Shown here one piece after another: positions 1 to 64,000 of a DNA stretch of 64,000 bases. The notes beneath the pieces were generated by a model. The model had not been told where the DNA came from, did not search any database, and saw only the letters and a program-made list of their open reading frames with translations. The first letter of the stretch is position 1. Every line of letters starts with the position of its first letter. The DNA is from Acidobacteriota bacterium (GTDB taxonomy: Bacteria; Acidobacteriota; Terriglobia; Bryobacterales; UBA6623), in contig JAQBUE010000002.1 of the NCBI GenBank assembly GCA_027624045.1, forward strand, positions 6,339 to 70,338, in the 5' to 3' direction. The position numbers and the translations under genes are program-made.

Positions 1-1
1 A

Positions 2-106
2 GCGACAGTTGAGTCGATGATGTCAACAATCCACGCCCATCCGACGCTGTCTGAAGCCGTGCAGGAGGGCTTCAATAGCGTGTACGGGCTGTCGATTAAC
101 GCCTGA
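2..106 (+). CDS. lpdA: dihydrolipoyl dehydrogenase (E3), C-terminal fragment cut by the window edge
   Basis: Frame 2 reads ...MSTIHAHPTLSEAVQEGFNSVYGLSINA then TGA at 104-106. HAHPTLSE is the conserved C-terminal motif of E3 flavoprotein disulfide reductases. lipB and an E2 gene follow. Confidence 0.7.
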   Translation, partial: ATVESMMSTIHAHPTLSEAVQEGFNSVYGLSINA

Positions 107-127
107 CACCCTAAATGACGATCCACA

Positions 128-892
128 ATGACGGTCTCGACCTTAGCTGAAGTGACGGCAGGCCCGGCCCCAGCCCCAGCCGCGCGGCAACGAGTCTGTG
201 AGTATCAAGACCTCGGGCGCATGGCATACGGGCCGGCTTGGGACTGCCAACGGCAGCTTGTGGCGCGCAGAAAGGCCGGCGAAATTAGCGACCGCCTGCT
301 TTTCGTCGAGCATCCTCATGTCGTCAGCATGGGCCGCAATGCTCGAGAGCAGAACATCCTGGCCTCGCCCGAGATGCTGGTACAGAAGGGCATCGAGTGC
401 TGGGAAACGGACCGTGGCGGCGACGTGACCTATCACGGGCCCGGCCAAATCGTCTGCTATCCGATACTCGATTTGACCGAATGGAAGCGCGACGTGCTCG
501 CCTACGTGCGAGCTCTTGAGCAGGTTATGATCGACGCTGTCGCTGAGTTTGGCATCGTGGCCGGACGTGTCACGGGCGCATCGGGCGTTTGGGTCGGCGG
601 CGAAAAGTTGGGCGCCATCGGTGTTCATCTGAGCCGCTGGGTGACTTCGCACGGCTTCGCGCTGAACGTTTCGACCGATCTCGATTACTTCGGCTACATC
701 ATTCCCTGTGGGTTGACGAAGCCGGTCACTTCGATGCAGCGGCTGCTCGGTGAGGCTCCACCCGCGAGCGATGTTCAGCAAGCCATCGTCGGCCGTTTTG
801 GCGACGTTTTCGGAGCCGCCATGACGGAACTGACAACAGCAGCGGGAGACGACTCAGTCGCCCCGCAACGAGCAGGAGCGAGGAACTTATGA
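128..892 (+). CDS. lipB: octanoyl-[ACP]:protein N-octanoyltransferase
   Basis: 254-aa ORF with LipB motifs: LLFVEHPHVVSMGRNA, RGGDVTYHGPGQIVCYPIL and IIPCGL. Its stop overlaps the E2 start in an ATGA. Confidence 0.9.
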   Translation: MTVSTLAEVTAGPAPAPAARQRVCEYQDLGRMAYGPAWDCQRQLVARRKAGEISDRLLFVEHPHVVSMGRNAREQNILASPEMLVQKGIECWETDRGGDVTYHGPGQIVCYPILDLTEWKRDVLAYVRALEQVMIDAVAEFGIVAGRVTGASGVWVGGEKLGAIGVHLSRWVTSHGFALNVSTDLDYFGYIIPCGLTKPVTSMQRLLGEAPPASDVQQAIVGRFGDVFGAAMTELTTAAGDDSVAPQRAGARNL

Positions 893-2175
893 GTGACGTA
901 CTCATGCCCCAGATGGGCGAAAGCATCGTCGAAGGCACGATCACCAAGTGGATGAAACAGGTCGGCGATCCGATCGAACGTGACGAGCCTTTGTTTGAGA
1001 TTTCGACCGACAAGGTCGACTCGGAGGTTCCGTCGCCGGTGGGCGGGGTGCTCGAGAAAATCTTCGTTCAGGAAGGTGAGACGGTCGAGATCAACACGCT
1101 TGTAGCGCGAATCGGTGACGGTTCCGGCAGTGGCGGTGACGACCCGGCGCCAGTACCGGCAGCTGAGCCTCAACCGGCTGCGAAGGAGTCATCCGCCCCG
1201 GCGGCCAAGGCGCCCGCGCAAGCATCGCCAGCGGCCGTTAATGGCAAAGCTGCCGAGAGCGGTGAGCGGGTTCGTTCTTCGCCACTGGTGCGGCGGCTTG
1301 CGAAAGAGCAAGATATCGACTTGAGCCTCGTTTCGGGCACAGGCCAAGGCGGCCGCGTCTCGAAGAGAGACATGGAAGCCTACTTGAAAGGCCGCGCAAG
1401 CGCTCCCTCGGCGGCCGGGGTTTCCGCGCCCGCTTCCGGCGGATCCCTCGGCACGTTCCGGCCCGCGCCAGCGACCCGCTTCGGTAACCACAGCGTCGAG
1501 CCGCTCTCGACCATGCGGAAGAAAATCGCCGAGCATATGGCACTCACGATGCGGCTCGCCGTACACGTGTCGACGATTCATCAAATCGATTGCAGCGTGA
1601 TCGCCAAGGCGCGCGCTGAAGCCAAGCAGAAGTTCCTCGAACAGAACGGTACAAAGCTGACGTTCATGCCTTTCTTCCTGCGTGCCTCAGCCGTGGCCCT
1701 CAAACAGTTCCCGCAAATTAACGCCGCGCTCGATGCCGATCAGGTCGTGTTTCACAAAGACGTCAACATCGGGATGGCTGTCGCGATTGACGGAGGCCTC
1801 ATTGTTCCGGTCATCCGCGCGGTTGACGAAAAGAGCATCCTCGGCCTTCAAAAGTCAGTCAACGATTTGGCCGGACGCGCCCGCGACAAGAAACTCAAGC
1901 CCGACGAGGTCACACAGGGAACGTTCTCGATCTCGAACTACGGCAGCTACGGCAGCTTGTTCGCGACGCCCGCCATCAATCAACCGCAGTCGGCGATTCT
2001 TGGCCTGGGAGCGATCCAAAAGACCCCTGTCGTCGTGCATGACGCCATCGGTATACGGTCTATCTGCTATGCGACGCTGACCTTCGATCATCGAATCATC
2101 GACGGCGCCCTCGCGGATCAGTTTATGACTCACCTGAAGGGCGTCATCGAAAACTGGACTGAGCCGGTTCTGTAG
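889..2175 (+). CDS. dihydrolipoamide acyltransferase (E2) of a 2-oxoacid dehydrogenase complex
   Basis: Has an N-terminal lipoyl domain (MPQMGESIVEGTITKW...EISTDKV), an Ala/Pro linker and an E3-binding segment (SPLVRRLAKEQDIDL). The catalytic domain ends in the DHRIIDGA active-site motif. I cannot assign substrate class (PDH, OGDH or BCKDH) by eye. Confidence 0.9.
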   Translation: MSDVLMPQMGESIVEGTITKWMKQVGDPIERDEPLFEISTDKVDSEVPSPVGGVLEKIFVQEGETVEINTLVARIGDGSGSGGDDPAPVPAAEPQPAAKESSAPAAKAPAQASPAAVNGKAAESGERVRSSPLVRRLAKEQDIDLSLVSGTGQGGRVSKRDMEAYLKGRASAPSAAGVSAPASGGSLGTFRPAPATRFGNHSVEPLSTMRKKIAEHMALTMRLAVHVSTIHQIDCSVIAKARAEAKQKFLEQNGTKLTFMPFFLRASAVALKQFPQINAALDADQVVFHKDVNIGMAVAIDGGLIVPVIRAVDEKSILGLQKSVNDLAGRARDKKLKPDEVTQGTFSISNYGSYGSLFATPAINQPQSAILGLGAIQKTPVVVHDAIGIRSICYATLTFDHRIIDGALADQFMTHLKGVIENWTEPVL

Positions 2176-2314
2176 AGGCGCGGCAGACGAAGCACGTGCG
2201 CTAAGGCTTTCGCCGTAAATGGCGAGTTTTTGTGTACTTAGAACGCCGTTCCAGCGTCCAAAACACTCTTTGGCCGCGGCCCTCGCATGTATAATGGCGG
2301 TGGCGCCATCGCAT

Positions 2315-2821
2315 ATGACAGCCGTATTCTGGGTTCTACTTCCCGTCCTGATCTCCGTTGGATCGGCGTTGCTTGCCGTTTGGATTTGGCAGCGGCGGCT
2401 TGAGTTGCAGCTGGCGCGCGAACGCCAGGCACTCTCGGAAGCACGTACCACGATCGAGGGCCAGCGCGAAACGCTTGACGAGTTGGACCGGCTGCGCAGC
2501 GAGGCTGTTCAACGCCAATCGCTGGACGATTTTCTGGCCGATCTGCGCACCGAACAGCGCCGCTTCTTCCGCGACCAAAAGGTCTTGTTCACCAGCCGCA
2601 GAACTCTCGTTGTTCAGGAGCGTCTGTATTTCCGAAATATCCCTCTCTGCAACTGGGTCGAGCACGAAGTGCCCGTCGAAGAGGGTGTGAATGTGGAAGA
2701 GGTCGCCAAGAACCTGTCTGTCTTTAACCCGGAGATGTTGAAATCACCCTCCACGCCAACCACAAACAGCAACGGCAAACCGAAGACCCTGAAAGCGGCA
2801 ACCGCCGAGTTCGTCAAGTAG
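2315..2821 (+). CDS. hypothetical membrane-anchored coiled-coil protein
   Basis: The ORF track gives 2219-2821. An ATG at 2315 begins MTAVFWVLLPVLISVGSALLAVWIW (one TM), followed by a charged helical region. I recognise no family and the start is uncertain. Confidence 0.4.
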   Translation: MTAVFWVLLPVLISVGSALLAVWIWQRRLELQLARERQALSEARTTIEGQRETLDELDRLRSEAVQRQSLDDFLADLRTEQRRFFRDQKVLFTSRRTLVVQERLYFRNIPLCNWVEHEVPVEEGVNVEEVAKNLSVFNPEMLKSPSTPTTNSNGKPKTLKAATAEFVK

Positions 2822-3061
2822 TCGCCTCCCTGCGTTTCGCCCACTTTTTTCGCTTCCCATCTCAGCCGGCTCCTGTCACGAATATGGAACGTAACGCCGC
2901 CCCGACGAGGTGGCGGAAGGTGCCAGACTTGCCAGGTTCGCGAGTCTTCGCGATGCAGGCGGGCACATTCGCCGGTTAGCAGCGTAAAGGGTGGGCTGCG
3001 AGGCCTTGCGCCTGATCCCGCGTATATCCTAGGCTGATCCGACAGTACACGAGGAAACCTC

Positions 3062-3775
3062 ATGAACGATATCGATCTATCGGCGCCTCCTACTTTCGGT
3101 TCGCCCGAGCTCCGTCTGCCCGACGAATTGCGCGCACCGCTCAAGAAGCACCTCGCGTACTTGCGCGAGCAATATCGAAAACTCAGGTGGGCCGGCCGCG
3201 TCGGTTTCGGGGAACGCCCGGCGCTGGTCGTCATCGATTTGGCGCTCAAATGGACCAAGCCCGCCAGCTATCCCCTCGGCAGCAACATCGACTCCGTCGT
3301 TGCGGCAGCGCGGCAGGTAGTCGATGCGGCGCGTCGGGCGGGAATCCCCGTTTTCTTCACTACGTATGACTTCGATCCCGCCGAGCCGCCCTCACCCCAT
3401 GACCGCAAAACCGAAGGCGCTATCCGCGAAGATCCCGATGCTTCGCTCTACGAGATCGATCCACGCATGGAGCGCCGGCCCAACGAGAAGATCGTCCGCA
3501 AAAAGTACGCATCCGCGCTGCGGGCCACCAATCTCGAGATGAACCTTGCGGCGCTTGGCATCGACACGCTCATCGTGACCGGGGTCAGCACCAGCCACTG
3601 CGTTTACGCCACATGCCGAGACGCGGCGCACACCTACCGGGTGATCGTTCCGCGAGAGGCCGTCGGCGAGCGCTGTGAGATCATGCACGAGGTCAATCTG
3701 CTCGACATCGAAATCGACTTGGGAGATGTCATGCCGGTCTCGGATGTCGTGAAGCACCTGGAACAACTTGGCTGA
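3062..3775 (+). CDS. isochorismatase-family cysteine hydrolase
   Basis: LVVIDLA (Asp), a mid-protein Lys, and IDTLIVTGVSTSHCVYATCRDA (catalytic Cys) match the isochorismatase/nicotinamidase-like fold. Confidence 0.75.
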   Translation: MNDIDLSAPPTFGSPELRLPDELRAPLKKHLAYLREQYRKLRWAGRVGFGERPALVVIDLALKWTKPASYPLGSNIDSVVAAARQVVDAARRAGIPVFFTTYDFDPAEPPSPHDRKTEGAIREDPDASLYEIDPRMERRPNEKIVRKKYASALRATNLEMNLAALGIDTLIVTGVSTSHCVYATCRDAAHTYRVIVPREAVGERCEIMHEVNLLDIEIDLGDVMPVSDVVKHLEQLG

Positions 3776-3865
3776 ATAATGTCATTCACCCGCCTGCCGG
3801 GGCTACCAGCACAGGAAATCAACGCCGCCCTGGCCGTCGTTACCAAAGGGAAGTTGCGCTGAAGC

Positions 3866-5386
3866 TTACTTGCGTCCGAAAGGCCCGTCTTTGCTCGTGC
3901 TGACAATCACGATCTCTACGCGGCGGTTCTGCCGGCGGCCGGCGGCGCTGTTGTTGTCGGCGATGGGCTGCGTTTCGCCAAGACCAGTCGTGCTCATGAT
4001 GTCCGCGGACACACCCGATTCCGCGAGATAGTCGGCGACCGAGATAGCTCGCTTTTCTGAAAGCTGCTGATTTAGGTTGTCGCCGCCGGTGCTGTCAGTA
4101 TGGCCTTCGATGCTGAGCTGGATTTCGGGCGTCACAAGCAGGATGCCGGCCACGCGACTTAGCACTTCCCGCGCCCGTGGGACCAGCGTCGAGCGCCCTG
4201 ACGCAAATAGGATGTCCGGAAGATTGACGATCACGCCGCGCGCCGTCTCCTTCGTTTCGACCACTTTGCTGAGCGCGCCTTCAAGCCGGGAACGGGCGTC
4301 GTTTGCGTAACGCTCGGCTTCCTCCTTGAGCGCCGCCAGCTTCTGCGCTTCCGCCTGTGCGCGAGCCATCATCTCGCTCGCTCTGCGCTGCTGAATCTGG
4401 GCCAGGCGCGCCGCTTCTTCCGCCGCGGCCTTGGCTTCGAGGGCCTCTTGACGATCGCGGCGGGCCGCGGCCGCCTCCGCGCTTGCCTTCGCGGCCGCGG
4501 CCTCCGCCTCGGCCTTGGCTACCCGCAAGCCTGCCAGCTCGTCAAGTTGCGCTTCTTCCTCCGCATGCGCTTTGTTCCGCAGGGCAACGCGATGGGCTTC
4601 AGAAGCCAGTCGAATCGCGGTCCGCGCCAAGACCTCAAACTGTTCTTCGTCCACGTCGGGACCGTAAGCTTTGAGGGCGTCAAGCGCAGCCTGACGAGCT
4701 CGCTCCAATTCCTGGGGCGCCCAGCGCCCCGCCCCGATTCGCTCGGCCAGATTCAACGCCGTCGTCGCTTGTTGCCGCTCAACACGAAAATCGCCATCAG
4801 CATATTCCTCGCCCGCGAGCGTCTCGATATTGGCTTTGTAACGGCCTGAGAATCCGCGATACTTCACTCGCGACGTCCGCAACAGATTGCCTCGTAACAG
4901 CGAGGCGGAAGCATTCTCGAGAACTACAAACGAACTCGGCTCAGCCACCAGAAAATGCGGTTCGGCCGTAACAAACATGCCGAAAGTACTCAGCGGAGTG
5001 GTCGCTTCGAGGCGACTTTTTTGGCCACGCTGAATAAACTCTCCTGCGTTCACGGCGACTCCTTCGGGAGAAACCGTCCACAACACGTAGGTGTTGAAAT
5101 CACCGCCGAACAGCAACGCCGGCTTGAGCTTTTCCAGCCGGACACTGATCTCGGTCGTGCCGCGCCGCCGCCGCACGTTCGCCTCTCCCTCTGCCAAGGG
5201 AAGCCGTTCCGTTCCCTGGAACGTGACCTTCGCGGCCGTCCCTTCCGGATATGAGGCCGCCAGGCTCTCGCGCTCCCGCGGCACCGCATTCTCGCTCTCC
5301 GCTATCTGCTGAGCCGCCATAGGCAGCATCGAAGCCAGCAGTAGCCCAATTCCAAAACCAACGCACCATCGCCCCAATACACGCAT
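3866..5386 (-). CDS. OmpA-family protein with Ala/Glu-rich coiled-coil linker
   Basis: The C-terminal OmpA_C motif is present: IEGHTDSTGGDNLNQQLSEKRAISVADYL...NRRVEIVI. The signal peptide MRVLGRWCVGFGIGLLLASMLPMAAQQ starts at ATG 5386. The ORF track extends to 5461. Confidence 0.8.
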   Translation of the reverse strand: MRVLGRWCVGFGIGLLLASMLPMAAQQIAESENAVPRERESLAASYPEGTAAKVTFQGTERLPLAEGEANVRRRRGTTEISVRLEKLKPALLFGGDFNTYVLWTVSPEGVAVNAGEFIQRGQKSRLEATTPLSTFGMFVTAEPHFLVAEPSSFVVLENASASLLRGNLLRTSRVKYRGFSGRYKANIETLAGEEYADGDFRVERQQATTALNLAERIGAGRWAPQELERARQAALDALKAYGPDVDEEQFEVLARTAIRLASEAHRVALRNKAHAEEEAQLDELAGLRVAKAEAEAAAAKASAEAAAARRDRQEALEAKAAAEEAARLAQIQQRRASEMMARAQAEAQKLAALKEEAERYANDARSRLEGALSKVVETKETARGVIVNLPDILFASGRSTLVPRAREVLSRVAGILLVTPEIQLSIEGHTDSTGGDNLNQQLSEKRAISVADYLAESGVSADIMSTTGLGETQPIADNNSAAGRRQNRRVEIVIVSTSKDGPFGRK

Positions 5387-5581
5387 TGCCTTTAGGATAC
5401 ATTCAGCCGCATAACACTGCCGAGTCTGATGCGTGGGCGGCGTTTCGGCAAGGAATTGCACAAAGGAATAGCACAGTCGAGCCGGTGCCTTTCAGCTTTA
5501 CGTTTCTTGATTATTGAGTCACTTTGAAGACCGCCGACGGGTCCCAGCGCTGGTTCTGACCGGCGGGTTCGTTCGATCCTC

Positions 5582-6472
5582 CTACATCGCGGAGGCGCGC
5601 TTGAGCACGGTAGCGGGGTTGAGCTTCGTCATGTGGTCAAGCTCGTCCTGGGAGAAACCCTGTGCGCGGAGTTGCGCGAGAAAGGCAACGAGGCCATCGG
5701 TGTGGATGGGGTTCAAGACCTGGCCAAGGTCGCTGGTGAGGATGACATGTTGCGGGCCGACATCGCGGATGGCTTGCGCGAACTGCTCAATCGTTAGTTT
5801 TGTCGTCGGCAGGGCCATCGCTATGGGGTACTCCAGGAAAGCCCCTAGCGCGGCTGCTTCACGCTGCAGATCGATTGACATGCTGATTTCAGGCAGCAGC
5901 GGGTGCGTGACGATGATGCGGTTGATTCCGGACTGCCTGGCGGCCTGGATGAGCAGGAGGGACTCATCGGGAGCCGAGTGGCCGGTTGCAAGGGCGAGGT
6001 CAAGATCGGCCATCAGCGAAAGTACTTGCTGGACTTCGGGGAGCAGCTTTCCATCGCGAGATATGGGCACGAAGCCGCGATTGGGAGTGACGGTGTGATG
6101 GTAGTGCTCCGAATCGAAGGTTGGCATCCAGACAACGCGGCCGAGGCCACCTGTGGTCTTCGCCATGTGCTCCACTGCCGCGGGGTTGATGCCGCCAACG
6201 GAGCGGTTGAGTGCGATGCCGCCGTAGGCCTCGATGCCGGGGACGGTTTGGGAGACAAGATAGGCAATCGGGGACGTCGAGGTGTAGTGGTTCTTGAAGA
6301 GCAGGGCACGCATGCCATGGCGCTTGGCGATGCGTGCGATCTCGATAGCGTCGATGGAGCGCGGTCCGCTGTCGGGGGCTGAGTGAACATGCAGGTCAAT
6401 GACGCCTTCCAGTTGCGCGAAGGCTGGTACCGCCGCGAAGAGAAAGAAAGCGAGGGCAATCCAGATTGTCAT
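5582..6472 (-). CDS. secreted amidohydrolase-fold metal-dependent hydrolase (uncharacterised family)
   Basis: A signal peptide (MTIWIALAFFLFAAVPAFAQ) is followed by IDLHVHSAPD, the His-x-His metal motif of TIM-barrel amidohydrolase/PHP-like enzymes. Later GHS and THP motifs are also present. Confidence 0.55.
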   Translation of the reverse strand: MTIWIALAFFLFAAVPAFAQLEGVIDLHVHSAPDSGPRSIDAIEIARIAKRHGMRALLFKNHYTSTSPIAYLVSQTVPGIEAYGGIALNRSVGGINPAAVEHMAKTTGGLGRVVWMPTFDSEHYHHTVTPNRGFVPISRDGKLLPEVQQVLSLMADLDLALATGHSAPDESLLLIQAARQSGINRIIVTHPLLPEISMSIDLQREAAALGAFLEYPIAMALPTTKLTIEQFAQAIRDVGPQHVILTSDLGQVLNPIHTDGLVAFLAQLRAQGFSQDELDHMTKLNPATVLKRASAM

Positions 6473-6536
6473 ACGTGGTTCCGCCGTAGCAATCCAATGA
6501 TATCTGTCGCAGACCCTTCGCGGTCAAGCCCAGAGG

Positions 6537-7460
6537 TCAAACAAGATTGATCGGCTTGCCCGTTAGAAACGCTTCGACGTTGGCGATGCTGAGGTCGAGC
6601 AGGCGCTCGATGGCGTCGTCGGTGCCCCAGGCGACATGCGGGCTGACGAGGATTTTGGGGTGGTGGAGCAGCGGGTCGTTGGGCGGCGGTGGTTCGGGAG
6701 CGAGGACGTCCGTGGCGAATGCGGCGAGAAGGCCGGCGTCGAGGGCGGCAACTAAGTCGGTAGTGTTTACGAGAGCGGCGCGGCTGATATTGATGAGAGC
6801 TGCGCCGGGACGGAGCCGCGAGAAGGCGCCGGCGTCGAAGATGCCCGTCGTTTGTTCGGTAGCGGGGGCGGCGAGTACGATGAAATCACTGCCTGTGAGA
6901 AGTCTGTCAAGCGGGACAGCCGGGATGTCGCGGGCCCTGGACGGGTCGCGAACGGTGGCCTGAACGCTCATGCCGAAGCCTCGGGCGATCTCGCCGATAC
7001 GAGTGCCGATCTTGCCGCAGCCGAATAGGCCAAGAGTTTTGCCGCGCAGCCCGACGGTCGAGTAGGCCAGAGCGGTCGTCCAGCGGCCCTCGCGCAGCAG
7101 GGCTGGGCCGGCGGCGAGTTTCTTCGTGACGCCGAGCAGCAGCGCGAAAGCATGTTCGGCCACGGCGTCGGAGCAGAAGTCGGGGACGTTTGAAATGACG
7201 ATTCCCTTCGCCTTAGCGGCGGCGATGTTGAGGGCATCGACGCCGGCCGCTTGCACGGAGATGAAGCGGCAAACGTCAAGGTGGGGAACGATGTCGATCG
7301 GAAGGCGCGGCGTGATGACGAGGATCTCGGCGCCCTGACAAAGACGGCCGACACCGGGGTCGCCGAGCACGGCATCGTGATACCGTAGTTCGCCGAGGGC
7401 ATGAAGGCGGCCCTTCTGCGCCTCTGACATGGGCGACAACGAGATGGCGTGGATTTTCAT
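6537..7460 (-). CDS. D-isomer-specific 2-hydroxyacid dehydrogenase (PGDH/glyoxylate reductase-like)
   Basis: NAD-binding GLFGCGKIGTRIGEIARGFGM and the C-terminal PHVAWGT motif are present. Start moved to ATG 7460 (MKIHAISLS). The 68 upstream codons of the track ORF are low-complexity. Confidence 0.85.
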   Translation of the reverse strand: MKIHAISLSPMSEAQKGRLHALGELRYHDAVLGDPGVGRLCQGAEILVITPRLPIDIVPHLDVCRFISVQAAGVDALNIAAAKAKGIVISNVPDFCSDAVAEHAFALLLGVTKKLAAGPALLREGRWTTALAYSTVGLRGKTLGLFGCGKIGTRIGEIARGFGMSVQATVRDPSRARDIPAVPLDRLLTGSDFIVLAAPATEQTTGIFDAGAFSRLRPGAALINISRAALVNTTDLVAALDAGLLAAFATDVLAPEPPPPNDPLLHHPKILVSPHVAWGTDDAIERLLDLSIANVEAFLTGKPINLV

Positions 7461-7595
7461 GGCCGTCTTGAGAAAACGAGCATATCGCATCCAGCCAAGC
7501 CGGGATGGATTTGCAAGCGTGGGTTCCGGTATGCTCGGAGGACTTTCGGTCGGCGGCGGCGGCGGCGGACATCGCGGAAAAATGGAGGAGGCCCA

Positions 7596-8672
7596 GTGAG
7601 CAAACGAACTAAGAAGAGCGAGCGCGGAGACAACAAACCCGCCCGATCCAAACACACCCACCGGACAGCACCAGACCCCCAGTCGGCCGCTTCTTTGCGA
7701 ACAGCGCAGCAGGGTGCTGGGGGCAAGGAGTTGACCAGCTTGCCACTACCGCCGAGCCGCGCCGACATGGAGCGGACAATGGCCGGGCTCAAAGCGCTTT
7801 TCGACAAACAAGGTTTCGTTTCTCTCGACGCAGCAAACGCTTTTATGGAGCAGGCGACCGGGATGAGTCTCGACGAGTTCGATGAACCCGAGAATGATGA
7901 TCCGCGCTACCTCGCTCAGCAGCTTGCCTATGACGCGATGGAAGCGCCTTCCGATAAGCAGGCGTCGCGCCTTGCCCGTGAAGCCCTCAAAGTCCACCCA
8001 GACTGCGTGGACGCCCTCACTATTGTCGCTGAGCTGACGCGGTCGCCCACGAAGCGTCTTCTCCTGTTCGAAGAGGCGGTCAAAGTGGCGGAAAAGCTTC
8101 TGGGGGCGGACTTCTTTGCCGAGAACAAAGGACACTTCTGGGGCATGCTGGAGACGCGGCCTTACATGAGAGCAAAGAAGGGTCTTGTGGACGAGCTGCT
8201 CAATGCCCGACGCCCTATCGAGGCGATGCGACATCTCGAAGAGATGCTGGAACTCTGCCCAGGTGACAACATGGGCGCCCGCTTTGATCTGATGGAGACT
8301 TACCTCATGACGGACCATCTGGAGCAGGCGTTGGACTTGTTGAATCGTTACCCGGAGGAGGCCGGCGCAATCTGGAACTGGAGCGCCGTACTGATCTACT
8401 ATTCCCTGCGCGACTTTGATGCGGCCGCCCAAGCACTTGACGTGGCACGAAGACAGAATCCCTACGTTGAACCCTACCTCACTCGAAAGAAAAAGCTCCC
8501 GCCTGAGCAACCCGAGTTCTATGAATTCGGGAAGAATTCCGAAGCAGTCATTTGCGCGGACCAGTTGATCGGCCCCTGGTCACTGCAGCCCGTCGCCCTG
8601 GCTTGGCTGATATTCGGAGGGCGCCCCGGGGATGGCCGCTACAGCGGCATCTTGACGGATGCCAAAAGGTAA
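7596..8672 (+). CDS. hypothetical helical-repeat (TPR-like) protein with basic N-terminus
   Basis: Long ORF with coding-like composition. GTG 7596 sits 7 nt downstream of GGAGGA. ATG 7449 is an alternative but would overlap the divergent dehydrogenase start. No family recognised. Confidence 0.5.
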   Translation: MSKRTKKSERGDNKPARSKHTHRTAPDPQSAASLRTAQQGAGGKELTSLPLPPSRADMERTMAGLKALFDKQGFVSLDAANAFMEQATGMSLDEFDEPENDDPRYLAQQLAYDAMEAPSDKQASRLAREALKVHPDCVDALTIVAELTRSPTKRLLLFEEAVKVAEKLLGADFFAENKGHFWGMLETRPYMRAKKGLVDELLNARRPIEAMRHLEEMLELCPGDNMGARFDLMETYLMTDHLEQALDLLNRYPEEAGAIWNWSAVLIYYSLRDFDAAAQALDVARRQNPYVEPYLTRKKKLPPEQPEFYEFGKNSEAVICADQLIGPWSLQPVALAWLIFGGRPGDGRYSGILTDAKR

Positions 8673-8681
8673 TCGGGAATC

Positions 8682-9563
8682 GTGTCATTAGAACTGTTCT
8701 CCAAGATTCGCACCGTGCTCAAGATGATCAAGTTCGAGCACTCCGTATTTGCGTTGCCGTTTGCTCTGACGGCGGCGGTACTGGCGGCGCGGGGAAGCGG
8801 GCTGGCTTGGGCAGACGTCGCCGCGAAGTTCGCTTGGATTGTCGTCGCGATGGTGGCGGCGCGGTCGGCGGCGATGGCGTTCAATCGCGTGGCTGACGCC
8901 GAAATTGACGCCGCGAACCCGCGAACTCGGATGCGGGAGATTCCGGCCGGTGTGATTTCGAAGTCGTTTACGTGGGTGTTTGTCGCTTTCTGGTCCGGGG
9001 CGCTGATGTTCGCGGCCTACATGTTGAACCCGCTCTGCTTCAGGCTGTCGCCGGTGGCGTTGGCGATTGTACTGGGCTACTCATACACCAAACGCTTCAC
9101 CGTTTTTTCCCACCTCGTGCTCGGGTTCGCGCTGGGTATCGCGCCAGCGGCGGCCTGGATTGCGATTCGCGGATCACTCGATTGGCCGATCCTGCTGCTT
9201 GCCGCGGCTGTAACGCTTTGGACAGCGGGGTTCGACATCATCTACTCCTGCCAGGATCATGATTTTGACCGCGAGGTGGGGCTGCATAGCGTCCCCGCCA
9301 GGTTGGGCATACGGAACTCGCTGCTGGTTTCGCGCGGACTGCACGTTGCGATGATTGGATTGCTGGTTTGGCTCTCGCGGGTGCTCGGCTTAGGCGGACT
9401 GAGTGTGGCGGGCATCGCGGTTGTGGCGGCTTTGCTGGTGTATGAACACAGCCTGGTGAGGGCGGACGATTTGTCCCGGGTGAACGCGGCATTCTTCACC
9501 GTGAATGGATTCGTGAGCGTTTTGTTCTTTGTGTTCTGGGCAGCCGATGTTTTGTGGGTGTGA
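8682..9563 (+). CDS. UbiA-family aromatic prenyltransferase (4-hydroxybenzoate polyprenyltransferase-like)
   Basis: NRVADAEIDAANPRTRMREIPAG matches the UbiA motif NxxxDxxxD...R. A second Asp-rich motif (YSCQDHDFD) and about 8 hydrophobic segments are present. Confidence 0.85.
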   Translation: MSLELFSKIRTVLKMIKFEHSVFALPFALTAAVLAARGSGLAWADVAAKFAWIVVAMVAARSAAMAFNRVADAEIDAANPRTRMREIPAGVISKSFTWVFVAFWSGALMFAAYMLNPLCFRLSPVALAIVLGYSYTKRFTVFSHLVLGFALGIAPAAAWIAIRGSLDWPILLLAAAVTLWTAGFDIIYSCQDHDFDREVGLHSVPARLGIRNSLLVSRGLHVAMIGLLVWLSRVLGLGGLSVAGIAVVAALLVYEHSLVRADDLSRVNAAFFTVNGFVSVLFFVFWAADVLWV

Positions 9564-9662
9564 AATCCCGCCGGAAGCAGCGTTGGCAAGACCGAAGTAC
9601 ACGGGCCGATCGTTCGATGTGTATAGTATTGATAAATCGTACACATCGGAAAGGCTTGGCCC

Positions 9663-9860
9663 ATGAGAACGAACATTGTTATCGACGATGAGTTGATGAG
9701 CGCGGTTTTGCGCGCAACGGGAGTTCAAACAAAGCGCGAAGCGGTGGAGTTAGGCCTCAAGACGCTGCTTCAGATCAAGCGACAGGAACGCATCCGGCGA
9801 TTTCGAGGCAAGCTCAAGTGGGAAGGGGACTTCGATAGCATGCGAGCGAGCCGGACGTGA
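9663..9860 (+). CDS. vapB: type II antitoxin, VapB family
   Basis: 65 aa beginning MRTNIVIDDELM, typical of VapB/DUF2191-like antitoxins. Its stop overlaps the GTG of the PIN toxin in a GTGA. Confidence 0.7.
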   Translation: MRTNIVIDDELMSAVLRATGVQTKREAVELGLKTLLQIKRQERIRRFRGKLKWEGDFDSMRASRT

Positions 9861-10252
9861 CGGTTGTCGATTCCAGTGTCTGGATTCGCTATTTCTCCAA
9901 CTGTGATTCGTCTCCTGCGCTGGAGCGGCTCGATGCTCTGCTATCCGAAGAGATCATCGTCGTCGGCGATTTGATCTTAGCCGAGGTCCTGCAGGGATTT
10001 CGCTCCGACAAAGACCATCGTACCGCCAAGTCGCTTCTCACCTCGCTCGAGTATCGGGACATGATGGGCCGGACGGTGGCGATCGAGAGTGCAGAGCACC
10101 ACCGGCTCCTGAAAAAGCGAGGCATCACGATTCGGAAAGCGATTGACTCCCTTATCGCGACGTTTTGCATCATCCACAACCTCCCGTTACTGCATGACGA
10201 TCAGGACTTTCTACCCTTCGAGCAGCACTTGGGACTACGGTCCGCGCTGTAG
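9857..10252 (+). CDS. vapC: type II toxin, PIN-domain ribonuclease VapC
   Basis: 131 aa with the N-terminal VVDSSVW acidic residue, a mid-protein E, and the C-terminal LLHDDQDF acidic residue of the PIN fold. Confidence 0.85.
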   Translation: MTVVDSSVWIRYFSNCDSSPALERLDALLSEEIIVVGDLILAEVLQGFRSDKDHRTAKSLLTSLEYRDMMGRTVAIESAEHHRLLKKRGITIRKAIDSLIATFCIIHNLPLLHDDQDFLPFEQHLGLRSAL

Positions 10253-10365
10253 AAAGAGAAGTATGTGCACCGACGGGATTCCCCGCGGCAGCCGGGGTTA
10301 CGATTGAAACGAAGCTGAGGTGACCCAATGAAGTTCCTTCAATACTCGGCACGATTCGCTTCTCG

Positions 10366-11139
10366 CTAGCGGAAAAGATCGCTCTCTGACGCCCGTAGCA
10401 GATCGCGGCCTGTCCCTGGGTCACTCCGCGGGGCGTAGCCTTCAATGAGCACAACGGGCTGTCCGACATCTTTTTGCATGAGCAGGCCCGCGGCGCAGGC
10501 GAGTTCATCGGCCACAGCGATGCAGGTTGCCGCAAGGGGGCGGCCGTGGCGGTCGGCGGAGCCTCGGCGGTCATCAAGCGGGGCGAGCCCGGCGACGCCG
10601 ATGGCGACATCGACTTGTCCCACGCGCCAAGGCCGGCCGAAAGAATCGCTGATGATGACACCGCAGTTGACACCGCTTTCGGTGCTGAGCGTTTCGCGGA
10701 TGGCGCGGGCCGAGGCGTCGGGGTCTTCTGGCAACAGGATGGCGGACTGCTGATCTTCGACGTTCGATCGATCCACGCCGGCATTGGCGCAGATGAAGCC
10801 GTGATGAGTTTCGCTGATGATAACGCCGCGCTCCATGCGGACGATTCGCCGGGACTCCCGCAGAACGAGCTCGACAAGGCGAGGGTCTTTGTCGAAGTCC
10901 TCGGCAAAGCGAAGAGCTTTGGCGGAAGGCTCGATGGTCCTCAAGTCGATGATCCGACCTTCGACCTTGGAAACTACTTTTTGAGCGATGACGATGACGG
11001 TGTTGCTTGTCCAGGTGTGATTCTCGCGTTGGGCGGCGGAGAGGATCTCGTCGGTCAGCTTGTCGCCGGGACGAAACTCGGGAAGGGTCCTGAGCGGCGT
11101 CAAGGTAAGTTTCAGTGGGAGGGTCACGGTGGAAGTCAA
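10366..11139 (-). CDS. cofE: coenzyme F420-0:L-glutamate ligase, single-domain (archaeal-type) form
   Basis: VIAQKVVSKVEGR, DPDASARAIRE and CANAGVD motifs are present. It begins with TTG at 11139 overlapping the cofC stop (TTGA). There is no C-terminal nitroreductase-like domain. Confidence 0.85.
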   Translation of the reverse strand: MTSTVTLPLKLTLTPLRTLPEFRPGDKLTDEILSAAQRENHTWTSNTVIVIAQKVVSKVEGRIIDLRTIEPSAKALRFAEDFDKDPRLVELVLRESRRIVRMERGVIISETHHGFICANAGVDRSNVEDQQSAILLPEDPDASARAIRETLSTESGVNCGVIISDSFGRPWRVGQVDVAIGVAGLAPLDDRRGSADRHGRPLAATCIAVADELACAAGLLMQKDVGQPVVLIEGYAPRSDPGTGRDLLRASESDLFR

Positions 11140-11828
11140 AGACGGGCTGCCTGCGGAGTCGCTATTGCGGCCCGGGCCCGCTCGAAAGCGTCAATACTGA
11201 AAAGGTAATCGAGGACGTCGTTACTCGTTCCTGCCGGAGCTTCGATTGCGAGCAGATCTTCAGGAGTATCGAGATCCAAGGTGATCCCCAGGGGCCGCTG
11301 TACGTCGACCTGAGCGCCGGCCGCACGGGCCGAACTCGTGTGCTTTTGAAAACTACCGGGGCCGAATTGGCCCACAATCACCTCGGGAGGTTTGCGAACG
11401 AGGGCGTTCGTCCCGCTGCCGTCAGCCGACGGGACAATGACCAGTGCAGGCGAGGGAAGCCGTGACGCAGCCTCCAGAAGCCGCGTGTAGTCATCCGCGG
11501 TCGCCAGCGGGACATCGATAGGCGCGCAAAGAACGGTGGTCGCACCCAGGCCGGCGGCCATCGCGATTCCGTTTTCAGCCGACTGAGTGTGGCCCAGTTG
11601 GACTGCCTCTTCGAGTACATGGGCGCCGGCATGGCGGGCGGCGGCGATGATACCTGCGTCGTTGGCGACGACGATGAGCCGGTCGAGCAGAGACACCGCG
11701 GTCAATGTTTCGAGCGCTTTGAGGGCCAGACAGCGGGCAAGCTCTTCCCGCTCAGCCGGCGACAGTAGCGCGCTGAGGCGGCTCATCGAATCCGCTGGCG
11801 ACTTAACCGGTAATACGCCAACGATCAC
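11136..11828 (-). CDS. cofC: 2-phospho-L-lactate (or PEP/3-PG) guanylyltransferase
   Basis: VLPVKSPADSMSRLS...LSPAEREELARCLALKALETL is CofC/FbiD-like. Start moved to GTG 11828, which overlaps the cofD stop in a GTGA. The track start at 11900 would overlap cofD by 76 nt. Confidence 0.75.
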   Translation of the reverse strand: MIVGVLPVKSPADSMSRLSALLSPAEREELARCLALKALETLTAVSLLDRLIVVANDAGIIAAARHAGAHVLEEAVQLGHTQSAENGIAMAAGLGATTVLCAPIDVPLATADDYTRLLEAASRLPSPALVIVPSADGSGTNALVRKPPEVIVGQFGPGSFQKHTSSARAAGAQVDVQRPLGITLDLDTPEDLLAIEAPAGTSNDVLDYLFSIDAFERARAAIATPQAARL

Positions 11829-12760
11829 GAGCTCGCAGCCTCTAGGACGGCCTGGGCGAGAGCGATTTTTTCTGGTAAGCCCTTCATGATCGTCGGGCAA
11901 ACAACCGTCCGCATGCCAAGCTCCTCGACCGCGGGCCGGAGATCGCGGTCCGTTTCGTCGAGGATGAACACGTCAGCAAAATCGCGGTAGAGATTTGCGA
12001 CGGCGCTTGCCGAAGCGCCGTATCCCAGGCTGTTTAGCATCGCCGCGGCAGGCCCCTTGATGGCCTTGCCGCCGATGATGGGGCTGATCGCGAGAACACG
12101 GGCGGAAGTCTCGTGTAGTGCTTCGCGAATGCCGGGAACCGCCAGGATCGGGCCGATGCTGATGACGGGATTGCTAGGGGCGAGGATGACGGCGTCCGCC
12201 TGCGCGATCGCTTCCAGTACACCGGGCGCGGGCGCGGCTTGCGCGGCACCCACAAAGTCCACGCTTCGGACCACCGGCTCGGCACGATGCTTCACGAAAT
12301 ATGTCTGGAAATCGAGCTGGCCCGCGTCGGTCTCAAGCCAGGTCCGGACGGGATTGTCGCTCATCGGCAGGATCGTCGAGCGCACCCCCAACGAACGGAC
12401 GATCCGCGCGGTAACTTCGGACAAAGGGAAACCGCCGCGAAGCAACGAGCCGCGGAAGATGTGCGTTGCGAGATCGCGGTCGCCCAGTTGAAACCACGTC
12501 TCGTTGGTAAAGCGTTTGAGCGATTCGAGCGCGTGGAAAGTCTCATTCGCCAATCCCCAGCCGCGCTCTTGATCCGCGAGCCCGGCCAGCATATACGTAA
12601 CCGTGTCAAGGTCGGGACAGATTGTGAGGCCATGCAGTTCGACATCATCGCCGGTGTTCCCGATCACGGTGATGCTTTCCGGCGGGACAACCTGAGTCAA
12701 ACCTTCGAGAAAACGGGCTGCCCCAACACCTCCCGCTAACACAGTAACCCGCTCAAACAT
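11825..12760 (-). CDS. cofD: 2-phospho-L-lactate transferase (LPPG:FO transferase)
   Basis: The N-terminal VLAGGVGAARFLEGL and the overall CofD/FbiA-like sequence fit. Its ATG abuts the fno stop (TAG then ATG). Confidence 0.9.
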   Translation of the reverse strand: MFERVTVLAGGVGAARFLEGLTQVVPPESITVIGNTGDDVELHGLTICPDLDTVTYMLAGLADQERGWGLANETFHALESLKRFTNETWFQLGDRDLATHIFRGSLLRGGFPLSEVTARIVRSLGVRSTILPMSDNPVRTWLETDAGQLDFQTYFVKHRAEPVVRSVDFVGAAQAAPAPGVLEAIAQADAVILAPSNPVISIGPILAVPGIREALHETSARVLAISPIIGGKAIKGPAAAMLNSLGYGASASAVANLYRDFADVFILDETDRDLRPAVEELGMRTVVCPTIMKGLPEKIALAQAVLEAASS

Positions 12761-13450
12761 CTACGCGCCATCCTCAAAGTCCGGCAGGCCTGTGAAACGA
12801 ACGCCGCTCGATTCCACCTCATGTCGCAGGTTCAGGGCGATGAGTAAGGCTGCCAAGTGCTCGGCGTAGCGGGCGTTTTCGAGCGGTCCGGCATCAATGG
12901 TCCGCGCCCCCGGAATATTGCTGATCAAACTCGCCGTAATGCGGCGCGCCTCGCGGTCGTCGCCGACAACGAGCACATCCGATTTCACAGGCTGTTCAAT
13001 ATCATGCAGCGACTTGGCGCTGACGCTGTGCAGGGCTGCCGTCACGCGAACCGTATCCGGAACATAACGGGCGGATTGCTCGGCGGCGGAGCCTTCCCAC
13101 AGCGGCAGAATATGGGAAAGACGACCGCCGACGGCGCGTTCGAGCGGCACGGCGGTCTCGACCAGCACCGCGTCGGCCTGCCAGTAGTTCTTGAGAAGCT
13201 TCAGCGTCGCGATACGCGCTGCGAGCGGAAGCGCCAACACGACCACGGGCGCTTGTTGGACGGCATCGGCATAGAGCAGCGCTTCCACGTCACACCCCGG
13301 CACGGCCTCCCTCACGCGGTCCGCCGCGGAGCGTGCTTTATCGAGCGTTCGGGAGCCCAGTAAAACTTTTTCACCCGCCTGAGCCCAGCGCAGGGCCAGT
13401 CCCAGCCCGAGACTGCCCGTACCGGCGACGATTGCTATTGATAGCGGCAT
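12761..13450 (-). CDS. fno: NADPH-dependent F420 reductase (F420H2:NADP+ oxidoreductase)
   Basis: From ATG 13450 the product starts MPLSIAIVAGTGSLGLGLALRWAQAGEKVLLGSR, the Fno/NpdG Rossmann motif. The 126 upstream codons in the track ORF are Arg/Gln-rich and not coding-like. Confidence 0.8.
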   Translation of the reverse strand: MPLSIAIVAGTGSLGLGLALRWAQAGEKVLLGSRTLDKARSAADRVREAVPGCDVEALLYADAVQQAPVVVLALPLAARIATLKLLKNYWQADAVLVETAVPLERAVGGRLSHILPLWEGSAAEQSARYVPDTVRVTAALHSVSAKSLHDIEQPVKSDVLVVGDDREARRITASLISNIPGARTIDAGPLENARYAEHLAALLIALNLRHEVESSGVRFTGLPDFEDGA

Positions 13451-13492
13451 TGTAGGTCCTTGGTAGCCAGCGTATTCTACAATGTTTGACTC

Positions 13493-14428
13493 GTGCCATC
13501 GCAGGTAACGGGCCAGAGCCCGCAGCGCTCGGGGTTGCCACTGATAGCTTTGGGCGCGAGTTTGTGGGGTCTGGACACGGTTTTGCGCAGGCCGTTGACG
13601 GGCGAGCTTTCGAGCAGCACGATTGTTTTCTACGAGCACGCGCTGCTCTCCGTGATCTTCGTCCCGTATCTCGTTTTCAATCGGCGCTTGCTGTCGGGCT
13701 TGGGCTTTGCCTGTTGGGGCGCGCTGCTTTGGATCGCCTGGGGAGGGTCGGCGCTGGGAACAATTTTCTACACCCAGGCGGTTAAGCTGGGGAATCCGAC
13801 GAGCGCCGTCTTCCTGCAGAAGCTGCAACCTCTCTTCGCCGTGGCGCTGGCAAGCTGGTGGCTAGGCGAGAGGGAACCTCTGCGGGCGGGCTTTTGGTTG
13901 CGGCTTGGTGTCGCGCTCTTCGCTGCCTACTTGATTTCGTTCGGCGGTCTCACGAGTTGGGGCGGGCTGGGCGATGGCGATAGAGCCGCGGCTTTGTGGG
14001 CCGTCGGGGCGGCGGCGATTTGGGGCTCTTGTACGGTTGTCGGCCGGTACGTCATGCCCGTCGTCTCGCCGACGCTGCTCACGGCTCTGCGGGTGACGAT
14101 CGCCCTGCCGCTGCTGTGGGTCTTGACGCTGGCCGGCGGTTCGAGTGGCGGCGCCGGTCTGCCTGAAGTGCAGCACTGGGGGCGGCTGGTCTTGATGGCC
14201 TTACTGCCGGGATTTCTCAGTCTGATGATCTACTACCGGGGCTTGGCGCGGACACCGGCTTCCCTGGCGACCATCGGCGAACTGTGCTTTCCCGCTACAG
14301 CCGCCATGCTGAACTGGGCGTTTCTCGGTACCGAGATTACCGCCCTACAGGGCTTCGGTGTCGCCCTACTGTGGTTCGCGGTGCTGTGGCCTCGCAAGTC
14401 GATCGCGGCGGCGCACGTTGACACCTAA
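13493..14428 (+). CDS. EamA/DMT-family transporter
   Basis: About 10 hydrophobic segments in two EamA-like halves. GTG start, divergent from fno with only 42 bp between starts. Confidence 0.8.
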
Positions 14429-14454
14429 GCCATCCGCTCGCGATCGTTAGGGTA

Positions 14455-15186
14455 GTGGCCGCCGTACAGAACGGTACGCATCCCGGTGTGGTCTTCGAGG
14501 CGCGAGGGCTTACGAAGATCTATGACATGGGCGAAGTGCAAGTGCATGCCCTGCGTGGCGTGGACCTGGAACTTTACTCCGGCGAACTCGTCGTATTTCT
14601 CGGGCCGTCTGGCAGCGGTAAGTCGACGCTGCTAAATATCCTTGGCGGACTCGACACCGCGACGAGCGGGAAAGTCAGCTACCACGGCAAAGATCTGACC
14701 CGCGCCAATGACCGGGAACTCACCGAATATCGCCGCTACCATGTCGGCTTCGTTTTCCAGTTCTACAACTTGATACCGAGTCTGACAGCACTCGAAAACG
14801 TGGCGGCTGTTACTGAAATCGCGCGCGATCCGATGAAACCCGAGGACGCTTTGGCGGTCGTCGGATTGAAGGATCGCATGAATCATTTTCCCGCCCAGCT
14901 CTCCGGCGGAGAGCAGCAGCGGGTCGCGATCGCTCGCGCCGTCGCAAAGAATCCGGCCGTACTTTTGTGCGACGAACCTACAGGCGCGCTGGACTCGAAA
15001 ACAGGCATCGTCGTGCTCGAAGCGCTTGAACGTGCGAATCGGGAACTTGGTACGACGACAGCCGTGATTACGCATAACGCCGACATTGCCGCCATGGCCG
15101 ATCGTGTGATTCAACTCAGTGACGGCTATATCGTGCAAATTGAACGCAACGCCCATAAGAAGCCCGCGAAAGAGTTGCACTGGTAG
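14455..15186 (+). CDS. ABC transporter ATP-binding protein (MacB/LolD-like)
   Basis: Walker [10 protein letters not shown], signature [14 protein letters not shown] and Walker [12 protein letters not shown]. Confidence 0.9.
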
Positions 15187-15190
15187 CAAG

Positions 15191-17554
15191 ATGACGGCCC
15201 TCAACCGCAAACTGGTTCGCGACCTTTGGGCGCTCAAAGGCCAGGCGTTGGCGATCGCCCTTGTAATTACGAGCGGGGGAGCGACGTTCGTGATGTCGTT
15301 GAGTACGTTGGACTCGCTCAAGGCGACGCAAGCGGTGTACTACGGCGACTTTCGGTTCGCGGAGGCTTTCGCTTCAATGAAGCGCGCGCCGGAGAGCCTG
15401 CGCCTGCGGCTGGAGGAGATTCCAGGGACCGATGTGGTTCAGACCCGTGTGATTGCGCCGGCCACCATCGAGGTGGAAGGATATTCAGACCCGATCCGCG
15501 GGCAACTCGTATCGATTCCCGATCATGGTCAACCGCTACTGAATCAACTGTATCCGCGGCGAGGCCGGCTCGTGGATTCGGCGCGGGATGACGAGGTCAT
15601 CGTCCATGAGTCGTTCGCGAAGGCGCACGGGTTCGTGCCGGGGGACCGGATTACCACCGTCGTGAACGGTAGGCGAAAACGGCTGAGGATCGTGGGCATA
15701 GCTCTGTCGCCAGAGTATGTTTTCCCGATTGCACCTGGCGATTTCATTCCGGATTTCGCCAGCTACGGCATCATGTGGATGGCACGGACACCGCTGGAAG
15801 CCGCCTTTGACATGAAGGAAGCGTTCAACGACGCCGCGTTCACGCTAACGGCCGATGCGCAACTGGAGGAAGTGCTGGACCGCGTCGACGATGTGATCAG
15901 ACGCTACGGGGGTTTGGGTGCGTATGGCCGCACGGACCAGGTTTCTCATCGCTATCTGTCGGAGGAGTTTCGGCAGCTGGAGCAGATGGCGACGATTTAT
16001 CCCGTGATCTTCTTGGGAGTGGCGGCGTTCTTGCTGAACGTTGTTATCACCCGGCTCATTCGTACCGAGCGGGAGCAGGTGGCGACGCTCAAGGCCTTCG
16101 GCTACAGCAGCGCTGCCATTGGGTTCCACTACGTGAAACTCGTGCTGGCCATCGTCGGCATCGGCGTTGTCGGGGGAGTCGCGGCGGGCGTCCGTTTTGG
16201 TCAAGGGCTTAGCGGGATGTACATGGAGTTCTACCGCTTCCCGTTCTTGCACTATGTACTCGAACCGTATGTTGTGATCTCCGCCGCCATGGTGAGCGTG
16301 GGCGCGGGCCTTACGGGGACCTTGTATTCAGTTCGCCAGGCGGCGGGACAACCCCCGGCCCAAGCGATGCGTCCCGAGCCTCCGGCGAAGTACAGGGTGA
16401 GCATTGTCGAGCGCTTCGGGGCCCGCCGGTGGCTTTCACAGCCGGCGCGTATGGTCGTACGAAACATCGAGCGCCGACCCTTGAAATCGCTGCTCACGGC
16501 CACCGGCATCGCAATGTCGTGCGCGATTCTAATGGTTGGATTCTTCTTCAGCGACACGGTCGCGGCGATGGTGCGCATCCAGTTCGGGCTGATGCAGCGC
16601 GACGACTTGGCGGTCATCTTCGTCGAGCCTACGTCGCGGCGGATCTTGCATGAGCTGGAGAGTCTGCCCGGTGTTGAGCACGGTGAGGTTTTTCGGGCCG
16701 TGCCGGTGCGCCTCCGTTCGGAAAACCGCGACTATCGGACATCTATTCAGGGTGTAGAACCCGAGGGCGACCTGTATCGCGTGCTCGATGTGGATTTGCG
16801 GCCGATCGCGATGCCGCCATCGGGCATTCTGCTGACCGACTTCCTAGCGAAATTCTTGCAGGTAGGTCCGGGTGACAATCTTACCGTCGAAGTCCTCGAA
16901 GGCGGCCGCCCGGTACGCGAAGTGACGGTTGCCGGGTTAGTGACGCAGTATGTGGGAGTTTCGGCCTACATGGATATCGATGCGCTTAATCGTTTGATGC
17001 GGGAAGGTAGAGCAATTTCAGGCGTCTACCTGGCGGCGGATTCGCTTCACGAGACTGCGATCTATTCGTCACTGAAAGAAGCGCCGCGAGTGGCCGGCGT
17101 CAGTGTGCGCAAGAAGATGCTCAAGAACTTCAATGAAACGATGGCCGAGCAATTGCTGACGTTCACGTTCTTTCTGACATTCTTTGCGGGGACGATTGCC
17201 TTTGGCGTCGTCTACAACAGCGCACGAGTTGCTTTATCGGAGAAAGGCCGGGAGTTGGCGAGCTTGCGCGTGCTGGGGTTCACGCGCGGCGAGATCTCAT
17301 TTATCTTGCTGGGGGAGCTGGCGGTTCTCACGCTGATTGCGATTCCGATGGGTTACGCTATCGGTGGTTTGTTCTGTGGATACGTCGTGAAGTCGCTGGA
17401 GACCGACCTATTCCGTTTCCCGTTCGTGATCGCGCCGAGCACTTACGCCTTTGCGGCGACGGTCGTGCTGGTCGCGTCAGTCATCTCGGCGATGCTAGTG
17501 CGGCGTGAGCTCAACCATTTGGATCTGGTGGCTGTGTTGAAGACGAAAGAGTAG
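15191..17554 (+). CDS. ABC transporter permease with two FtsX/MacB-type domains
   Basis: From ATG 15191 it begins MTALNRKLVRDLWALKGQ, the typical FtsX-family N-terminus. Two repeated 4-TM modules are separated by large extracytoplasmic domains. Confidence 0.85.
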   Translation: MTALNRKLVRDLWALKGQALAIALVITSGGATFVMSLSTLDSLKATQAVYYGDFRFAEAFASMKRAPESLRLRLEEIPGTDVVQTRVIAPATIEVEGYSDPIRGQLVSIPDHGQPLLNQLYPRRGRLVDSARDDEVIVHESFAKAHGFVPGDRITTVVNGRRKRLRIVGIALSPEYVFPIAPGDFIPDFASYGIMWMARTPLEAAFDMKEAFNDAAFTLTADAQLEEVLDRVDDVIRRYGGLGAYGRTDQVSHRYLSEEFRQLEQMATIYPVIFLGVAAFLLNVVITRLIRTEREQVATLKAFGYSSAAIGFHYVKLVLAIVGIGVVGGVAAGVRFGQGLSGMYMEFYRFPFLHYVLEPYVVISAAMVSVGAGLTGTLYSVRQAAGQPPAQAMRPEPPAKYRVSIVERFGARRWLSQPARMVVRNIERRPLKSLLTATGIAMSCAILMVGFFFSDTVAAMVRIQFGLMQRDDLAVIFVEPTSRRILHELESLPGVEHGEVFRAVPVRLRSENRDYRTSIQGVEPEGDLYRVLDVDLRPIAMPPSGILLTDFLAKFLQVGPGDNLTVEVLEGGRPVREVTVAGLVTQYVGVSAYMDIDALNRLMREGRAISGVYLAADSLHETAIYSSLKEAPRVAGVSVRKKMLKNFNETMAEQLLTFTFFLTFFAGTIAFGVVYNSARVALSEKGRELASLRVLGFTRGEISFILLGELAVLTLIAIPMGYAIGGLFCGYVVKSLETDLFRFPFVIAPSTYAFAATVVLVASVISAMLVRRELNHLDLVAVLKTKE

Positions 17555-17557
17555 GAG

Positions 17558-18760
17558 ATGAAGCTGAAGCGCATCCTGACCTGGCTCGTTGTGGGCGGGG
17601 CCATCGTGGCGGCGATCGTGTGGGGTTTCATGCCGCGCCCGATCCCGGTCGAGACAGTACGGGTCGAGCGGGGTCCGTTGCAGGTGTCGATCGAGGAGGA
17701 AGGGAAGACACGCGTGGTGGACCGCTTCGTCGTGTCGGCTCCGGTGGCGGGATTTGCGAGGCGTCTGAAATGGGATGTGGGCGACGTTGTGAAGCGCGGC
17801 CAGGCGCTACTGAATCTCGATCCTCCGCGGGCGACTGTGCTGGACCCTCGCAGCCGTGCTGAAGCGGAGGCCCGCGTGGCAGCGGCGGAAGCGTCCTTGA
17901 AACAGGCCCAGCAGGACTTAGAAGCTGCCGAGGCGGAGGCCCGCCGCTGGGAAACCCAGCTCAAGCGACGGCAAGAGTTACACGCGGCGGGAACCATCTC
18001 GGACGAAGACCTCAACGAGGCCGAATCCGGTGCGCAACGAAGCCGAGCCCAGGCTCGCGCGGCGCGCTTCGCTGTCGAGGTGGCGCAGCATCAGTTAGAG
18101 GCGGCTCGGACAGCTCTGCAACACTCCGCCGCGCCGCGGTCTCAGCAGTCTGCCGAAACGATCTCGGTCCGCGCGCCGGTCGGGGGCAGAATTCTGAAGA
18201 TTATTCATGAGAGTGAAGGCGTTGTGAATCCCGGCGACACCCTGGTTGAAATCGGCAATTCCCATGGACTCGAAGTCGTGGTGGAGTTGCTTTCGGCCGA
18301 CGCCGTGAAGGTGGCGCCCGGCACCAGCGTGTTGTTCGAGCGGTGGGGCGGAGAGCGTCCACTGGAAGGCCGCGTGCGAGTTGTCGAGCCGACCGGTTTC
18401 ACGAAGATCTCGGCGCTGGGCGTCGAAGAGCAAAGAATACTGGTGATCGTCGACATTACCTCGCCGCCTGAAGAATGGGCGCGGCTGGGCGACGGCTATC
18501 GAGTCGAGGCGCGTTTCATCCTGTGGGAGGGCGAAAACGTGCTTCAGGTTCCGAGCAGCACCTTGTTTCGTGAGGGCGCCGGTTGGGGTGTCTTCACGTT
18601 GGCGGACGGCTTGGCGCTGCGCAAGTCGGTTGAACTCGGCAAACGCAGTGGTCTGATCGCCGAGGTCTTGTCGGGCTTACAGGAAGGCGACATGGTGATT
18701 ACGCATCCCGATGATGCGATTGCGGATGGTGTGCAAGTGGAGCCGCGCGGCGGCAAGTAG
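17558..18760 (+). CDS. HlyD-family periplasmic adaptor (membrane fusion protein)
   Basis: Has an N-terminal TM, a coiled-coil hairpin (AEARVAAAEASLKQAQQDLEAAEAEARR...) and beta-barrel segments. It follows the ABC genes directly. Confidence 0.85.
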   Translation: MKLKRILTWLVVGGAIVAAIVWGFMPRPIPVETVRVERGPLQVSIEEEGKTRVVDRFVVSAPVAGFARRLKWDVGDVVKRGQALLNLDPPRATVLDPRSRAEAEARVAAAEASLKQAQQDLEAAEAEARRWETQLKRRQELHAAGTISDEDLNEAESGAQRSRAQARAARFAVEVAQHQLEAARTALQHSAAPRSQQSAETISVRAPVGGRILKIIHESEGVVNPGDTLVEIGNSHGLEVVVELLSADAVKVAPGTSVLFERWGGERPLEGRVRVVEPTGFTKISALGVEEQRILVIVDITSPPEEWARLGDGYRVEARFILWEGENVLQVPSSTLFREGAGWGVFTLADGLALRKSVELGKRSGLIAEVLSGLQEGDMVITHPDDAIADGVQVEPRGGK

Positions 18761-18769
18761 GAGGAGTGT

Positions 18770-19528
18770 TTGGCGGACAAGGACTTTGCGGGAAAGACAG
18801 CCTTAATCACTGGTGGCTCCCGAGGCATTGGGCGAGCCACGGCCCTCAAGCTGGCGCGGCACGGGGCCGATATCGCCATCAATTATCTGAGCCGCGATCG
18901 CGAGGCGGAAGAGGCGAAGCTGCTTGTCGAGCGGCTGGGTGTTCGCTGCGTTCTCGTAAAGGCCGACGTTTCTGATCCCGCTGCGGTGACTGATATGGCG
19001 GCTCGTGCCCGCGATGCACTCGGGCCGATCGACCTGCTTGTCGCAAACGCCGGGATCAGCATCCTCGAATCCCACCAAGAAATCTCCTGGGCGACTTGGC
19101 GCAAAACGATGTCGATCAATCTCGATGGCGCATTCTTGACCGTCATGGCTGTCAAGGATGAGATGCTCCGCCGCGAGTACGGCCGCATCGTTTGCATCTC
19201 GTCGGTGGCGGCCCTGCGGCCGCGAAAGATGCAGATTCACTATGCCTCGAGCAAAGCGGCGCTACATGCGATGGTTCGATGCTGCGCGGAGGCATTCGCG
19301 CCCGATGTCCGGATCAATTGCATTGCTCCCGGCTTAATCGAAACGGAGATGGGCGCGACACTGGGTTCCGAGCGCGCGGCATAGATCGTCGCCGACACAC
19401 CCCTGGGTCGCCTTGGTCAGCCCGAGGATATCGCCGATGCCGTCTACTTCCTGCTGTCCGATTTGTCGCGATTCATCACCGGGCAGACCCTCCCGGTCAG
19501 CGGTGGACGGATCATGATCGGCGCCTAG
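18770..19528 (+). pseudogene. short-chain dehydrogenase/reductase (FabG-like) interrupted by one in-frame TAG
   Basis: TGGSRGIG cofactor motif and YASSKAAL catalytic YxxxK are present. The ORF stops at TAG 19382-19384. The same frame continues [47 protein letters not shown] to TAG 19526-19528, which is the normal SDR C-terminus. Confidence 0.8.
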
Positions 19529-19688
19529 GAATTCACGAAGCTACCCGCCGAATTCACAAGCCGGCAAGCGGCTGCTCTGGGAGCTTGGCGCTCGCTGTGA
19601 TTGGATGAGTGGCCGCGAAAGTCAAAGGCGGCGGAGATCGAGACTGAGATCCTTGCTGCCCCTGTTCTGTGTTGCCCGTTCCCCGCTG

Positions 19689-20414
19689 CTACAGCGCCCG
19701 AATACCTACTAGGGCGAGCATTCTGCCCGCGGCGTCGCCGTCGCGGCGGTGGGAATGAAAGAGTTCGGAATCGCAGCGCGTACAAAGGGTGGCGGCGTGG
19801 ATTCCTTGCCCGGCGACACCGGAATCAAGGAGCTGTCGGCGGTTTTCGGCGATGAGATCGAGATGCGGGTGTGGTTGCGCGGAGCGGATACTGCTCGGGG
19901 GAAACTGAGCGGCGACGTCGGGGCCCACTTCATAACAGCAGACGCCGATCGCGGGGCCGATGGCCGCCTCCAGGTCGGCGGGGCGGGAGCCGAAGTTGCG
20001 GTGCATTTCCGCGACCGCGTGTTGCGCGATTTGCTGCGCGGTGCCGCGCCAGCCGGCATGAACGGCGCCCACGGCGCGGCGCCTCTCGTCGATCAACAGC
20101 AAGGGCACACAGTCGGCGGTTCGGACCGTCAGCAGACGGCCGGGGTCGCTGCTGATCAAGGCGTCGGCGGGCGCGCGTTCACTTGGAACGGTAGCGCTAC
20201 GCGGGACAAGCACGTCAGCGGAATGAATCTGGTGTACCGCTTCCAGCGTCATGCCGGCGGCGCCCCAACCGGCGCTTGCCTTCACGGCGGCTGCGGGGCG
20301 CGCGAAGTCGCCCGCCGGGCGGGTCGTGAAGCCGTGAATGAGCCACGACCTATCGAGCCACGGTTCTAGCTGCAAGAGCCCGGTGGACTTGCTGAATGTG
20401 AAAGGAGGCGACAT
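19689..20414 (-). CDS. pgeF: peptidoglycan editing factor / laccase-domain protein (YfiH/DUF152)
   Basis: RTADCVPLLL and VHAGWRGT motifs, with a C-terminal HSHRRDG. Start taken at ATG 20414. Confidence 0.85.
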   Translation of the reverse strand: MSPPFTFSKSTGLLQLEPWLDRSWLIHGFTTRPAGDFARPAAAVKASAGWGAAGMTLEAVHQIHSADVLVPRSATVPSERAPADALISSDPGRLLTVRTADCVPLLLIDERRRAVGAVHAGWRGTAQQIAQHAVAEMHRNFGSRPADLEAAIGPAIGVCCYEVGPDVAAQFPPSSIRSAQPHPHLDLIAENRRQLLDSGVAGQGIHAATLCTRCDSELFHSHRRDGDAAGRMLALVGIRAL

Positions 20415-20522
20415 GGGGAAAAGAATGAGGACAGTCCGCTTCGCGCGGTTCGCAACCAGCAAGCAAGCGAGTCAGTATGCCGGTGGCGCTGGCTACAGGC
20501 CCCATTTTTCCACAGCCAGCTA

Positions 20523-21860
20523 TCAGCCCGGGGGTACGAACCAGGGGAACTCGCGCACGAGATGATATCCGAGCTCCGAATACATGTAAAAGACGATCGC
20601 GGCGATGATCGCCAGCAAGATGAAGATTACCAGCCAGATCTTGCCCCATGGCAGGCTTTGGCCTTCGCGACGCAGCAGGAACAGGTAGCTGACCAGGATG
20701 CCGACATAGAACAACAGAATCATGGGCGCGGCGAACGTGATCATGTTGAAGATGTCGGGCGTCGGGGTGATCACGGCCGCCATCACGAAGATGATCAAGA
20801 TCGCGTACCGTACGTTCCTCATCAGGAACTGCGGGCTGGCAATGCGCAGCGCCGTCAAGATGAAGATGACGATCGGCATCTGGAACACCACGCCCAGGCC
20901 GAGCAGGATGCCGATGAACATGTCTGAGTACGAGCTGATGCCAATCATCGGCACGATGCCCGATGCGCTGCCCACATCGAGCAAGAAAGCCAAGGCGAAG
21001 TTGAGCGCCACGAAATAGCCGAATGCGCCGCCCAGGATGAAGAGGATGCCACCGGACATGATGAACGGCACGGCCCAGCGGCGCTCTTTCTTATACAGAC
21101 CCGGCGCGATGAACGACCAGGCCTGTAACATCCACCAGGGCGCGGCGAGAAACAGAGATGCCAGGATCGGGAGCTTGAACCAGATCAAGTGAAACTGCTC
21201 GATGGGCGTGAGCGCGACGAGTTGAATCACAACGTCCGGTGACGTTAGTTTGATCGTCGCGACAGCCTCATCGAACGGATGCCGCATCAACTGGAATAGA
21301 TAGTCTTTGGCGGTCAGGGCGATGGCGTAGGCCAGGCCGAGTCCGATGAGCGCGCGAATGATGCGGGTGCGCAGTTCCTCGAGGTGTTCGAGGAACGACA
21401 TGCGCGACATACCTTCTTCGTGATCGTCATCGTCCTCGACGTCTTCGTCTTCCACTGGAGGCGGTGGAGGAGGAGGCGCCGCCTGGGCGGGTTCGGGCTC
21501 AGCGGTATCGACGGCGGCCTTCTCGGACTGCGGTTCTTGGTAGTTGTACTCGTACTCTTGGTAGGGGTCGTCGTAATAGGTGGCTGTGGGCGGATCGTCG
21601 TTCTGCGCGCCCGTTTCGGCTGGGGCGTCGGCATCCGTCGATGGAGACTCGGCGCTCTCGGCCGAGGGCTCGTCGGAGGCTGGCCCGCAGTCGCCCGCCG
21701 CTTCCGGCGGCGAGGCATCTATCCCCTCTTGGGGTTCTTCTGGTTCGCTGGGCGCAGCGGTTTCGTCCGAGGTTTGATCCTCGGCGTCCGGGCGGGATTC
21801 GTCGGCGGACGCAGGGGTGCCGTCGCGGCTCTCCCGCGATTTTTGATCGTCGGAACTCAT
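20523..21860 (-). CDS. tatC: twin-arginine translocase subunit TatC, possibly with a ~150-aa acidic N-terminal extension
   Basis: The canonical TatC core begins MSFLEHLEELRTRIIRALIG (ATG 21401, preceded by GAAGG) and has 6 TM segments. The open frame continues upstream to ATG 21860, 10 nt after the tatA stop. Confidence 0.9.
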   Translation of the reverse strand: MSSDDQKSRESRDGTPASADESRPDAEDQTSDETAAPSEPEEPQEGIDASPPEAAGDCGPASDEPSAESAESPSTDADAPAETGAQNDDPPTATYYDDPYQEYEYNYQEPQSEKAAVDTAEPEPAQAAPPPPPPPVEDEDVEDDDDHEEGMSRMSFLEHLEELRTRIIRALIGLGLAYAIALTAKDYLFQLMRHPFDEAVATIKLTSPDVVIQLVALTPIEQFHLIWFKLPILASLFLAAPWWMLQAWSFIAPGLYKKERRWAVPFIMSGGILFILGGAFGYFVALNFALAFLLDVGSASGIVPMIGISSYSDMFIGILLGLGVVFQMPIVIFILTALRIASPQFLMRNVRYAILIIFVMAAVITPTPDIFNMITFAAPMILLFYVGILVSYLFLLRREGQSLPWGKIWLVIFILLAIIAAIVFYMYSELGYHLVREFPWFVPPG

Positions 21861-21870
21861 TCGGTCTTAC

Positions 21871-22353
21871 TTAACTGGCTTTGGTTTCGGAGCCGGCTTT
21901 GGCGCTCGATTCCGCCGGCTTCGGTTCACTGCTAGCAACGGCCGGGGCGCTTTGGCCGTTGCTGGATCCGACACTCGAATCGCCATCGATGGTGGGGCTT
22001 GTGCTGGTCTCAACTGTTGAAGACGCTGCTATGGTCTTCGAAGTCGAGGCCCCGCTATCGGAAGGCGTGTCGTCGTACTTGTAATAGTCGTCTTCGCTGT
22101 CGTCGTAATAATTCGAACTGATCTGCTTGTTGACTTCCGTCTTGATCTCGTTGGCGGTTTCCTTGAGGTTCGTCTCCCGCTCGATGTTGTCCATCTCTGT
22201 TTGGAAGGTGGACTTCAACTCGTTGGAGGCCCGCCGGAATTCCGCCATTCCCTTGCCGAAGGTGCGGCCGAGTTCAGGCAGCTTCTTGGGCCCAAACACA
22301 AGGAGGGCCAGCACGAAGATGAAAACCATCTCCGGTACGCCAAGTGGTCCCAT
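21871..22353 (-). CDS. tatA: twin-arginine translocase subunit TatA/E with long Ser/Thr/Asp/Tyr-rich tail
   Basis: From ATG 22353: MGPLGVPEMVFIFVLALLVFGPKKLPELGRTFGKGMAEFRRA, the TatA TM plus amphipathic helix. About 80 low-complexity residues follow. Confidence 0.85.
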   Translation of the reverse strand: MGPLGVPEMVFIFVLALLVFGPKKLPELGRTFGKGMAEFRRASNELKSTFQTEMDNIERETNLKETANEIKTEVNKQISSNYYDDSEDDYYKYDDTPSDSGASTSKTIAASSTVETSTSPTIDGDSSVGSSNGQSAPAVASSEPKPAESSAKAGSETKAS

Positions 22354-22565
22354 TCGTAATCTTCCTATCCCTAAACGGCGGCAAAAGCCAACTTGATGAT
22401 AGCTGCGGCCGAAACGATCAGTCAACCGCGCCGGTTGAGCCTCGGTTACCCCCGGGGCCGCCCTGGGGATTGCGCAGGCAGCCGTGTTTCTTGACAGGGC
22501 GCGGAACACATCTTAGCCTTGAGGAGGGAGTTCGGCCTGCCGGGTCTGGGGACTCCTGCAAATTT

Positions 22566-24959
22566 ATGGTCCTGGCGCGGATTGTCTTAGCGATGACGCT
22601 GGCCCTAGCGGTGCAGACTGCCTGTGTCGCTAGTGGGGCTGCTCAGGGGGCCGCTCAGATCGAGAACGCCGCCGGCTTTGATCAAGACGTCACACCTTTT
22701 CTGAAGACTCACTGCGTCGCCTGCCACAGCTCGGAGCTGCGGATGGGGGGCGTCGATCTCGGCGCTTATACCGATGCCCAGAGGGCATTGCAAGATGCGG
22801 CGCTCTGGGATCGCGCGACCCAGATGGTTCGGGCCGAGCTGATGCCGCCGAAGGGTCTGCCCAGGCCCGCGCGCGAGGAGGTCGATCGTTTCCTGCGCTG
22901 GTTTGAGTCGCAAACCGGCAGCGGAGTATCAGATGCGGACGTATCGGAGGCGTCCGTATCGAGGCCGGGCGATCCGGGCCGCGTGACAGCTCGCCGTCTG
23001 AACCGCCAGGAGTACAACAACACGGTGCGCGATCTGGTGGGCATCGATTTCCGGCCGGCGGACGGGTTTCCGGCGGACGACTCCGGTTACGGATTCGACA
23101 ACATCGGCGACGTGCTGTCGCTCCCGCCGGTGCTGATGGAGAAATATCTGGCCGCCGCGGAACTCATCGCGGAAAAGGCGATCGTCGCCGAGCCGCACTT
23201 TGAGCCCACGCTCGAGAAGCATCTGGCACCGCGCACGGCCGAAGCCAAGGGCGCGATCGAGTTCTCTTGGGAAGGCTCGATGGAGGTCGTCCATGACTTC
23301 CCGCGCGATGCGGAGTACAAGATCAAAGTCAGTGCGGTAGATCGCCGCAAGGTGCCTGAGGACAAGCCGGGGGAGCCGAAGGCGGAACCGCCGCCGGCGC
23401 TGCCGTTCGAGTTTACGATCGACGGTGAACGCGTCGAAGTCTTTCAGGTCCGTTCGCAGTACTACGGCAAGAACACTGATGAGGTCACGCTCAACCTGCC
23501 GCGCGGCCCGCATACTTTGGCGGCGCGTTTTCTCGTAGACGTCACAAAGATCCCCGATCATGAGGCCGAAAAGTATGACAAGCCACGCAGGATGGCCTTT
23601 GGCGACTACTTTGAGATTCTCGGTCCGTTCAACGCCCGGCTGCCGCCGCTCCCGGAAAGCCACGAGAAGATCTTCACGTGCGGCGAACCTGAGTTCGGGC
23701 GTTATCCTCCGGGTTGCATCGAGCGAGTCATCGAGAATCTGGCGCGGCGGGCATATCGGCGACCGGTAGCGCGGGAGGAAATCGATGGGCTCAAGCGGCT
23801 CATCGACTTGGCGCGTGAGAACGGCGATTCGATCGAGCAGGGCATGAGGCTTGTCCTGCAGGCGGTGCTGGTTTCACCACACTTCCTGTTCCGGATCGAG
23901 CATGACCCTGATCCGAATGACCCCGGCGCGATTCATGAAGTCGACCCCTATGAGCTGGCTTCGCGGCTCTCATATTTCCTGTGGAGCAGCATGCCAGATG
24001 GTCGCCTGCTGGAGCGCGCCACAAGCCTGGAGCTATCGAGGCCCGAACTACTCGAAGAGGAAGTCACGCGCATGCTCGCCGACCCTCGCTCACAGGCCCT
24101 GATCGAAAACTTCGCGGGGCAGTGGCTCGAGTTGCGCAATCTCGCATTGGCCTCTCCAGACCCGGACATCTTTCCCGAGTTCGATGACGAACTGCGGTCG
24201 GCGATTCGCACCGAAACCGAGTTGTTCTTCGAGACCGTGCTGCGCGAAGACCGCACGCTGGCCGACTTTCTGGACGGCCGCTTCACGTTCTTGAATGAGC
24301 GTCTGGCGCGGCACTACGGAGTAGCGGGCGTGGAAGGTCCGGAGTTCCGTCGGGTGAGCCTTGATGGCAGTCAACGTAGCGGCATTCTGACGCAGGCCAG
24401 CGTGCTGCTGCTGTCCTCGTATCCAACACGCACGTCGCCGGTGCTGCGAGGCAAGTGGCTGCTGGACAGTATCCTCGGTACGCCGCCACCGCCTCCACCC
24501 GCCGCTGTACCGGCACTCGAAGAGACAGTTGTGGCCGGCGGCACGCTCAGGCAGCAACTCGAGATGCACCGCGCCAATCCGGCCTGTGCTTCCTGCCACG
24601 AGAAGATGGATGCACTCGGGTTCGGGATGGAAAACTACGACCCGATTGGGCGCTGGCGGACAGATGACAGGGGGCTTCCGCTCGATACGTCAGGGGTGCT
24701 GCCGGGTGGCGAATCGTTCGTGGGGCCCGCCGAACTCAAGCAAATTCTCAAGGCCCAAAAGGCGGATTTCGCGCGCTGTTTGACGGAAAAAATGTTAACC
24801 TACGCCCTAGGAAGAGGGCTGGAGAGGTTTGACCGGTCCACTGTCGATAGCATTGTCAGCACCCTGGCGGAGGACGACTATCGGTTCTCGCGTCTGATAG
24901 CAGAGATTGTAAAGAGCAAGCCCTTCCGCATGCGGCGGGGCGAGGAAGGGACATCGTGA
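22566..24959 (+). CDS. DUF1592-family multidomain protein (DUF1587/1592/1595/1588/1585-like) with N-terminal heme-binding motif
   Basis: Signal peptide from ATG 22566 (MVLARIVLAMTLALAVQTACVASGAAQG). CVACHS is a CxxCH motif. RRLNRQEYNNTVRDLVGIDF, CASCHEKMDALGFGMENYDPIGRWR and CLTEKMLTYALGRGLE match conserved blocks of this family. Confidence 0.85.
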   Translation: MVLARIVLAMTLALAVQTACVASGAAQGAAQIENAAGFDQDVTPFLKTHCVACHSSELRMGGVDLGAYTDAQRALQDAALWDRATQMVRAELMPPKGLPRPAREEVDRFLRWFESQTGSGVSDADVSEASVSRPGDPGRVTARRLNRQEYNNTVRDLVGIDFRPADGFPADDSGYGFDNIGDVLSLPPVLMEKYLAAAELIAEKAIVAEPHFEPTLEKHLAPRTAEAKGAIEFSWEGSMEVVHDFPRDAEYKIKVSAVDRRKVPEDKPGEPKAEPPPALPFEFTIDGERVEVFQVRSQYYGKNTDEVTLNLPRGPHTLAARFLVDVTKIPDHEAEKYDKPRRMAFGDYFEILGPFNARLPPLPESHEKIFTCGEPEFGRYPPGCIERVIENLARRAYRRPVAREEIDGLKRLIDLARENGDSIEQGMRLVLQAVLVSPHFLFRIEHDPDPNDPGAIHEVDPYELASRLSYFLWSSMPDGRLLERATSLELSRPELLEEEVTRMLADPRSQALIENFAGQWLELRNLALASPDPDIFPEFDDELRSAIRTETELFFETVLREDRTLADFLDGRFTFLNERLARHYGVAGVEGPEFRRVSLDGSQRSGILTQASVLLLSSYPTRTSPVLRGKWLLDSILGTPPPPPPAAVPALEETVVAGGTLRQQLEMHRANPACASCHEKMDALGFGMENYDPIGRWRTDDRGLPLDTSGVLPGGESFVGPAELKQILKAQKADFARCLTEKMLTYALGRGLERFDRSTVDSIVSTLAEDDYRFSRLIAEIVKSKPFRMRRGEEGTS

Positions 24960-26311
24960 TGCGACACGCACGGCTTTCGAGACGGACACTCCTCAGAGGC
25001 ATGGGCGCCGCGGTTGCTCTTCCCGTTCTTGACGCAATGCGGCCTGCTTTCGCGGCTTCCTCAAGCCGCTTGACGACGCAAGCCCCCGTCAGGATCGCGT
25101 TCTCTTATGTCCCCAACGGCATCATCATGGAGGACTGGACGCCGGCGGTGGAAGGTGCCCTCGGGAGCCTGCCGAAGCTGCTCGAACCGGTCGCCAAGTT
25201 TCGTGACGATGTGATGGTCATGTCCGGGCTGACCCACAACAATGGGCGGGCACTGGGTGACGGACCGGGCGACCACGCGCGGGCGGCGGCCTCATTCCTC
25301 ACCGGCGTGCATCCGAGGAAGACCGATGGCGCTGATATTCACAACGGTATCTCGGTCGATCAGGTAGCGGCTAACCTGCTGGGCGGCCAGACGCGTTTCG
25401 CGTCCCTCGAATTGGGTACCGAACATGGCCGCTTGGCTGGGAACTGCGATTCCGGCTATAGCTGCGCCTATAGCAACAGCATTTCCTGGCGCAGCGAGAC
25501 GACACCGATGCCGCCGGAGGTGAATCCGCGGCTCGTGTTCGAGCGGCTCTTTGGGCGGCCCGGAGTGAGTGACGATCCAGTCGAGCGCGCCAAGCGCCAG
25601 CGCTACAACAAGAGTATTCTCGATTTCGTTCGTGAGGATACGCGGCAGCTGCAGGCCGATCTGGGTCCGACCGATCAGCGCAAACTTGATGAGTATCTGA
25701 CGGGTGTGCGCGAGATCGAAAAACGTATCGCGGCGACGGAGGCTTCGGCTGATCAGGTGGACCCGGGCATGGCCCGGCCGTCAGGCGTGCCGGTCGATTT
25801 CGCCGAACACGTTAAGTTGATGTACGACTTGCAAGTGGTTGCGTTCCAAACCGACCAGACGCGCATCACAACGTTCATGATGGGCGGCGAAGGCAGCAAC
25901 CGCACCTACCGCGAGATCGGCGTATCGGAAGCTCACCACGGGCTCACGCACCACCAGGGCGACGAATACAAGATCGCGCAGATCAGCAAGATCAATCACT
26001 ACCACATGGAGCTGTTCTCCTACTTTTTGGAGAAGCTGGACTCGATCCCCGAAGGCGATGGCACGTTGCTCGACAATTCGATCGTTGTCTATGGCAGCGG
26101 GCTCGCCGACGGAAACCGGCACACACACCACGACCTGCCCGTCCTCGTAGCGGGACGCGCCGGAGGCCTGCTCCATCCCGGTCGCCACCTGCGCTACAAG
26201 ATGGAAACGCCCATGGCGAATCTGTACATGACGCTGCTCGATCGGCTCGGCGTGCAGCCCGAGACGATTGGCGACGCCAATGGCCGCCTTGAGCACTTGA
26301 CAGACGTCTAG
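24956..26311 (+). CDS. DUF1552 domain protein with twin-arginine signal
   Basis: N-terminal LSRRTLLRGMGAAVALPVLDA is a Tat-type signal. The start overlaps the upstream stop (GTGATG). DUF1552 is the usual partner of DUF1592-family genes. Confidence 0.85.
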   Translation: MMRHARLSRRTLLRGMGAAVALPVLDAMRPAFAASSSRLTTQAPVRIAFSYVPNGIIMEDWTPAVEGALGSLPKLLEPVAKFRDDVMVMSGLTHNNGRALGDGPGDHARAAASFLTGVHPRKTDGADIHNGISVDQVAANLLGGQTRFASLELGTEHGRLAGNCDSGYSCAYSNSISWRSETTPMPPEVNPRLVFERLFGRPGVSDDPVERAKRQRYNKSILDFVREDTRQLQADLGPTDQRKLDEYLTGVREIEKRIAATEASADQVDPGMARPSGVPVDFAEHVKLMYDLQVVAFQTDQTRITTFMMGGEGSNRTYREIGVSEAHHGLTHHQGDEYKIAQISKINHYHMELFSYFLEKLDSIPEGDGTLLDNSIVVYGSGLADGNRHTHHDLPVLVAGRAGGLLHPGRHLRYKMETPMANLYMTLLDRLGVQPETIGDANGRLEHLTDV

Positions 26312-26333
26312 ATGGAAGGCGTAGCGGATCGTT

Positions 26334-26594
26334 ATGGCACAGGAACCGAATCAAGAACGCCGGCAGGCTCACGATTTACTGGATCTGCTGCCCGCCGATA
26401 AGGTCAACGTCGTCCGGAACCTGCTCGAAGTGATGGTGGAACCGCTTGCGCGTTCGCTCGCCGGATCTCCCGTGGAAGAGCAGGACGTCACACCGGAGAC
26501 GGCGGCGGCAGTCGATCGGGCCCGGGCATCGCTCGCTCGCGGCGAGGGAGTCCCTCATGAGGAGATTCGCCGCGAGTTCGGACTGAGCCAGTGA
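26334..26594 (+). CDS. putative type II antitoxin (partner of RelE/ParE-like gene)
   Basis: 86-aa acidic ORF whose stop overlaps the GTG of the downstream RelE/ParE-like frame in a GTGA. The family is inferred from position only. Confidence 0.5.
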   Translation: MAQEPNQERRQAHDLLDLLPADKVNVVRNLLEVMVEPLARSLAGSPVEEQDVTPETAAAVDRARASLARGEGVPHEEIRREFGLSQ

Positions 26595-26863
26595 ACGAGG
26601 GCGACGCGCCCAAGCGCGTCAGCGTTCTGTGGTCGCCGGAAGCACGCGCCGACCTGCGGGCTATCGATCGCGAAACGGCAATGCAGATTCTCTCCTGCAT
26701 CGATTGATATGTAGCCGGCCGCACCGGGGATGTGAAAAAGCTAAAGCCGCCGCGGACGGACTTTCGCCTCCGCTGTGGTGACTACCGCATCTTCTTCGAG
26801 CCCGCCAACCTTAACGCGATCCATATCACCACCATCCGCCACCGCCGCGAAGCTTACCGCTAA
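26591..26863 (+). pseudogene. RelE/ParE-family toxin interrupted by one in-frame TGA
   Basis: GTG 26591 reads VNEGDAPKRVSVLWSPEARADLRAIDRETAMQILSCID, then TGA at 26705-26707. The same frame continues YVAGRTGDVKKLKPPRTDFRLRCGDYRIFFEPANLNAIHITTIRHRREAYR to TAA 26861-26863. GDVKKL...RLRxGDYRxxF...HRREAYR is the RelE/ParE core. Confidence 0.75.
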
Positions 26864-26911
26864 CTAACGGGCGGTTTCGGTCTGGCCGACCGGCGCCCCC
26901 TGCGCGGATGC

Positions 26912-28300
26912 TTACTCGGCAATACCGCCTTCGGTCATCTTCCTTGGGTCGAGCAAACGGTCGAGGTCTTCGGGCGTAAGGTCCGTTTGTTCCAAAGCGA
27001 CATCCTTCAACTTGCGGCCTTCGGCGTAAGCCTGTTTGGCGACGGCGGCTCCTTTTTCGTAGCCGATCACGGGGTTGAGGGCGGTCACGAGAATCGGGTT
27101 CTTCTCGACGAGTTCAGCGACGCGCGCTTCGTTGACTTTGAATCCTTCGATCGCCTTGTCGGCCAAAAGGCGCGTGACGTTGCCTAACAGACGGGCGCTT
27201 TCGAGGATGTTGTAGGCAATGATAGGCAGCATGACGTTCAACTGAAAGCTGCCGGACTGTCCCGCGATGGTGATGGTGGCGTCGTTGCCGATGACTTGGG
27301 CGCAGACCATGGCGGCGGCTTCGGGTATGACGGGGTTAACTTTGCCGGGCATGATGCTGCTGCCGGGTTGCAGCGAGGGCAGTGCGATATCGGCGATGCC
27401 GGCTTGCGGACCGCTGTTCATCCAGCGCAGGTCGTTGGCGATTTTCGTGACAGCCACGGCGCCGGCCTTGATCTGCCCGCTGAGCTCGACCATGGCGTCC
27501 TGGCTGGCGAGGCTCATGAAGTAGTTGCGGCTGCTGAGAAACGGCAGACCGGTTAGCCTGGCGAGGCGCTTGGCGACGCGCGGGCCGAACTCGGGATGGG
27601 CGTTGACGCCGGTGCCGATGGCGGTTCCGCCCAGAGCCAGGGCCGAGACGCGCGGCAGCGAAGAGCGAATGCGCGCGGCGGCGTGGTCCAGTTGACCGCT
27701 CCAGCCACTCATTTCCTGACTGAAGCGGATCGGCAGCGCGTCCATCAGATGCGTGCGCCCGGTCTTGACGATGTTGTCGAGCGTCTCGGCCTTGCGGTCG
27801 ATGGTGTCGCGCAGGTGTTCGATGCCAGGCAGCAGCGTTTCAGCGGTTTCGAGATAGGCGCTGACGTGAATGGCGGTCGGGATCACATCGTTGCTGCTTT
27901 GGCCCATGTTGACGTGGTCGTTGGGGTGGACCTTGGCACCCAGCTTGGCCGTCGCGAGCGTCGCGATGACCTCGTTGGCGTTCATGTTGGTGCTGGTGCC
28001 GGAGCCGGTTTGGAAGATGTCGAGCGGAAACTGATCGTCGTGCTCGCCGTTGGCGACTTCGTTGGATGCGTCTTCGATGGCTCTCGCCATGTCAGCCTCC
28101 ATCAGGCCAAGTTCGTGGTTGACGACGGCGGCCGCGCCCTTGACGAGACCGAGGGCGCGCAAGAAGGTGCGCGGGAAGCGCAATCCGCTGACAGGGAAAT
28201 TGTCGACAGCACGCTGGGTTTGAGCCGCGTAGAGGGCGTCGGCGGGGACGCGGACTTCACCCATGCTGTCTTTTTCAATACGGAAGCTTTGTTCGGACAT
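26912..28300 (-). CDS. fumC: class II fumarate hydratase
   Basis: GSSIMPGKVNP signature, N-terminal FRIEKDSMGEVRVPADALYAAQTQRAVDNF, 462 aa. Confidence 0.95.
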   Translation of the reverse strand: MSEQSFRIEKDSMGEVRVPADALYAAQTQRAVDNFPVSGLRFPRTFLRALGLVKGAAAVVNHELGLMEADMARAIEDASNEVANGEHDDQFPLDIFQTGSGTSTNMNANEVIATLATAKLGAKVHPNDHVNMGQSSNDVIPTAIHVSAYLETAETLLPGIEHLRDTIDRKAETLDNIVKTGRTHLMDALPIRFSQEMSGWSGQLDHAAARIRSSLPRVSALALGGTAIGTGVNAHPEFGPRVAKRLARLTGLPFLSSRNYFMSLASQDAMVELSGQIKAGAVAVTKIANDLRWMNSGPQAGIADIALPSLQPGSSIMPGKVNPVIPEAAAMVCAQVIGNDATITIAGQSGSFQLNVMLPIIAYNILESARLLGNVTRLLADKAIEGFKVNEARVAELVEKNPILVTALNPVIGYEKGAAVAKQAYAEGRKLKDVALEQTDLTPEDLDRLLDPRKMTEGGIAE

Positions 28301-28396
28301 AGTTGATCTTCTTTCTCGTGGGCAGACCCTATTTTTTCATAGTTGGCGACAAGCTGGTTTGGGTCGAACGGGACTTGAGCGTAGGTCGCCGCATCG

Positions 28397-29929
28397 CTAT
28401 TTTTTTGCCGGCGACGTGACCGTCGATGTGACGGCTGATAGGATCGCTTCGATCAGGCCGTCTACGCTGTAGCGGCGGGCTTCCAGGTCGACGTGGAGAC
28501 CGAGCTCGCGGGCGGTGGCGGAAGTGATGGGGCCGATCGATGCGACGCGGACACCTTGCAGGTCTTCCTTGGGGCAGATGGAGAGGAAGTTCCTCACGGT
28601 GGAAGAGCTGGTGAAGGTGATCCAGTCAGGTTTGCGCGGGGCGCCGAATAGCCGTTGCACGCGTGAGGCGGTATCGCCGGGAATGACAGTTTGGTAGGCG
28701 GCGACAACATCGACTCGCGCGCCGCGCTGCTCAAGCTGAGCGGGGATGAGGTCACGGGCGACGAGGGCGCGCGGCAGTAGGATGCGTTTACCTTCCAGAT
28801 TCTCGTCGGCGAAGGCTTCGAGTAGGCTTTCGGCGACGTATTCAGTCGGCAGCCGGTCGACCTTCAGATGCAGGGCCTCGACCTGGTGGGCGGTGGCGGG
28901 GCCGATGGCGCAGATCCTGGCGCTCAGGCGACGCAGGTCGCTTGGACTTTGGTCGAGGCGCTCGATGAACTTGTTGACGCCGTTGGCGCTCGTGAAGATG
29001 AGCCAGTCGTAAGTGTCAAGTTGCGCGATGGCCTCATCGAGCGGCGTCCAGTCCTCGGGCGGCCTGATCTCAATGGTGGGAAGCGAGATCGCTTCGGCGC
29101 TGAGGGCTCGCAGGCGGCTGGTGAGGGCCGCGGCCTGATCGCGGGCACGGGTCACGACAATGCGCTGTCCAAAGAGCGGCAGGCGCTCGAACCAGTTGAG
29201 CTTGGAACGCAGCGCGACGACTTCACCGACGACGATGAGGGCGGGCGGTCGGAGGCCTGTTCGCTTGACCTCGCCGGCAAGTTGGCTGAGCGTGCCTTGA
29301 ACCGTCACTTGATCGCCGCGTGTGCCCCAGCGGACTGCGGCGGCCGGTGTCTCCGGACTCCTTCCGGCGGCGATGAGTCGGCTCGCGATGGCGTCAAGGG
29401 TTGTGAGGCCCATAAAGATGACGAGCGTCCCGGCACGGTACTTTGACCAGTCGATGGCGTCGACATCGTGTCCGGTGACGAAGCTGACTTCAGAGGTTTC
29501 GCGGCGATGTGTGAGCGGGATGCCAGCGTAGGCCGCCACGCCGACCGCGGAGCTGACGCCGGGGATCACTTCGAAACGGATACCGGCCTCGGCGAGAGCT
29601 TCGGCTTCTTCGCCGCCGCGGCCAAAGATAAAGGGGTCGCCGCCTTTGAGCCGGACGACGATGCGCCCGGCGCGTGCTTCGGCGATCAGCAGCTCGTTGA
29701 TTTCGTCCTGCGTGTGGACGCGCTCGGCGCGCTTCTTGCCGACATAGATCGTGCGGGCGTCGGGGCGGGCATCCTCGAGCAGGCAGATGGGGGACAGATT
29801 GTCGTACAGGATGACGTCGGCTTCGGCGATGAGCCGTTTACCGCGGACGGTGACAAGGTCAGGGTCGCCCGGTCCGGCGCCGACAAGGTAGACGGCACCG
29901 CGAGCGGCGTTGGCTCCAGAGAGGGACAT
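28397..29929 (-). CDS. cobA/hemD: fused uroporphyrinogen-III C-methyltransferase / uroporphyrinogen-III synthase
   Basis: The N-terminal half carries VYLVGAGPGDPDLVTVRG and LKGGDPFIFGRGGEE (SUMT). The C-terminal ~250 aa is HemD-like (LFGQRIVVTRA...WLIFTSANGV). Confidence 0.9.
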   Translation of the reverse strand: MSLSGANAARGAVYLVGAGPGDPDLVTVRGKRLIAEADVILYDNLSPICLLEDARPDARTIYVGKKRAERVHTQDEINELLIAEARAGRIVVRLKGGDPFIFGRGGEEAEALAEAGIRFEVIPGVSSAVGVAAYAGIPLTHRRETSEVSFVTGHDVDAIDWSKYRAGTLVIFMGLTTLDAIASRLIAAGRSPETPAAAVRWGTRGDQVTVQGTLSQLAGEVKRTGLRPPALIVVGEVVALRSKLNWFERLPLFGQRIVVTRARDQAAALTSRLRALSAEAISLPTIEIRPPEDWTPLDEAIAQLDTYDWLIFTSANGVNKFIERLDQSPSDLRRLSARICAIGPATAHQVEALHLKVDRLPTEYVAESLLEAFADENLEGKRILLPRALVARDLIPAQLEQRGARVDVVAAYQTVIPGDTASRVQRLFGAPRKPDWITFTSSSTVRNFLSICPKEDLQGVRVASIGPITSATARELGLHVDLEARRYSVDGLIEAILSAVTSTVTSPAKK

Positions 29930-30053
29930 GGAAATTCTAGGTTAGCGAATACCGAGGCGCTCGCCCGCTGAAATGATCCGGCGGCGATCGCACAGTGGCC
30001 GTGTTGCAGCGCGTAGAGCAAACCAGGTTTGTGCAAAGATGTTCTAGCAGGTA

Positions 30054-30293
30054 ATGAGATCAGCCGACCGACAACTCAAGCTTCCTCTGCCACCGCCCCG
30101 CAAGGCCGACCTACTCGCGGTGATCCGTGATCGGCTCGCCGGCTACGAACTGCGGCAGGCGGCACGAGAAGCCAGGCGGCGCGGGGTCGCCAAGCGGCGA
30201 GCCTTGCGCGCCCAGGGCCTGCCCACACTTGAGAAGGATCGCCAGCTTCTGATTCCGGGCCTCGAAGCACCTGAGCCCCACGAATCTGGCTAA
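30054..30293 (+). CDS. hypothetical small basic protein
   Basis: 79-aa ORF only. No motif recognised and it may not be expressed. Confidence 0.25.
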   Translation: MRSADRQLKLPLPPPRKADLLAVIRDRLAGYELRQAAREARRRGVAKRRALRAQGLPTLEKDRQLLIPGLEAPEPHESG

Positions 30294-30405
30294 CCCGTCA
30301 ATACTTGCGGGCTTTGGCGAAACGCATTGAAGCGCGGTGCGCAAGCGATACGGCCGAGCAGAAGTTACGATGCAAACCTGCGCCCTGCGGTGATCGATCG
30401 AAGCC

Positions 30406-30966
30406 ATGCCGACTCCTCTCGAAAGCACCTACCTGCGGGACGCCACTCGCGAATTCCGGCGTCTCAAGAAACTCGCTGATGACGCTATTGCTCAAGTCTC
30501 CGGCACGGACTTCTTCCGCGCGCCCGACCCCGAATCGAATTCCATCGCCCTGATCGTCAAACACATCGCCGGCAACCTGCGCTCTCGCTGGACCGACTTC
30601 CTCACGGCGGATGGCGAGAAGCCCGGCCGCCGGCGGGATCAGGAGTTCGCTCTCACGGAAGAGGAAACACGCGAAGCTCTCATCGAACGATGGGAGCGGG
30701 GCTGGAGCTTGGTGTTCGATACGATGGAAAACCTCACGCCAGCCGATCTCGACAAGACCGTGCTCATCCGGGCCGAACCTCACAGCGTCCTCAAAGCCGT
30801 CCAAAGGCAGCTCGTCCACAACGCCTACCACATTGGCCAAATCGTCTTCCTGGCCAAGTACTGCCGGTCCAGCGGCTGGAAGACGTTGAGCATCCCGCGC
30901 GGCGAGACCGAACAGTTCAACACCAAAATGCGCGAGAGATTTCGGGAGGGGAAAGACGTCAGGTAG
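30406..30966 (+). CDS. DinB-superfamily protein (DUF1572-like)
   Basis: Four-helix DinB-like pattern with conserved His positions (KHIAGNL..., HNAYHIGQIVFLAKY). Confidence 0.75.
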   Translation: MPTPLESTYLRDATREFRRLKKLADDAIAQVSGTDFFRAPDPESNSIALIVKHIAGNLRSRWTDFLTADGEKPGRRRDQEFALTEEETREALIERWERGWSLVFDTMENLTPADLDKTVLIRAEPHSVLKAVQRQLVHNAYHIGQIVFLAKYCRSSGWKTLSIPRGETEQFNTKMRERFREGKDVR

Positions 30967-30999
30967 CTCGACCGCAGGCCATCCAGCGGAACTCGAAAC

Positions 31000-31233
31000 C
31001 TAGGAACCGGGACGCTTCCACGATTCCGGCCAATCTTCCAGGTCTCCGACCGGAGCGCCGTCGACAAACAAGGTATAGAGTGGCTCGGCCGGGAAGTCGT
31101 TTACCCGAACCGACCATGGCACCGCTCCTACGCGGGATTGGTAGGGGTACTCGGCGTCTGTGGTCGCCGCCCAGTCTACTCTTGTCCGAACACATTCGTC
31201 CAAAGCAACGGCAGATTGAGCCCCTCTTTCCAT
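31000..31233 (-). CDS. hypothetical small protein
   Basis: The ORF ends WSVRVNDFPAEPLYTLFVDGAPVGDLEDWPESWKRPGS. Start uncertain: ATG 31233 or TTG 31290. An upstream ORF in another frame looks like a signal peptide (see rejected list). Confidence 0.35.
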   Translation of the reverse strand: MERGAQSAVALDECVRTRVDWAATTDAEYPYQSRVGAVPWSVRVNDFPAEPLYTLFVDGAPVGDLEDWPESWKRPGS

Positions 31234-31469
31234 CAGTGACTTCTCTATCGGCACAATAACATCGACTTGGCGGTCGCCGGACCCGCACAACGTATCGCTC
31301 GACAGAACAAGCGCAGACCTTTAGGGAAAGAATCGCCGCGATGACCAGAAACGGCGGCACGCGCGGAACTCGAATCAGGCTAGGAATACTCTTTGTTTCG
31401 AGGGAGCAAAGACCACACGGTTTCGCTCCGCAAGCCACACCCTTCCAGACGTACTCACTGAGTCCGTTA

Positions 31470-32708
31470 CTAACCTGACACGTCTGACAGCCGCCGTTCC
31501 AAATACCTCCGTTCCGCCTGATTCGTCGCGAGGCGCAGTGCTACTCGATAGGCCGCTGCTGCCTCATCCTTCCGTCCTAGCCGCCGCAATAGATCGGCGC
31601 GCGCCGCATGATAGAGGTGATAGTGATCGAGCTCACCCGCCTGCCTCAGCTCATCCATCAGCGCCAACCCTTGTTCGTATCCATACGCCATGGCCACAGC
31701 CACGGCTCGGTTTAACGCGATCACAGGGGAAGGCTGAATCCGCTGTAACGCGCCATACAGAATCGCGATGCGGCTCCAGTCCGTCTTCTGCGCCTTGGCC
31801 GCCCGGGCATGCTCGGCCGCGATGGCCGCTTGCAGCAAATAGGGTCCTGGATCCACGATTCGCCCCAGTCCCTCCAGCAGGCGCAGTGCTTCCGCGATCT
31901 GGCCATGGTCCCACTTGTCACGGTCCTGACCTTCCAGGACGACAAGCTCGCCATCCGCATCGAGCCGCGCCGCGCGGCGCGAATCCTGCAACAACATCAG
32001 CGCCAGCAAGCCCGCCACATCGTGCTGTCCAGGCATTAACTCGAGCAGCAAGCGCGTCAATCGTATCGCTTCCGAAGCCAAATCGCGCCTCACCAGCGCA
32101 TCGCCGGCGGTCGCCGAATACCCTTCGTTGAAGATCAAATAGAGAACTGACAAAGCGGCCTCAAGCCGCTCCGGCAACTGCTCGGCAGAGGGTACGCGGT
32201 ACGGAATCTTCGCTTCGCGAATCTTCCGTTTCGCTCGCACCAGCCGTTGGGCCAAGGTCGCCTCGGGAACCAGAAAGGCCCGCGCGATCTCCGGGGTCGT
32301 CAGCCCTCCCAAGGTGCGTAGTGTCAGCACAACTTGCGCGTCGAGCCCCAAGGCCGGATGGCAGCACGTAAAAATGAGCGGCAGACGGTCATCCTGAAAC
32401 GGCGAGGGGCTCTCCATTTCATCCAGCGGGGCCGGCGCGTCATGGTTCGCCGCCGATTGATACTCATCCCTCGTTCGGCTCCGCCGCAGACGGTCGATCG
32501 CCTTGCGTTGCGCCGTTGTGGTGATCCAAGCCGCCGGATTGCCCGGAGCCCCCTCGGTTGCCCAATGATCGAGCGCCGCCAGCATGGCGTCCTGCATGGC
32601 TTCTTCGGCTATATCGAAATCACCAAACCGCCGAATCAGCCCCGCGATGATCTTGCCCGACTCCCGCCGGAAAACCGACTCCACTACAGTCCGCACGTCC
32701 TCCGGCAT
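31470..32708 (-). CDS. ECF sigma factor with long C-terminal TPR-like extension (ECF42-type)
   Basis: Region 2 is AEEAMQDAMLAALDHW and region 4 is LTLRTLGGLTTPEIARAFLVPEATLAQRLVRAKRKI, followed by a ~230-aa helical extension. Two DGPF/YCII genes lie downstream. Start taken at ATG 32708. Confidence 0.85.
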   Translation of the reverse strand: MPEDVRTVVESVFRRESGKIIAGLIRRFGDFDIAEEAMQDAMLAALDHWATEGAPGNPAAWITTTAQRKAIDRLRRSRTRDEYQSAANHDAPAPLDEMESPSPFQDDRLPLIFTCCHPALGLDAQVVLTLRTLGGLTTPEIARAFLVPEATLAQRLVRAKRKIREAKIPYRVPSAEQLPERLEAALSVLYLIFNEGYSATAGDALVRRDLASEAIRLTRLLLELMPGQHDVAGLLALMLLQDSRRAARLDADGELVVLEGQDRDKWDHGQIAEALRLLEGLGRIVDPGPYLLQAAIAAEHARAAKAQKTDWSRIAILYGALQRIQPSPVIALNRAVAVAMAYGYEQGLALMDELRQAGELDHYHLYHAARADLLRRLGRKDEAAAAYRVALRLATNQAERRYLERRLSDVSG

Positions 32709-32853
32709 CACAGCTACCAAGGTAGCCGAGAACTCGGCGGCGGGTAACCACTGCCATGTTTGGTGCATTTCCTGGAGGCTTTTGCACGCCACCTCCGCAC
32801 GTCCGGGTCAGGTGGGGGCGAACCCGCCGCCCCCACCTGACCGAGCCGCGGGG

Positions 32854-33207
32854 TTAGTCTCCGAACTCCATCACCGGCCGCACTTCCACCGAGCCGAAAG
32901 GCGCGTTCGGCGCCTTGGCCGCCCAGGCAACTGCTTCATCGAGATCTTTGCAGTTCAGGATGTAGAAACCGCCCAGCTGTTCCTTGGTTTCGGCGAAGGG
33001 GCCGTCGGTCGCCAGTGTCTTTCCGTCCCGAATGCGCGCGGTTTTCGCCATCGATGTCGGCATCAAGGCTTCACCCGCCAGTTTTACGCCCTTCTCATTC
33101 AGTTCCGCCGAATAAGCCATCCAGGCCTCGAAGGTTGCTTTCTGTTCTTCTGGTGTTGCTTTCGCCCTAGCGGCTTCCGCGTCGTAGATCAACAACATAT
33201 ATCGCAT
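32854..33207 (-). CDS. YCII-related (DGPF-motif) protein
   Basis: MRYMLLIY...DGPFAETKEQLGGFYIL...VEVRPVMEF, 117 aa. Confidence 0.85.
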   Translation of the reverse strand: MRYMLLIYDAEAARAKATPEEQKATFEAWMAYSAELNEKGVKLAGEALMPTSMAKTARIRDGKTLATDGPFAETKEQLGGFYILNCKDLDEAVAWAAKAPNAPFGSVEVRPVMEFGD

Positions 33208-33274
33208 GATGAGTTACTCTCCTTGATCGTCTTGTTTATGAATGAGGCTGCCGGATACGCCTCGGCTAACGAAA

Positions 33275-33640
33275 CTAGGGTGCACTGAACTCCAGAATCG
33301 GCCGCACCTCGATCGCGCCAAAAGGGTTGCGATGGATCTCGGCCGCCTCGGCGGCGAGACGCACGGCATCCTGTTCGTTTGCGCAATCGACGATGTAATA
33401 CCCGCCTAATTGTTCCTTGGTCTCGGCAAACGGACCATCGGTGAGGATCGTCTTGCCGCCTCGCACCCGCACAGTCGTCGATGTCGATGTCGGATGAAGA
33501 GGCTCGCCGGCCTCCATCACCCCCTGTCGTTTCCATTCGGCTGAATGGACGAAGCAACGTCTGAACATCTCGTCACGTTCGGCATCGCTCTTGCTCGTCT
33601 CGGCTTCCTCGTCCAGGTAAACAATCAGCATGAACCGCAT
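33275..33640 (-). CDS. YCII-related (DGPF-motif) protein, tandem paralog
   Basis: From ATG 33640: MRFMLIVY...DGPFAETKEQLGGYYIV...IEVRPILEF. Confidence 0.8.
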   Translation of the reverse strand: MRFMLIVYLDEEAETSKSDAERDEMFRRCFVHSAEWKRQGVMEAGEPLHPTSTSTTVRVRGGKTILTDGPFAETKEQLGGYYIVDCANEQDAVRLAAEAAEIHRNPFGAIEVRPILEFSAP

Positions 33641-33853
33641 CGTCGGTGCTCCCTGGGCTTTGCTCCTGTCCATCCGCCTCACTTTCGCGGATGAAGACTC
33701 CCACCAGGAAGTTTCCGGTGGCGTATCGAACCGTGGCCCATTCCAGCATACTCAGATCGAGAACTTATCCTCGGAATCGTGTCCGGTTTTCGGCTCTCTA
33801 CTCTTACGACGGGCGGACCTGCTGCAAATCGACACATGACACATCGCTAGGCG

Positions 33854-33887
33854 CAAAGAATTTGGGCTGCAGCCCACGAAGCAGCCC
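33854..33887 (-). terminator. candidate intrinsic terminator after the trpS-MFS unit
   Basis: The minus strand reads GGGCTGC-TTCGTGGGCT-GCAGCCC (7-bp GC stem) followed by AAATTCTTTG, about 90 nt after the MFS stop. The U-tract is weak. Confidence 0.35.
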
Positions 33888-33974
33888 TCACGCTTAGCCG
33901 GAACAAGAGCTTCCTGCGGTGTGCTTAACCTGAACTTCGACTTGCCTGCCTGAATGGCCCGGCTCGGCTGCCGG

Positions 33975-35246
33975 CTAGCTGGTACGTTTTTCCGCCCAAA
34001 GCGTGCGCATGCTGATGGTCCAGGCGGCGGCCGGCAGCAGCATTGCCAAGCCAACGCCTAGGGCCGCGGTACGGGCCGCGATCGCGTGGTCGATGGCCCA
34101 GCCGCAACTGTAAGCCGCCACCGACGCGGTAACCATAAATAGCGCCAAGTCCGCCGCGAAGACCCGCCCCCGAAAGCGGTCTTCGGTATAGAAGTGCAGT
34201 AGGGTCGTTGAGAACACCCAAACAAGCGAGCCGCCCGCATGAGCCACGACCATTGTGAGCGCGGCAACTCCCAGCGAATAGGACTGGCTGAAAACCATGT
34301 ACGAGACGGCCGCGGCTAGGTATCCGGCGAGAATGCCGTAGCGCATGAAGCGGCGGTTATTCCCCACCAGAGGACCCGCAATGAGTGGGCCGATCAACGA
34401 GCCGATGCCCTGAAAAATTAGCAACAGACTCATCCCAAGCGCCGCTCGGCCGTCGACGGCGAACTCACGGCTGCCGATCACGCTGACCAGTACGAGCCGT
34501 GCGCCCAAGATGCCGAGTCCGAACTTCAGCGTGAGCAGCGAGGCCAGCTTCAGGTCGCGTGCAACATATCGAAAGCCTTCCACGGTCGGCCCGAACCCCA
34601 AAACTTCGTGCCAGCGAAGACGGGCGTCCGGGTCGATGTGAGTTTCGCGGACCGACATGCGGTAAATACACCAAGCCGAGAGCAGAAAGGAACTGGAATT
34701 GAGCAGGAAGACCGACGGGCGGCCCAGATACGCGACCGCAAAGCCTCCGATCGCGGCCCCGGCCGTCACGGTGACCGACCATGTCGTGGCCGATACGGCG
34801 TTGGCGGCTGGGATGTCTTCGCGGTCAACGACATTTGGGAGAATGGCGTTGCGGGCGGATTCAAAGAAGGCCGCGGTCGAAACCTCGCAGGCCAGCAATA
34901 GGTAGAGAATCCAGATCTGCTCGCGGGTCGCGACGAACAGCATGCCTAGTACGACCACCGAGCGGATCAGGTCGGCGAAGAGCATCACGCGGCGTCGGCT
35001 GACGCGATCATTCACGGCGCCCGCCGTGGGGCCGGCGATAAACATCGGCAGGATCTGCAGCACCGCCGCCAGTGCCACGACTTGAGCCGAGCCGGTCAGG
35101 CTTAGAAGCAGATCATAAATCGCAACCGAGTAGAACCAGTCGCCCGTGCCGCTAATCAGTTGCGCGAACCACAGCCGCCGGAAGCTGACGTTGTCGCGCA
35201 GCAGCCGGTAGTAACCAGGAAGGGTGATGCCCGAGTCGTTGCTCAC
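33975..35246 (-). CDS. MFS transporter
   Basis: 423 aa, about 12 hydrophobic segments, and a motif-A-like NDRVSRRRVMLFADL between TM2 and TM3. Confidence 0.8.
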   Translation of the reverse strand: MSNDSGITLPGYYRLLRDNVSFRRLWFAQLISGTGDWFYSVAIYDLLLSLTGSAQVVALAAVLQILPMFIAGPTAGAVNDRVSRRRVMLFADLIRSVVVLGMLFVATREQIWILYLLLACEVSTAAFFESARNAILPNVVDREDIPAANAVSATTWSVTVTAGAAIGGFAVAYLGRPSVFLLNSSSFLLSAWCIYRMSVRETHIDPDARLRWHEVLGFGPTVEGFRYVARDLKLASLLTLKFGLGILGARLVLVSVIGSREFAVDGRAALGMSLLLIFQGIGSLIGPLIAGPLVGNNRRFMRYGILAGYLAAAVSYMVFSQSYSLGVAALTMVVAHAGGSLVWVFSTTLLHFYTEDRFRGRVFAADLALFMVTASVAAYSCGWAIDHAIAARTAALGVGLAMLLPAAAWTISMRTLWAEKRTS

Positions 35247-35249
35247 TTC

Positions 35250-36236
35250 CTAGCCACGGTAGAGGCCCGTTCGCTCCCGCACCAAGTCCATCGTTGCGTG
35301 GGCAATGGGCGTGACTCGTTCCGCCCCCTTCTTGAGGATGCCGCGAATGACGTCACGGTCGGCGGTCAGCTCCTCATACTTTTTCTGCATCGGCTCCAGA
35401 TGGGACACGATCATCTCGGCGACGGTTTTCTTGAAGTCGCCGTATCGCATGCCGTCGAATTTCTCTTTCATCTCATCGTTCGTGACATCCGCGAAGGCCT
35501 GATAGATGTTGAGCAGGTTGCGCACGCCCGCACCGGGATCTTCGAAATCAACGCCGGGCTTGGAGTCGGTGACGGCGCGGGAAATGAGCTTCTTGATGCG
35601 GTTCGGGGGATCGAGCAGGCCGACTGCATGGTTTGCTCCGGGCGCGGATTTACTCATCTTTTCCGCCGGTTCATCCAGACCCATGATACGGGCGCCTACA
35701 ACGGGCAACCGCGTTTCCGGGACGACGAAGGTTTCGCCGTAGAGTGCGTTAAAACGCTGCGAGATGTCGCGCGTCAGCTCCAGGTGCTGCGCCTGGTCTT
35801 CGCCGACCGGCACGATCCCGGCTTGATATAGCAGGATGTCGGCTGCCATCAACGCCGGATAGCAGAGCAGACCCGTGCCCACCGACTCCTGCTGTCCGGA
35901 CTTGGCCTTGAACTGCGTCATGCGGTTCAGCCAACCGAACGGTGTGATGCAGGTGAATACCCAGGCCAATTCAACGTGCGCCGGCACGGTCGACTGCACG
36001 AAGATCGCCGAATGTTCCGGGTCGATGCCGGCCGCGATGTAGAGCGCCGCTACATCCTCGGTCTTGCGCTGGAGTTCGGCGGGGTCTTGATAAACAGTGA
36101 TCGCGTGCTGGTCGACAATGCAGAAGATCGGCTCGTAGTCATACTGCATCCGTGCCCAGGTTTTTAGAGCGCCGAGGTAGTTGCCGATATGCAAATCGCC
36201 CGTCGGCTGCATCCCGGAAAAGATTCGTTTATTCAT
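35250..36236 (-). CDS. trpS: tryptophan--tRNA ligase
   Basis: From ATG 36236: MNKRIFSGMQPTGDLHIGNYLGAL (HIGH-type motif) and the KMSKS motif (EKMSKSAPG). Confidence 0.95.
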   Translation of the reverse strand: MNKRIFSGMQPTGDLHIGNYLGALKTWARMQYDYEPIFCIVDQHAITVYQDPAELQRKTEDVAALYIAAGIDPEHSAIFVQSTVPAHVELAWVFTCITPFGWLNRMTQFKAKSGQQESVGTGLLCYPALMAADILLYQAGIVPVGEDQAQHLELTRDISQRFNALYGETFVVPETRLPVVGARIMGLDEPAEKMSKSAPGANHAVGLLDPPNRIKKLISRAVTDSKPGVDFEDPGAGVRNLLNIYQAFADVTNDEMKEKFDGMRYGDFKKTVAEMIVSHLEPMQKKYEELTADRDVIRGILKKGAERVTPIAHATMDLVRERTGLYRG

Positions 36237-36448
36237 GGGAAAGAGTTTCCACCGCAAGCGGCGCGAAGAAACCTCACATTCTAAGGGGCGGGTGTCAGCA
36301 CCCACAACCACGCGAGCTATTCGCCGCCATCTCGGGACCTCCCGCGGGCACCACGCCTGACGCCTGGAGCGGCCCGAGGACGATGGTATAGTCTAGCCAG
36401 GGTTCGCGGTCACCGCCTCGGTCGTGCGGTTGCCGGGATGCAGGTTCG

Positions 36449-37390
36449 ATGGATTTCGATCAGTTACACGCCTTCTTGGAGATTGTACGCCTGAAGAGTT
36501 TCTCGAAGGCGGCGAAGACCTGCTTTCGGACGCAGCCGGCGATTAGCGCTCAGATCCGCCAGGTCGAGCAGGAGCTCGACACCCAACTGTTCGAGCGCTG
36601 CGGCAACCGTATATCGCTGACAGCGGCCGGCAAAATTTTCGCCGGCTACGCTCAGAAGATCCTCGACACAAAGCGGGCAGCCCTTGATGCTGTCAGAGAG
36701 CTTGAGCGAGTGCCCCGCGGCGAGGTGATGATCGCGGCGAACGAAGCGACTTGCGTCAACGTTCTGCCGCGGGTGTTCTCGACCTACAAGTCGCAATTCC
36801 CACATGTACAGTTGCAGGTGATCCGCTCCTATGGTTCGACCATCGTCGAGGCGGTGCTCGATAACTCGGTGGATTTCGGCATCACCCACCTGCCGGTTCG
36901 CGAGCGGAGGCTCCAAACCGCTCAAATTTACACCGATGACATTCGCCTGCTAGTACCTCCGTCGCACCCTCTCGCGGGGCTTGAAAGCGTGTCGGCCGAG
37001 CAGGTCGTCAGCTATCCGCTGCTGCTGCCCAAGCGCGGCCGCACTCGAACCAGAATCGACGAATACCTCGACCTATATGACGATGACATGAACGTCTCGA
37101 TGGAACTGGAGTCGAGTGAGATGATCAAGCAATTTATCATCGCCGGGCTCGGTGTCGGTTTTATGGCCGTCACGAACGCCAAATCGGAGATCGGGCGCGG
37201 AGATCTGGTGGCCGTCCCCCTAGCGCCTCTTCCCATGATCCGCACCCTGGGGCTGATCTACCGCAAGGACAAAGCGTTTTCACGGCCGGCGCTGGCTTTC
37301 ATTCGGATTGTCGCCGAGTTTGCGGCTGAGGAACCGGCCATCGTGGAAACCGCTGTGCTCGGTCCTCGCAAGGCTACGAAAATCTCATGA
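36449..37390 (+). CDS. LysR-family transcriptional regulator
   Basis: N-terminal wHTH FSKAAKTCFRTQPAISAQIRQVEQEL and a LysR substrate-binding domain, 313 aa. Confidence 0.9.
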   Translation: MDFDQLHAFLEIVRLKSFSKAAKTCFRTQPAISAQIRQVEQELDTQLFERCGNRISLTAAGKIFAGYAQKILDTKRAALDAVRELERVPRGEVMIAANEATCVNVLPRVFSTYKSQFPHVQLQVIRSYGSTIVEAVLDNSVDFGITHLPVRERRLQTAQIYTDDIRLLVPPSHPLAGLESVSAEQVVSYPLLLPKRGRTRTRIDEYLDLYDDDMNVSMELESSEMIKQFIIAGLGVGFMAVTNAKSEIGRGDLVAVPLAPLPMIRTLGLIYRKDKAFSRPALAFIRIVAEFAAEEPAIVETAVLGPRKATKIS

Positions 37391-37674
37391 AGTGGGTATT
37401 GAAGACGTCGGCCGTGCATGTGGCGAAGACCCGTCAACAAGTAGCGTTCCGCTCCGTGCACGATGTCCCGGCCGATCTCAGGCGCGAGATGAAGAAAGCG
37501 CTGGAAGGGCCCGACAGCGAGACAATCTACATTGCGAATCCAGCAGCGTATGAACTGATGGAAAACCGCCGTGATCCAGCGCGCGGCAAGAGACTTTTCT
37601 GGGCCGGCTTGGGCGCCGCCCTGTCCGCCGCCACCATCACCTGGGTCGTACTTACCCTATTTGATAGACCGTAA
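37387..37674 (+). CDS. hypothetical tail-anchored small protein
   Basis: 95-aa ORF with its start in an ATGA overlap with the LysR stop. C-terminal TM LFWAGLGAALSAATITWVVLTLF. Confidence 0.4.
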   Translation: MKWVLKTSAVHVAKTRQQVAFRSVHDVPADLRREMKKALEGPDSETIYIANPAAYELMENRRDPARGKRLFWAGLGAALSAATITWVVLTLFDRP

Positions 37675-38935
37675 GTCCCGACAGCAGCTTGGGATAGAAA
37701 TCCGTCGACTTCTGAGGCATCACTCCGCCCGCGAATGAGATCTGCGCGACCTTTTGGACGTCGACCGGGCGAAGCAGGAAAGCGATATCACCCGCGCCGG
37801 AGCGGACTTCGGCGACGGCCGCTTCGAAGCCCCGGACGTAGCTGATGTTCTTCAGTTCGCGCACATCCTCTTCAGAAATACCGAGCACTTCTGTCAGTAA
37901 TAATTTGTGGAGGACCACGACATCGAGGCTTCGCTCCTCGGCCGTGGCATCCACTAAGGCAGCGTCGAGAGCCTCGGGACGTGCCTGCAGCAGGTAGTTC
38001 TTGGCCGCGCCTTGCAGGCTCACGCCGATCGCAGACTGGTCAGCCGGGGAAGAATCGAGCTTCCTTTGCAGTTCCTCGGGCGCCGCGAAGCCCTCAATCT
38101 CGAACCACTGGCTCGCCTTCTGCCGGAAGGCTTCGGCGGGAAAACCGCCCAAACCAGTCAGTACACGGTGTGTCGCGAGTACGACCAAGCCCGCTGCTCG
38201 CATGTTGACGAAGGTCATCATGACGCGGTCAGCGCCGGGAATGCCCGCGTTCTCCCGCGCATAGGCGAGCGCGGTTTCGTAGCGGTGATGGCCGTCGGCG
38301 ATCAGGATCTTCTTGTCGCGCATGAGGGCCTGGATCTGCGCCGTCGCGGCCGGGTCATCGATCTTCCAGACGCGGTGGCGGACATTGAAGTGGTCGCTGA
38401 CATCGATCAGCGGAGACTTCAGCGCCGCCTCGTCGAGGCACGCTTCGACCGAGCGCGCCGGATCGTCATACAGCACGAATAGCTGCCCGAAGTGCGCCTT
38501 GGTATGGCGTGTGAGCTGAAGCCGGTCGAGCTTTGGCCCCGAATGCGTGAGTTCATGTCCGAAGACGACTTTCTTTTCGTACGGCAAGGCTTCAGTGAGG
38601 CCGATGAAGCCCTGACGAACAAGCCGCTCGCCTGTCTCAGGGTGTTCGAATTCCTGGAAGTAGGGATAGAAGGCCGGGGCAGCGTCCTGGGCCAAGATTT
38701 CGTCGCGGATCCAGGCTTCCATGTCGGCCGCGGCCCGCGTGTAGACGTTGTTGCTGTCGTTATCCCCCGGCTCGCCGAGGCCTTTCGTCAAGCGGACAAA
38801 ATTGTAAGGGCTCGCATCGTAATACTTCTGCTGCAAGTCAGGCGGGATCTTATCGTAGGGCTGCGTGACAAGGTTACCGATCGGACCCGCCTTCTCCGCA
38901 TAGCGAAGAGCTTGGAAGGGATAGAGGTTCGCCAT
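37652..38935 (-). CDS. DUF1015 domain protein
   Basis: N-terminal MANLYPFQALRY and an internal ILIADGHHRYETA are characteristic DUF1015 blocks. Confidence 0.8.
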   Translation of the reverse strand: MANLYPFQALRYAEKAGPIGNLVTQPYDKIPPDLQQKYYDASPYNFVRLTKGLGEPGDNDSNNVYTRAAADMEAWIRDEILAQDAAPAFYPYFQEFEHPETGERLVRQGFIGLTEALPYEKKVVFGHELTHSGPKLDRLQLTRHTKAHFGQLFVLYDDPARSVEACLDEAALKSPLIDVSDHFNVRHRVWKIDDPAATAQIQALMRDKKILIADGHHRYETALAYARENAGIPGADRVMMTFVNMRAAGLVVLATHRVLTGLGGFPAEAFRQKASQWFEIEGFAAPEELQRKLDSSPADQSAIGVSLQGAAKNYLLQARPEALDAALVDATAEERSLDVVVLHKLLLTEVLGISEEDVRELKNISYVRGFEAAVAEVRSGAGDIAFLLRPVDVQKVAQISFAGGVMPQKSTDFYPKLLSGLTVYQIG

Positions 38936-39020
38936 AGGAAACTCCTGGGACCGCTAGGTGGCGCTGTGGGAAGAGCAACCAGCCGGTACACGAATTGGAT
39001 AGGAAACAAGTGCGGGGAAA

Positions 39021-39097
<77 letters not shown>

Positions 39098-39106
39098 GTG
39101 AGGACA

Positions 39107-39133
39107 GCTATAACTGCTCGATGGAAGTGCCAA
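39107..39133 (-). promoter_or_regulatory. candidate promoter of tRNA-Asp
   Basis: Minus strand TTGGCA-N15-TATAGC, with the -10 ending 9 nt before the mature tRNA 5' end. The spacer is shorter than optimal. Confidence 0.25.
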
Positions 39134-39278
39134 GCCTCCAACAAACTTGATGCTAACACGCACGAGAGAGGGGTGCAATCGACCATACTGGGCTGCTTCC
39201 GCCGATGGCGGACCGCACACTGCGAGACGGATTTGGGGCTCTCATGCGATGCTGAATACGGAAGGACGAATCTCTTTG

Positions 39279-40286
39279 ATGAAACATGTAATTTCTCTGC
39301 TTCCGGGCGACGGCATCGGCCCCGAAGTGACTCAGGCTACCGTGCGCGCGGTCGAAGCCACGGGCGTTGACATTGAATGGCAGTCTTTGGAGGCGGGCAG
39401 CGTGGCACTGGAAAAGACTGGGGAGGTCTTGCCGGAATCTGTACTGGCGTCGCTGCGCAAAAACCGGGTGGGCTTGAAAGGCCCGATCGCGACGCCGATC
39501 GGCACAGGGTTCTCGAGTGTGAACGTCTCGCTCCGCAAGACCTTGGACCTGTATGCAAACTTCCGCCCCGCGCGGGCGCTGCCGGGCGTAAAAACTCCGT
39601 TTTCCGACCGCGGGCTCGATCTCATTGTCGTCCGCGAGAACACTGAGGGGCTGTACTCGGGGCTGGAACACGAGGTCGTGCCAGGTGTTGTCGAGAGCCT
39701 GAGGATCATCACCGAGAAAGCGAGTTTGCGTATTTCCGAGTACGCCTTTGCCTTCGCCAGGAAGGCCGGGCGCAAGAAGGTGTCGGCGATTCACAAGGCG
39801 AACATCATGAAGCTGGGTGACGGCTTGTTCCTGCGCTGTTCACGGCAGGTGGCGGAACGCTACCCGGAGATTGAGTACGACGAGCTGATCATCGACAACA
39901 CCTGCATGCAGCTTGTGATGCGGCCCGAGCAGTTCGACATTCTGCTGATGGAAAATCTCTACGGCGACATCGTTTCCGACCTTTGCGCCGGACTGGTCGG
40001 GGGGCTGGGAATGGTGCCCGGGGCGAATCTCGGCGATGACTGCGCGATCTTCGAGGCGGTGCATGGAAGCGCGCCCGATATCGCCGGGCAGAACGTCGCG
40101 AATCCCACGGCGCTGATGCGCGCGGCCGTGCAGATGCTTGACCACATCGACGAGCCGGAGGCGGCTCAGCGGCTGCGCGCCGCAATCGAGCACGTCTACA
40201 AGGAAGGTAAGTCGCTGACGCGCGACGTCGGAGGCACCGCAAGCACCTCGACGTTCGCCGACGCGGTGGTGGCGGCGATTGGCTAG
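39279..40286 (+). CDS. icd: isocitrate dehydrogenase, NAD-type (isocitrate/isopropylmalate dehydrogenase family)
   Basis: From ATG 39279: [36 protein letters not shown] and [14 protein letters not shown]. Length is 335 aa. I cannot fully exclude another beta-decarboxylating dehydrogenase. Confidence 0.8.
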
Positions 40287-40313
40287 CTGAGAGGCCAGAA
40301 ATGCGGGCTAACC

Positions 40314-40403
40314 CTAGAGCATGTACTCGTCGGCCAGTAGTTGATTGAGAATATCGATAACGCCCTGGCGGTCCTTGTCGTCGAGGCCGATTTCAGGTTT
40401 CAC
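40314..40403 (-). pseudogene. Dps (ferritin-like DNA-protection protein) N-terminal remnant, 29 codons
   Basis: GGGAGGAG, then 6 nt, then GTG 40403 gives VKPEIGLDDKDRQGVIDILNQLLADEYML, then TAG. This resembles the Dps N-terminus (IGL...LN.LLAD..xLY.KT..xHW). The ferritin-like core is absent and the icd stop lies 28 nt away. Confidence 0.5.
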
Positions 40404-40437
40404 TGTTTGCTCCTCCCGCCGCGTTGAGAAGACGGCG

Positions 40438-42309
40438 CTACCAAGCGTCGGCGTAACGGTAGCCATAGGGATCGGCGCCGGCGGATATCACGCCATTGGC
40501 TGTTCGCAGCACAGCGACGGGAGCTGAGCCGCTGTTCCAACGGTTGCGGCGTTCGATCTGATGACCGAGCTTCTTGAGGGCCTCCTCCACCGAGTCCGGG
40601 ATACGCTCATCGAGCAGCAGCAGGTTGGCGTCCATGGCGTGGTCGTCGAAGCTGGCGACCATGTGGCGTGTCTGGAAGCGCGGGGCCTCGACGGCGGCCT
40701 GCGGGTTCAGCCGAAACTCGAGGATCGCGAGCATGACTTGCAGAAGCGCTTGATCCTGCTGGTCGCCCCCGGGGGTTGAGAGCGCCATGACGGGTCTGCC
40801 TTGCCGCGTGACGAGGGTGGGCGAGAGGGTGATGCGCGGGCGCTTCCCGGGCTCGACGACGTTCGGGTGATCGGGGATCATCAGAAAACTCTGTGCGCGC
40901 TGTGTCAACGGGATGCCGGTGTCGGCGGCGATGACCGACGGCATCCAGGCGCCGGAGGGCGTAACAGAGAACATGACGCCGGCGCTGTCGATGATGTTCA
41001 GGCACGTCGTGTCATGGGACGCTAGGGCGTCCGTGAGCGGTCGCAGCTGCCCGGCGTAGAAGGCCGGGTGCGGCGGTTCCTTGGAATCGAAGCGGCCCGG
41101 CCGGAATTCCGCCGAAGCGTGTTCGGGGTCAATCATGGCGCGCCGTTCAGCGGCGTACTCCTTGCTGAGGAGCTGGGGCGGAATCTTCGAAAACTTGGGG
41201 TCGGCGTAATAGGTATCGCGGTCGGCGTAGGCGAGCTTTAAGGCTTCGACGACAGTATGGATGAACTGGGGTGAGTTCCAGCCCATGGCGCCAAGGTCAT
41301 ACCCTTCGAGGATGTTCAGGGCCTGCAGCAGGATGGGGCCTTGGGTATAGAAGCCGCTTTTATAGACTTCGAAACCCCGATAGTTGGTGGTCTCGGGTGC
41401 CTCGACTTCGAGGCGAAATTTTGCCATGTCTTCATAGCGCAGCAGGCCACCGTTGTCGCGTGAGAAATCACCGATTTTCTTAGCGATTTCGCCGCGGTAG
41501 AAATAGTCGCGGACGGCATCGATCGCAGCCTTGCGGCCGGCGCCTTTATCCAGAGCGCTTTGCTCGGCGGCGACCATGGAGCGCAGCGTGCGGGCAAGGT
41601 CGGGTTGGTGGAACACGCTGCCGACGCTAGGGATGCGTCCGCCGGGCATGTAAACGCTTTGAGAGGTAGGAAAGAGCCTGAAGATTCGGACGGACTGGGC
41701 GATCGACGAGGCTCGCATGTGGTCGAGCGGCATGGCGTCGGCGAGATCGAGCGCGGGTTGGATGATTTCCTGGAACGATTTTGTTCCGAAGTCCCGCAAG
41801 GCCAGCAGTCCGCCGTCGACCATGCCGGGAACGATGGCGGGCAAGATGCCATAGGAGGGGATTTGGCCGCCATCGCGGCCGCGGCGCCGGGATTCCTGGA
41901 TGATCTCCGGGTCCTGCCGGTGTGAGCGGAAGAACTCCAGAGTCATCTTCTCGGGGGCGCTGCCGACACCTGCGATGGAGTGAACCGCGCCGTCCTTGGT
42001 GCGGATGAGAATGGGGGCTTCGCCACCGAATCCGAAATGGGAAAACTCGCAGACCGACGCGGCGTACAGAGCGCCCACACCGGCGTCGACGGCGTTGCCG
42101 CGCGCATGCAGAATGCGCATCGCGGCTTCGCTTGACAAGGGAGTGCCTGCGGCCACTGCCGCGCGCATGCCACTGACGACCGGGCGCATCACGCGCCAGT
42201 TCATCTGCTCTTGGTTTTTGGGATCGTCTTGCGATCGCTGCGGGCAGACGGCCGGCGAAAAGAGGGCCCCAAGAATCAGGCCGAAAAGTAAGCGGCGAAA
42301 GGGGTTCAT
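40438..42309 (-). CDS. ggt: gamma-glutamyltransferase-family protein
   Basis: Signal peptide from ATG 42309 (MNPFRRLLFGLILGALFSPAV). The HDTTCLNIIDSAGVMFSVTPS block contains the autoprocessing Thr, and a C-terminal PGGDQQDQ block is present. Confidence 0.85.
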   Translation of the reverse strand: MNPFRRLLFGLILGALFSPAVCPQRSQDDPKNQEQMNWRVMRPVVSGMRAAVAAGTPLSSEAAMRILHARGNAVDAGVGALYAASVCEFSHFGFGGEAPILIRTKDGAVHSIAGVGSAPEKMTLEFFRSHRQDPEIIQESRRRGRDGGQIPSYGILPAIVPGMVDGGLLALRDFGTKSFQEIIQPALDLADAMPLDHMRASSIAQSVRIFRLFPTSQSVYMPGGRIPSVGSVFHQPDLARTLRSMVAAEQSALDKGAGRKAAIDAVRDYFYRGEIAKKIGDFSRDNGGLLRYEDMAKFRLEVEAPETTNYRGFEVYKSGFYTQGPILLQALNILEGYDLGAMGWNSPQFIHTVVEALKLAYADRDTYYADPKFSKIPPQLLSKEYAAERRAMIDPEHASAEFRPGRFDSKEPPHPAFYAGQLRPLTDALASHDTTCLNIIDSAGVMFSVTPSGAWMPSVIAADTGIPLTQRAQSFLMIPDHPNVVEPGKRPRITLSPTLVTRQGRPVMALSTPGGDQQDQALLQVMLAILEFRLNPQAAVEAPRFQTRHMVASFDDHAMDANLLLLDERIPDSVEEALKKLGHQIERRNRWNSGSAPVAVLRTANGVISAGADPYGYRYADAW

Positions 42310-42413
42310 AGGGGCCTCGCGCAAATTCTCTGTCATGATAGCAGTCTGCTCCTCAGTACCAAATCGAAGGGGTATTTTCGGCTGCCACGCTACAAAGACG
42401 CCGTTGTGAGCTG

Positions 42414-43577
42414 ATGTTTTCTTCTCGCACGAATTGGAATCGGACGCCGAATCGCCTGAGCGAGGCCCTGGCCCGGCGTCGCGCGGCCGGGCTGGAAATC
42501 TTGGATTTGACGGAATCGAATCCAACGCGTTGCGGCTTCGCCTGGGATGCCGACGCGCTGTTCGATGCGCTGCGGCGTCTCGAAATCGCGGACTACCGCC
42601 CCGAGCCGCGTGGTCTTGAAGAGGCGCGGTCCGCCGTGCGCGGCTACTATGCGGACCAAGGCATTGCGATCGAAGATGAGCAGATTGTCCTGACGGCCAG
42701 CACGAGCGAGGCTTATGCGTTCGTGTTGCGTCTGCTGACCGAACCCGGGGACGAGGTGTTGGGGCCGGCGCCGAGCTATCCCTTGATTCAATACCTAGCG
42801 GATCTGCATGACGTTACGTTGTCGCACTACCCACTGCTCTATGACCATGGCTGGACGGTGGACGCCGCCACCCTGGAATCTTCCGTTACGGACCGAACCA
42901 GGGCTGTGATCGCCGTGTCGCCGAACAATCCGACTGGCTCGTACTTAGGGGACCGGGAGTGCAAGCGGATTCGCCGGCTGGCGGCTGAACACGGAATAGC
43001 ATTGGTCGTGGATGAGGTTTTTCGCGATTACTCCTGGAGCGAAAGCGCACGTCCCCCGGCGAGTACGGTGACGGTTGAGGAGTGTCTTACGTTCACGTTG
43101 AGCGGCCTGTCGAAAGTGTCGGCTCTGCCGCAGATGAAGCTGGGCTGGATCGTGGTGAGCGGGCCGGCGGCTCTGCGCGATGAAGCACTCGGCCGATTGG
43201 AAGTGATCGCCGATACGTACTTATCCGTCAGTACTCCGGTACAGGTCGCCGCGCGGTCACTGATCGAGATGCGGGCCAAGGTTCAGGAGGGGATACTGCG
43301 GCGCGTACGTGGCAACTTGGCTGAACTCGACGACATTTTGAGCGGTTCTCGTTGCAGCCGTTTGCAAGGGGAGGCGGGTTGGTATGCCGTGTTGCGCGTT
43401 CCCAATACCCGCGGCGATGAAGAGTGGGCGCTCGATCTGATCGAGAAGGAAGGGGTCTATCTGCTGCCAGGACATTTCTTCGACTTTCCCGGCGAGGGTC
43501 ACTTGGTGATCAGTCTGATTTCGCCGCCGGAAGCGATTCACAGCGGCTGCAAACGGCTGGTGAGAAACGCAAACTAA
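42414..43577 (+). CDS. PLP-dependent aminotransferase, class I/II
   Basis: SPNNPTGS, VVDEVF and SGLSKVSALPQMKLGW (PLP Lys) motifs. Confidence 0.85.
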   Translation: MFSSRTNWNRTPNRLSEALARRRAAGLEILDLTESNPTRCGFAWDADALFDALRRLEIADYRPEPRGLEEARSAVRGYYADQGIAIEDEQIVLTASTSEAYAFVLRLLTEPGDEVLGPAPSYPLIQYLADLHDVTLSHYPLLYDHGWTVDAATLESSVTDRTRAVIAVSPNNPTGSYLGDRECKRIRRLAAEHGIALVVDEVFRDYSWSESARPPASTVTVEECLTFTLSGLSKVSALPQMKLGWIVVSGPAALRDEALGRLEVIADTYLSVSTPVQVAARSLIEMRAKVQEGILRRVRGNLAELDDILSGSRCSRLQGEAGWYAVLRVPNTRGDEEWALDLIEKEGVYLLPGHFFDFPGEGHLVISLISPPEAIHSGCKRLVRNAN

Positions 43578-44131
43578 GTTTTCTTCCCGGCGGCGGGGCT
43601 CCAGCGGCGTGAAGAAACGACGCCGCTATTGAGACCCAGCATGTTCAGACGTCCGAAAAAGCGGGCGTGCTCAACCTTCATGCATTGATCCATCACGACT
43701 TCGAGGCCGGCTTCACGGGCGCGCTTGGCGGCCTCGTAGTGGATGATACCGAATTGCGTCCAGACGACCTTCGCGCCGATCTCGATGGCTTCTTCGACGA
43801 TCGGCGGTACGTCTTCAGAGGCGCGGAAGATGTTGACAACCTCGACAGGTCCGGGGATGTCCTTCACCGATGGGTAGCAGGTGCGGCCCAGAATCTGCTG
43901 CTCGCGCGGATTGACCGGGATCACGTCGTATCCCTCCGCCAGTAGGTAGCGGGCGGCGAAATGGCTCGGGCGGTAAGGGTTCGAGGAAAGCCCGACCATC
44001 GCGATTCGGCGGTAATCTTCGAGAATGCGCAGCCGGTCTTCCCACGGGGTTGCAAACTCGGTTCTCGCGACGGGCGAGCCGGCGCTCACTCCGCCCGTCG
44101 AGAGACTACAAACCAGATTTTGCCGCCGCAT
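43574..44131 (-). CDS. CoA-binding domain protein (YccU/YneT-like)
   Basis: RRIAMVGLSSNPYRPSHFAARYLLAEGYDVIPVNP and VNIFR are typical of the CoA-binding family. The true start is probably downstream of 44131. Confidence 0.75.
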   Translation of the reverse strand: MRRQNLVCSLSTGGVSAGSPVARTEFATPWEDRLRILEDYRRIAMVGLSSNPYRPSHFAARYLLAEGYDVIPVNPREQQILGRTCYPSVKDIPGPVEVVNIFRASEDVPPIVEEAIEIGAKVVWTQFGIIHYEAAKRAREAGLEVVMDQCMKVEHARFFGRLNMLGLNSGVVSSRRWSPAAGKKT

Positions 44132-44165
44132 CAGGAAACCGGGTTCAGCTTAACGTGCCCGCTGC

Positions 44166-45449
<1,284 letters not shown>

Positions 45450-45663
45450 TTATTGTTCAGCCATAGTCGTCTATCCTACCCTACTGTTAGTGAGATTTTC
45501 AGCGGCACGCTGCCGCCTATTCTGGTTAGCGCGACTTGACCGAACTAGGCGACATGACGGGCTGAAATACTTGACGCGATTCTACTACGTCGCCGCGTCG
45601 CCGCGGGCGGCCATCACCAACAAAAAACCGTCGCACGGGATATAAGGGATATAATTGGTCACG

Positions 45664-47016
45664 ATGAAGTACTGTGGACTTGTTTTGCTGTTCGCCTTGG
45701 GGATGGGGGTGTCATCGGCCCAGGTGAGCTACTACAACGACTTGCGCCCGGTTGTCGAGCGCTCGTGCCAGGGCTGCCATCAACCGGCAGGCAAGATGGG
45801 CGGGCTGGACTTGACGTCCTACGAGGCGATCACGGCGGGCGGAAACAAAGGGCCGTCGTTTGTCGCGGGTGCGGCCGAGGAAAGCCGCCTCGTGACGCTG
45901 CTGACGGGCGCGGGCGAACCCCGCATGCCGTTTGGTCAGGACCCCTTAGCGGACAGTGAGATCGACCTGTTCCGGCGCTGGGTGAGCGAGGGCGCCAAGG
46001 ATGATACGCCCGAATCTGCGCGAGGGCCGCAAGTGCCGTCCGAGCCTCCCACTTACGATCAGCCGCCCGTGCTGACCGCCGCCGCGTTTTCACCGGACGG
46101 GAAACTGCTGGCCGTCGGCGGGTATCGCGAGATTCTGCTTCACAAGGCCGATGGCTCGAAGATCGAAACGCGCTTGCTGGGACGATCCGACCGTATTCAC
46201 TCTGTCGCTTTCACGCCCGATGGAACGAAGCTCGTAGCCGTGGGCGGTACGCCGGGGCGCTTCGGCGAAGTTCAGGTTTGGGACCTCGCTTCGAAGACGC
46301 AACTGCATTCGGTGATGGCAACCGCTGACACGCTCTTTGGCGGCGCGCTTTCGCCGGATGGAACGCACGTCGTGGTCGGCGGTGCGGACAACCGCGTGCG
46401 GGTCATTGAGATCGCGACGGGCAAGGAGTTGTTCAAGGCTGGGCATCATGAAGATTGGGTGCTCGATGCCATTTTCGGGATTGATGGCAAGCGGGTTGTC
46501 ACGGTAGGCCGCGACCGCGCGGCCAAGCTGGCGGACGCCCAAACCGGCGCATTCCTAGAGAACGTCAACTTCCTGCGCGATGAGTTGTACGTGATTGCGC
46601 GCCACCCGCGGCGTGATTATGTGTTGATTGGCGGCGCGGACCGCGTGCCTTACCTCTATATGATGGACCGGCCGCGAGCGTTGAAGATCGCGGATGACTC
46701 GACGCTCGTGCGGAAATTCGATGAGCAGGAGGACGCGATTCACGCGCTGGCATTCAGCCAGGACGGCAGCCGCATCGCAGTCGGCGGCATCGCCGAGTTC
46801 GTCAATATCTACGACACCGAGTCGGGCGAGCGGGTGGCGAGTTGCAAGTTGCCGGCCGGAGGAGCTTTCGTGCTGGAGTTTCCTCCCGACGGCCGGCAGT
46901 TGCTGGCCGGGGGATTTGATGGCTTGTTGCGGGTTTTCGATGTTGCAAGTGGCAAGCAGGTGAAGGAGTTTTCGCCGGTCCCTCTTGAAAAGGGGCGGTT
47001 GCGGTCGGCCCGCTAG
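45664..47016 (+). CDS. secreted c-type-cytochrome-domain (PSCyt1-like) protein fused to a WD40 beta-propeller
   Basis: Signal peptide MKYCGLVLLFALGMGVSSAQ. CQGCHQPAGKMGGLDLTSYEAI is a CxxCH motif and RMPFGQDPLADSEIDLFRRWVSEGA follows. Repeated FSPDG..LA.GG...V.VWD-type WD40 units come after. Confidence 0.8.
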   Translation: MKYCGLVLLFALGMGVSSAQVSYYNDLRPVVERSCQGCHQPAGKMGGLDLTSYEAITAGGNKGPSFVAGAAEESRLVTLLTGAGEPRMPFGQDPLADSEIDLFRRWVSEGAKDDTPESARGPQVPSEPPTYDQPPVLTAAAFSPDGKLLAVGGYREILLHKADGSKIETRLLGRSDRIHSVAFTPDGTKLVAVGGTPGRFGEVQVWDLASKTQLHSVMATADTLFGGALSPDGTHVVVGGADNRVRVIEIATGKELFKAGHHEDWVLDAIFGIDGKRVVTVGRDRAAKLADAQTGAFLENVNFLRDELYVIARHPRRDYVLIGGADRVPYLYMMDRPRALKIADDSTLVRKFDEQEDAIHALAFSQDGSRIAVGGIAEFVNIYDTESGERVASCKLPAGGAFVLEFPPDGRQLLAGGFDGLLRVFDVASGKQVKEFSPVPLEKGRLRSAR

Positions 47017-47032
47017 AAGGGCTTTTGACGAA

Positions 47033-49426
47033 ATGAAACGTCGCCTGTTGATATTGTTCTCCGGGTTGGCCCTCACGGCTTCGGCGGCGGGGCCTTCGCT
47101 CACCATGATGCAGCCTTGGGGAGGGCAGCGAGGCACGGCGGTGACGCTTACGCTCACAGGCTATGACCTCACCGATGATGTTCGGATCCTGACGAGTCTG
47201 CCCGGCGCGTTGACCGAACTGACGGCGGACCGCCCCGGCCGCGAGTTGCCGCTGCTGGTCGAGATCGCGAAGGATGCGCAGATTGGTTCCTACCCGATTC
47301 GCGTAGAGACGAAGGCGGGGATTTCGAACGTGCTGCTGTTCACCGTGGGTCCGCTTAAGGAACAGGCCGAAGCTGAATCAGAAACGATGCGGCAGGTGTA
47401 TTCGAACGATTCGGCGGAAACCGCGGAACAAGTAACGTTGCCGGCGACAGTGAACGGCTTGCTGCGGGGAGCGGACCGTGATTGGTACCGAGTGAGCGGC
47501 GCGGCGGGCGAGAAAGTTGTGCTTGAGGTTGAGGCCCGGCGTATCGGCTCGGCGATTGACGCAACACTCGAAGTGCGCGATAGCTCGGGCAACACGATTG
47601 CGCGAAACAACGATGCGCGCGGCATTGACGTCGATCCCAGAACGGAAGTGACGGTTCCGGCGGACGGCGCGTTCTTCGTTGAGGTGCATGACGCGCGGTT
47701 CAGCGAGCAGCGGATGAATTTCTATCGCTTGCGCGTGGGGCGGTATACGTTCGCGGAGGCGGTTTTCCCGCTCGGCTGGAAGCGCGGCGAAGCGATAGAC
47801 GTGCACTTGCTCGGAGGCAATCTCGATAAGCCGCTGACGGTGAAGCCGGACCTCTCTCCCGAAGCGACCGCGGCAGGTTTCGCTGCCTTGCGGTTGCCGG
47901 ATGAAAACGGCCCGCTGCCCTTGCTCATGGTTGTCGGTGACGGCGATGAAATGCTGGAGCCCACAGGCAACGGTCCCTACGAGTTGAAGCCTGAGGTGGT
48001 GGTGAATGGCCGTGTTGCCGCTGCGGGCGAAGTGGACCGTTACCGCCTCAAAGTCAACAAGGGCGAGCAGTGGATGATCGAGACGCAGGCGGCGGGGCTC
48101 GGAACATCGGCCTTGTACGGGCTGCTCACGCTATACGGCGCGGACGGGGAGAAGCTGGCGTCGGCGGGCGATCAGGAGCCGGAGAAGCCGTTATCGATCA
48201 TCTCGTCGGCAGGCGAAACGTTCGGGGACCCGCACCTGGGATTTGAGGTCCCTGAGGGCCTGAGCGAAGTCAGCATCAGCATTGAAGATTTGCTGGGGCG
48301 CGGCGGGCTCGATTACGGCTATCGCATCGTGGCGCGGCGGCAGCCCCCGGACTTCACACTCACACTGGGGACGCCGTTTGTAACGATTCCCAAAGACGGC
48401 AGCAGCGTCGTCAACGTGAGCGCCGATCGGCGCGGCTTCGTGGGCGCGATCCGCCTGATCGTGGAAGGGTTGCCTGACGATGTCGATTCGCGCGGCGGAC
48501 ACATCCCCGCCGAAGATGGCGGCATGACGACATCGCGGAGCTCGCGGCGCGGAGTCGTCACATTGACACCGAAACCGGACGCCGAGCTGCGTGAGCTGGC
48601 CTTGGCGGTTTGGGGCGAGGGCGTAACCGAAGATGGCCGCACGATTCGCGTTCGGGCTCAGGCGCCGGGCATGCAGACGGGCGTGATGGGCCGTGGCCAA
48701 AAGGCGGTGAGGGCGGCTTGGCTGGCCCCGGACGTGCCGGCGCGTGTGGCTGAACCCGAAAAAGCTGTCCTCAAGCTGCTCACGCCCCAGACGCTACGCT
48801 TGATCCAGGGGATGGAGGCTAAGGTTCTCTGGGAGTTTGAAGGTGACGCCACCCCTGAGGGCCGCATCAGCGTCGGCAACACGCCTGCCGTGGGTAACAT
48901 TCGAGTGAACGGGACCACGACGGACAAAGAAGGCGCGAAATCCGGTCAGTTCACGGTCGTGACGACGGTGGGCACTCTGCCGATGACGTTCGACTTGATC
49001 GTTAGCGTGAACGCGGAGATCGGCGGCAGGGCACAGACCATTTACGCGCCGGCCCTTGTCGTCGATGTGGTGCAAGGATATCGAATCGAAGCGCCCAAAC
49101 AGTTAACCGAGATTCCGCGTGGCGGCAGCGCGCAGATTCTCGGAGGTTTTCATCGCGAGCCGGACTTCTCGTCGCCGGTGACGGTGAAGGCCGACAATCT
49201 ACCCTTGGGCGTCGAGTGCTCGGCGGCGGAGATCAGCGGAGCGCCGGACGAATATCGGCTGGAGTGCAAGGCCGACGAGTCAGCGACGCCCGGAGAGTAT
49301 GAAATCGAGCTGGCGCCGATGTCGGTGCTGGCCGGACGCGCCACCGAGCTTGTGCCCTATAAGATTGACGCGGTCGCCACACGTATCTCTGTTACGAAAT
49401 CCAGGAAGATGGCGCAGGCGCGATAA
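47033..49426 (+). CDS. secreted ~800-aa protein with two PPC-like (pre-peptidase C-terminal-type) modules, paralog 1
   Basis: Signal peptide MKRRLLILFSGLALTASAAG. NDSAETAEQVTLPATVNGLLRGADRDWYRVSGAAGEKVVLEVEA...GAFFVEVHD resembles a PPC domain, and a second module sits at VVNGRVAAAGEVDRYRLKVNKGEQWMIE. Paralogous to 51965-54391. Confidence 0.7.
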   Translation: MKRRLLILFSGLALTASAAGPSLTMMQPWGGQRGTAVTLTLTGYDLTDDVRILTSLPGALTELTADRPGRELPLLVEIAKDAQIGSYPIRVETKAGISNVLLFTVGPLKEQAEAESETMRQVYSNDSAETAEQVTLPATVNGLLRGADRDWYRVSGAAGEKVVLEVEARRIGSAIDATLEVRDSSGNTIARNNDARGIDVDPRTEVTVPADGAFFVEVHDARFSEQRMNFYRLRVGRYTFAEAVFPLGWKRGEAIDVHLLGGNLDKPLTVKPDLSPEATAAGFAALRLPDENGPLPLLMVVGDGDEMLEPTGNGPYELKPEVVVNGRVAAAGEVDRYRLKVNKGEQWMIETQAAGLGTSALYGLLTLYGADGEKLASAGDQEPEKPLSIISSAGETFGDPHLGFEVPEGLSEVSISIEDLLGRGGLDYGYRIVARRQPPDFTLTLGTPFVTIPKDGSSVVNVSADRRGFVGAIRLIVEGLPDDVDSRGGHIPAEDGGMTTSRSSRRGVVTLTPKPDAELRELALAVWGEGVTEDGRTIRVRAQAPGMQTGVMGRGQKAVRAAWLAPDVPARVAEPEKAVLKLLTPQTLRLIQGMEAKVLWEFEGDATPEGRISVGNTPAVGNIRVNGTTTDKEGAKSGQFTVVTTVGTLPMTFDLIVSVNAEIGGRAQTIYAPALVVDVVQGYRIEAPKQLTEIPRGGSAQILGGFHREPDFSSPVTVKADNLPLGVECSAAEISGAPDEYRLECKADESATPGEYEIELAPMSVLAGRATELVPYKIDAVATRISVTKSRKMAQAR

Positions 49427-49431
49427 CAGGA

Positions 49432-51906
49432 ATGGAGTTCGCTATGTCACGGAAACGACTTTTCACCGCGAGTTTCGGTTTGTGGCTGATGGCAGCGGTC
49501 AGCGCGGTTGGGCTGGGTGCCGAGTTGCAACCGGTAAAGCTCGTCGTTGAGCCCTCGTCTTTGAGTTTGACGACGGCGGAACAGGGACGCCGCGTTCTGG
49601 TGACAGGTGTGACGGCGGATGGCGAGACGTTCGACTTGACGAACGAGGCGCGTTTCGAGGCCACCGGCGAGTCGGTTCGAGCGGCGGAAGACGGATACCT
49701 TCACGGTGTTTCCCAAGGCACGAGTACCCTGCGGGTTTCGGCGCGCGGCCAATCGGCCGAGTTGCCTGTGAAGGTGGGCGGCGAACCTTCGGTCGACCGT
49801 AAGATCAGTTTCCTGCGCGACATCATGCCGGTCTTAAACAAACAGGGCTGCACGTCAGGCCCGTGCCACGGATCGGCGAAAGGCAAGAACGGCTTCAAGC
49901 TTTCGCTGCGGGGATACGACCCGAATTTCGATTACCGCGCTCTGCTCTATGACGTTTCCGGGCGTCGTTTCAACCGCGCCGACCCGGCCCAAAGCCTGAT
50001 GCTCGCAAAGCCCGCACAGGCCGTACCGCACGAGGGCGGACTGCGAATCGAAAAAGGCTCGCGCTACTACAACACGATTCTTAAGTGGATCTCCGAGGGC
50101 ACGCCCTTCGGCGACGAAGCCACGGACTCGGTCGCGAAGCTCGAAGTCATACCGGCGGACGTTTTCATGGGACGTCCCGGTATGAAGCAGCAGATGCTCG
50201 TCGTCGCGCACTACGGTGACGGCTCCGTGCGAGACGTTACACGTGAAGCCGTGGTCGCGAGCAGTCAGGAAACAACCGCCAAGATCGTCGATGGTTCCGT
50301 CGTCGAGGGCGAACGCATCGGCGAGGCGACGCTGATGGTGCGCTACGAAGGCAAGTTCGTGATTGTGCCGGTTACGATTCTCAATCCCGCCCCGGGCTTT
50401 GAGTGGAAGCAGCTCTCGCAGCACAACTATATTGACGAACACATCGACGCCAAGTTGAAACGCTTGAAGATCCAGCCATCCGAGGTTGCCGATGACGGCA
50501 CGTTCGTGCGCCGGGTCTATCTCGACTTGATCGGGATACCGCCCACACCCGAGCAAGCCCGCGACTTTATCGAAGACCCCGAGAAATCACGCCTCAAACG
50601 AATCCGCCTGATCGACGAGTTGATGAAGCGCACCGAGTTCGTCGACCATTGGGCGCTGAAGTGGGGCGACCTGCTGCAGTCGAATCGCAAGTACCTTGGC
50701 GAAAAGGGCACCTGGGCGTTTCGGCAGTGGATTCGCGATCAGATCGCAACGAACCGGCCCTATGACGAGGTTGTGCGCGATTTGATCACGTCGAGCGGCA
50801 GTACCTATCAGAACCCGCCGGCCAACTTCTTCCGGGTGAACAAAGACCCGAAGGAGGCGATGGAGAAAACGACACAGTTATTCCTCGGCGTGCGCATGGC
50901 CTGCGCGCAGTGTCATGACCATCCGTTTGAGCGCTGGACACAAAATCAGTACTACCAGCTTGCCGCGTTTTTCGCGTCGGTCGGGGTAAAGCCGGGGTTC
51001 GACAGCGACGAAGAGATCGTTTACCTCAAGCGCAGCGACAACACGGTCAAGCATCCCAAGACCGGCAAGGTCGTGGAAGCGGAGTATCTGATTGCGAGCG
51101 CCGGAGCGCCGCCGTTGAACACAGAGGAAGACCGCCGCAAGGCACTAGCCACGTGGCTGACCTCGGATAAGAATCCGTTCTTTGCCAGGGCCATTCCGAA
51201 CCGCCTGTGGAGTTACTTCTTTGGGCGCGGCATTATCGATCCGGTGGATGACATTCGCGCTTCGAACCCGCCTGTCAACGAGGCGCTGCTGCAAGCTCTC
51301 GCGGATGACTTCGTGAAGAATGGCTATGACCTGCAGCACGTCATTCGGACGATTGTGAATTCGCGCGCCTATCAGACCGGCATCGCGGCCAATGAATGGA
51401 ACGCCAAGGACGAGACGAACTTTTCGCGGTTTGTGCCTCGCAGGTTGACGGCTGAGTCGCTGCTCGATGCGATTACGGTGGCGACGGGATCGCGGCCGGA
51501 GTTCGAGGAAGTGCCTCTGGATTTCACGGCGCAACAGTTGCCCGATCCGCACGTTGGCAAGGGCGGGTTCCTCGACATGTTCGGGCGGCCCGAGCGGGAG
51601 TCGGCTTGCGAGTGCGAGCGGCGCAGCGAGATGAGTCTGCCGCAGGCGATGAGTTTGGTCAATGGTCCCACGCTGGCTGAAGCGATCGCTGACCCCGAGG
51701 GCCGTGTGGCGGAGGCGATTCTGGGCGGCAAACCTGATCGCGAGTTGGTGGAGGAGTTGTATCTCGCGGCGCTGAGCCGCCTGCCAACGCCGGGTGAGAT
51801 GGATAAGGCTTTGACGTATCTGCGGCAGGGCACGGGACGCGCCTCGAAGGCCCAGGATCTGCTGTGGGCTTTGGTCAATAGCAACGCGTTCTTATTCAAT
51901 CGCTGA
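49432..51906 (+). CDS. DUF1549/DUF1553 (PSCyt2/PSD1-like) protein with N-terminal Ig-like domain
   Basis: Signal peptide present. CHGSAKGKNGFKLSLRGYDPNFDY is the DUF1549 block and CAQCHDHPFERWTQNQYYQLAAFF is the DUF1553 block. The start could be ATG 49432 or 49444. Confidence 0.85.
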   Translation: MEFAMSRKRLFTASFGLWLMAAVSAVGLGAELQPVKLVVEPSSLSLTTAEQGRRVLVTGVTADGETFDLTNEARFEATGESVRAAEDGYLHGVSQGTSTLRVSARGQSAELPVKVGGEPSVDRKISFLRDIMPVLNKQGCTSGPCHGSAKGKNGFKLSLRGYDPNFDYRALLYDVSGRRFNRADPAQSLMLAKPAQAVPHEGGLRIEKGSRYYNTILKWISEGTPFGDEATDSVAKLEVIPADVFMGRPGMKQQMLVVAHYGDGSVRDVTREAVVASSQETTAKIVDGSVVEGERIGEATLMVRYEGKFVIVPVTILNPAPGFEWKQLSQHNYIDEHIDAKLKRLKIQPSEVADDGTFVRRVYLDLIGIPPTPEQARDFIEDPEKSRLKRIRLIDELMKRTEFVDHWALKWGDLLQSNRKYLGEKGTWAFRQWIRDQIATNRPYDEVVRDLITSSGSTYQNPPANFFRVNKDPKEAMEKTTQLFLGVRMACAQCHDHPFERWTQNQYYQLAAFFASVGVKPGFDSDEEIVYLKRSDNTVKHPKTGKVVEAEYLIASAGAPPLNTEEDRRKALATWLTSDKNPFFARAIPNRLWSYFFGRGIIDPVDDIRASNPPVNEALLQALADDFVKNGYDLQHVIRTIVNSRAYQTGIAANEWNAKDETNFSRFVPRRLTAESLLDAITVATGSRPEFEEVPLDFTAQQLPDPHVGKGGFLDMFGRPERESACECERRSEMSLPQAMSLVNGPTLAEAIADPEGRVAEAILGGKPDRELVEELYLAALSRLPTPGEMDKALTYLRQGTGRASKAQDLLWALVNSNAFLFNR

Positions 51907-51964
51907 TCGCGGAAGTGGTGGAAGAACAGTCCCCATTTTCCGCATTGCTGATTGCTGGGTGAGT

Positions 51965-54391
51965 ATGACGACTCGACTCCTTTGCCTGATTATTCTTGTG
52001 CAATGGGCGCTGCAGGCCGCCGCGCCGGCGCTGCTCCGGATCGAGCCTCGCGGCGGACAACGCGGCCAGGCGGTGAAGCTGACTTTAGTCGGCCGCGGGC
52101 TGGATGAGAATGCCTCGATCGAGACAAAGATTCCCGGTGCCGTGACGGCGCTCTCACCGCCCAAGAGCTCGATGGCGCGCGGACGCGAGTTGCCGTTTCT
52201 CGTCGAAATCTCCCCCGAAGCAGCGCTCGGTGTTTATCCGGTTCGTGTTCAATCGCCCGACGGGTTGTCGAATGTTCTGCTGTTCACGGTGGGCGCGTTC
52301 CCTGAGGTTGCAGAGCGCGAGGCCGAGCTGATGGAGCCCAAGCCGGCGAATGATTCCGCCGCGAACGCTCAGCCGATTGAGACGCCGGTGATCGTGAACG
52401 GGACGCTTTATGGTCCTGACCGCGATTACTTTTCATTCCAGGCCGGCAAGGGCGAGCGGCTCGTGATCGAGGTCGAAGCGCGCCGTATCGGTTCCGCCGT
52501 CGATCCGCTGATCGAGGTGCTAGACGCGGCGGGCCGCAGGCTGACCTGGAACGACGATGCGCCGGGGATCGGCATCGATGCGCGTGTCGATGTCAGCTTT
52601 CCTGAGCAAGGGACGTACTTTGTCGCCCTGCGCGATTCGAAGTTCAGCGAACAGGAACAGGACTACTACCGCCTGAAGATCGGCAAGTACGCCTATGCGG
52701 AAGGCCTCTATCCATTGGGCTGGCAGCGCAGCGGAGAGACGGAAGTTGAGTTTGTCGGCGGCAATCTCGGCGAGGCGATTCGGGTGCGTCCGGATCTGGC
52801 GACTGAGCAGCTCGCAGCCGAGTTCGCCATGCTGCACCTACCGGGCGAGGCCGGAGCGCTGCCCATGCCGTTCGCGTTGAGTGGCGAGCGGGAAACCTTG
52901 GAATCACCCGGACAGAAGAACACACTCGAGCCTCAGTCCTGGATGAACGGCCGCATCGCGAAGCCGGGCGAGATCGATACCTACGTCTTGAAGGTGAAGC
53001 CGCAAGAGCATTGGTATGTCGAACTGCATGCCACCACTCTTGGCACATCGCGGCTCTATGGCGTCCTGACAGTTCGCGAGCCCGGCGGTGAGCGGATTGC
53101 TTCGACTCGCAGCTTGAGCGCAGAGGAGAAGCTCTCGAACCTCGACGTTTCCGAAGATACGGGCATCGACCAGTTCGTATCGTTCCAAGCAGGGGAAGCA
53201 GCCAAGGAAGGGCACGGCGAAATCCACATTGAAGTCGAAGACCTGCTCGGCCGCGGCGCGCCTGACTTCGGCTATCGAATCGTGGCGCGGCGTCAGAGCG
53301 GCGATTTCACGCTGACTCTGCGAACACATGAAGTGAACGTCCCCGCGAGCGGAACCGGGCTGGTCGTCGTCAACGCCGAGCGTCGCGGTTATGACGGTCC
53401 GATCCGCTTGTTCGTGCCCGAGATCCCCGAAGGATTAGTCGCCGAGGGTGGCAACATGCCGCTCTACGAGATCGCGGGCAGCACGCGGCAAGGGTCTTCG
53501 GCACTACTGACGCTGACCCACAAGCCGGGCGCGGAACTACGGAATGCGAGCCTTCAAATTTGGGGCGAAGCCGAGATGGGCGGGCAGCTCGTGCGGCGCA
53601 GAGCACGCGGCCCGGGGCTGGAAGTGAATGTTCAGAGTGAGAACGAGATCCAACGCTTAAACCGCGGCTTCAGCAGCGCGAACGTCGCCCCGTGGCTCGG
53701 CGCGGACTTGCCGCTTCGGATCGTGCCGGAAGCGCCGGCGGCCATTGAAGTCAGCACGTCGCGCTACATGCGTGTGATTCCGGGCTTGAAGTACGAGCTC
53801 GATTGGAAGCTCACAAGCCGCGACGAAGACATCAGCCCGCCGAAAAATATGGGCGTCAATAAGACGCCCAACGTGCGAACCTTCAACCGCTCCCGCAAGG
53901 AAGACCAAGGCAAGGCGCAGGGGACACTTGATGTCGGCAGCCAGCTCAGTTGGGGGCCCGGTAAGTACGAAATGGTTCTCACCGCCCGGGTCGATGTCGA
54001 CGGCCAAAGGGAGACGATCTACGCCCCGGCGATAACGGTCGATGTGATTCGTGCTTACGAAATCGAGCCGGAAGTCACTTCGATCCGGGCGGGCGCCGAG
54101 ACCGAACTTGTGGCGCAGCTCAAGCGCGAACCGGGCTTCGAGTCCCCGGTAGAGATCAAGGCCGAAAACCTGCCCTTGGATGTCGAATGTGAAACGGTGA
54201 CCGTCGCGCCTGACACCTCCGCCATGAGCGTCCCATGCAGGGCGGGCGCGAAGGTCGAGCCGGGCGAATACGAAATTGATCTCGCGTCTTCCTCGGTCGT
54301 GATCGGCGACGACCAACGTGAGATCCCCATCACCCGCCCGCCGGTCAAAGCCACGCTTCGGGTTGTTCGAGCCGCCTTGGCCGCCCGTTGA
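51965..54391 (+). CDS. secreted ~800-aa protein with two PPC-like modules, paralog 2
   Basis: Collinear similarity to 47033-49426. Examples: VIEVEARRIGSAVDPLIEVLDAAG, FSEQEQDYYRLKIGKYAYAEGLYPLGWQR and LLGRGAPDFGYRIVARRQSGDFTLTL. Confidence 0.7.
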   Translation: MTTRLLCLIILVQWALQAAAPALLRIEPRGGQRGQAVKLTLVGRGLDENASIETKIPGAVTALSPPKSSMARGRELPFLVEISPEAALGVYPVRVQSPDGLSNVLLFTVGAFPEVAEREAELMEPKPANDSAANAQPIETPVIVNGTLYGPDRDYFSFQAGKGERLVIEVEARRIGSAVDPLIEVLDAAGRRLTWNDDAPGIGIDARVDVSFPEQGTYFVALRDSKFSEQEQDYYRLKIGKYAYAEGLYPLGWQRSGETEVEFVGGNLGEAIRVRPDLATEQLAAEFAMLHLPGEAGALPMPFALSGERETLESPGQKNTLEPQSWMNGRIAKPGEIDTYVLKVKPQEHWYVELHATTLGTSRLYGVLTVREPGGERIASTRSLSAEEKLSNLDVSEDTGIDQFVSFQAGEAAKEGHGEIHIEVEDLLGRGAPDFGYRIVARRQSGDFTLTLRTHEVNVPASGTGLVVVNAERRGYDGPIRLFVPEIPEGLVAEGGNMPLYEIAGSTRQGSSALLTLTHKPGAELRNASLQIWGEAEMGGQLVRRRARGPGLEVNVQSENEIQRLNRGFSSANVAPWLGADLPLRIVPEAPAAIEVSTSRYMRVIPGLKYELDWKLTSRDEDISPPKNMGVNKTPNVRTFNRSRKEDQGKAQGTLDVGSQLSWGPGKYEMVLTARVDVDGQRETIYAPAITVDVIRAYEIEPEVTSIRAGAETELVAQLKREPGFESPVEIKAENLPLDVECETVTVAPDTSAMSVPCRAGAKVEPGEYEIDLASSSVVIGDDQREIPITRPPVKATLRVVRAALAAR

Positions 54392-54423
54392 AGCTTTAAC
54401 AAACTAGCCTGCACGAAGCTCGG

Positions 54424-55653
54424 CTATTGCCGCCCGGGCTGAGCCCTAAGCCGCGCTTCAACCAGGGCCGCTTCCTGGGTCCGTCCTTGGCCGCGCAGCA
54501 CATCAAGATAAGTCGCCAGGACGACCGCTAGACCGGTGTTTTCCGGCCCGGCGATGGAGTCGAGAATCGCCAAGGAGCGCTCGATAAGGGGCGCCGCATC
54601 GGCGTAGCGTTGCTGGTCGCGATAAAGAGCCGCCAAGTTATGCAGGGCTGTCGCGGTTTCGGGATGATCGAGGCCGACAGCCTGCTCCCAAACGGCCACG
54701 GCTTCGCGGTACAGCTCTTCCGCGTCCGCGAACTGATGTTGAACGCGATAAACCTCCGCCAGATTATTGAGGTCGGTAGCGCGAGCGGCGGGGTCGGAAT
54801 TATCGCTGCCTTTACGAAGTTCTAGGGCTTGCTCGAGAAGGCGTTCCGCCTCGGCCATTTGAAAGCGACCCCGATAGACGGCGGAAAGATTGCTGCAACT
54901 CTGGGCCATCCTGGCATCGGCAGGGTCGAGGACGCGGCTCCGCACGGCCAGGGCTTGCTCGAGCACAGGAGCGGCACGCTCGGGCCGGCCGCCGGCGTTG
55001 TGGATGACTCCCAGGTCGCTCAGTAGATCGGCGTACTCGGCGTTATCGGTGCCGAGGTGGGCCTTCGTGATCTCGGCGGCGCGGGCTAGCGCGGCTGCGG
55101 CCTCTTCCAGTTGTGCCGCGCTGAAGTAGGCCTTCGAAAGCTGAATCAGGGGCTCGCGGAGAGCTTCATTCCCGGCCCCCAGCGCTTTCTCTCGGATCTC
55201 GACAATCCGCTTATAAAGCGGGACAGCATCGGTGGTTTTACCTCGAATCCGCTGCAGCTCAGCAAGATTTTCTAGGAGTGTCGCCAGCTCCGGATGGAAC
55301 GGGCCAAGACTGCCCTCCAAGATCTTCGCCGCGCGCCAATAGAGCGGTTCGGCCAGATGAAACTGGCGCTGGGCGTAGTACAGCAGACCGAGGCTGTTCA
55401 GAGACGCCGCCACACGCGGGTCCTGCAGTCCGAACCGCTCGGCTGCCTTGAGAGCCGCGACGTAGGAATCTTCCGCTTCGCTGTACTTTCGTTCGGCGAG
55501 ATGCTGGTCGCCTACTTCACGGAGTTGCCGCCACACTTCGGTCTGCGCGAAGCTTGTTGGTGCGGCGCCCGTCGCGGCGAGAGCAAGAGCCACGACGGTG
55601 AGAAGAGAACTGATTAGAGGGTTTCTCAACAAGGTTCTCAAAAGCTTTCTCAA
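54424..55653 (-). CDS. secreted tetratricopeptide-repeat protein
   Basis: A signal-like N-terminus is followed by about 8 repeats of the A..L.NLA.LY..QG.Y..AE.LY..AL type (TPR_10/12-like). TTG start. Confidence 0.8.
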   Translation of the reverse strand: MRKLLRTLLRNPLISSLLTVVALALAATGAAPTSFAQTEVWRQLREVGDQHLAERKYSEAEDSYVAALKAAERFGLQDPRVAASLNSLGLLYYAQRQFHLAEPLYWRAAKILEGSLGPFHPELATLLENLAELQRIRGKTTDAVPLYKRIVEIREKALGAGNEALREPLIQLSKAYFSAAQLEEAAAALARAAEITKAHLGTDNAEYADLLSDLGVIHNAGGRPERAAPVLEQALAVRSRVLDPADARMAQSCSNLSAVYRGRFQMAEAERLLEQALELRKGSDNSDPAARATDLNNLAEVYRVQHQFADAEELYREAVAVWEQAVGLDHPETATALHNLAALYRDQQRYADAAPLIERSLAILDSIAGPENTGLAVVLATYLDVLRGQGRTQEAALVEARLRAQPGRQ

Positions 55654-55691
55654 CCACAGACCCCGCGATCGTAATACACTTTGACCTAAAG

Positions 55692-56879
55692 ATGTTTTAT
55701 CAGATCCGTCTCGTACTCAGTGCATGCCTGCTCGCGGCCGCGGCGCAGGCCCAGGCTCCGCCGCCCGCGGTTCACGTTCCAGCCGGCTCTTTCCTGATGG
55801 GGTCCGCCGAGGGTGCGACCTGGGAAAAGCCCGTCCACGAGATTCATGTTTCTGAGTTTGAAATTAGTAAACGCCCAGTGACTTTGAGCGAGTACCGCGC
55901 GTTCCGGCCGTCACATCCCGCACAGACCGGACTTTCCGCGAACGCCGATGCCGCGTCGAGCCCCGTTACGGGCGTGAGCTGGGACGACGCGCAGGCCTAT
56001 TGCCAGTGGCTCGCTACGCGCACCGGCGGCCGCTATCGGCTGCCGACCGAGGCCGAGTGGGAAAAGGCCGTTCGAGGTGGCCTCGACGGCAAGAAATACC
56101 CCTGGGGTGATGACCCGCCGGTTCCTGAAGACAAAGCTAACGACGCCGGCCACCGGATTCCCGAGCGCGCCAACCCGTGGGGAATCGTCGCCGGCGTTTA
56201 TAACCTTTGGGAGTGGGTGGCCGACGGCTATTCGGCAGACTACTACCGCGACTCGCCGGCCCGCGACCCGCAAGGGCCCGAGAATGTGCGCTACCGCGTC
56301 CTGCGGGGCGGCGGGTATCGCAGTGACCCGAACAGCATGCGCTGTGCGAACCGCGGCAGCGCGCGGCCCGCGACGGCGTCGGATGTGATCACATTTCGCG
56401 TCGCCCGTGGTGATGCTCCGACCCCGCCGACTGTCAGCGAGGCGCCGCCCGCCACTGAACCAAAGCCCGCGCCGCAGGCAGCCCGTGTCCAGGCGCAGCC
56501 CGCGGCGGCTCCAGTGCCAACTCCAGCGCCGACACGAACGGGGGCGGCTGATGCGGTTTCGGTCAACGGGATCTCGGTCGAGAGCGACTCCTCCCAAGTG
56601 ACGGTCACGATTCGCACAAGTGGCGCACCTAAATACAAGACGATGGCGCTGAGCGGTCCCGATCGTCTGGTGATCGATATTGCGGGCGGCACGATGAGCG
56701 CTCCGCGCGCTCAGCAGCGTATCGATGTCGCCGCGCTCGGCGTCAGCCGCGTGCGCGCTGCACAGTTCAAGAACGACCCGCCCATCGCGAGAATCGTCGT
56801 CGACATGGATGCGAAGCTCGACTCCGACATTGCTGTCGAAGACAACAGTCTCGTCGTGCGGCTGCGGCCGAAACAGTAG
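55692..56879 (+). CDS. formylglycine-generating-enzyme-family (SUMF1/PvdO-like) domain fused to a C-terminal AMIN domain
   Basis: Signal peptide, then VTGVSWDDAQAYCQWL, YNLWEWVADGY and RVLRGGGYRSDPNSMRCANR (FGE-sulfatase fold), then a Pro/Ala linker. The tail VTVTIRTSGAPKYKTMALSGPDRLVIDIAGG...RVRAAQFKNDPPIARIVVDM is AMIN-like. Confidence 0.8.
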   Translation: MFYQIRLVLSACLLAAAAQAQAPPPAVHVPAGSFLMGSAEGATWEKPVHEIHVSEFEISKRPVTLSEYRAFRPSHPAQTGLSANADAASSPVTGVSWDDAQAYCQWLATRTGGRYRLPTEAEWEKAVRGGLDGKKYPWGDDPPVPEDKANDAGHRIPERANPWGIVAGVYNLWEWVADGYSADYYRDSPARDPQGPENVRYRVLRGGGYRSDPNSMRCANRGSARPATASDVITFRVARGDAPTPPTVSEAPPATEPKPAPQAARVQAQPAAAPVPTPAPTRTGAADAVSVNGISVESDSSQVTVTIRTSGAPKYKTMALSGPDRLVIDIAGGTMSAPRAQQRIDVAALGVSRVRAAQFKNDPPIARIVVDMDAKLDSDIAVEDNSLVVRLRPKQ

Positions 56880-56929
56880 CGCCCTTCTCGGCGCGCCGGC
56901 CGCCCGCGCTATGGCTTGATACGTCGAGG

Positions 56930-58255
56930 TTGCCGCCGATTCACGAAGATTCAGCGACGATGACAACAGCGATGACAACAGCGATGACTACGACCATAAC
57001 GATCACGCGACTCCTTCTGGCCTGGCTGTTGGGCGCCATGCTGCTGTCCGCCGGGCAGAATCGCCTGCTTGTCATTTCTATCGACGGCCTGGACCACCGT
57101 TGGCTGCGCGATTGCGACAGCCTTGGCCTGCGCATCCCCCATTTGCGAAAGCTCATGGATGAGGGCATGCTGGCCGATGGCGTGACCGGTATTGTCCCGA
57201 CTGTGACGTGGCCGTCGCACACGACGATGATCACGGGACTGACCGGGCCCGAGCATGGCATCGTTTCGAACAACCAGCCGGGCAAACCGGGACAGCGCTG
57301 GTGGTATGTCCGCTTCCTGAAAGCGAAGACACTTTGGCATCTAGCGCACGAGAAGGGCCTGAAGACGGCTGCCGTGTGGTGGCCTGTCACGGTCGGTGCC
57401 GATATTGACTACAACTTCCCCGATTTTCGGGAAGATCCCTCGGTTCGGCCTGACGCTTTCGCGCCGGTCCTCAAGCACAGCACGCCGGGGCTGGCGGAAG
57501 AGGTTGCGAAAGCGTATCCGTCATTCCTGCGACAAAGCCTCACCGACCGCCAGCGGGTGATCGCGGCACGCTACATCCTGGAACACAAGCAGCCGGAGTT
57601 GTTCCTGCTGCAACTGGCGGAGTTGGATTCCGAGCAGCATGCGACGGGCGCGTTTTCGAAGAACGCGAAAGCTACCCTCGAATACCAGGATGAACTCCTG
57701 GGGCCGCTGCTTGACACGATACCTGAAGGAACTTTTGTTACGGTCGTATCTGACCACGGTTTCGAAACACAAGAGCGCGTCTTCCGGCCGAAGGTTGCAT
57801 TGCAAGAGGCGGGAATTGAGGCCGACGTTCTGGTCGGGGAGGGTATCTTCGCTGTGCGGGGCGGCGCGGATGGCGAGGCCGCTCGTTTCTTCCGTTCTCA
57901 GATTGGCAGGCCAGGCTCGGTGATCGAACGCGAAGTGTCCGTGGGCGAGGTGCTTGGCATGGAGCCGAACTTCAACGGCTGGAGCGCCTTTTTCGAAAAC
58001 ACGTTCGGCGTCTTGCCGCTTGACGACGCCAGCGGCCCGGCGGTCGGTCCCGGCAACGGCGGCGGCAATCACGGACTTTGGCCCACACGGAAGGACTATC
58101 GCGCGGCGTTGCTGGTGTGGGGACCCTGGATCGACTCGGGGAGATTGCCGGAGACATCGATGCTCGACATCGCTCCGACCTTCGCCGATATTCTGGGTCT
58201 CGAGCTGCCCAACCCCCGAGGCAAGTCGCTTTGGAAAAGCATCCGCCGCGAGTAG
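56930..58255 (+). CDS. nucleotide pyrophosphatase/phosphodiesterase (alkaline-phosphatase superfamily, NPP-type)
   Basis: LLVISIDGLDHRWL and PTVTWPSHTTMITG (Thr nucleophile block), plus SDHGF. The start is ambiguous among TTG 56930 and ATGs at 56960, 56972 and 56984. Confidence 0.8.
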   Translation: MPPIHEDSATMTTAMTTAMTTTITITRLLLAWLLGAMLLSAGQNRLLVISIDGLDHRWLRDCDSLGLRIPHLRKLMDEGMLADGVTGIVPTVTWPSHTTMITGLTGPEHGIVSNNQPGKPGQRWWYVRFLKAKTLWHLAHEKGLKTAAVWWPVTVGADIDYNFPDFREDPSVRPDAFAPVLKHSTPGLAEEVAKAYPSFLRQSLTDRQRVIAARYILEHKQPELFLLQLAELDSEQHATGAFSKNAKATLEYQDELLGPLLDTIPEGTFVTVVSDHGFETQERVFRPKVALQEAGIEADVLVGEGIFAVRGGADGEAARFFRSQIGRPGSVIEREVSVGEVLGMEPNFNGWSAFFENTFGVLPLDDASGPAVGPGNGGGNHGLWPTRKDYRAALLVWGPWIDSGRLPETSMLDIAPTFADILGLELPNPRGKSLWKSIRRE

Positions 58256-58300
58256 ACAGGCGGCGGAATCACCTCGGACCCCAAGAAACAAGAAGGTCAC

Positions 58301-58597
58301 GTGCCGGCAACGATCGAAGTCGAAGCAATATCCAGCGGCGAGTACAACGTCGTTGTCAAAGAGTCCGGCGGCGAGACGCGCCACCGCGTTCGAGTCGACC
58401 CCGGCTATGCCCAAAAACTCACGGGTGGGACCGCATCAACGACCGCATCGACCCTGGAGCTGCTGCGGCGGTCGTTCGAATTCCTGCTCGAACGCGAGCC
58501 CAAGGAGTCGATCCTCGGGTCCTTCGATTTGCCCCTGATCGGGCGCTATTTCGCTGAATACGAGAGGGTCATCGCCGATTCGTTCTCGTCTAGGTAG
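58301..58597 (+). CDS. hypothetical small protein
   Basis: 98-aa ORF with coding-like composition. No motif recognised. Confidence 0.4.
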   Translation: MPATIEVEAISSGEYNVVVKESGGETRHRVRVDPGYAQKLTGGTASTTASTLELLRRSFEFLLEREPKESILGSFDLPLIGRYFAEYERVIADSFSSR

Positions 58598-58717
58598 AAG
58601 CTCACGCGCAATTAGGGTTTGCGGCTGAGGCTTGAAATTGCCATACTCAAAGGATCGTAGGATAATCGAAGAGGATCGCGCCACGCCACCTCGTGGGTCG
58701 GCGCGAAGGAGTTCTGT

Positions 58718-60004
58718 GTGAAGCGGACCGGGCCGGAAGAAACTTTGCGTTGCTCTTTTTGCCACAAGACCCAAGAGGTCGTTGGCAAACTGATTTCGAC
58801 CCCCGGCGACTACCCGAAGGCGTACATCTGTGATGAGTGTGTAGCCGTCTGCAACTCGATCCTCGAGGATGACCGCCGCGAGACGCCGGGTCCGAACCTG
58901 TTTACGCTGCTGAAACCCCAGGAAATCAAGGAACGCCTTGACCAGTACGTCATCGGGCAAGAGCAGGCCAAGAAGAAGCTCGCCGTCGCCGTCTACAACC
59001 ACTACAAGCGCGTCTTCATGACGAAGCAGCGCAGCGCCGATGTCGAGTTGCAGAAATCGAACATCCTGCTGGTCGGCCCCACCGGCACAGGCAAAACACT
59101 GCTGGCCCAGACGCTCGCCAAGATCCTGGATGTGCCGTTCGCCATCGCCGACGCCACCACGCTTACCGAAGCCGGTTACGTAGGCGAGGATGTCGAGAAC
59201 ATCATCCTCAAGCTGCTGCAAGCCGCCGATGGCGACGTGCAGCGCGCTCAGCAGGGTATCATCTACATCGACGAGATTGACAAGCTCAGCCGCAAGGACG
59301 AGAATTCTTCGATCACGCGCGACGTTTCCGGCGAAGGCGTGCAACAAGCGTTGCTGAAGATACTCGAGGGCACGGTCGCCAACGTCCCGCCGCAGGGCGG
59401 CCGCAAACACCCGCATCAGGAGTTCACTCCGGTCGATACGACGAACATCCTTTTCATTTGCGGAGGCGCGTTCGTTGGACTCGAGAAGATCATCGCCCGG
59501 CGCCTGAATCACCGCGTAGTCGGGTTCCGTTCACCTTCAGAACCGAAGGAAGGCTTGAAAGCCATCCCGGCCGCGAAGATCGATCAAGGCGAGCGGGATT
59601 CCGAGTTGCTCATTCAGGTTCAGCCACAGGACTTGATTCGGCACGGCTTCATCCCCGAGTTCGTGGGCCGCCTGCCGGTTAACACGGTCCTGACCGCTCT
59701 CGACCAGCCGGCGCTAGTCCAGATCTTGACTCAGCCTAAGAATTCCCTCGTCAGGCAGTATCAAAAACTCTTTGAGTTCGAGAACATCAGTCTCACCTTC
59801 GAGCCCGAAGCCTTGGAGGCCATTGCCGCCTTGGCGCTTGATCGCAAGGTAGGGGCGCGCGGCCTGCGGATGATTCTCGAAGAGATGATGCTCGACCTGA
59901 TGTACTACCTGCCATCGAAGAAGCACGTCAAGGAATTTCTCATCACCAAGCCGATGGTCGAGAATCACAGCCTCAGCTTGATCATCCTCGAGAAGGCCGG
60001 TTAG
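58718..60004 (+). CDS. clpX: ATP-dependent Clp protease ATP-binding subunit ClpX
   Basis: GTG start 7 nt after GAAGGAG. Zinc-binding CSFCHK...CDEC, Walker A GPTGTGKT, and IYIDEIDK. Confidence 0.95.
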
Positions 60005-60354
60005 GGGTACCTAGCGGCACCGCTGGCGGGCTTGGGTCCGGTTGCAGCGCCGAGATTGGACCTTCGAGTCAGCGCTTCGCCCACCCGTTACGCAATCCGC
60101 CGCTACTCCCGTGTAGCGAATTTCGGCTGTCGTGCCTGTGTGCGATGTGTCCCCTGGGTAGTGTTGTTGGCTAACGCCTGAATGGCCTCCTGGCTCGGTT
60201 CTTAGAAGATGGCGTGAGCCGGGCTTGTTTGGACTTGGCAAGTTCCCCGGGAGTATCAAGTTCCGCCTCTTGCCACCAGCAATGGGTGGTGCCTGCAAAT
60301 TACTGGGTGGTATGAGTGTTTTCTTGTAGTACGAGGCTCTGGAACGAGCCTATC

Positions 60355-60404
60355 TAACTACATGTAGAAATATTTATTGACTTAGGCACAAGATGATGTA
60401 CACT
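60355..60404 (+). promoter_or_regulatory. candidate nrdJ promoter overlapped by two NrdR-box-like palindromes
   Basis: This is the only AT-rich patch nearby. TTGACT (60377-60382), N16, then TACACT (60399-60404). The 16-mers TAACTACATGTAGAAA (60355-60370) and GCACAAGATGATGTAC (60386-60401) partly match acaCwAtATaTwGtgt. Their centres are 31 bp apart. Confidence 0.45.
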
Positions 60405-60539
60405 ATGGGAACGTCGTCGATGGTCAGAACCCGGTAACTTTCCCGCAGTTGCCTCATCAGACCGCCGATGACCCCACAATAATCCGGGTTGGCCGCTCAT
60501 TTAGGGGAGTGGGATCGACTAAAGGTCGGAGGGCGTAGC

Positions 60540-63347
60540 ATGGGTGAAATCAGCGTGGATCTGGCGGCTAAAGTAGACGAGCTGTCATCGCAGATCGCAC
60601 GTCGGCAGGGGTTGTCATTCCCCCGCTACTTTACGAAGAACATCGAGGCAGGGAAAACGCCCTACGACTTGATCGAATGGGAGAAACGCACCGCTTCCAT
60701 TGCGAATGAGAAGGGCGACGTCATCTTCGAGCAGCGCGACGTGGAGATGCCGCGCGACTGGTCGCAGACGGCCACCAATATCGTCGCCAGTAAATACTTT
60801 CACGGCCAAGCCGGCACTCCGCAGCGAGAGAGCAGCCTGGCGGAGCTCGTACACCGCGTCGTCGACACGATCGCCGATTGGGGCGCGGCCGGTGGTTACT
60901 TCGCCGGCACCGAAGATGTCGAGAACTTCCGCGGCGAACTCGCGCACCTGATGCTGCATCAGAAGGCGAGCTTCAACTCGCCGGTTTGGTTCAACGTTGG
61001 TGTCAAGGAAGGCCGTGGCTACGGCTGGGCCTGGGATGCCCGCCGCTATGCGATGAAAGCACTCGAGGCCGGCGAGCACCGGCCGCAGTGCTCGGCCTGC
61101 TTCATCATCGCGGCCGGCGACACCATGGAATCCATCATGGACCTCGCCAAGACCGAGGGCATGCTTTTCAAATGGGGATCGGGGACCGGCTCGAACCTCT
61201 CAAAAATTCGTGAGGAAGACGCCTTGTTGCGAGGCGGCGGCAAGGCGTCGGGGCCTGTCTCGTTCATGAAGGGTTTCGACGCCTTCGCCGGCGTCATCAA
61301 GTCAGGCGGCAAAACCCGCCGCGCCGCGAAGATGGTTATCCTCAACGCCGAGCACCCTGACATCAAGAAATTCATTTGGTGCAAGGCCAGCGAAGAGCGT
61401 AAGGCGCGGACGCTGATCGATGCCGGTTACGACTCGGCGATCGACGGCGACGCTTACGGCTCGATTTTCTTCCAGAACGCCAACAACTCCGTCCGCGCCT
61501 CCGACGAATTCATGCTGGCCGCCATCAAGGATGAAGACTGGTGGACACGCTCGGTCCTCAACAGCCAACCCAAAGAGCGCCACAAAGCGCGTGAGTTGCT
61601 CAACCAGATCGCCGAGGCCACTCACCAGTGCGGCGACCCGGGCATGCAGTTCGACACAACGATCAATCGTTGGCACCCTTGCAAGAATACCGACCGCATC
61701 AACGCCTCGAACCCCTGTTCGGAGTACATGTTCCTTGATGATTCGGCTTGTAATTTGGCGTCGCTGAATCTGATGAAGTTCCGCAAGAGCAAGGGCGGCT
61801 TCAACGTCGAAGCATTCCGGCACGCTGTCGACACGCTAATCGTCGCGCAAGAGATCCTGGTGGACAACGCCAGTTATCCGACCGAGACGATAGGGCGCAA
61901 CTCGCATGACTACCGTCCGCTGGGGCTAGGCTTCGCGAACCTGGGCGCGCTGCTGATGTCAATGGGCGTGGCCTACGACAGCGATCCGGGCCGCACCACC
62001 GCCGGCGCCATTACCGCGGTGATGTGCGGCCAGGCTTATCTCACCAGCGCGCGGGTCTCGGAAGTCACGGGAGCGTTTCCGGGCTACGAGAAAAACCGCG
62101 AGCCTTTCCTCGAAGTCATCCGCATGCACCGCGACGCGTCGCGCAAGATCAACGGCGCGGTCATCGACGAGCCTCTCCATCAGGCCGCGCAGAGCTGCTG
62201 GGACGACGCCTATGAGATGGGCCGCCTGCACGGCTACCGCAACGCCCAAGTGACCGTGATTGCGCCGACCGGCACCATTGGCTTCATGATGGATTGCGAC
62301 ACGACCGGCGTCGAGCCCGAGTTGGCGCTCATCAAATACAAGAAGCTTGTCGGCGGCGGCGTCATCAAGATCGTCAACAACACGGTCGAGGAATCGCTGC
62401 TCAAACTCGGTTACTCGGCTGCGAAGGCGAGCGACATCGTCAGCCATATCGATTCGACGGGAACGATCGAAGGTGCCGAGCACATCAAGCAAGAGCACCT
62501 GCCGGTGTTCGATTGCAGCTTCCGGCCCCAGAACGGCGAACGCTCGATCCACTATCTCGGCCATTTGCGGATGATGGGCGCCGTGCAGCCGTTTATCTCG
62601 GGCGCCATCTCGAAAACGATCAATATGCCCGCGGAGTGCACTGTTGCTGACACCACGGACGCTTACATTGAGGCCTGGCGTTTGGGTCTGAAGTCGGTGG
62701 CAATCTATCGCGACGGTTCCAAGCGCACTCAGCCGCTGAATACGTCCGGCGCTGACGGTAAGCAGGGCACGAAGAAAGTCGCCGGGCTCGTCACCGAGAA
62801 GATCATCTACAGGCCGCACCGTGAAAAGCTGCCTAACGAACGCCAATCGCTGACCCATAAGTTCGCCGTGGGCGGGCATGAAGGCTACATCACCGTCGGT
62901 CTTTACGAGGACGGCACTCCGGGCGAGATCTTTATCAAGATGTCGAAGGAAGGGTCGACGATCAGCGGCCTGATGGACAGTTTCGCGACGGCCGTTTCGA
63001 TGGCCTTGCAGTACGGCTTGCCGCTCAAGGCGCTCGTCGACAAGTTCGCGCACGTTCGCTTCGAGCCCAGCGGTTGGACGGGTTCGAAGGATATTCCCTA
63101 CGCCAAGTCGATCATGGACTACATCTTCCGCTGGCTGGGGATGCGATTTATCTCGCCCGACTATCAGCAAACCGAAGCGGGCGAAACACCGAAGCTGCGG
63201 CCCACCGAACCCGAACCGCAGCAACAACTGGAGTTTAATGCGGCTCCGCTCGACGCGCCGATTTGCGCCGAATGCGGCTCGTTCATGACGAGCAACGGTA
63301 GCTGCTACAAATGCGAGAACTGCGGCTCTACCTCCGGCTGCAGTTAG
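60540..63347 (+). CDS. nrdJ: adenosylcobalamin-dependent ribonucleotide reductase, class II
   Basis: ATG 60540 sits 7 nt after GGAGGG. NPCSEYMFLDDSACNLASLNL is the active-site Cys block. The C-terminal Cys-rich tail is CAECGSFMTSNGSCYKCENCG. Length is 935 aa. Confidence 0.95.
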   Translation: MGEISVDLAAKVDELSSQIARRQGLSFPRYFTKNIEAGKTPYDLIEWEKRTASIANEKGDVIFEQRDVEMPRDWSQTATNIVASKYFHGQAGTPQRESSLAELVHRVVDTIADWGAAGGYFAGTEDVENFRGELAHLMLHQKASFNSPVWFNVGVKEGRGYGWAWDARRYAMKALEAGEHRPQCSACFIIAAGDTMESIMDLAKTEGMLFKWGSGTGSNLSKIREEDALLRGGGKASGPVSFMKGFDAFAGVIKSGGKTRRAAKMVILNAEHPDIKKFIWCKASEERKARTLIDAGYDSAIDGDAYGSIFFQNANNSVRASDEFMLAAIKDEDWWTRSVLNSQPKERHKARELLNQIAEATHQCGDPGMQFDTTINRWHPCKNTDRINASNPCSEYMFLDDSACNLASLNLMKFRKSKGGFNVEAFRHAVDTLIVAQEILVDNASYPTETIGRNSHDYRPLGLGFANLGALLMSMGVAYDSDPGRTTAGAITAVMCGQAYLTSARVSEVTGAFPGYEKNREPFLEVIRMHRDASRKINGAVIDEPLHQAAQSCWDDAYEMGRLHGYRNAQVTVIAPTGTIGFMMDCDTTGVEPELALIKYKKLVGGGVIKIVNNTVEESLLKLGYSAAKASDIVSHIDSTGTIEGAEHIKQEHLPVFDCSFRPQNGERSIHYLGHLRMMGAVQPFISGAISKTINMPAECTVADTTDAYIEAWRLGLKSVAIYRDGSKRTQPLNTSGADGKQGTKKVAGLVTEKIIYRPHREKLPNERQSLTHKFAVGGHEGYITVGLYEDGTPGEIFIKMSKEGSTISGLMDSFATAVSMALQYGLPLKALVDKFAHVRFEPSGWTGSKDIPYAKSIMDYIFRWLGMRFISPDYQQTEAGETPKLRPTEPEPQQQLEFNAAPLDAPICAECGSFMTSNGSCYKCENCGSTSGCS

Positions 63348-63378
63348 GTGGTTTGTCGTTGGATGCGTTCCTCCTCTT

Positions 63379-63428
63379 CCCGGGCGGGCGGCCTTTGAGA
63401 ATCGGCCACCTGCCCGGGAGTTTTATTT
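63379..63428 (+). terminator. intrinsic terminator after nrdJ
   Basis: CCCGGGCGGGCGGCC, a loop, then GGCCACCTGCCCGGG forms an imperfect GC-rich hairpin. AGTTTTATTT follows, about 30 nt after the nrdJ stop. Confidence 0.55.
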
Positions 63429-63612
63429 GCCGCTAGCGATGCGACGCCTGCGGATGGTGGAAGTGTCGGAGCCACGGGTGTCAGCCTGTGGGCCCGCGGT
63501 CGAGGCAACCACGCGAGTTCCCTCGTGTCACACATCTCGCTGCCTGTAATACCGTAGAGTGAAAAGTGAAGCAGGAACCTAGCTCACAGCTTGGTTTCAG
63601 ATCCGTTGAGCG

Positions 63613-64000
63613 ATGGATGGCATAATCTCTCTCCCCGATACGTCGTTCAAGCAATCCGCCCGTTATGCGCTACGGATACGTTGTGCGGTCTGCGGCGACG
63701 GTCGCCCATTCAGCCGTTGATTCTCGATGGCCGCCAAGTGTTCCGCCTGCGGCTTCCACTACAAGCGCGAGCCTGGCTATTTCATCGGCGCCATGTATGT
63801 GAGCTATGTCATGTGCGTAGCGATGATGATGCCGCTCGTGCTGTATTGCATGCTGTCGGGTGTACCGATGAGCGTCGCCTGCCTCGTCGGATTCGCCCAG
63901 ACCACTTTGCTCTCACCGCTGATCTTTCGCTATTCCCGCGGACTGTGGATCGCCCTTGATCTCGTCCTAAGCCCCATTGAGCCGCGCGATTTTGGCGTCA
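63613..64000 (+). pseudogene. DUF983-like zinc-ribbon membrane protein with one in-frame TGA; 3' end cut by window edge
   Basis: ATG 63613 reads MDGIISLPDTSFKQSARYALRIRCAVCGDGRPFSR, then TGA at 63718-63720. The same frame continues FSMAAKCSACGFHYKREPGYFIGAMYVSYVM... with two TM segments. Two CxxC pairs plus REPGYFxGAMY fit DUF983. The track ORF 63591-63959 is in a different frame. Confidence 0.7.

Follow-up and report, generated by a model that had tools for sequence, protein, structure and literature searches.

Four of the 55 genes in a 64,000-nt stretch of acidobacterial DNA (the whole of which is called the window here) are each interrupted by a single in-frame stop codon, and these stops are most probably real, recent and independent single-base nonsense mutations, that is, strain-level loss of function of the ordinary kind. 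The interrupted genes encode a short-chain dehydrogenase/reductase (SDR), a RelE/ParE-family toxin, O-acetylhomoserine sulfhydrylase (metY) and a DUF983 membrane protein. Comparison with sister DNA revealed derived C:G>T:A transitions in SDR, metY and DUF983, and the sister strain carries lesions of its own which point to real strain-level gene loss.

Results

Four in-frame stops among 55 genes

A preliminary description of this DNA had reported a TAG in the SDR gene, a TGA in the RelE gene, a TAA in metY and a TGA in the DUF983 gene, each with the reading frame kept on both sides, and no frameshifted gene. All four stops were confirmed at the positions claimed. The frame was indeed kept across each of them, as judged from Pfam matches spanning the stop in SDR, RelE and DUF983 and from 432-aa homologues in the case of metY. 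A read-through scan of the start and end of every one of the 55 genes revealed neither a frameshift nor any further interrupted gene, and the Pfam coverage of the other genes agreed with this. IS insertions and deletions were likewise not found in the window, and no additional lesion turned up in a further 10 kb of the contig. A split recJ upstream of the window in the ENA scaffold was rejected as a candidate, the split being a run of N from scaffolding and not a lesion.

The interrupted genes make up 7.3% of the total (4/55, exact 95% CI 2-18%), which is high for a free-living bacterium, on a gene count that is small for any frequency estimate. The probability of at least four interrupted genes is 0.002 if the per-gene nonsense frequency is 1%, and 0.08 if it is 3%. 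Frameshifts usually outnumber nonsense lesions among pseudogenes, and four nonsense lesions with zero frameshifts have a probability of about 0.004-0.06 under the usual lesion mix. On these small numbers, both the frequency of interrupted genes and their nonsense-only profile are mildly unusual.

Strains, samples and assemblies

The host is an uncultured Bryobacterales-like acidobacterium of the water column, with a genome GC content of 61%, and it appears to be free-living and planktonic. The window was compared with contigs of the same strain from the ENA assembly ERZ23495043 and the Logan assembly SRR2027830, and 100% identity was observed over 7558-31969 and 39038-54131, stretches that take in the SDR, RelE and metY stops (three of the four sites). 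Three different assemblies concur base for base across tens of kilobases; this agreement is at the level of assembly, as all window-strain assemblies recovered over stop sites come from a single metagenome sample. That sample may belong to a Caspian Sea depth profile (BioProject PRJNA279271), to judge from the assembly label 'MEHR18-1'; its accessions were searched for in the literature and gave no match. A contig from a second sample (L004) was 100% identical over 1.8 kb adjoining SDR. Exact-protein look-ups for RNR and ClpX yielded no second window-strain assembly over the DUF983 TGA, and the look-up for the FGE-sulfatase returned only a 5-kb contig ending short of DUF983.

Sister-strain contigs were obtained from other samples, and their identity to the window varied by region from 88 to 100%. 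It reached 99-100% around SDR and DUF983, which indicates that the changes there are very recent. Among the GTDB species representatives, the nearest was a Bryobacterales MAG (91% aa, 81% nt) with no orthologous SDR or RelE neighbourhood, and only the PSD/HXXSHH gene pair was common to it and the window.

Lesions in the SDR gene and its operon

The SDR gene is the last one behind an ABC/MacB/MFP transporter cassette, and the features concerned are the following.

17558-18760, + strand: membrane-fusion gene (HlyD-type, MFP), directly upstream of SDR, intact in the window
18770-19528, + strand: SDR gene, 252 codons (translation, Pfam)
19382-19384, + strand: premature TAG at codon 205 of 252, from CAG (Gln) by C>T at 19382

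The TAG shortens the product to 204 aa, the length also given by public gene calls. The translation carries the conserved SDR C-terminus on past the stop, and the Pfam domain adh_short_C2 spans it (residues 18-246 of 252); the intact sister protein (P0003) has 252 aa. CAG was present at the site in all seven sister contigs (L007-L013), which derive from seven sequencing runs. Between window and sister, SDR differed by 3 synonymous, 3 non-synonymous and 1 nonsense change, and the RNR gene near DUF983, taken for comparison, by 6 synonymous and 2 non-synonymous changes.

In the sister strain, it is the neighbouring gene of the same operon that was found to be knocked out. Its MFP gene has a 2-nt deletion at about 18054 causing a frameshift, and also a 6-nt deletion at about 18133, and it is called as two proteins of 205 aa and 188 aa. 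The shift was confirmed by alignment and three-frame translation and was present in two runs.

Lesions in the DUF983 gene

63613-64000, + strand: DUF983 membrane-protein gene, about 133 codons, running past the window end
63718-63720, + strand: premature TGA at codon 36, from TGG (Trp) by G>A at 63720
63946-63948, + strand: Trp codon 112, TGG in the window and TAG in the sister

The Pfam DUF983 match spans the TGA (profile positions 1-83 of 85). Homologues are 126-131 aa long, with Trp at the stop site in three of the five that cover it, and TGG was found there in two sister contigs from two runs (L016 and L017, 99.4% identical). Alignment and translation of the same two contigs revealed that the sister gene lacks 51 nt at about 63872-63922 and carries, in addition, TGG>TAG at codon 112, so that both differences of this gene between window and sister are nonsense. 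These lesions knocked the gene out a second time, independently of the TGA in the window. Such striking of one gene or operon twice, in the window and in the sister, speaks for relaxed or negative selection rather than for error. Signs of relaxed constraint or repeated loss are seen for SDR and DUF983, metY being the exception in that it still looks constrained.

The stop in metY

44166-45464, - strand: metY (O-acetylhomoserine sulfhydrylase), 432 codons
45450-45452, - strand: premature TAA at codon 5, from CAA (Gln) by coding-strand C>T, which is G>A at 45452 on the + strand

The ATG of metY (45464-45462) is preceded at a distance of 8 nt by an AGGA Shine-Dalgarno sequence, and the leader reads ATG GCT GAA CAA TAA GAA. 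The closest homologues of metY are mostly exactly 432 aa long and align over the whole of the read-through query (100%), including the four codons before the stop (the 18 residues with which they start are not reproduced here). The protein is 76-98% identical over 95-100% of the length to proteins named O-acetylhomoserine (thiol)-lyase, and the public annotation places it in PF01053 (Cys_Met_Meta_PP), to which the match is full-length. CAA was present at the site in both relatives recovered, L014 (96.8% nt identity) and L015 (NCBI GCA_035513875.1, 88.5%). Synonymous and non-synonymous changes numbered 19 and 3 on the window branch, as against 17 and 4 on that of the intact sister. With this purifying pattern still in place, the lesion is either very young or the gene still functional. 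Public gene calls start metY at a TTG at 45419 (417 aa), and re-initiation at this codon, 11 codons past the stop, may allow low-level expression.

The stop in the RelE/ParE-family toxin

26334-26594, + strand: putative antitoxin gene, 86 aa, intact (ORF and translation)
26591-26863, + strand: RelE/ParE-family toxin gene, 90 codons, its GTG start overlapping the antitoxin TGA
26705-26707, + strand: premature TGA at codon 39 of 90

The upstream gene is taken as a putative antitoxin from its position and from the 4 nt (GTGA) that it shares with the start of the toxin gene. It has no Pfam match, and its exact protein match in NCBI is MDA1311822.1 from an Acidobacteria MAG. The toxin start was placed by alignment to homologue N-termini. 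The 120 homologues closest to the toxin are for the most part 90 aa long, with identities of 70-79%, and the Pfam ParE_toxin match spans the TGA (profile positions 1-89 of 89). Since the stop column holds Arg in 118 of the 120 homologues (His in the other 2), the ancestral codon would be CGA, and the TGA probably arose from it by C>T. A search for a relative close enough to give the ancestral DNA found none, and a scan of JGI metagenomes for this site, in which the mutated base was left as N, returned no match.

Mutation spectrum

Of the sense codons, only CAA, CAG, CGA and TGG can become a stop by a transition, and every such change is C:G>T:A. Given this property of the code, the pattern reduces to a matter of transition versus transversion and holds little information. 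Under a flat spectrum and the codon usage of the genome, C:G>T:A would account for 22% of nonsense paths; with the substitution spectrum of the lineage itself the share would be about 56%, and the probability of four out of four is then about 0.1. When the TAG of the sister DUF983 gene is included, all five nonsense changes are C:G>T:A, with P of about 0.06 under the lineage spectrum. G/C>A/T transitions are the predominant mutation of bacteria, even in high-GC clades (Hershberg and Petrov 2010, PMC2936535), and the present case is like this universal bias without any difference, all nonsense changes being G/C>A/T transitions in a genome of 61% GC. The bias and the structure of the genetic code account for the nonsense pattern.

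Polarised changes were obtained from the metY triplet, the sole valid polarisation, which covers one 1.7-kb region: the share of C>T was 12/29 on the window branch and 11/26 on the sister branch. A polarisation of the SDR region, with L010 as the sister and L007 as the outgroup, was rejected as the two fall in the same clade there and the sister branch is 0. The mutated cytosines lie in the contexts ACA, ACA, ACC, TCG and CCA, which have no common deaminase motif.

It had been proposed in the preliminary description that each stop is one transition away from a sense codon. This holds, with CAG, CAA and TGG observed in sister DNA and CGA for RelE suggested by the homologues. The C:G>T:A pattern is no sign of deamination damage, of a repair defect or of a poor consensus, possible causes of the kind named there, since transition-derived stops can be of no other type and the window branch has no excess of C>T. 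Real mutational decay, which was among the causes listed there, gains support from the sense codons of the sister and from the sister's own lesions. The repair genes lie outside the 64-kb window.

Codon reassignment and read-through

Codon reassignment, already thought unlikely at the outset, is ruled out by orthologues with Gln, Trp or Arg at the stop sites and by the ending of normal genes at all three stops. The in-frame cases comprise one TAG, one TAA and two TGAs, the latter at different residues (Arg and Trp), and genes ended by each of the three stops have complete Pfam domains. A search for SECIS/PYLIS-like structures was negative, and the sequences downstream of the stops gave no stable fold against shuffles (z = 0.87, -0.39 and 0.15, the first two past the TGAs). 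The residues at the TGAs are Arg in RelE and Trp in DUF983, not Sec or Cys, which speaks against selenocysteine; pyrrolysine is disfavoured in the same manner by the CAG of 7/7 sister contigs, by the ordinary nature of the SDR and by the absence of structure past the TAG. No suppressor tRNA was detected in the window, where an Rfam scan found tRNA-Asp alone.

Gene ends in the window are TAG in 31 cases, TGA in 13 and TAA in 10 (n=54). This dominance of TAG is odd, and it hints at a possible, if improbable, unusual termination biology which would make premature stops tolerable. Reassignment of TAG had also been raised by an early GC3 scan, in which many TAG-ending ORFs abut in frame (15110-17554, 17555-18760 and 18761-19384; 35250-36392 and 33975-35249; 54532-55617). 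It was rejected when translation and Pfam identified these ORFs as separate adjacent genes (FtsX, MFP and SDR; TrpS and MFS) or as the antisense frame of a TPR gene.

Discussion

Loss of function, and a majority of stop alleles among the reads, are what we infer from these data. By the mechanism proposed, CAG>TAG, CAA>TAA, TGG>TGA and probably CGA>TGA would have arisen singly in one strain, as loss-of-function alleles in genes that the lineage can either spare or is in the course of losing (the accessory SDR, a TA toxin, DUF983 and metY). No programmed read-through would be involved, and the C:G>T:A changes would be of the type expected from the code and from the mutation spectrum common in bacteria.

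A technical artefact, by which sequencing error, deamination damage or a low-coverage or mixed-strain consensus would have introduced stops absent from living cells, seems improbable to us. The common sample of the window-strain assemblies over the stop sites would fit it, as would the finding that 4/4 changes are C>T or G>A, as expected from deamination. It is at odds, however, with the concurrence of three assemblies and the perfect match of the second-sample contig beside SDR, and the window branch shows no more C>T than the sister branch. Moreover, similar lesions occur in the sister, in two independent runs each, and the stops sit in dispensable-looking genes and are not scattered at random among essential ones. 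A similarly low probability is given to a mutational cause peculiar to the lineage, either a mutator (a defect of ung, mutY or mismatch repair) or an exogenous cytosine-deaminase toxin raising C:G>T:A. Such a cause would account for many nonsense alleles and zero frameshifts, for the elevated per-gene frequency of nonsense-only lesions in the window and for the C:G>T:A origin of 5/5 nonsense changes. Against it stand the code, which leaves transition-derived stops no other origin, the equal polarised C>T shares of the two branches, the dissimilar contexts of the mutated cytosines and the clean additional 10 kb of the contig. Over the two strains, the tally is five nonsense lesions against one frameshift. 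An exceptional burden of segregating nonsense alleles in this Bryobacterales population, affecting about 7% of genes and due to a lineage-specific cause, be it C>T hypermutation or stop-tolerant termination, is about as improbable as a mutator.

Least probable is programmed or tolerated read-through that would leave the four genes functional, with TGA decoded as selenocysteine, TAG as pyrrolysine, or the stops read by a suppressor tRNA or under an altered code. The sequence past every stop is still well conserved, purifying selection on metY is ongoing and TAG is the dominant gene end, all of which would agree with it; the conservation is explained, however, by the recency of the mutations, given the 99-100% identity to the sister. 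Relatives carry Gln, Gln and Trp at the sites and homologues Arg, without Cys/Sec or a conserved stop, and three different stops are involved, each of which ends many genes with complete Pfam domains. The sites resemble known recoding systems (selenocysteine TGA with SECIS, pyrrolysine TAG, reassigned codes including TGA>Trp/Gly, and phage TAG/TAA) in having in-frame stops within conserved genes, but differ in that the stops are absent from orthologues and still terminate genes elsewhere, and in that neither a hairpin past the stops nor a suppressor tRNA in the window was found.

Ordinary nonsense decay, the preferred explanation, is a phenomenon already known. Nonsense pseudogenes and segregating loss-of-function alleles have been catalogued in Salmonella Typhi, Shigella and Mycobacterium leprae, and the present stops are like them in being single-base changes in conserved genes, absent in close relatives, that strike accessory functions, with the same function lost independently in sister lineages. 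Unlike these host-restricted pathogens, the present host appears free-living and planktonic, and the window, a sample of only about 55 genes, is without frameshifts, IS insertions or deletions. The RelE case resembles decayed type II toxin-antitoxin toxins (RelE/ParE, PF05016), the antitoxin being intact and the toxin lost by point mutation; it differs in that no second strain with the module was recovered here.

The result is mainly a negative one, in that no new code, recoding or special mutagenesis is needed. It also provides a natural example of very early strain-level gene loss in an uncultured aquatic acidobacterium, with DUF983 and the transporter and SDR operon knocked out independently in two strains. 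If it held genome-wide, a nonsense frequency of 7% would suggest that purifying selection is weak in this free-living lineage or that its niche has recently shifted.

In-frame stop codons in four genes of the window

The window (61% GC) carries about 55 genes, four of which were described as interrupted by one in-frame stop codon each. The four stops were indeed present in the sequence at all four sites, and Pfam profiles continued across those in SDR, RelE/ParE and DUF983:

18770-19528, plus strand: SDR gene; TAG at 19382-19384
26591-26863, plus strand: RelE/ParE toxin gene; TGA at 26705-26707
45450-45452, minus strand: TAA at codon 5 of metY, which reads ATG GCT GAA CAA TAA GAA CGC
from 63613, plus strand: DUF983 gene; TGA at 63718-63720

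Translation beyond the TAG of the SDR gene gave the usual SDR C-terminus. The ATG of metY has a good Shine-Dalgarno sequence ahead of it, and since the closest homologues are mostly 432 aa long with the N-terminus MAEQQERSF or MSEQEERSF, this upstream ATG was taken as the native start. All other genes were checked in two ways, by Pfam coverage and by extending the translation past every stop codon and ahead of every start, and neither a further interruption nor a frameshift was found among them, in keeping with the preliminary description, which had reported no frameshifted conserved gene.

The same description had considered codon reassignment unlikely, and this was borne out: all three stops also terminate normal genes here (TAG 31, TGA 13, TAA 10), and relatives carry Gln, Gln, Trp and Arg at the four sites. 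Selenocysteine, pyrrolysine or an altered code would need a stop or Cys to be conserved there, and these residues are neither. Furthermore, 66 nt from both TGAs and the TAG folded no better than shuffled sequence, and no suppressor tRNA was found in the window, where tRNA-Asp is the only tRNA.

The sequence was reproduced in other assemblies. ENA assembly ERZ23495043 (sample SAMN03444961) and Logan SRR2027830 contigs were 100% identical to the window over 7558-31969 and 39038-54131, and a second sample, SAMN03444948, yielded a 1.8-kb contig that was likewise identical; all window-strain assemblies recovered across the stop sites came from one sample, with the DUF983 site in one assembly. Two proteins of the window also occur in NCBI within an 'Acidobacteria bacterium' MAG. 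Going by the sample label, the origin may be the Caspian Sea depth profile. The nearest GTDB species representative, a Bryobacterales MAG, showed 91% amino-acid and 81% nucleotide identity.

Ancestral codons and the C:G>T:A pattern

An intact 252-aa form with Gln at the stop position belongs to the same 90%-identity cluster as the truncated SDR; all seven contigs encoding it (from seven other sequencing runs) have CAG there. In metY, CAA was found in both closest relatives (96.8% and 88.5% DNA identity), and in DUF983, TGG was found in two contigs 99.4% identical to the window over the RNR-DUF983 region. These sense codons show the changes in SDR, metY and DUF983 to be C:G>T:A transitions that arose on the lineage of the window, and three of the ancestral codons previously proposed have thus been observed. 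For RelE, Arg stood at the aligned position in 118 of 120 homologues, but the closest of them is only about 79% identical, so that CGA>TGA is the likely path with the codon itself still inferred.

The uniform C:G>T:A direction had been put forward as a possible sign of damage or of a repair defect. When all single-base sense-to-stop paths were enumerated and weighted by the codon usage of the window, the only transitions able to create a stop were changes of CAA, CAG, CGA and TGG, every one of which is C:G>T:A. Their share of the paths was 22% under a flat spectrum, 37-63% at a 2-6 fold transition bias and about 56% when the polarised substitution counts of the lineage itself were used; the last value gives P of about 0.10 for four of four and about 0.06 for five of five. 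G/C>A/T transitions are the predominant bacterial mutation at any GC content (PMC2936535). In the only region polarisable with an outgroup, C>T made up 12 of 29 changes on the window branch vs 11 of 26 on that of the sister strain (a close relative assembled from other sequencing runs), showing no damage-like or mutator-like excess in the window, and no motif was common to the bases around the mutated cytosines (ACA, ACA, ACC, TCG, CCA). The apparent signature is what the genetic code and a normal spectrum lead one to expect, and the suggestion of damage or defective repair is not sustained.

Lesions in the sister strain and probable gene loss

Identity between the sister strain and the window was 99-100% from about 18,900 to 20,700 and over 61,850-64,000, and about 99-100% along most of 11 kb at the left end; the nonsense alleles thus distinguish strains inside one species. 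In two independent runs, the sister DUF983 gene carried a TGG>TAG change at a different Trp codon (window 63946-63948) and a 51-nt in-frame deletion, the two lesions together corresponding to window 63872-63948 (contigs L016 and L017). DUF983 has been inactivated in parallel, by different mutations in the two strains. Also in two independent runs, the sister HlyD-type membrane-fusion gene directly upstream of SDR (L007 390-1584 and L008 1408-2602 in sister contigs; window 17558-18760) was frameshifted by a 2-nt deletion, contained a 6-nt deletion as well, and was split into two ORFs (205 aa and 188 aa) in the gene calls. This double loss of one gene, together with one operon hit in two genes, is the pattern to be expected when selection on these functions is relaxed or negative, and not from random error. 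The differences from the sister agree with such selection: 3 synonymous, 3 non-synonymous and 1 nonsense in SDR, two of two nonsense in DUF983, and 6 synonymous and 2 non-synonymous in the neighbouring RNR.

The exception is metY. Besides the stop, the window branch of this gene has 19 synonymous changes and 3 non-synonymous ones, all conservative, vs 17 and 4 for the sister, so either the lesion is very recent or the gene remains in use. Re-initiation at a TTG 11 codons past the stop, the start picked by public gene callers, could keep it in use.

Interrupted genes amounted to 4 of 55, or 7% (CI 2-18%), which would be improbable were the per-gene nonsense frequency no higher than 1% (P = 0.002), whereas a frequency of 3% would make it unremarkable (P = 0.08). 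If nonsense mutations are taken, in line with pseudogene surveys, as a quarter to a half of inactivating lesions, the finding of four nonsense lesions and no other type is mildly improbable (P about 0.004-0.06). Another 10 kb of the scaffold and 11 kb from the sister strain contained no additional nonsense lesion. The best explanation is that the alleles are nonsense mutations of an ordinary kind and very recent date, with gene loss segregating between strains; the phenomenon is of a kind already known.

Other features of the window

TAG is the commonest stop at gene ends (31/54). With the same crude ORF caller, it accounted for 37% in Bryobacterales relatives and 21% in other high-GC loci (comparison loci L019-L028, L061 and L015; Fisher P about 0.01-0.02). 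TAG usage has been reported as independent of GC content, and TAG has been called universally suboptimal in bacteria (PMC3549826). In the 10 kb that precede the window on its scaffold, the counts were TGA 5 and TAG 2, and the excess may partly be sampling. Unrelated neighbour genes lie in one frame, parted by a stop and 0-3 codons, at 8672/8682, 12760/12761, 17554/17558, 18760/18770, 35246/35250 and 58255/58301, and at first glance mimic TAG or TAA interruptions. Some 6.3 kb before the window begins (L102 about 3540-3620, on ENA scaffold_1717), recJ appears split into two ORFs, owing to a run of N from scaffolding and not to mutation.

A sharp mosaic boundary lies at the SDR start: the ABC/MacB(FtsX)/MFP cassette (about 16150-18850) is 80-88% identical to sister contigs L007-L011, whereas SDR, Cu-oxidase_4 and TatC downstream (18900-20700) are 99-100% identical. 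The transporter cassette looks to have been exchanged by recombination in one strain. Patches of comparable divergence lie at about 6500-8900 (85-97%) and over codons 1-236 of metY.

Three further gene clusters were seen:

10366-13450, minus strand: cofactor F420 cluster with CofE ligase, CofC, CofD and F420-dependent oxidoreductase; compact, the stop of one gene overlapping or abutting the start of the next
22593-26311, plus strand: planctomycete-type PSCyt/PSD cluster with a DUF1552-like (HXXSHH) partner
45664-54391, plus strand: second PSCyt/PSD cluster with PSCyt1-WD40, two PPC-domain paralogues of about 800 aa, PSCyt2/PSD1 and a DUF1552-like (HXXSHH) partner

A gap of about 535 nt (60004-60540, AT-rich at 60360-60410) precedes the class II (B12-dependent) ribonucleotide reductase; any match to a cobalamin riboswitch or other Rfam family there fell below the gathering score, and a promoter or an NrdR-type operator may lie in the gap. 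The plus strand has two toxin-antitoxin modules of type II, an intact VapB/PIN (VapC) pair at 9663-10252 and the antitoxin/RelE pair with the nonsense-mutated toxin at 26334-26863.

Follow-up and report, generated by a model that had tools for sequence, protein, structure and literature searches.

A conserved exported four-component module in Bryobacterales with a second large beta-sandwich subunit in place of DUF1501

Introduction

The closest described counterpart of the genes studied here is a set of proteins reported from Planctomycetes, Verrucomicrobia and Lentisphaerae, comprising DUF1501, a protein with a weak PPC match, a PSCyt1/Big_2/PSCyt2/PSD1 protein and a PSCyt1/WD40 protein (Kamneva et al. 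2012; PMC3542564). In the literature that we searched, we found no function for any member of this module. A more remote point of reference is FoxE of Rhodobacter ferrooxidans (PDB 5MAB), a dihaem cytochrome c with His/Met ligation that acts as an Fe(II) oxidase and is encoded with the propeller-like FoxY (PMC10654088).

Here, we analyse a cluster of four genes (g1 to g4) in a 64-kb stretch of DNA, hereafter the window. It represents, in Bryobacterales (Acidobacteriota), a conserved exported four-component module, first described in 2012 and functionally uncharacterised, whose components we call W (g1), P (g2), D (g3) and S (DUF1501). The operon of the window lacks the usual DUF1501 gene and has g4 in its place, an old paralogue of P, the large beta-sandwich subunit. 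The arrangement is not unprecedented: what sets it apart is that the operon has lost DUF1501 and gained a second P.

Results

Composition of the cluster

A preliminary description of this DNA had listed four same-strand genes with signal peptides. The four open reading frames are separated by 16 nt, 5 or 17 nt, and 52 or 58 nt, as claimed (Table 1), and in all four products we could read a Sec-type signal peptide, whose n-region is basic and whose hydrophobic core leads to an A-x-A-like site. Signal peptides of the Sec type, rather than the Tat type, fit periplasmic haem attachment. The start given for the cluster, 45641, has to be corrected, as it lies upstream of both candidate start codons of g1. 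GC3 is 0.74-0.76 in all four genes, typical of the genes of the window. From the gaps of 5-58 nt, co-transcription of g1 to g4 is predicted; terminator and promoter scans of the cluster returned nothing informative. The TATAAT box ahead of g1, not flagged by the generic promoter scan, is conserved as TATAAT-N7/8-ATG in the window, L088, L014, L089 and L004-L008, and another subclade has a related TACAAT-N7-GTG. As a possible -10 element, it could give rise to a transcript with little or no leader, and would mark g1 as the first gene of the unit.

Table 1. Positions of the cluster, its domains and other features of the window
Feature	Position (nt)	Strand	Remarks
Four-gene cluster	45664-54391	+	W, P, D, second P
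TATAAT box	45650..45655	+	8 nt upstream of g1 ATG
g1 (W)	45664 (ATG) to 47016	+	Alternative TTG start 45655
g1 PSCyt1 monohaem cytochrome c domain	45766-45930 (aa 38-92)	+	CQGCH at 45766-45780; conserved RMP methionine
g1 WD40 propeller, seven-blade-type	46078-46971 (aa 142-439)	+	WD40 families, Pfam, to E=6e-35
g2 (P)	47033-49426	+	Sec signal peptide, then all-beta array
g2 architecture	PPC 47474-47689; PPC-like 47975-48349	+	Ig-like, PPC, Ig-like, PPC-like, three beta-sandwich domains, i.e., [Ig-PPC]x2 plus three
g3 (D)	49444 to 51906	+	Sec signal peptide; alternative ATG start 49432
g3 first Big_2	about 49534-49776	+	The two Big_2 domains match LigA/LigB and a teneurin-like protein
g3 PSCyt1-like domain	49810-50127 (aa 127-232)	+	C-x4-CH at 49849-49869; invariant His200
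g3 second Big_2	about 50131-50379	+	See first Big_2
g3 PSCyt2/DUF1549	50431-50982 (aa 334-517)	+	Pfam 174.7 bits; ends in CAQCHDHPFERW, CAQCH at 50902-50916
g3 PSD1/DUF1553	51133-51819 (aa 568-796)	+	Pfam 156.7 bits; invariant CECER inside
g4 (second P paralogue)	51959 (GTG) or 51965 (ATG) to 54391	+	g2 architecture; 41% identity to g2, full length
TPR gene	54424-55653	-	Next gene downstream
Variable segment, 3.7-kb	51911..55646	.	g4 and opposite-strand TPR gene; ~960 bp instead in L088
PSCyt3/PSD2-5 + DUF1552 pair	22344-26311		Same window

A Pfam comparison of the products recovered PSCyt1, WD40, PPC (in g2), PSCyt2 and PSD1. The cytochrome-propeller fusion proposed for g1, with CQGCH in its PSCyt1 domain, is borne out in both parts, PSCyt1 scoring 37.9 bits against a cut-off of 22. 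The CxxCH motif is found in 50 of 56 g1 orthologues (the six without it may be truncated), and the C, C, H, M and P residues are invariant in the PSCyt1 domain of W (alignment A5). With the PSCyt1 profile, the two haem domains of FoxE (5mab_A; E=3e-8) are both matched, with CxxCH and RMP aligned. The profile matches of PSCyt1 to hydrazine synthase alpha (E=0.02) and of g1 to QH_beta (E=9e-6) and hydrazine synthase beta (E=2e-3) are weak and far below the family cut-offs. Homology to a dihaem cytochrome, with CxxCH and Met invariant, makes the haem or redox component that had been suggested plausible.

That g3 carries DUF1549 and DUF1553 stands, but the two sequence blocks quoted for them were misplaced: CHGSAKGKNGFKLSLRGYD (aa 145-163) belongs not to DUF1549 but to a domain of its own, which is PSCyt1-like and contains C-x4-CH (hhalign with the PSCyt1 of g1: 87%, E=4e-6), and CAQCHDHPFERW (aa 491-502) is found at the C-terminal end of the PSCyt2/DUF1549 match, not in DUF1553. 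All 53 D orthologues have C-x4-CHG and all 53 have CxxCH; CECER, His200 and the His after each Cys pair are likewise invariant, and C-x4-CH, CxxCH and CECER are all retained in distant permuted clusters. The cysteines of D number exactly six, arranged as three close pairs, and around these three motifs the AF2 model of D is weak (pLDDT <50 at 139-178, 486-565 and 698-751). Structure-profile comparison found no solved structural relative of PSCyt2 or PSD1. Haem binding in the module is suggested by these motifs and by one remote homologue.

The PPC domain of g2 scores 34.2 bits, above the Pfam cut-off of 25.9, and its second PPC-like module (aa 316-440) resembles the first (hhalign 96.5%, E=7e-10; repeat d2~d4); the AF2 model is all-beta (pLDDT 80, pTM 0.69). 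The description of g2 and g4 as PPC paralogues of ~800 aa holds for their paralogy and for the PPC of g2, whereas the PPC of g4, at 23.4 bits, falls just below the cut-off. The profile of the P family has a weak match (E=8e-4) in clostridial collagenase, to its collagen-binding (PPC) domain, and g2 weakly matches Qn_am_d_aIII (E=2e-3, far below the family cut-off). P has more than 600 full-length homologues, and 3766 representatives at E<=1e-30. Measured over the same loci, the W proteins are 50-84% identical to that of the window, the P proteins 42-79% and the D proteins 58-87%, and genomes may have two or three P paralogues (OZ244625.1, with two copies at L004 and one at L042; OZ242366.1, with L007 and L023). 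By these sequence comparisons P is the fastest-evolving and most often duplicated subunit of the module; its evolutionary rate, its paralogy and the weak PPC match suggest that it may be the specificity subunit. Stand-alone P paralogues occur in unrelated contexts in ~20 loci, so a gene for P need not lie with those for W and D, and its product may also work without them.

Conservation of the module and position of DUF1501

The order W-P-D, whole or cut by a contig end, recurs in ~57 of 79 independent genome loci, which supports the view that the adjacency is not due to chance. The components stay together across Acidobacteriota at 42-87% identity, also in permuted metagenome orders (W-P-D-S, D-S-P-W, W-D-S-P and W-D-S), which supports a conserved functional unit of exported proteins. 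Besides L086 and L087, 13-15 genome loci have the full W-P-D-S order. Highly conserved DUF1501 directly follows D in 15 genome loci and ~42 metagenome loci; of the 47 metagenome orthologues of DUF1501 for which 2.6 kb or more of sequence is available upstream, 42 have D as the immediate neighbour on that side.

S belongs to the alkaline-phosphatase/sulfatase superfamily, and the N-terminus of the operon type carries a twin-arginine (RR) motif. With 75-95% identity among operons, it is the most conserved component of the module. The DUF1501 proteins of simple two-gene pairs are of other subfamilies, only ~30-35% identical to the operon type; that of L014 is also of another subfamily (Pfam E=1e-100, with a weak TAT_signal match). 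The absence of a DUF1501 partner was confirmed within the 64 kb of the window, both by tblastn with three DUF1501 subtypes and by Pfam scans of 48 ORFs (among them essentially all non-overlapping ORFs of ~190 aa or more). S is out of the operon in a large Bryobacterales clade that includes the window. The preliminary description had the DUF1501 slot filled by the cytochrome-propeller fusion and the two large paralogues. However, W, P and D do not take over from DUF1501: W and P regularly accompany it in the four-gene module, and only g4 is in that position.

g4 and the variable 3' edge

g4 occupies exactly the position of DUF1501 in the W-P-D-DUF1501 operons of sister Acidobacteriota. It follows D in L004-L008, L014, L089, L090 and the window, that is, only in the window's own clade, and a neighbour-joining tree places it among the stand-alone P paralogues, apart from the in-operon orthologues of g2. 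In the window's subclade, an old P paralogue that is stand-alone elsewhere has been placed directly after D, at the former site of S. The nearest relative, L088 (95%-identical), has W-P-D intact and no g4. In blastn, the window and L088 are collinear over 45627-51910 (88%) and 55647-63486 (85-92%), with no match in between; the replacement in L088 contains two 142-nt direct repeats, each a hairpin. The intervening segment of the window, which also contains the TPR gene correctly reported downstream on the opposite strand, marks the variable 3' edge of the operon. g4 is an accessory gene outside the conserved core.

Discussion

We propose that W, P, D and g4 would be exported unfolded via Sec. 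In W, a c-type haem would sit at CxxCH, with Met as the distal ligand; in D, C-x4-CH and His200 would probably bind another haem, and CxxCHDHP would be one more site, for haem or a metal. Docking surfaces on the Ig-like domains and on the propeller of W would hold W, D and P together in a periplasmic complex. Within it, P would use its PPC modules to bind the substrate, a macromolecule or an insoluble material, and g4 would be a specificity subunit that replaces P or adds to it on the same W-D core. Electrons would then pass between the haems and the bound substrate, in one direction or the other, and S, where present, would hydrolyse esters in that substrate, as sulfatases and phosphatases do; in this genome an unlinked DUF1501 could carry out this step in trans, or the module could do without it. 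The PSCyt1-FoxE match and the invariant Cys/His motifs support a haem-bearing periplasmic complex. Taken as a whole, with the identity of the module, the placement of g4 and this mechanism, we regard the explanation as moderately probable.

S may indeed lie elsewhere in this genome, given the stand-alone operon-type copies in Bryobacteraceae MAGs. A rival reading, to which we give a little short of an even chance, is that the module is complete, with an operon-type DUF1501 acting in trans, and that g4 is unrelated and came later to the site left empty. Eight DUF1501 genes that stand alone group in one clade, at 70-75% identity to those in operons, and the database clusters with five of them include members named Bryobacteraceae or Acidobacteria. 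Moreover, the strong conservation of operon-type DUF1501 argues for its importance, and the D proteins of DUF1501-less operons retain every invariant motif. On the other hand, no DUF1501 subtype lies within the 64 kb, no genome was found with both W-P-D and a stand-alone S, and the best 120 matches to the operon-type DUF1501, a weak test as they reach down to 76% identity, placed none in a known W-P-D-only genome. We find it rather doubtful that g4 is a mere neighbour, working alone like its stand-alone relatives, with no functional meaning in its place after D. The lone P paralogues in unrelated contexts, the clustering of g4 with them, the retention of W-P-D without g4 in L088, and a region downstream of g4 that differs in every subclade would all agree with this. 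Nonetheless, D and g4 are adjacent on the same strand in nine loci with a gap of ~50-250 nt, their g4 proteins are 75-81% identical to that of the window where measured, the 52-nt gap between D and g4 contains no terminator-like site, and g4 keeps all the family-invariant residues common to in-operon P.

Finally, the module might not be redox-active: the Cys/His motifs would be structural metal sites or disulfides, the Ig, PPC and Big_2 domains would bind polymers that DUF1501 cleaves, and the cluster of the window, lacking DUF1501, would be a binding or scaffold complex or a remnant heading for loss. The three close cysteine pairs of D would suit metal binding or disulfides just as well, most of the architecture consists of binding-type domains, other PSCyt proteins bear carbohydrate-binding modules (PMC5615132; PMC3542564), and g4 can be lost. 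We nevertheless judge this reading unlikely, since PSCyt1 and a c-type cytochrome of solved structure are homologues whose CxxCH and Met ligand coincide in the alignment, and a disulfide would not need the invariant His after each Cys pair. Nor does the cluster look like a remnant: W-P-D without DUF1501 is intact, with all motifs, in ~40 loci at 42-87% identity, unlike what decay would leave.

Comparison with known systems

The PSCyt3/PSD2-5 (DUF1585, DUF1587, DUF1588, DUF1592, DUF1595) and DUF1552 pair, also found in the window, resembles the cluster as a two-gene set of 'planctomycete-specific' exported proteins of uncharacterised function, but its domain families are unrelated, it has no WD40/PPC partner and it does not adjoin the cluster; another copy is near L003. 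Quinohaemoprotein amine dehydrogenase, hydrazine synthase and cytochrome cd1 nitrite reductase likewise combine c-type haem, a seven- or eight-blade propeller and Ig-like domains. However, the propeller of W is a plain WD40 with no cofactor signature, and the cluster has no gamma-subunit or radical-SAM maturase genes; we take the likeness as analogy, not membership. As in FoxE/FoxY (PMC10654088), W pairs a c-type cytochrome with a beta-propeller in the periplasm, although it has a single PSCyt1, fused to a WD40 rather than a PQQ-type propeller, there is no FoxZ transporter here, and we found no link to iron oxidation; the likeness of FoxE to W is at the domain level only.

With the canonical PSCyt1/PSCyt2/PSD1 and DUF1501 pair, examples of which are found near related loci (L014, L038, L023 and L026), D of the window shares PSCyt2, PSD1 and the invariant CxxCHDHP, but it is embedded between W and P genes, with no DUF1501 in the window. 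The closest system is the module of Kamneva et al. 2012 (PMC3542564). The window differs from it in its host, a member of the Acidobacteriota (Bryobacterales), in having a second PPC-type paralogue in the position of DUF1501, which is absent from the operon and the 64 kb, and in the PSCyt1-like domain of D, which has C-x4-CH and His for CxxCH and Met and is below Pfam detection. It shares with that module three of the four architectures, each with a signal peptide, and the fourth member, DUF1501, is present in the acidobacterial sister operons.

Four exported proteins and their domains

The four genes, W (g1, PSCyt1 plus WD40), P (g2), D (g3, PSCyt2/DUF1549 plus PSD1/DUF1553) and a second P paralog (g4), are closely spaced on one strand, as the preliminary description had it, with intergenic gaps of 16 nt, 5 or 17 nt, and 52 or 58 nt. 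Their GC3 (0.74–0.76) is the same as that of other genes in the window, and reading of the N-termini bears out a Sec-type signal peptide on each of the four products.

Genes of the exported cluster in the window
Gene	Position	Strand	Type
g1 (W)	45655 (TTG) or 45664 (ATG)-47016	+	ORF
g2 (P)	47033-49426	+	ORF
g3 (D)	49432 or 49444-51906	+	ORF
g4 (second P)	51959 or 51965-54391	+	ORF

A promoter and terminator scan gave chance-level signal, and Rfam had no match over window positions 43000–58000. The sequence TATAAT is found exactly 8 nt 5' of the g1 ATG (45650–45666) and is kept in the related loci L004–L008, L014, L088 and L089; another subclade has TACAAT-N7-GTG at the corresponding place. This conserved spacing suggests that g1 is a leaderless or near-leaderless first gene. 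The alternative TTG start at 45655 comes with a Shine-Dalgarno-like sequence, AAGGGA.

The reading of g1 as a CQGCH-bearing PSCyt1 domain joined to a WD40 propeller holds: PSCyt1 scores 37.9 bits against a Pfam cut-off of 22, with CQGCH at residues 38–42, and the propeller covers residues 142–439, WD40 families reaching E = 6e-35 in Pfam. An NCBIfam search returned propeller matches only, all sub-threshold. The products of g2 and g4, described as PPC-like paralogs, are full-length homologs with 41% identity; PPC (PF04151, gathering threshold 25.9) is found at 34.2 bits in g2 and falls just under the threshold, at 23.4 bits, in g4. The AF2 model of g2 is all-beta (pLDDT 80, pTM 0.69). Its sequence contains an internal repeat of two Ig-PPC units (d2 with d4, 96.5%, E = 7e-10; d1 with d3, 74%; hhalign), followed by three sandwich domains. 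Comparison of this model with the PDB by Foldseek gave generic multi-Ig and macroglobulin-type matches only (TM <0.2), and the P family profile has a weak match to the collagen-binding PPC domain of collagenase (E = 8e-4).

For g3, the assignment to DUF1549 and DUF1553 stands, with PSCyt2 (PF07583, DUF1549) at 174.7 bits against a cut-off of 29.8 (residues 334–517) and PSD1 (PF07587, DUF1553) at 156.7 bits against 28.5 (residues 568–796), while the two motif blocks that had been offered for these domains were misplaced. The supposed DUF1549 block, CHGSAKGKNGFKLSLRGYD, is residues 145–163, inside a separate PSCyt1-like domain (residues 127–232), and the supposed DUF1553 block, CAQCHDHPFERW, is residues 491–502, at the end of the PSCyt2/DUF1549 match. 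The PSCyt1-like domain aligns with the PSCyt1 of g1 (hhalign 87%, E = 4e-6), its C-x4-CH opposite CxxCH and its VPH opposite RMP; it was detected by profile-profile comparison (hhalign) alone, with no Pfam match to PSCyt1 in g3 at E ≤ 0.01. Because the domain containing CHGSAKGKNGFKLSLRGYD is separate and PSCyt1-like, g3 reads Big_2, PSCyt1-like, Big_2, PSCyt2, PSD1, which equals the literature architecture for a PSCyt1/Big_2/PSCyt2/PSD1 protein. The Big_2 domains were found by PDB profile and fold matches, and Foldseek matches of the g3 AF2 model, which is of poor quality (pLDDT 65), to the PDB are confined to them.

D proteins (orthologs in L013, L017, L020–L022, L027, L033, L048, L057–L064 and others, and in P0278–P0360) come in two length classes, of ~815–840 aa with an N-terminal Big_2 and of ~727–730 aa lacking it, the matches of the short class beginning at window residue ~110–124. 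In the genome loci covered, only operons lacking DUF1501 have a D of the short class.

Flanking genes

The genes on both sides are unrelated to the cluster. Upstream, on the - strand, are a Cys/Met PLP enzyme and a CoA-binding protein; downstream are the opposite-strand TPR gene already described (Pfam), then FGE-sulfatase+AMIN, a Phosphodiest/sulfatase-fold enzyme and ClpX. The TPR gene was considered as a member of the unit and rejected, a TPR homolog following g4 in no other locus. The FGE-sulfatase+AMIN and Phosphodiest (alkaline-phosphatase superfamily) genes just past it (55692–58255, +) are also found ~1 kb after D in L088, the nearest relative locus of the window, and in L021, L022, L027 and L034 opposite-strand FGE-like genes precede W by ~4–6 kb. 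The proximity of FGE and sulfatase-fold genes to the operon is probably a coincidence.

A second "planctomycete-specific" pair is located 20 kb upstream of the cluster (22344–26311, +), an 871-aa PSD3/PSD5/PSD4/PSCyt3/PSD2 protein followed, with a 4-nt overlap, by a DUF1552 (HXXSHH) protein; a pair of the PSCyt3/PSD2-5 and DUF1552 type is also near the W-P-D operon in L003. The window further contains genes for a TatC translocase and for a uroporphyrinogen-III methyltransferase/HemD fusion of tetrapyrrole synthesis (20523–21860 and 28397–29929, both -), which bear loosely on export and heme supply and are unlinked to the cluster.

Recurrence of the arrangement

A g2-family profile was scanned over one genome per species, and the window proteins were then mapped onto the 79 loci obtained; almost all of these come from MAGs of Bryobacterales or other Acidobacteriota. 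W-P-D alone was observed in 29 loci, and W-P-D-S, where S is an operon-type DUF1501 gene directly 3' of D on the same strand, in 13 (15 with one frameshifted and one truncated case). Six loci have W-P-D-P (L004–L008, L014), an order present additionally in L089 and L090, outside the scan's six; seven are partial, with W-P or P-D at contig ends, and in about 20 a P paralog stands alone in unrelated contexts (L009 was counted here, yet it is a W-P fragment at a contig end). Precomputed Pfam annotation agrees on W-P-D and W-P-D-S. Among closed genomes of relatives, OZ244625.1, OZ241991.1 and OZ242366.1 have W-P-D-P and OZ244172.1 has W-P-D. The W-P-D-S loci keep the order of the window, and their proteins are 50–61% (W), 42–45% (P) and 58–63% (D) identical to those of the window.

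In the reverse test, an operon-type DUF1501 profile scanned over metagenomes yielded 80 loci (66–91% identity), with D directly upstream of DUF1501 in 42 of the 47 having at least 2.6 kb of upstream sequence. Most show W-P-D-S, the others D-S-P-W (7 loci), W-D-S-P or W-D-S, and the Cys/His motifs are retained also in distant clusters with permuted order. The DUF1501 of one D-S locus (L159) belongs to a database cluster labelled Verrucomicrobiota. Constant membership with shuffled gene order is a classical sign of a functional module. The components stay together despite the shuffling, which is strong evidence of joint working, and the trio's recurrence excludes chance adjacency of W, P and D. 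The expected recurrence of the order across relatives is thus borne out for W-P-D in many Acidobacteriota loci, with permuted orders in metagenomes, and a conserved exported complex is well supported.

Upstream of W, a conserved block of SLT transglycosylase, a 230-aa protein and a short-chain dehydrogenase is observed in L001–L003 and L018; in the window and L014 the Cys/Met-PLP and CoA-binding genes occupy this place instead. Beside a stand-alone P paralog, L038 has a divergent three-gene set with no WD40 gene (14463–20540, -), composed of a 626-aa protein, a Big_2/PSCyt2/PSD1 protein and DUF1501; the 626-aa protein is a distant relative of the P family, over the latter's N-terminal 530 aa (21–28% identity).

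History of g4 and of the 3' edge

In a neighbor-joining tree of the P family, in-operon P proteins from loci lacking DUF1501 form one large Bryobacterales clade and those from W-P-D-S loci fall in other clades. The g4 protein and its orthologs are placed among the stand-alone paralogs (that of L050 is sister), not beside g2, so g4 is an old paralog that came to lie behind D. A recent tandem duplication of g2 is rejected by this grouping and by an identity of just 41%.

L088 is 88% identical to the window in nucleotide sequence over 45627–51910 (amino-acid identity 91% for W, 91% for P, 95% for D) and collinear with it on both flanks, but ~960 bp replace 51911–55646, that is, g4 and the TPR gene. 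The replacement (L088 6426–7385) contains two 142-nt direct repeats, 96% identical and with imperfect hairpins (arms of 35–37 nt), enclosing ~600 bp with a called 94-aa ORF (6896–7180) that has no Pfam match; the 142-nt repeat has no copy in the window. The replacement looks like a small mobile or recombination scar bounded by repeats. Since more distant relatives keep g4 (L089, L090, L014, L004–L008), the gene was most likely lost in the L088 lineage, and is therefore dispensable for keeping W-P-D.

DUF1501 inside and outside the operon

The absence of a DUF1501 partner, noted earlier from the sequence, extends across the 64 kb: neither tblastn with queries from three DUF1501 subtypes nor a Pfam search of 48 ORFs (essentially all of at least about 190 aa) found one. 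Two downstream genes were rejected as the missing partner. The sulfatase-fold gene at 56930–58255 matches Phosphodiest (E = 1e-36) and Sulfatase, with no DUF1501 match by Pfam or tblastn, and the FGE-sulfatase+AMIN gene at 55692–56879 is not DUF1501; an opposite-strand gene intervenes before both, and their synteny with the cluster is seen only in L088. L014, a close relative, has a canonical DUF1549/DUF1553 plus DUF1501 pair (17607–21697, -) convergent to g4 and 130 bp beyond it, where the window has the TPR gene. This DUF1501, too, was rejected as an operon partner: with 30% identity to the operon type it is of another subfamily, and it comes with a DUF1549/DUF1553 gene of its own.

No component is more conserved than operon-type DUF1501 (for example L036 15020–16459), with 75–95% identity among operons, while the P proteins of the same operons are only ~42–45% identical to the window P. 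Identity to it is 76% or more throughout the best 120 database matches, and among these 120 no contig shares its length with one from a genome with W-P-D alone. Eight stand-alone genes that have no D in their vicinity group as one clade in the DUF1501 tree, and five of the eight belong to database clusters including Bryobacteraceae- or Acidobacteria-named members. Unlinked operon-type DUF1501 therefore exists in the same bacterial order. The departure of DUF1501 from the operon happened about once and predates the window's clade, and the chances that the window's genome carries an unlinked copy are roughly even.

Putative heme-binding motifs

The PSCyt1 profile of W matches both heme-binding halves of FoxE (PDB 5MAB, 5mab_A; E = 3e-8), the CxxCH and the RMP methionine lining up, and more weakly hydrazine synthase alpha. 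The C, C, H, M and P of these motifs (CQGCH and RMP in g1) are invariant in W, and CxxCH is present in 50 of 56 W orthologs, the other 6 of which may include truncated sequences. In D, C-x4-CHG and CxxCH are each found in 53 of 53 orthologs, and CECER and His200 are invariant. Searches by sequence and fold returned no solved relative of PSCyt2 or PSD1, and the g3 model is weakest around the Cys motifs. The sequence marks of a c-type cytochrome, CxxCH with a conserved distal ligand and homology of the domain to a cytochrome c of solved structure, are all present in g1. On sequence grounds, heme in W is well supported, and heme or a metal in D is plausible.

Discussion

What the data show is the set of components, their export signals, their conserved association, and the presence of S and of additional P copies in some loci only. 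We suggest that W, P and D, exported through Sec, would assemble in the periplasm into a complex whose contacts are made by WD40 and Ig-like domains, and in which hemes in W and D would transfer electrons. P may be the substrate-binding subunit, as it is the fastest-evolving component, has 2–3 paralogs per genome (79-locus scan) and weakly matches a collagen-binding PPC; g4 would be an alternative P. S belongs to the alkaline-phosphatase superfamily and begins with an RR-containing N-terminus; it would be a hydrolytic partner, here unlinked or dispensable.

W-P-D might even be a self-sufficient heme-based periplasmic machine, with P subunits as exchangeable specificity modules and DUF1501 as an optional add-on, a reading we regard as unlikely. 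A further possibility at this level is that W, through its PSCyt1, and D, through its C-x4-CH domain, pair like the FoxE halves into an inter-subunit diheme site. S may instead be encoded elsewhere and act in trans: the stand-alone clade provides candidates in the same order, and the 64 kb around the cluster contain none. W-P-D could also be a non-redox binding machine, with the all-beta, PPC-containing P on one side of the balance and the FoxE-like domain and invariant ligands of W on the other. Finally, g4 may be a mere neighbor of W-P-D; its probable loss in L088 and its tree position favor this, and the recurrence of W-P-D-P in several loci speaks against it. If W-P-D is self-sufficient, Bryobacterales would provide a natural series of deletions and additions (W-P-D-S, W-P-D and W-P-D-P), in which g4 is the sole difference between the window and L088. 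With its help, function could be assigned to a family of exported proteins that is among the largest uncharacterized ones of Acidobacteriota, Planctomycetota and Verrucomicrobiota. Soil and aquatic members of these phyla encode thousands of PSCyt, PSD and DUF1501 proteins, and the P family alone comprises 3766 representative clusters at E ≤ 1e-30.

The module itself is already known. Kamneva et al. [quoted passage not shown] Later papers, PMC5615132 among them, state that nothing is known of it, and our literature search on DUF1549, DUF1553, PSCyt and DUF1501 found no functional study, in agreement with the earlier remark that DUF1549/DUF1553 proteins have no demonstrated function. The suggestion that a cytochrome-propeller fusion and PPC paralogs fill the DUF1501 slot is not supported: W and P do not substitute for DUF1501, and they belong to the module as described.

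The window shares with that module the PSCyt1 plus WD40 protein (g1), the signal-peptide weak-PPC protein (g2, g4) and the PSCyt1/Big_2/PSCyt2/PSD1 protein (g3), and its W, P and D are orthologous to those of DUF1501-containing clusters. It differs in having no DUF1501 in the 64 kb, which makes it a variant rather than a full member, with one defining gene missing and one extra. In Acidobacteriota, too, this module of the PVC phyla (Planctomycetes, Verrucomicrobia and relatives) is widespread; W-P-D can persist intact when DUF1501, the presumed enzyme and best-conserved component, is unlinked or lost, and P is duplicated, moved or lost, as fits an interchangeable binding subunit. The value lies in natural variants and testable predictions and not in a new type of system. 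FoxE is a periplasmic diheme His/Met cytochrome c whose gene neighbors that of the propeller-like FoxY (PMC10654088), and the PSCyt1 domain of W is homologous to both of its heme domains. As a solved PSCyt1 relative it makes the heme hypothesis experimentally concrete, and together with the W-P-D-S, W-P-D and W-P-D-P series it renders a long-uncharacterized family more approachable.
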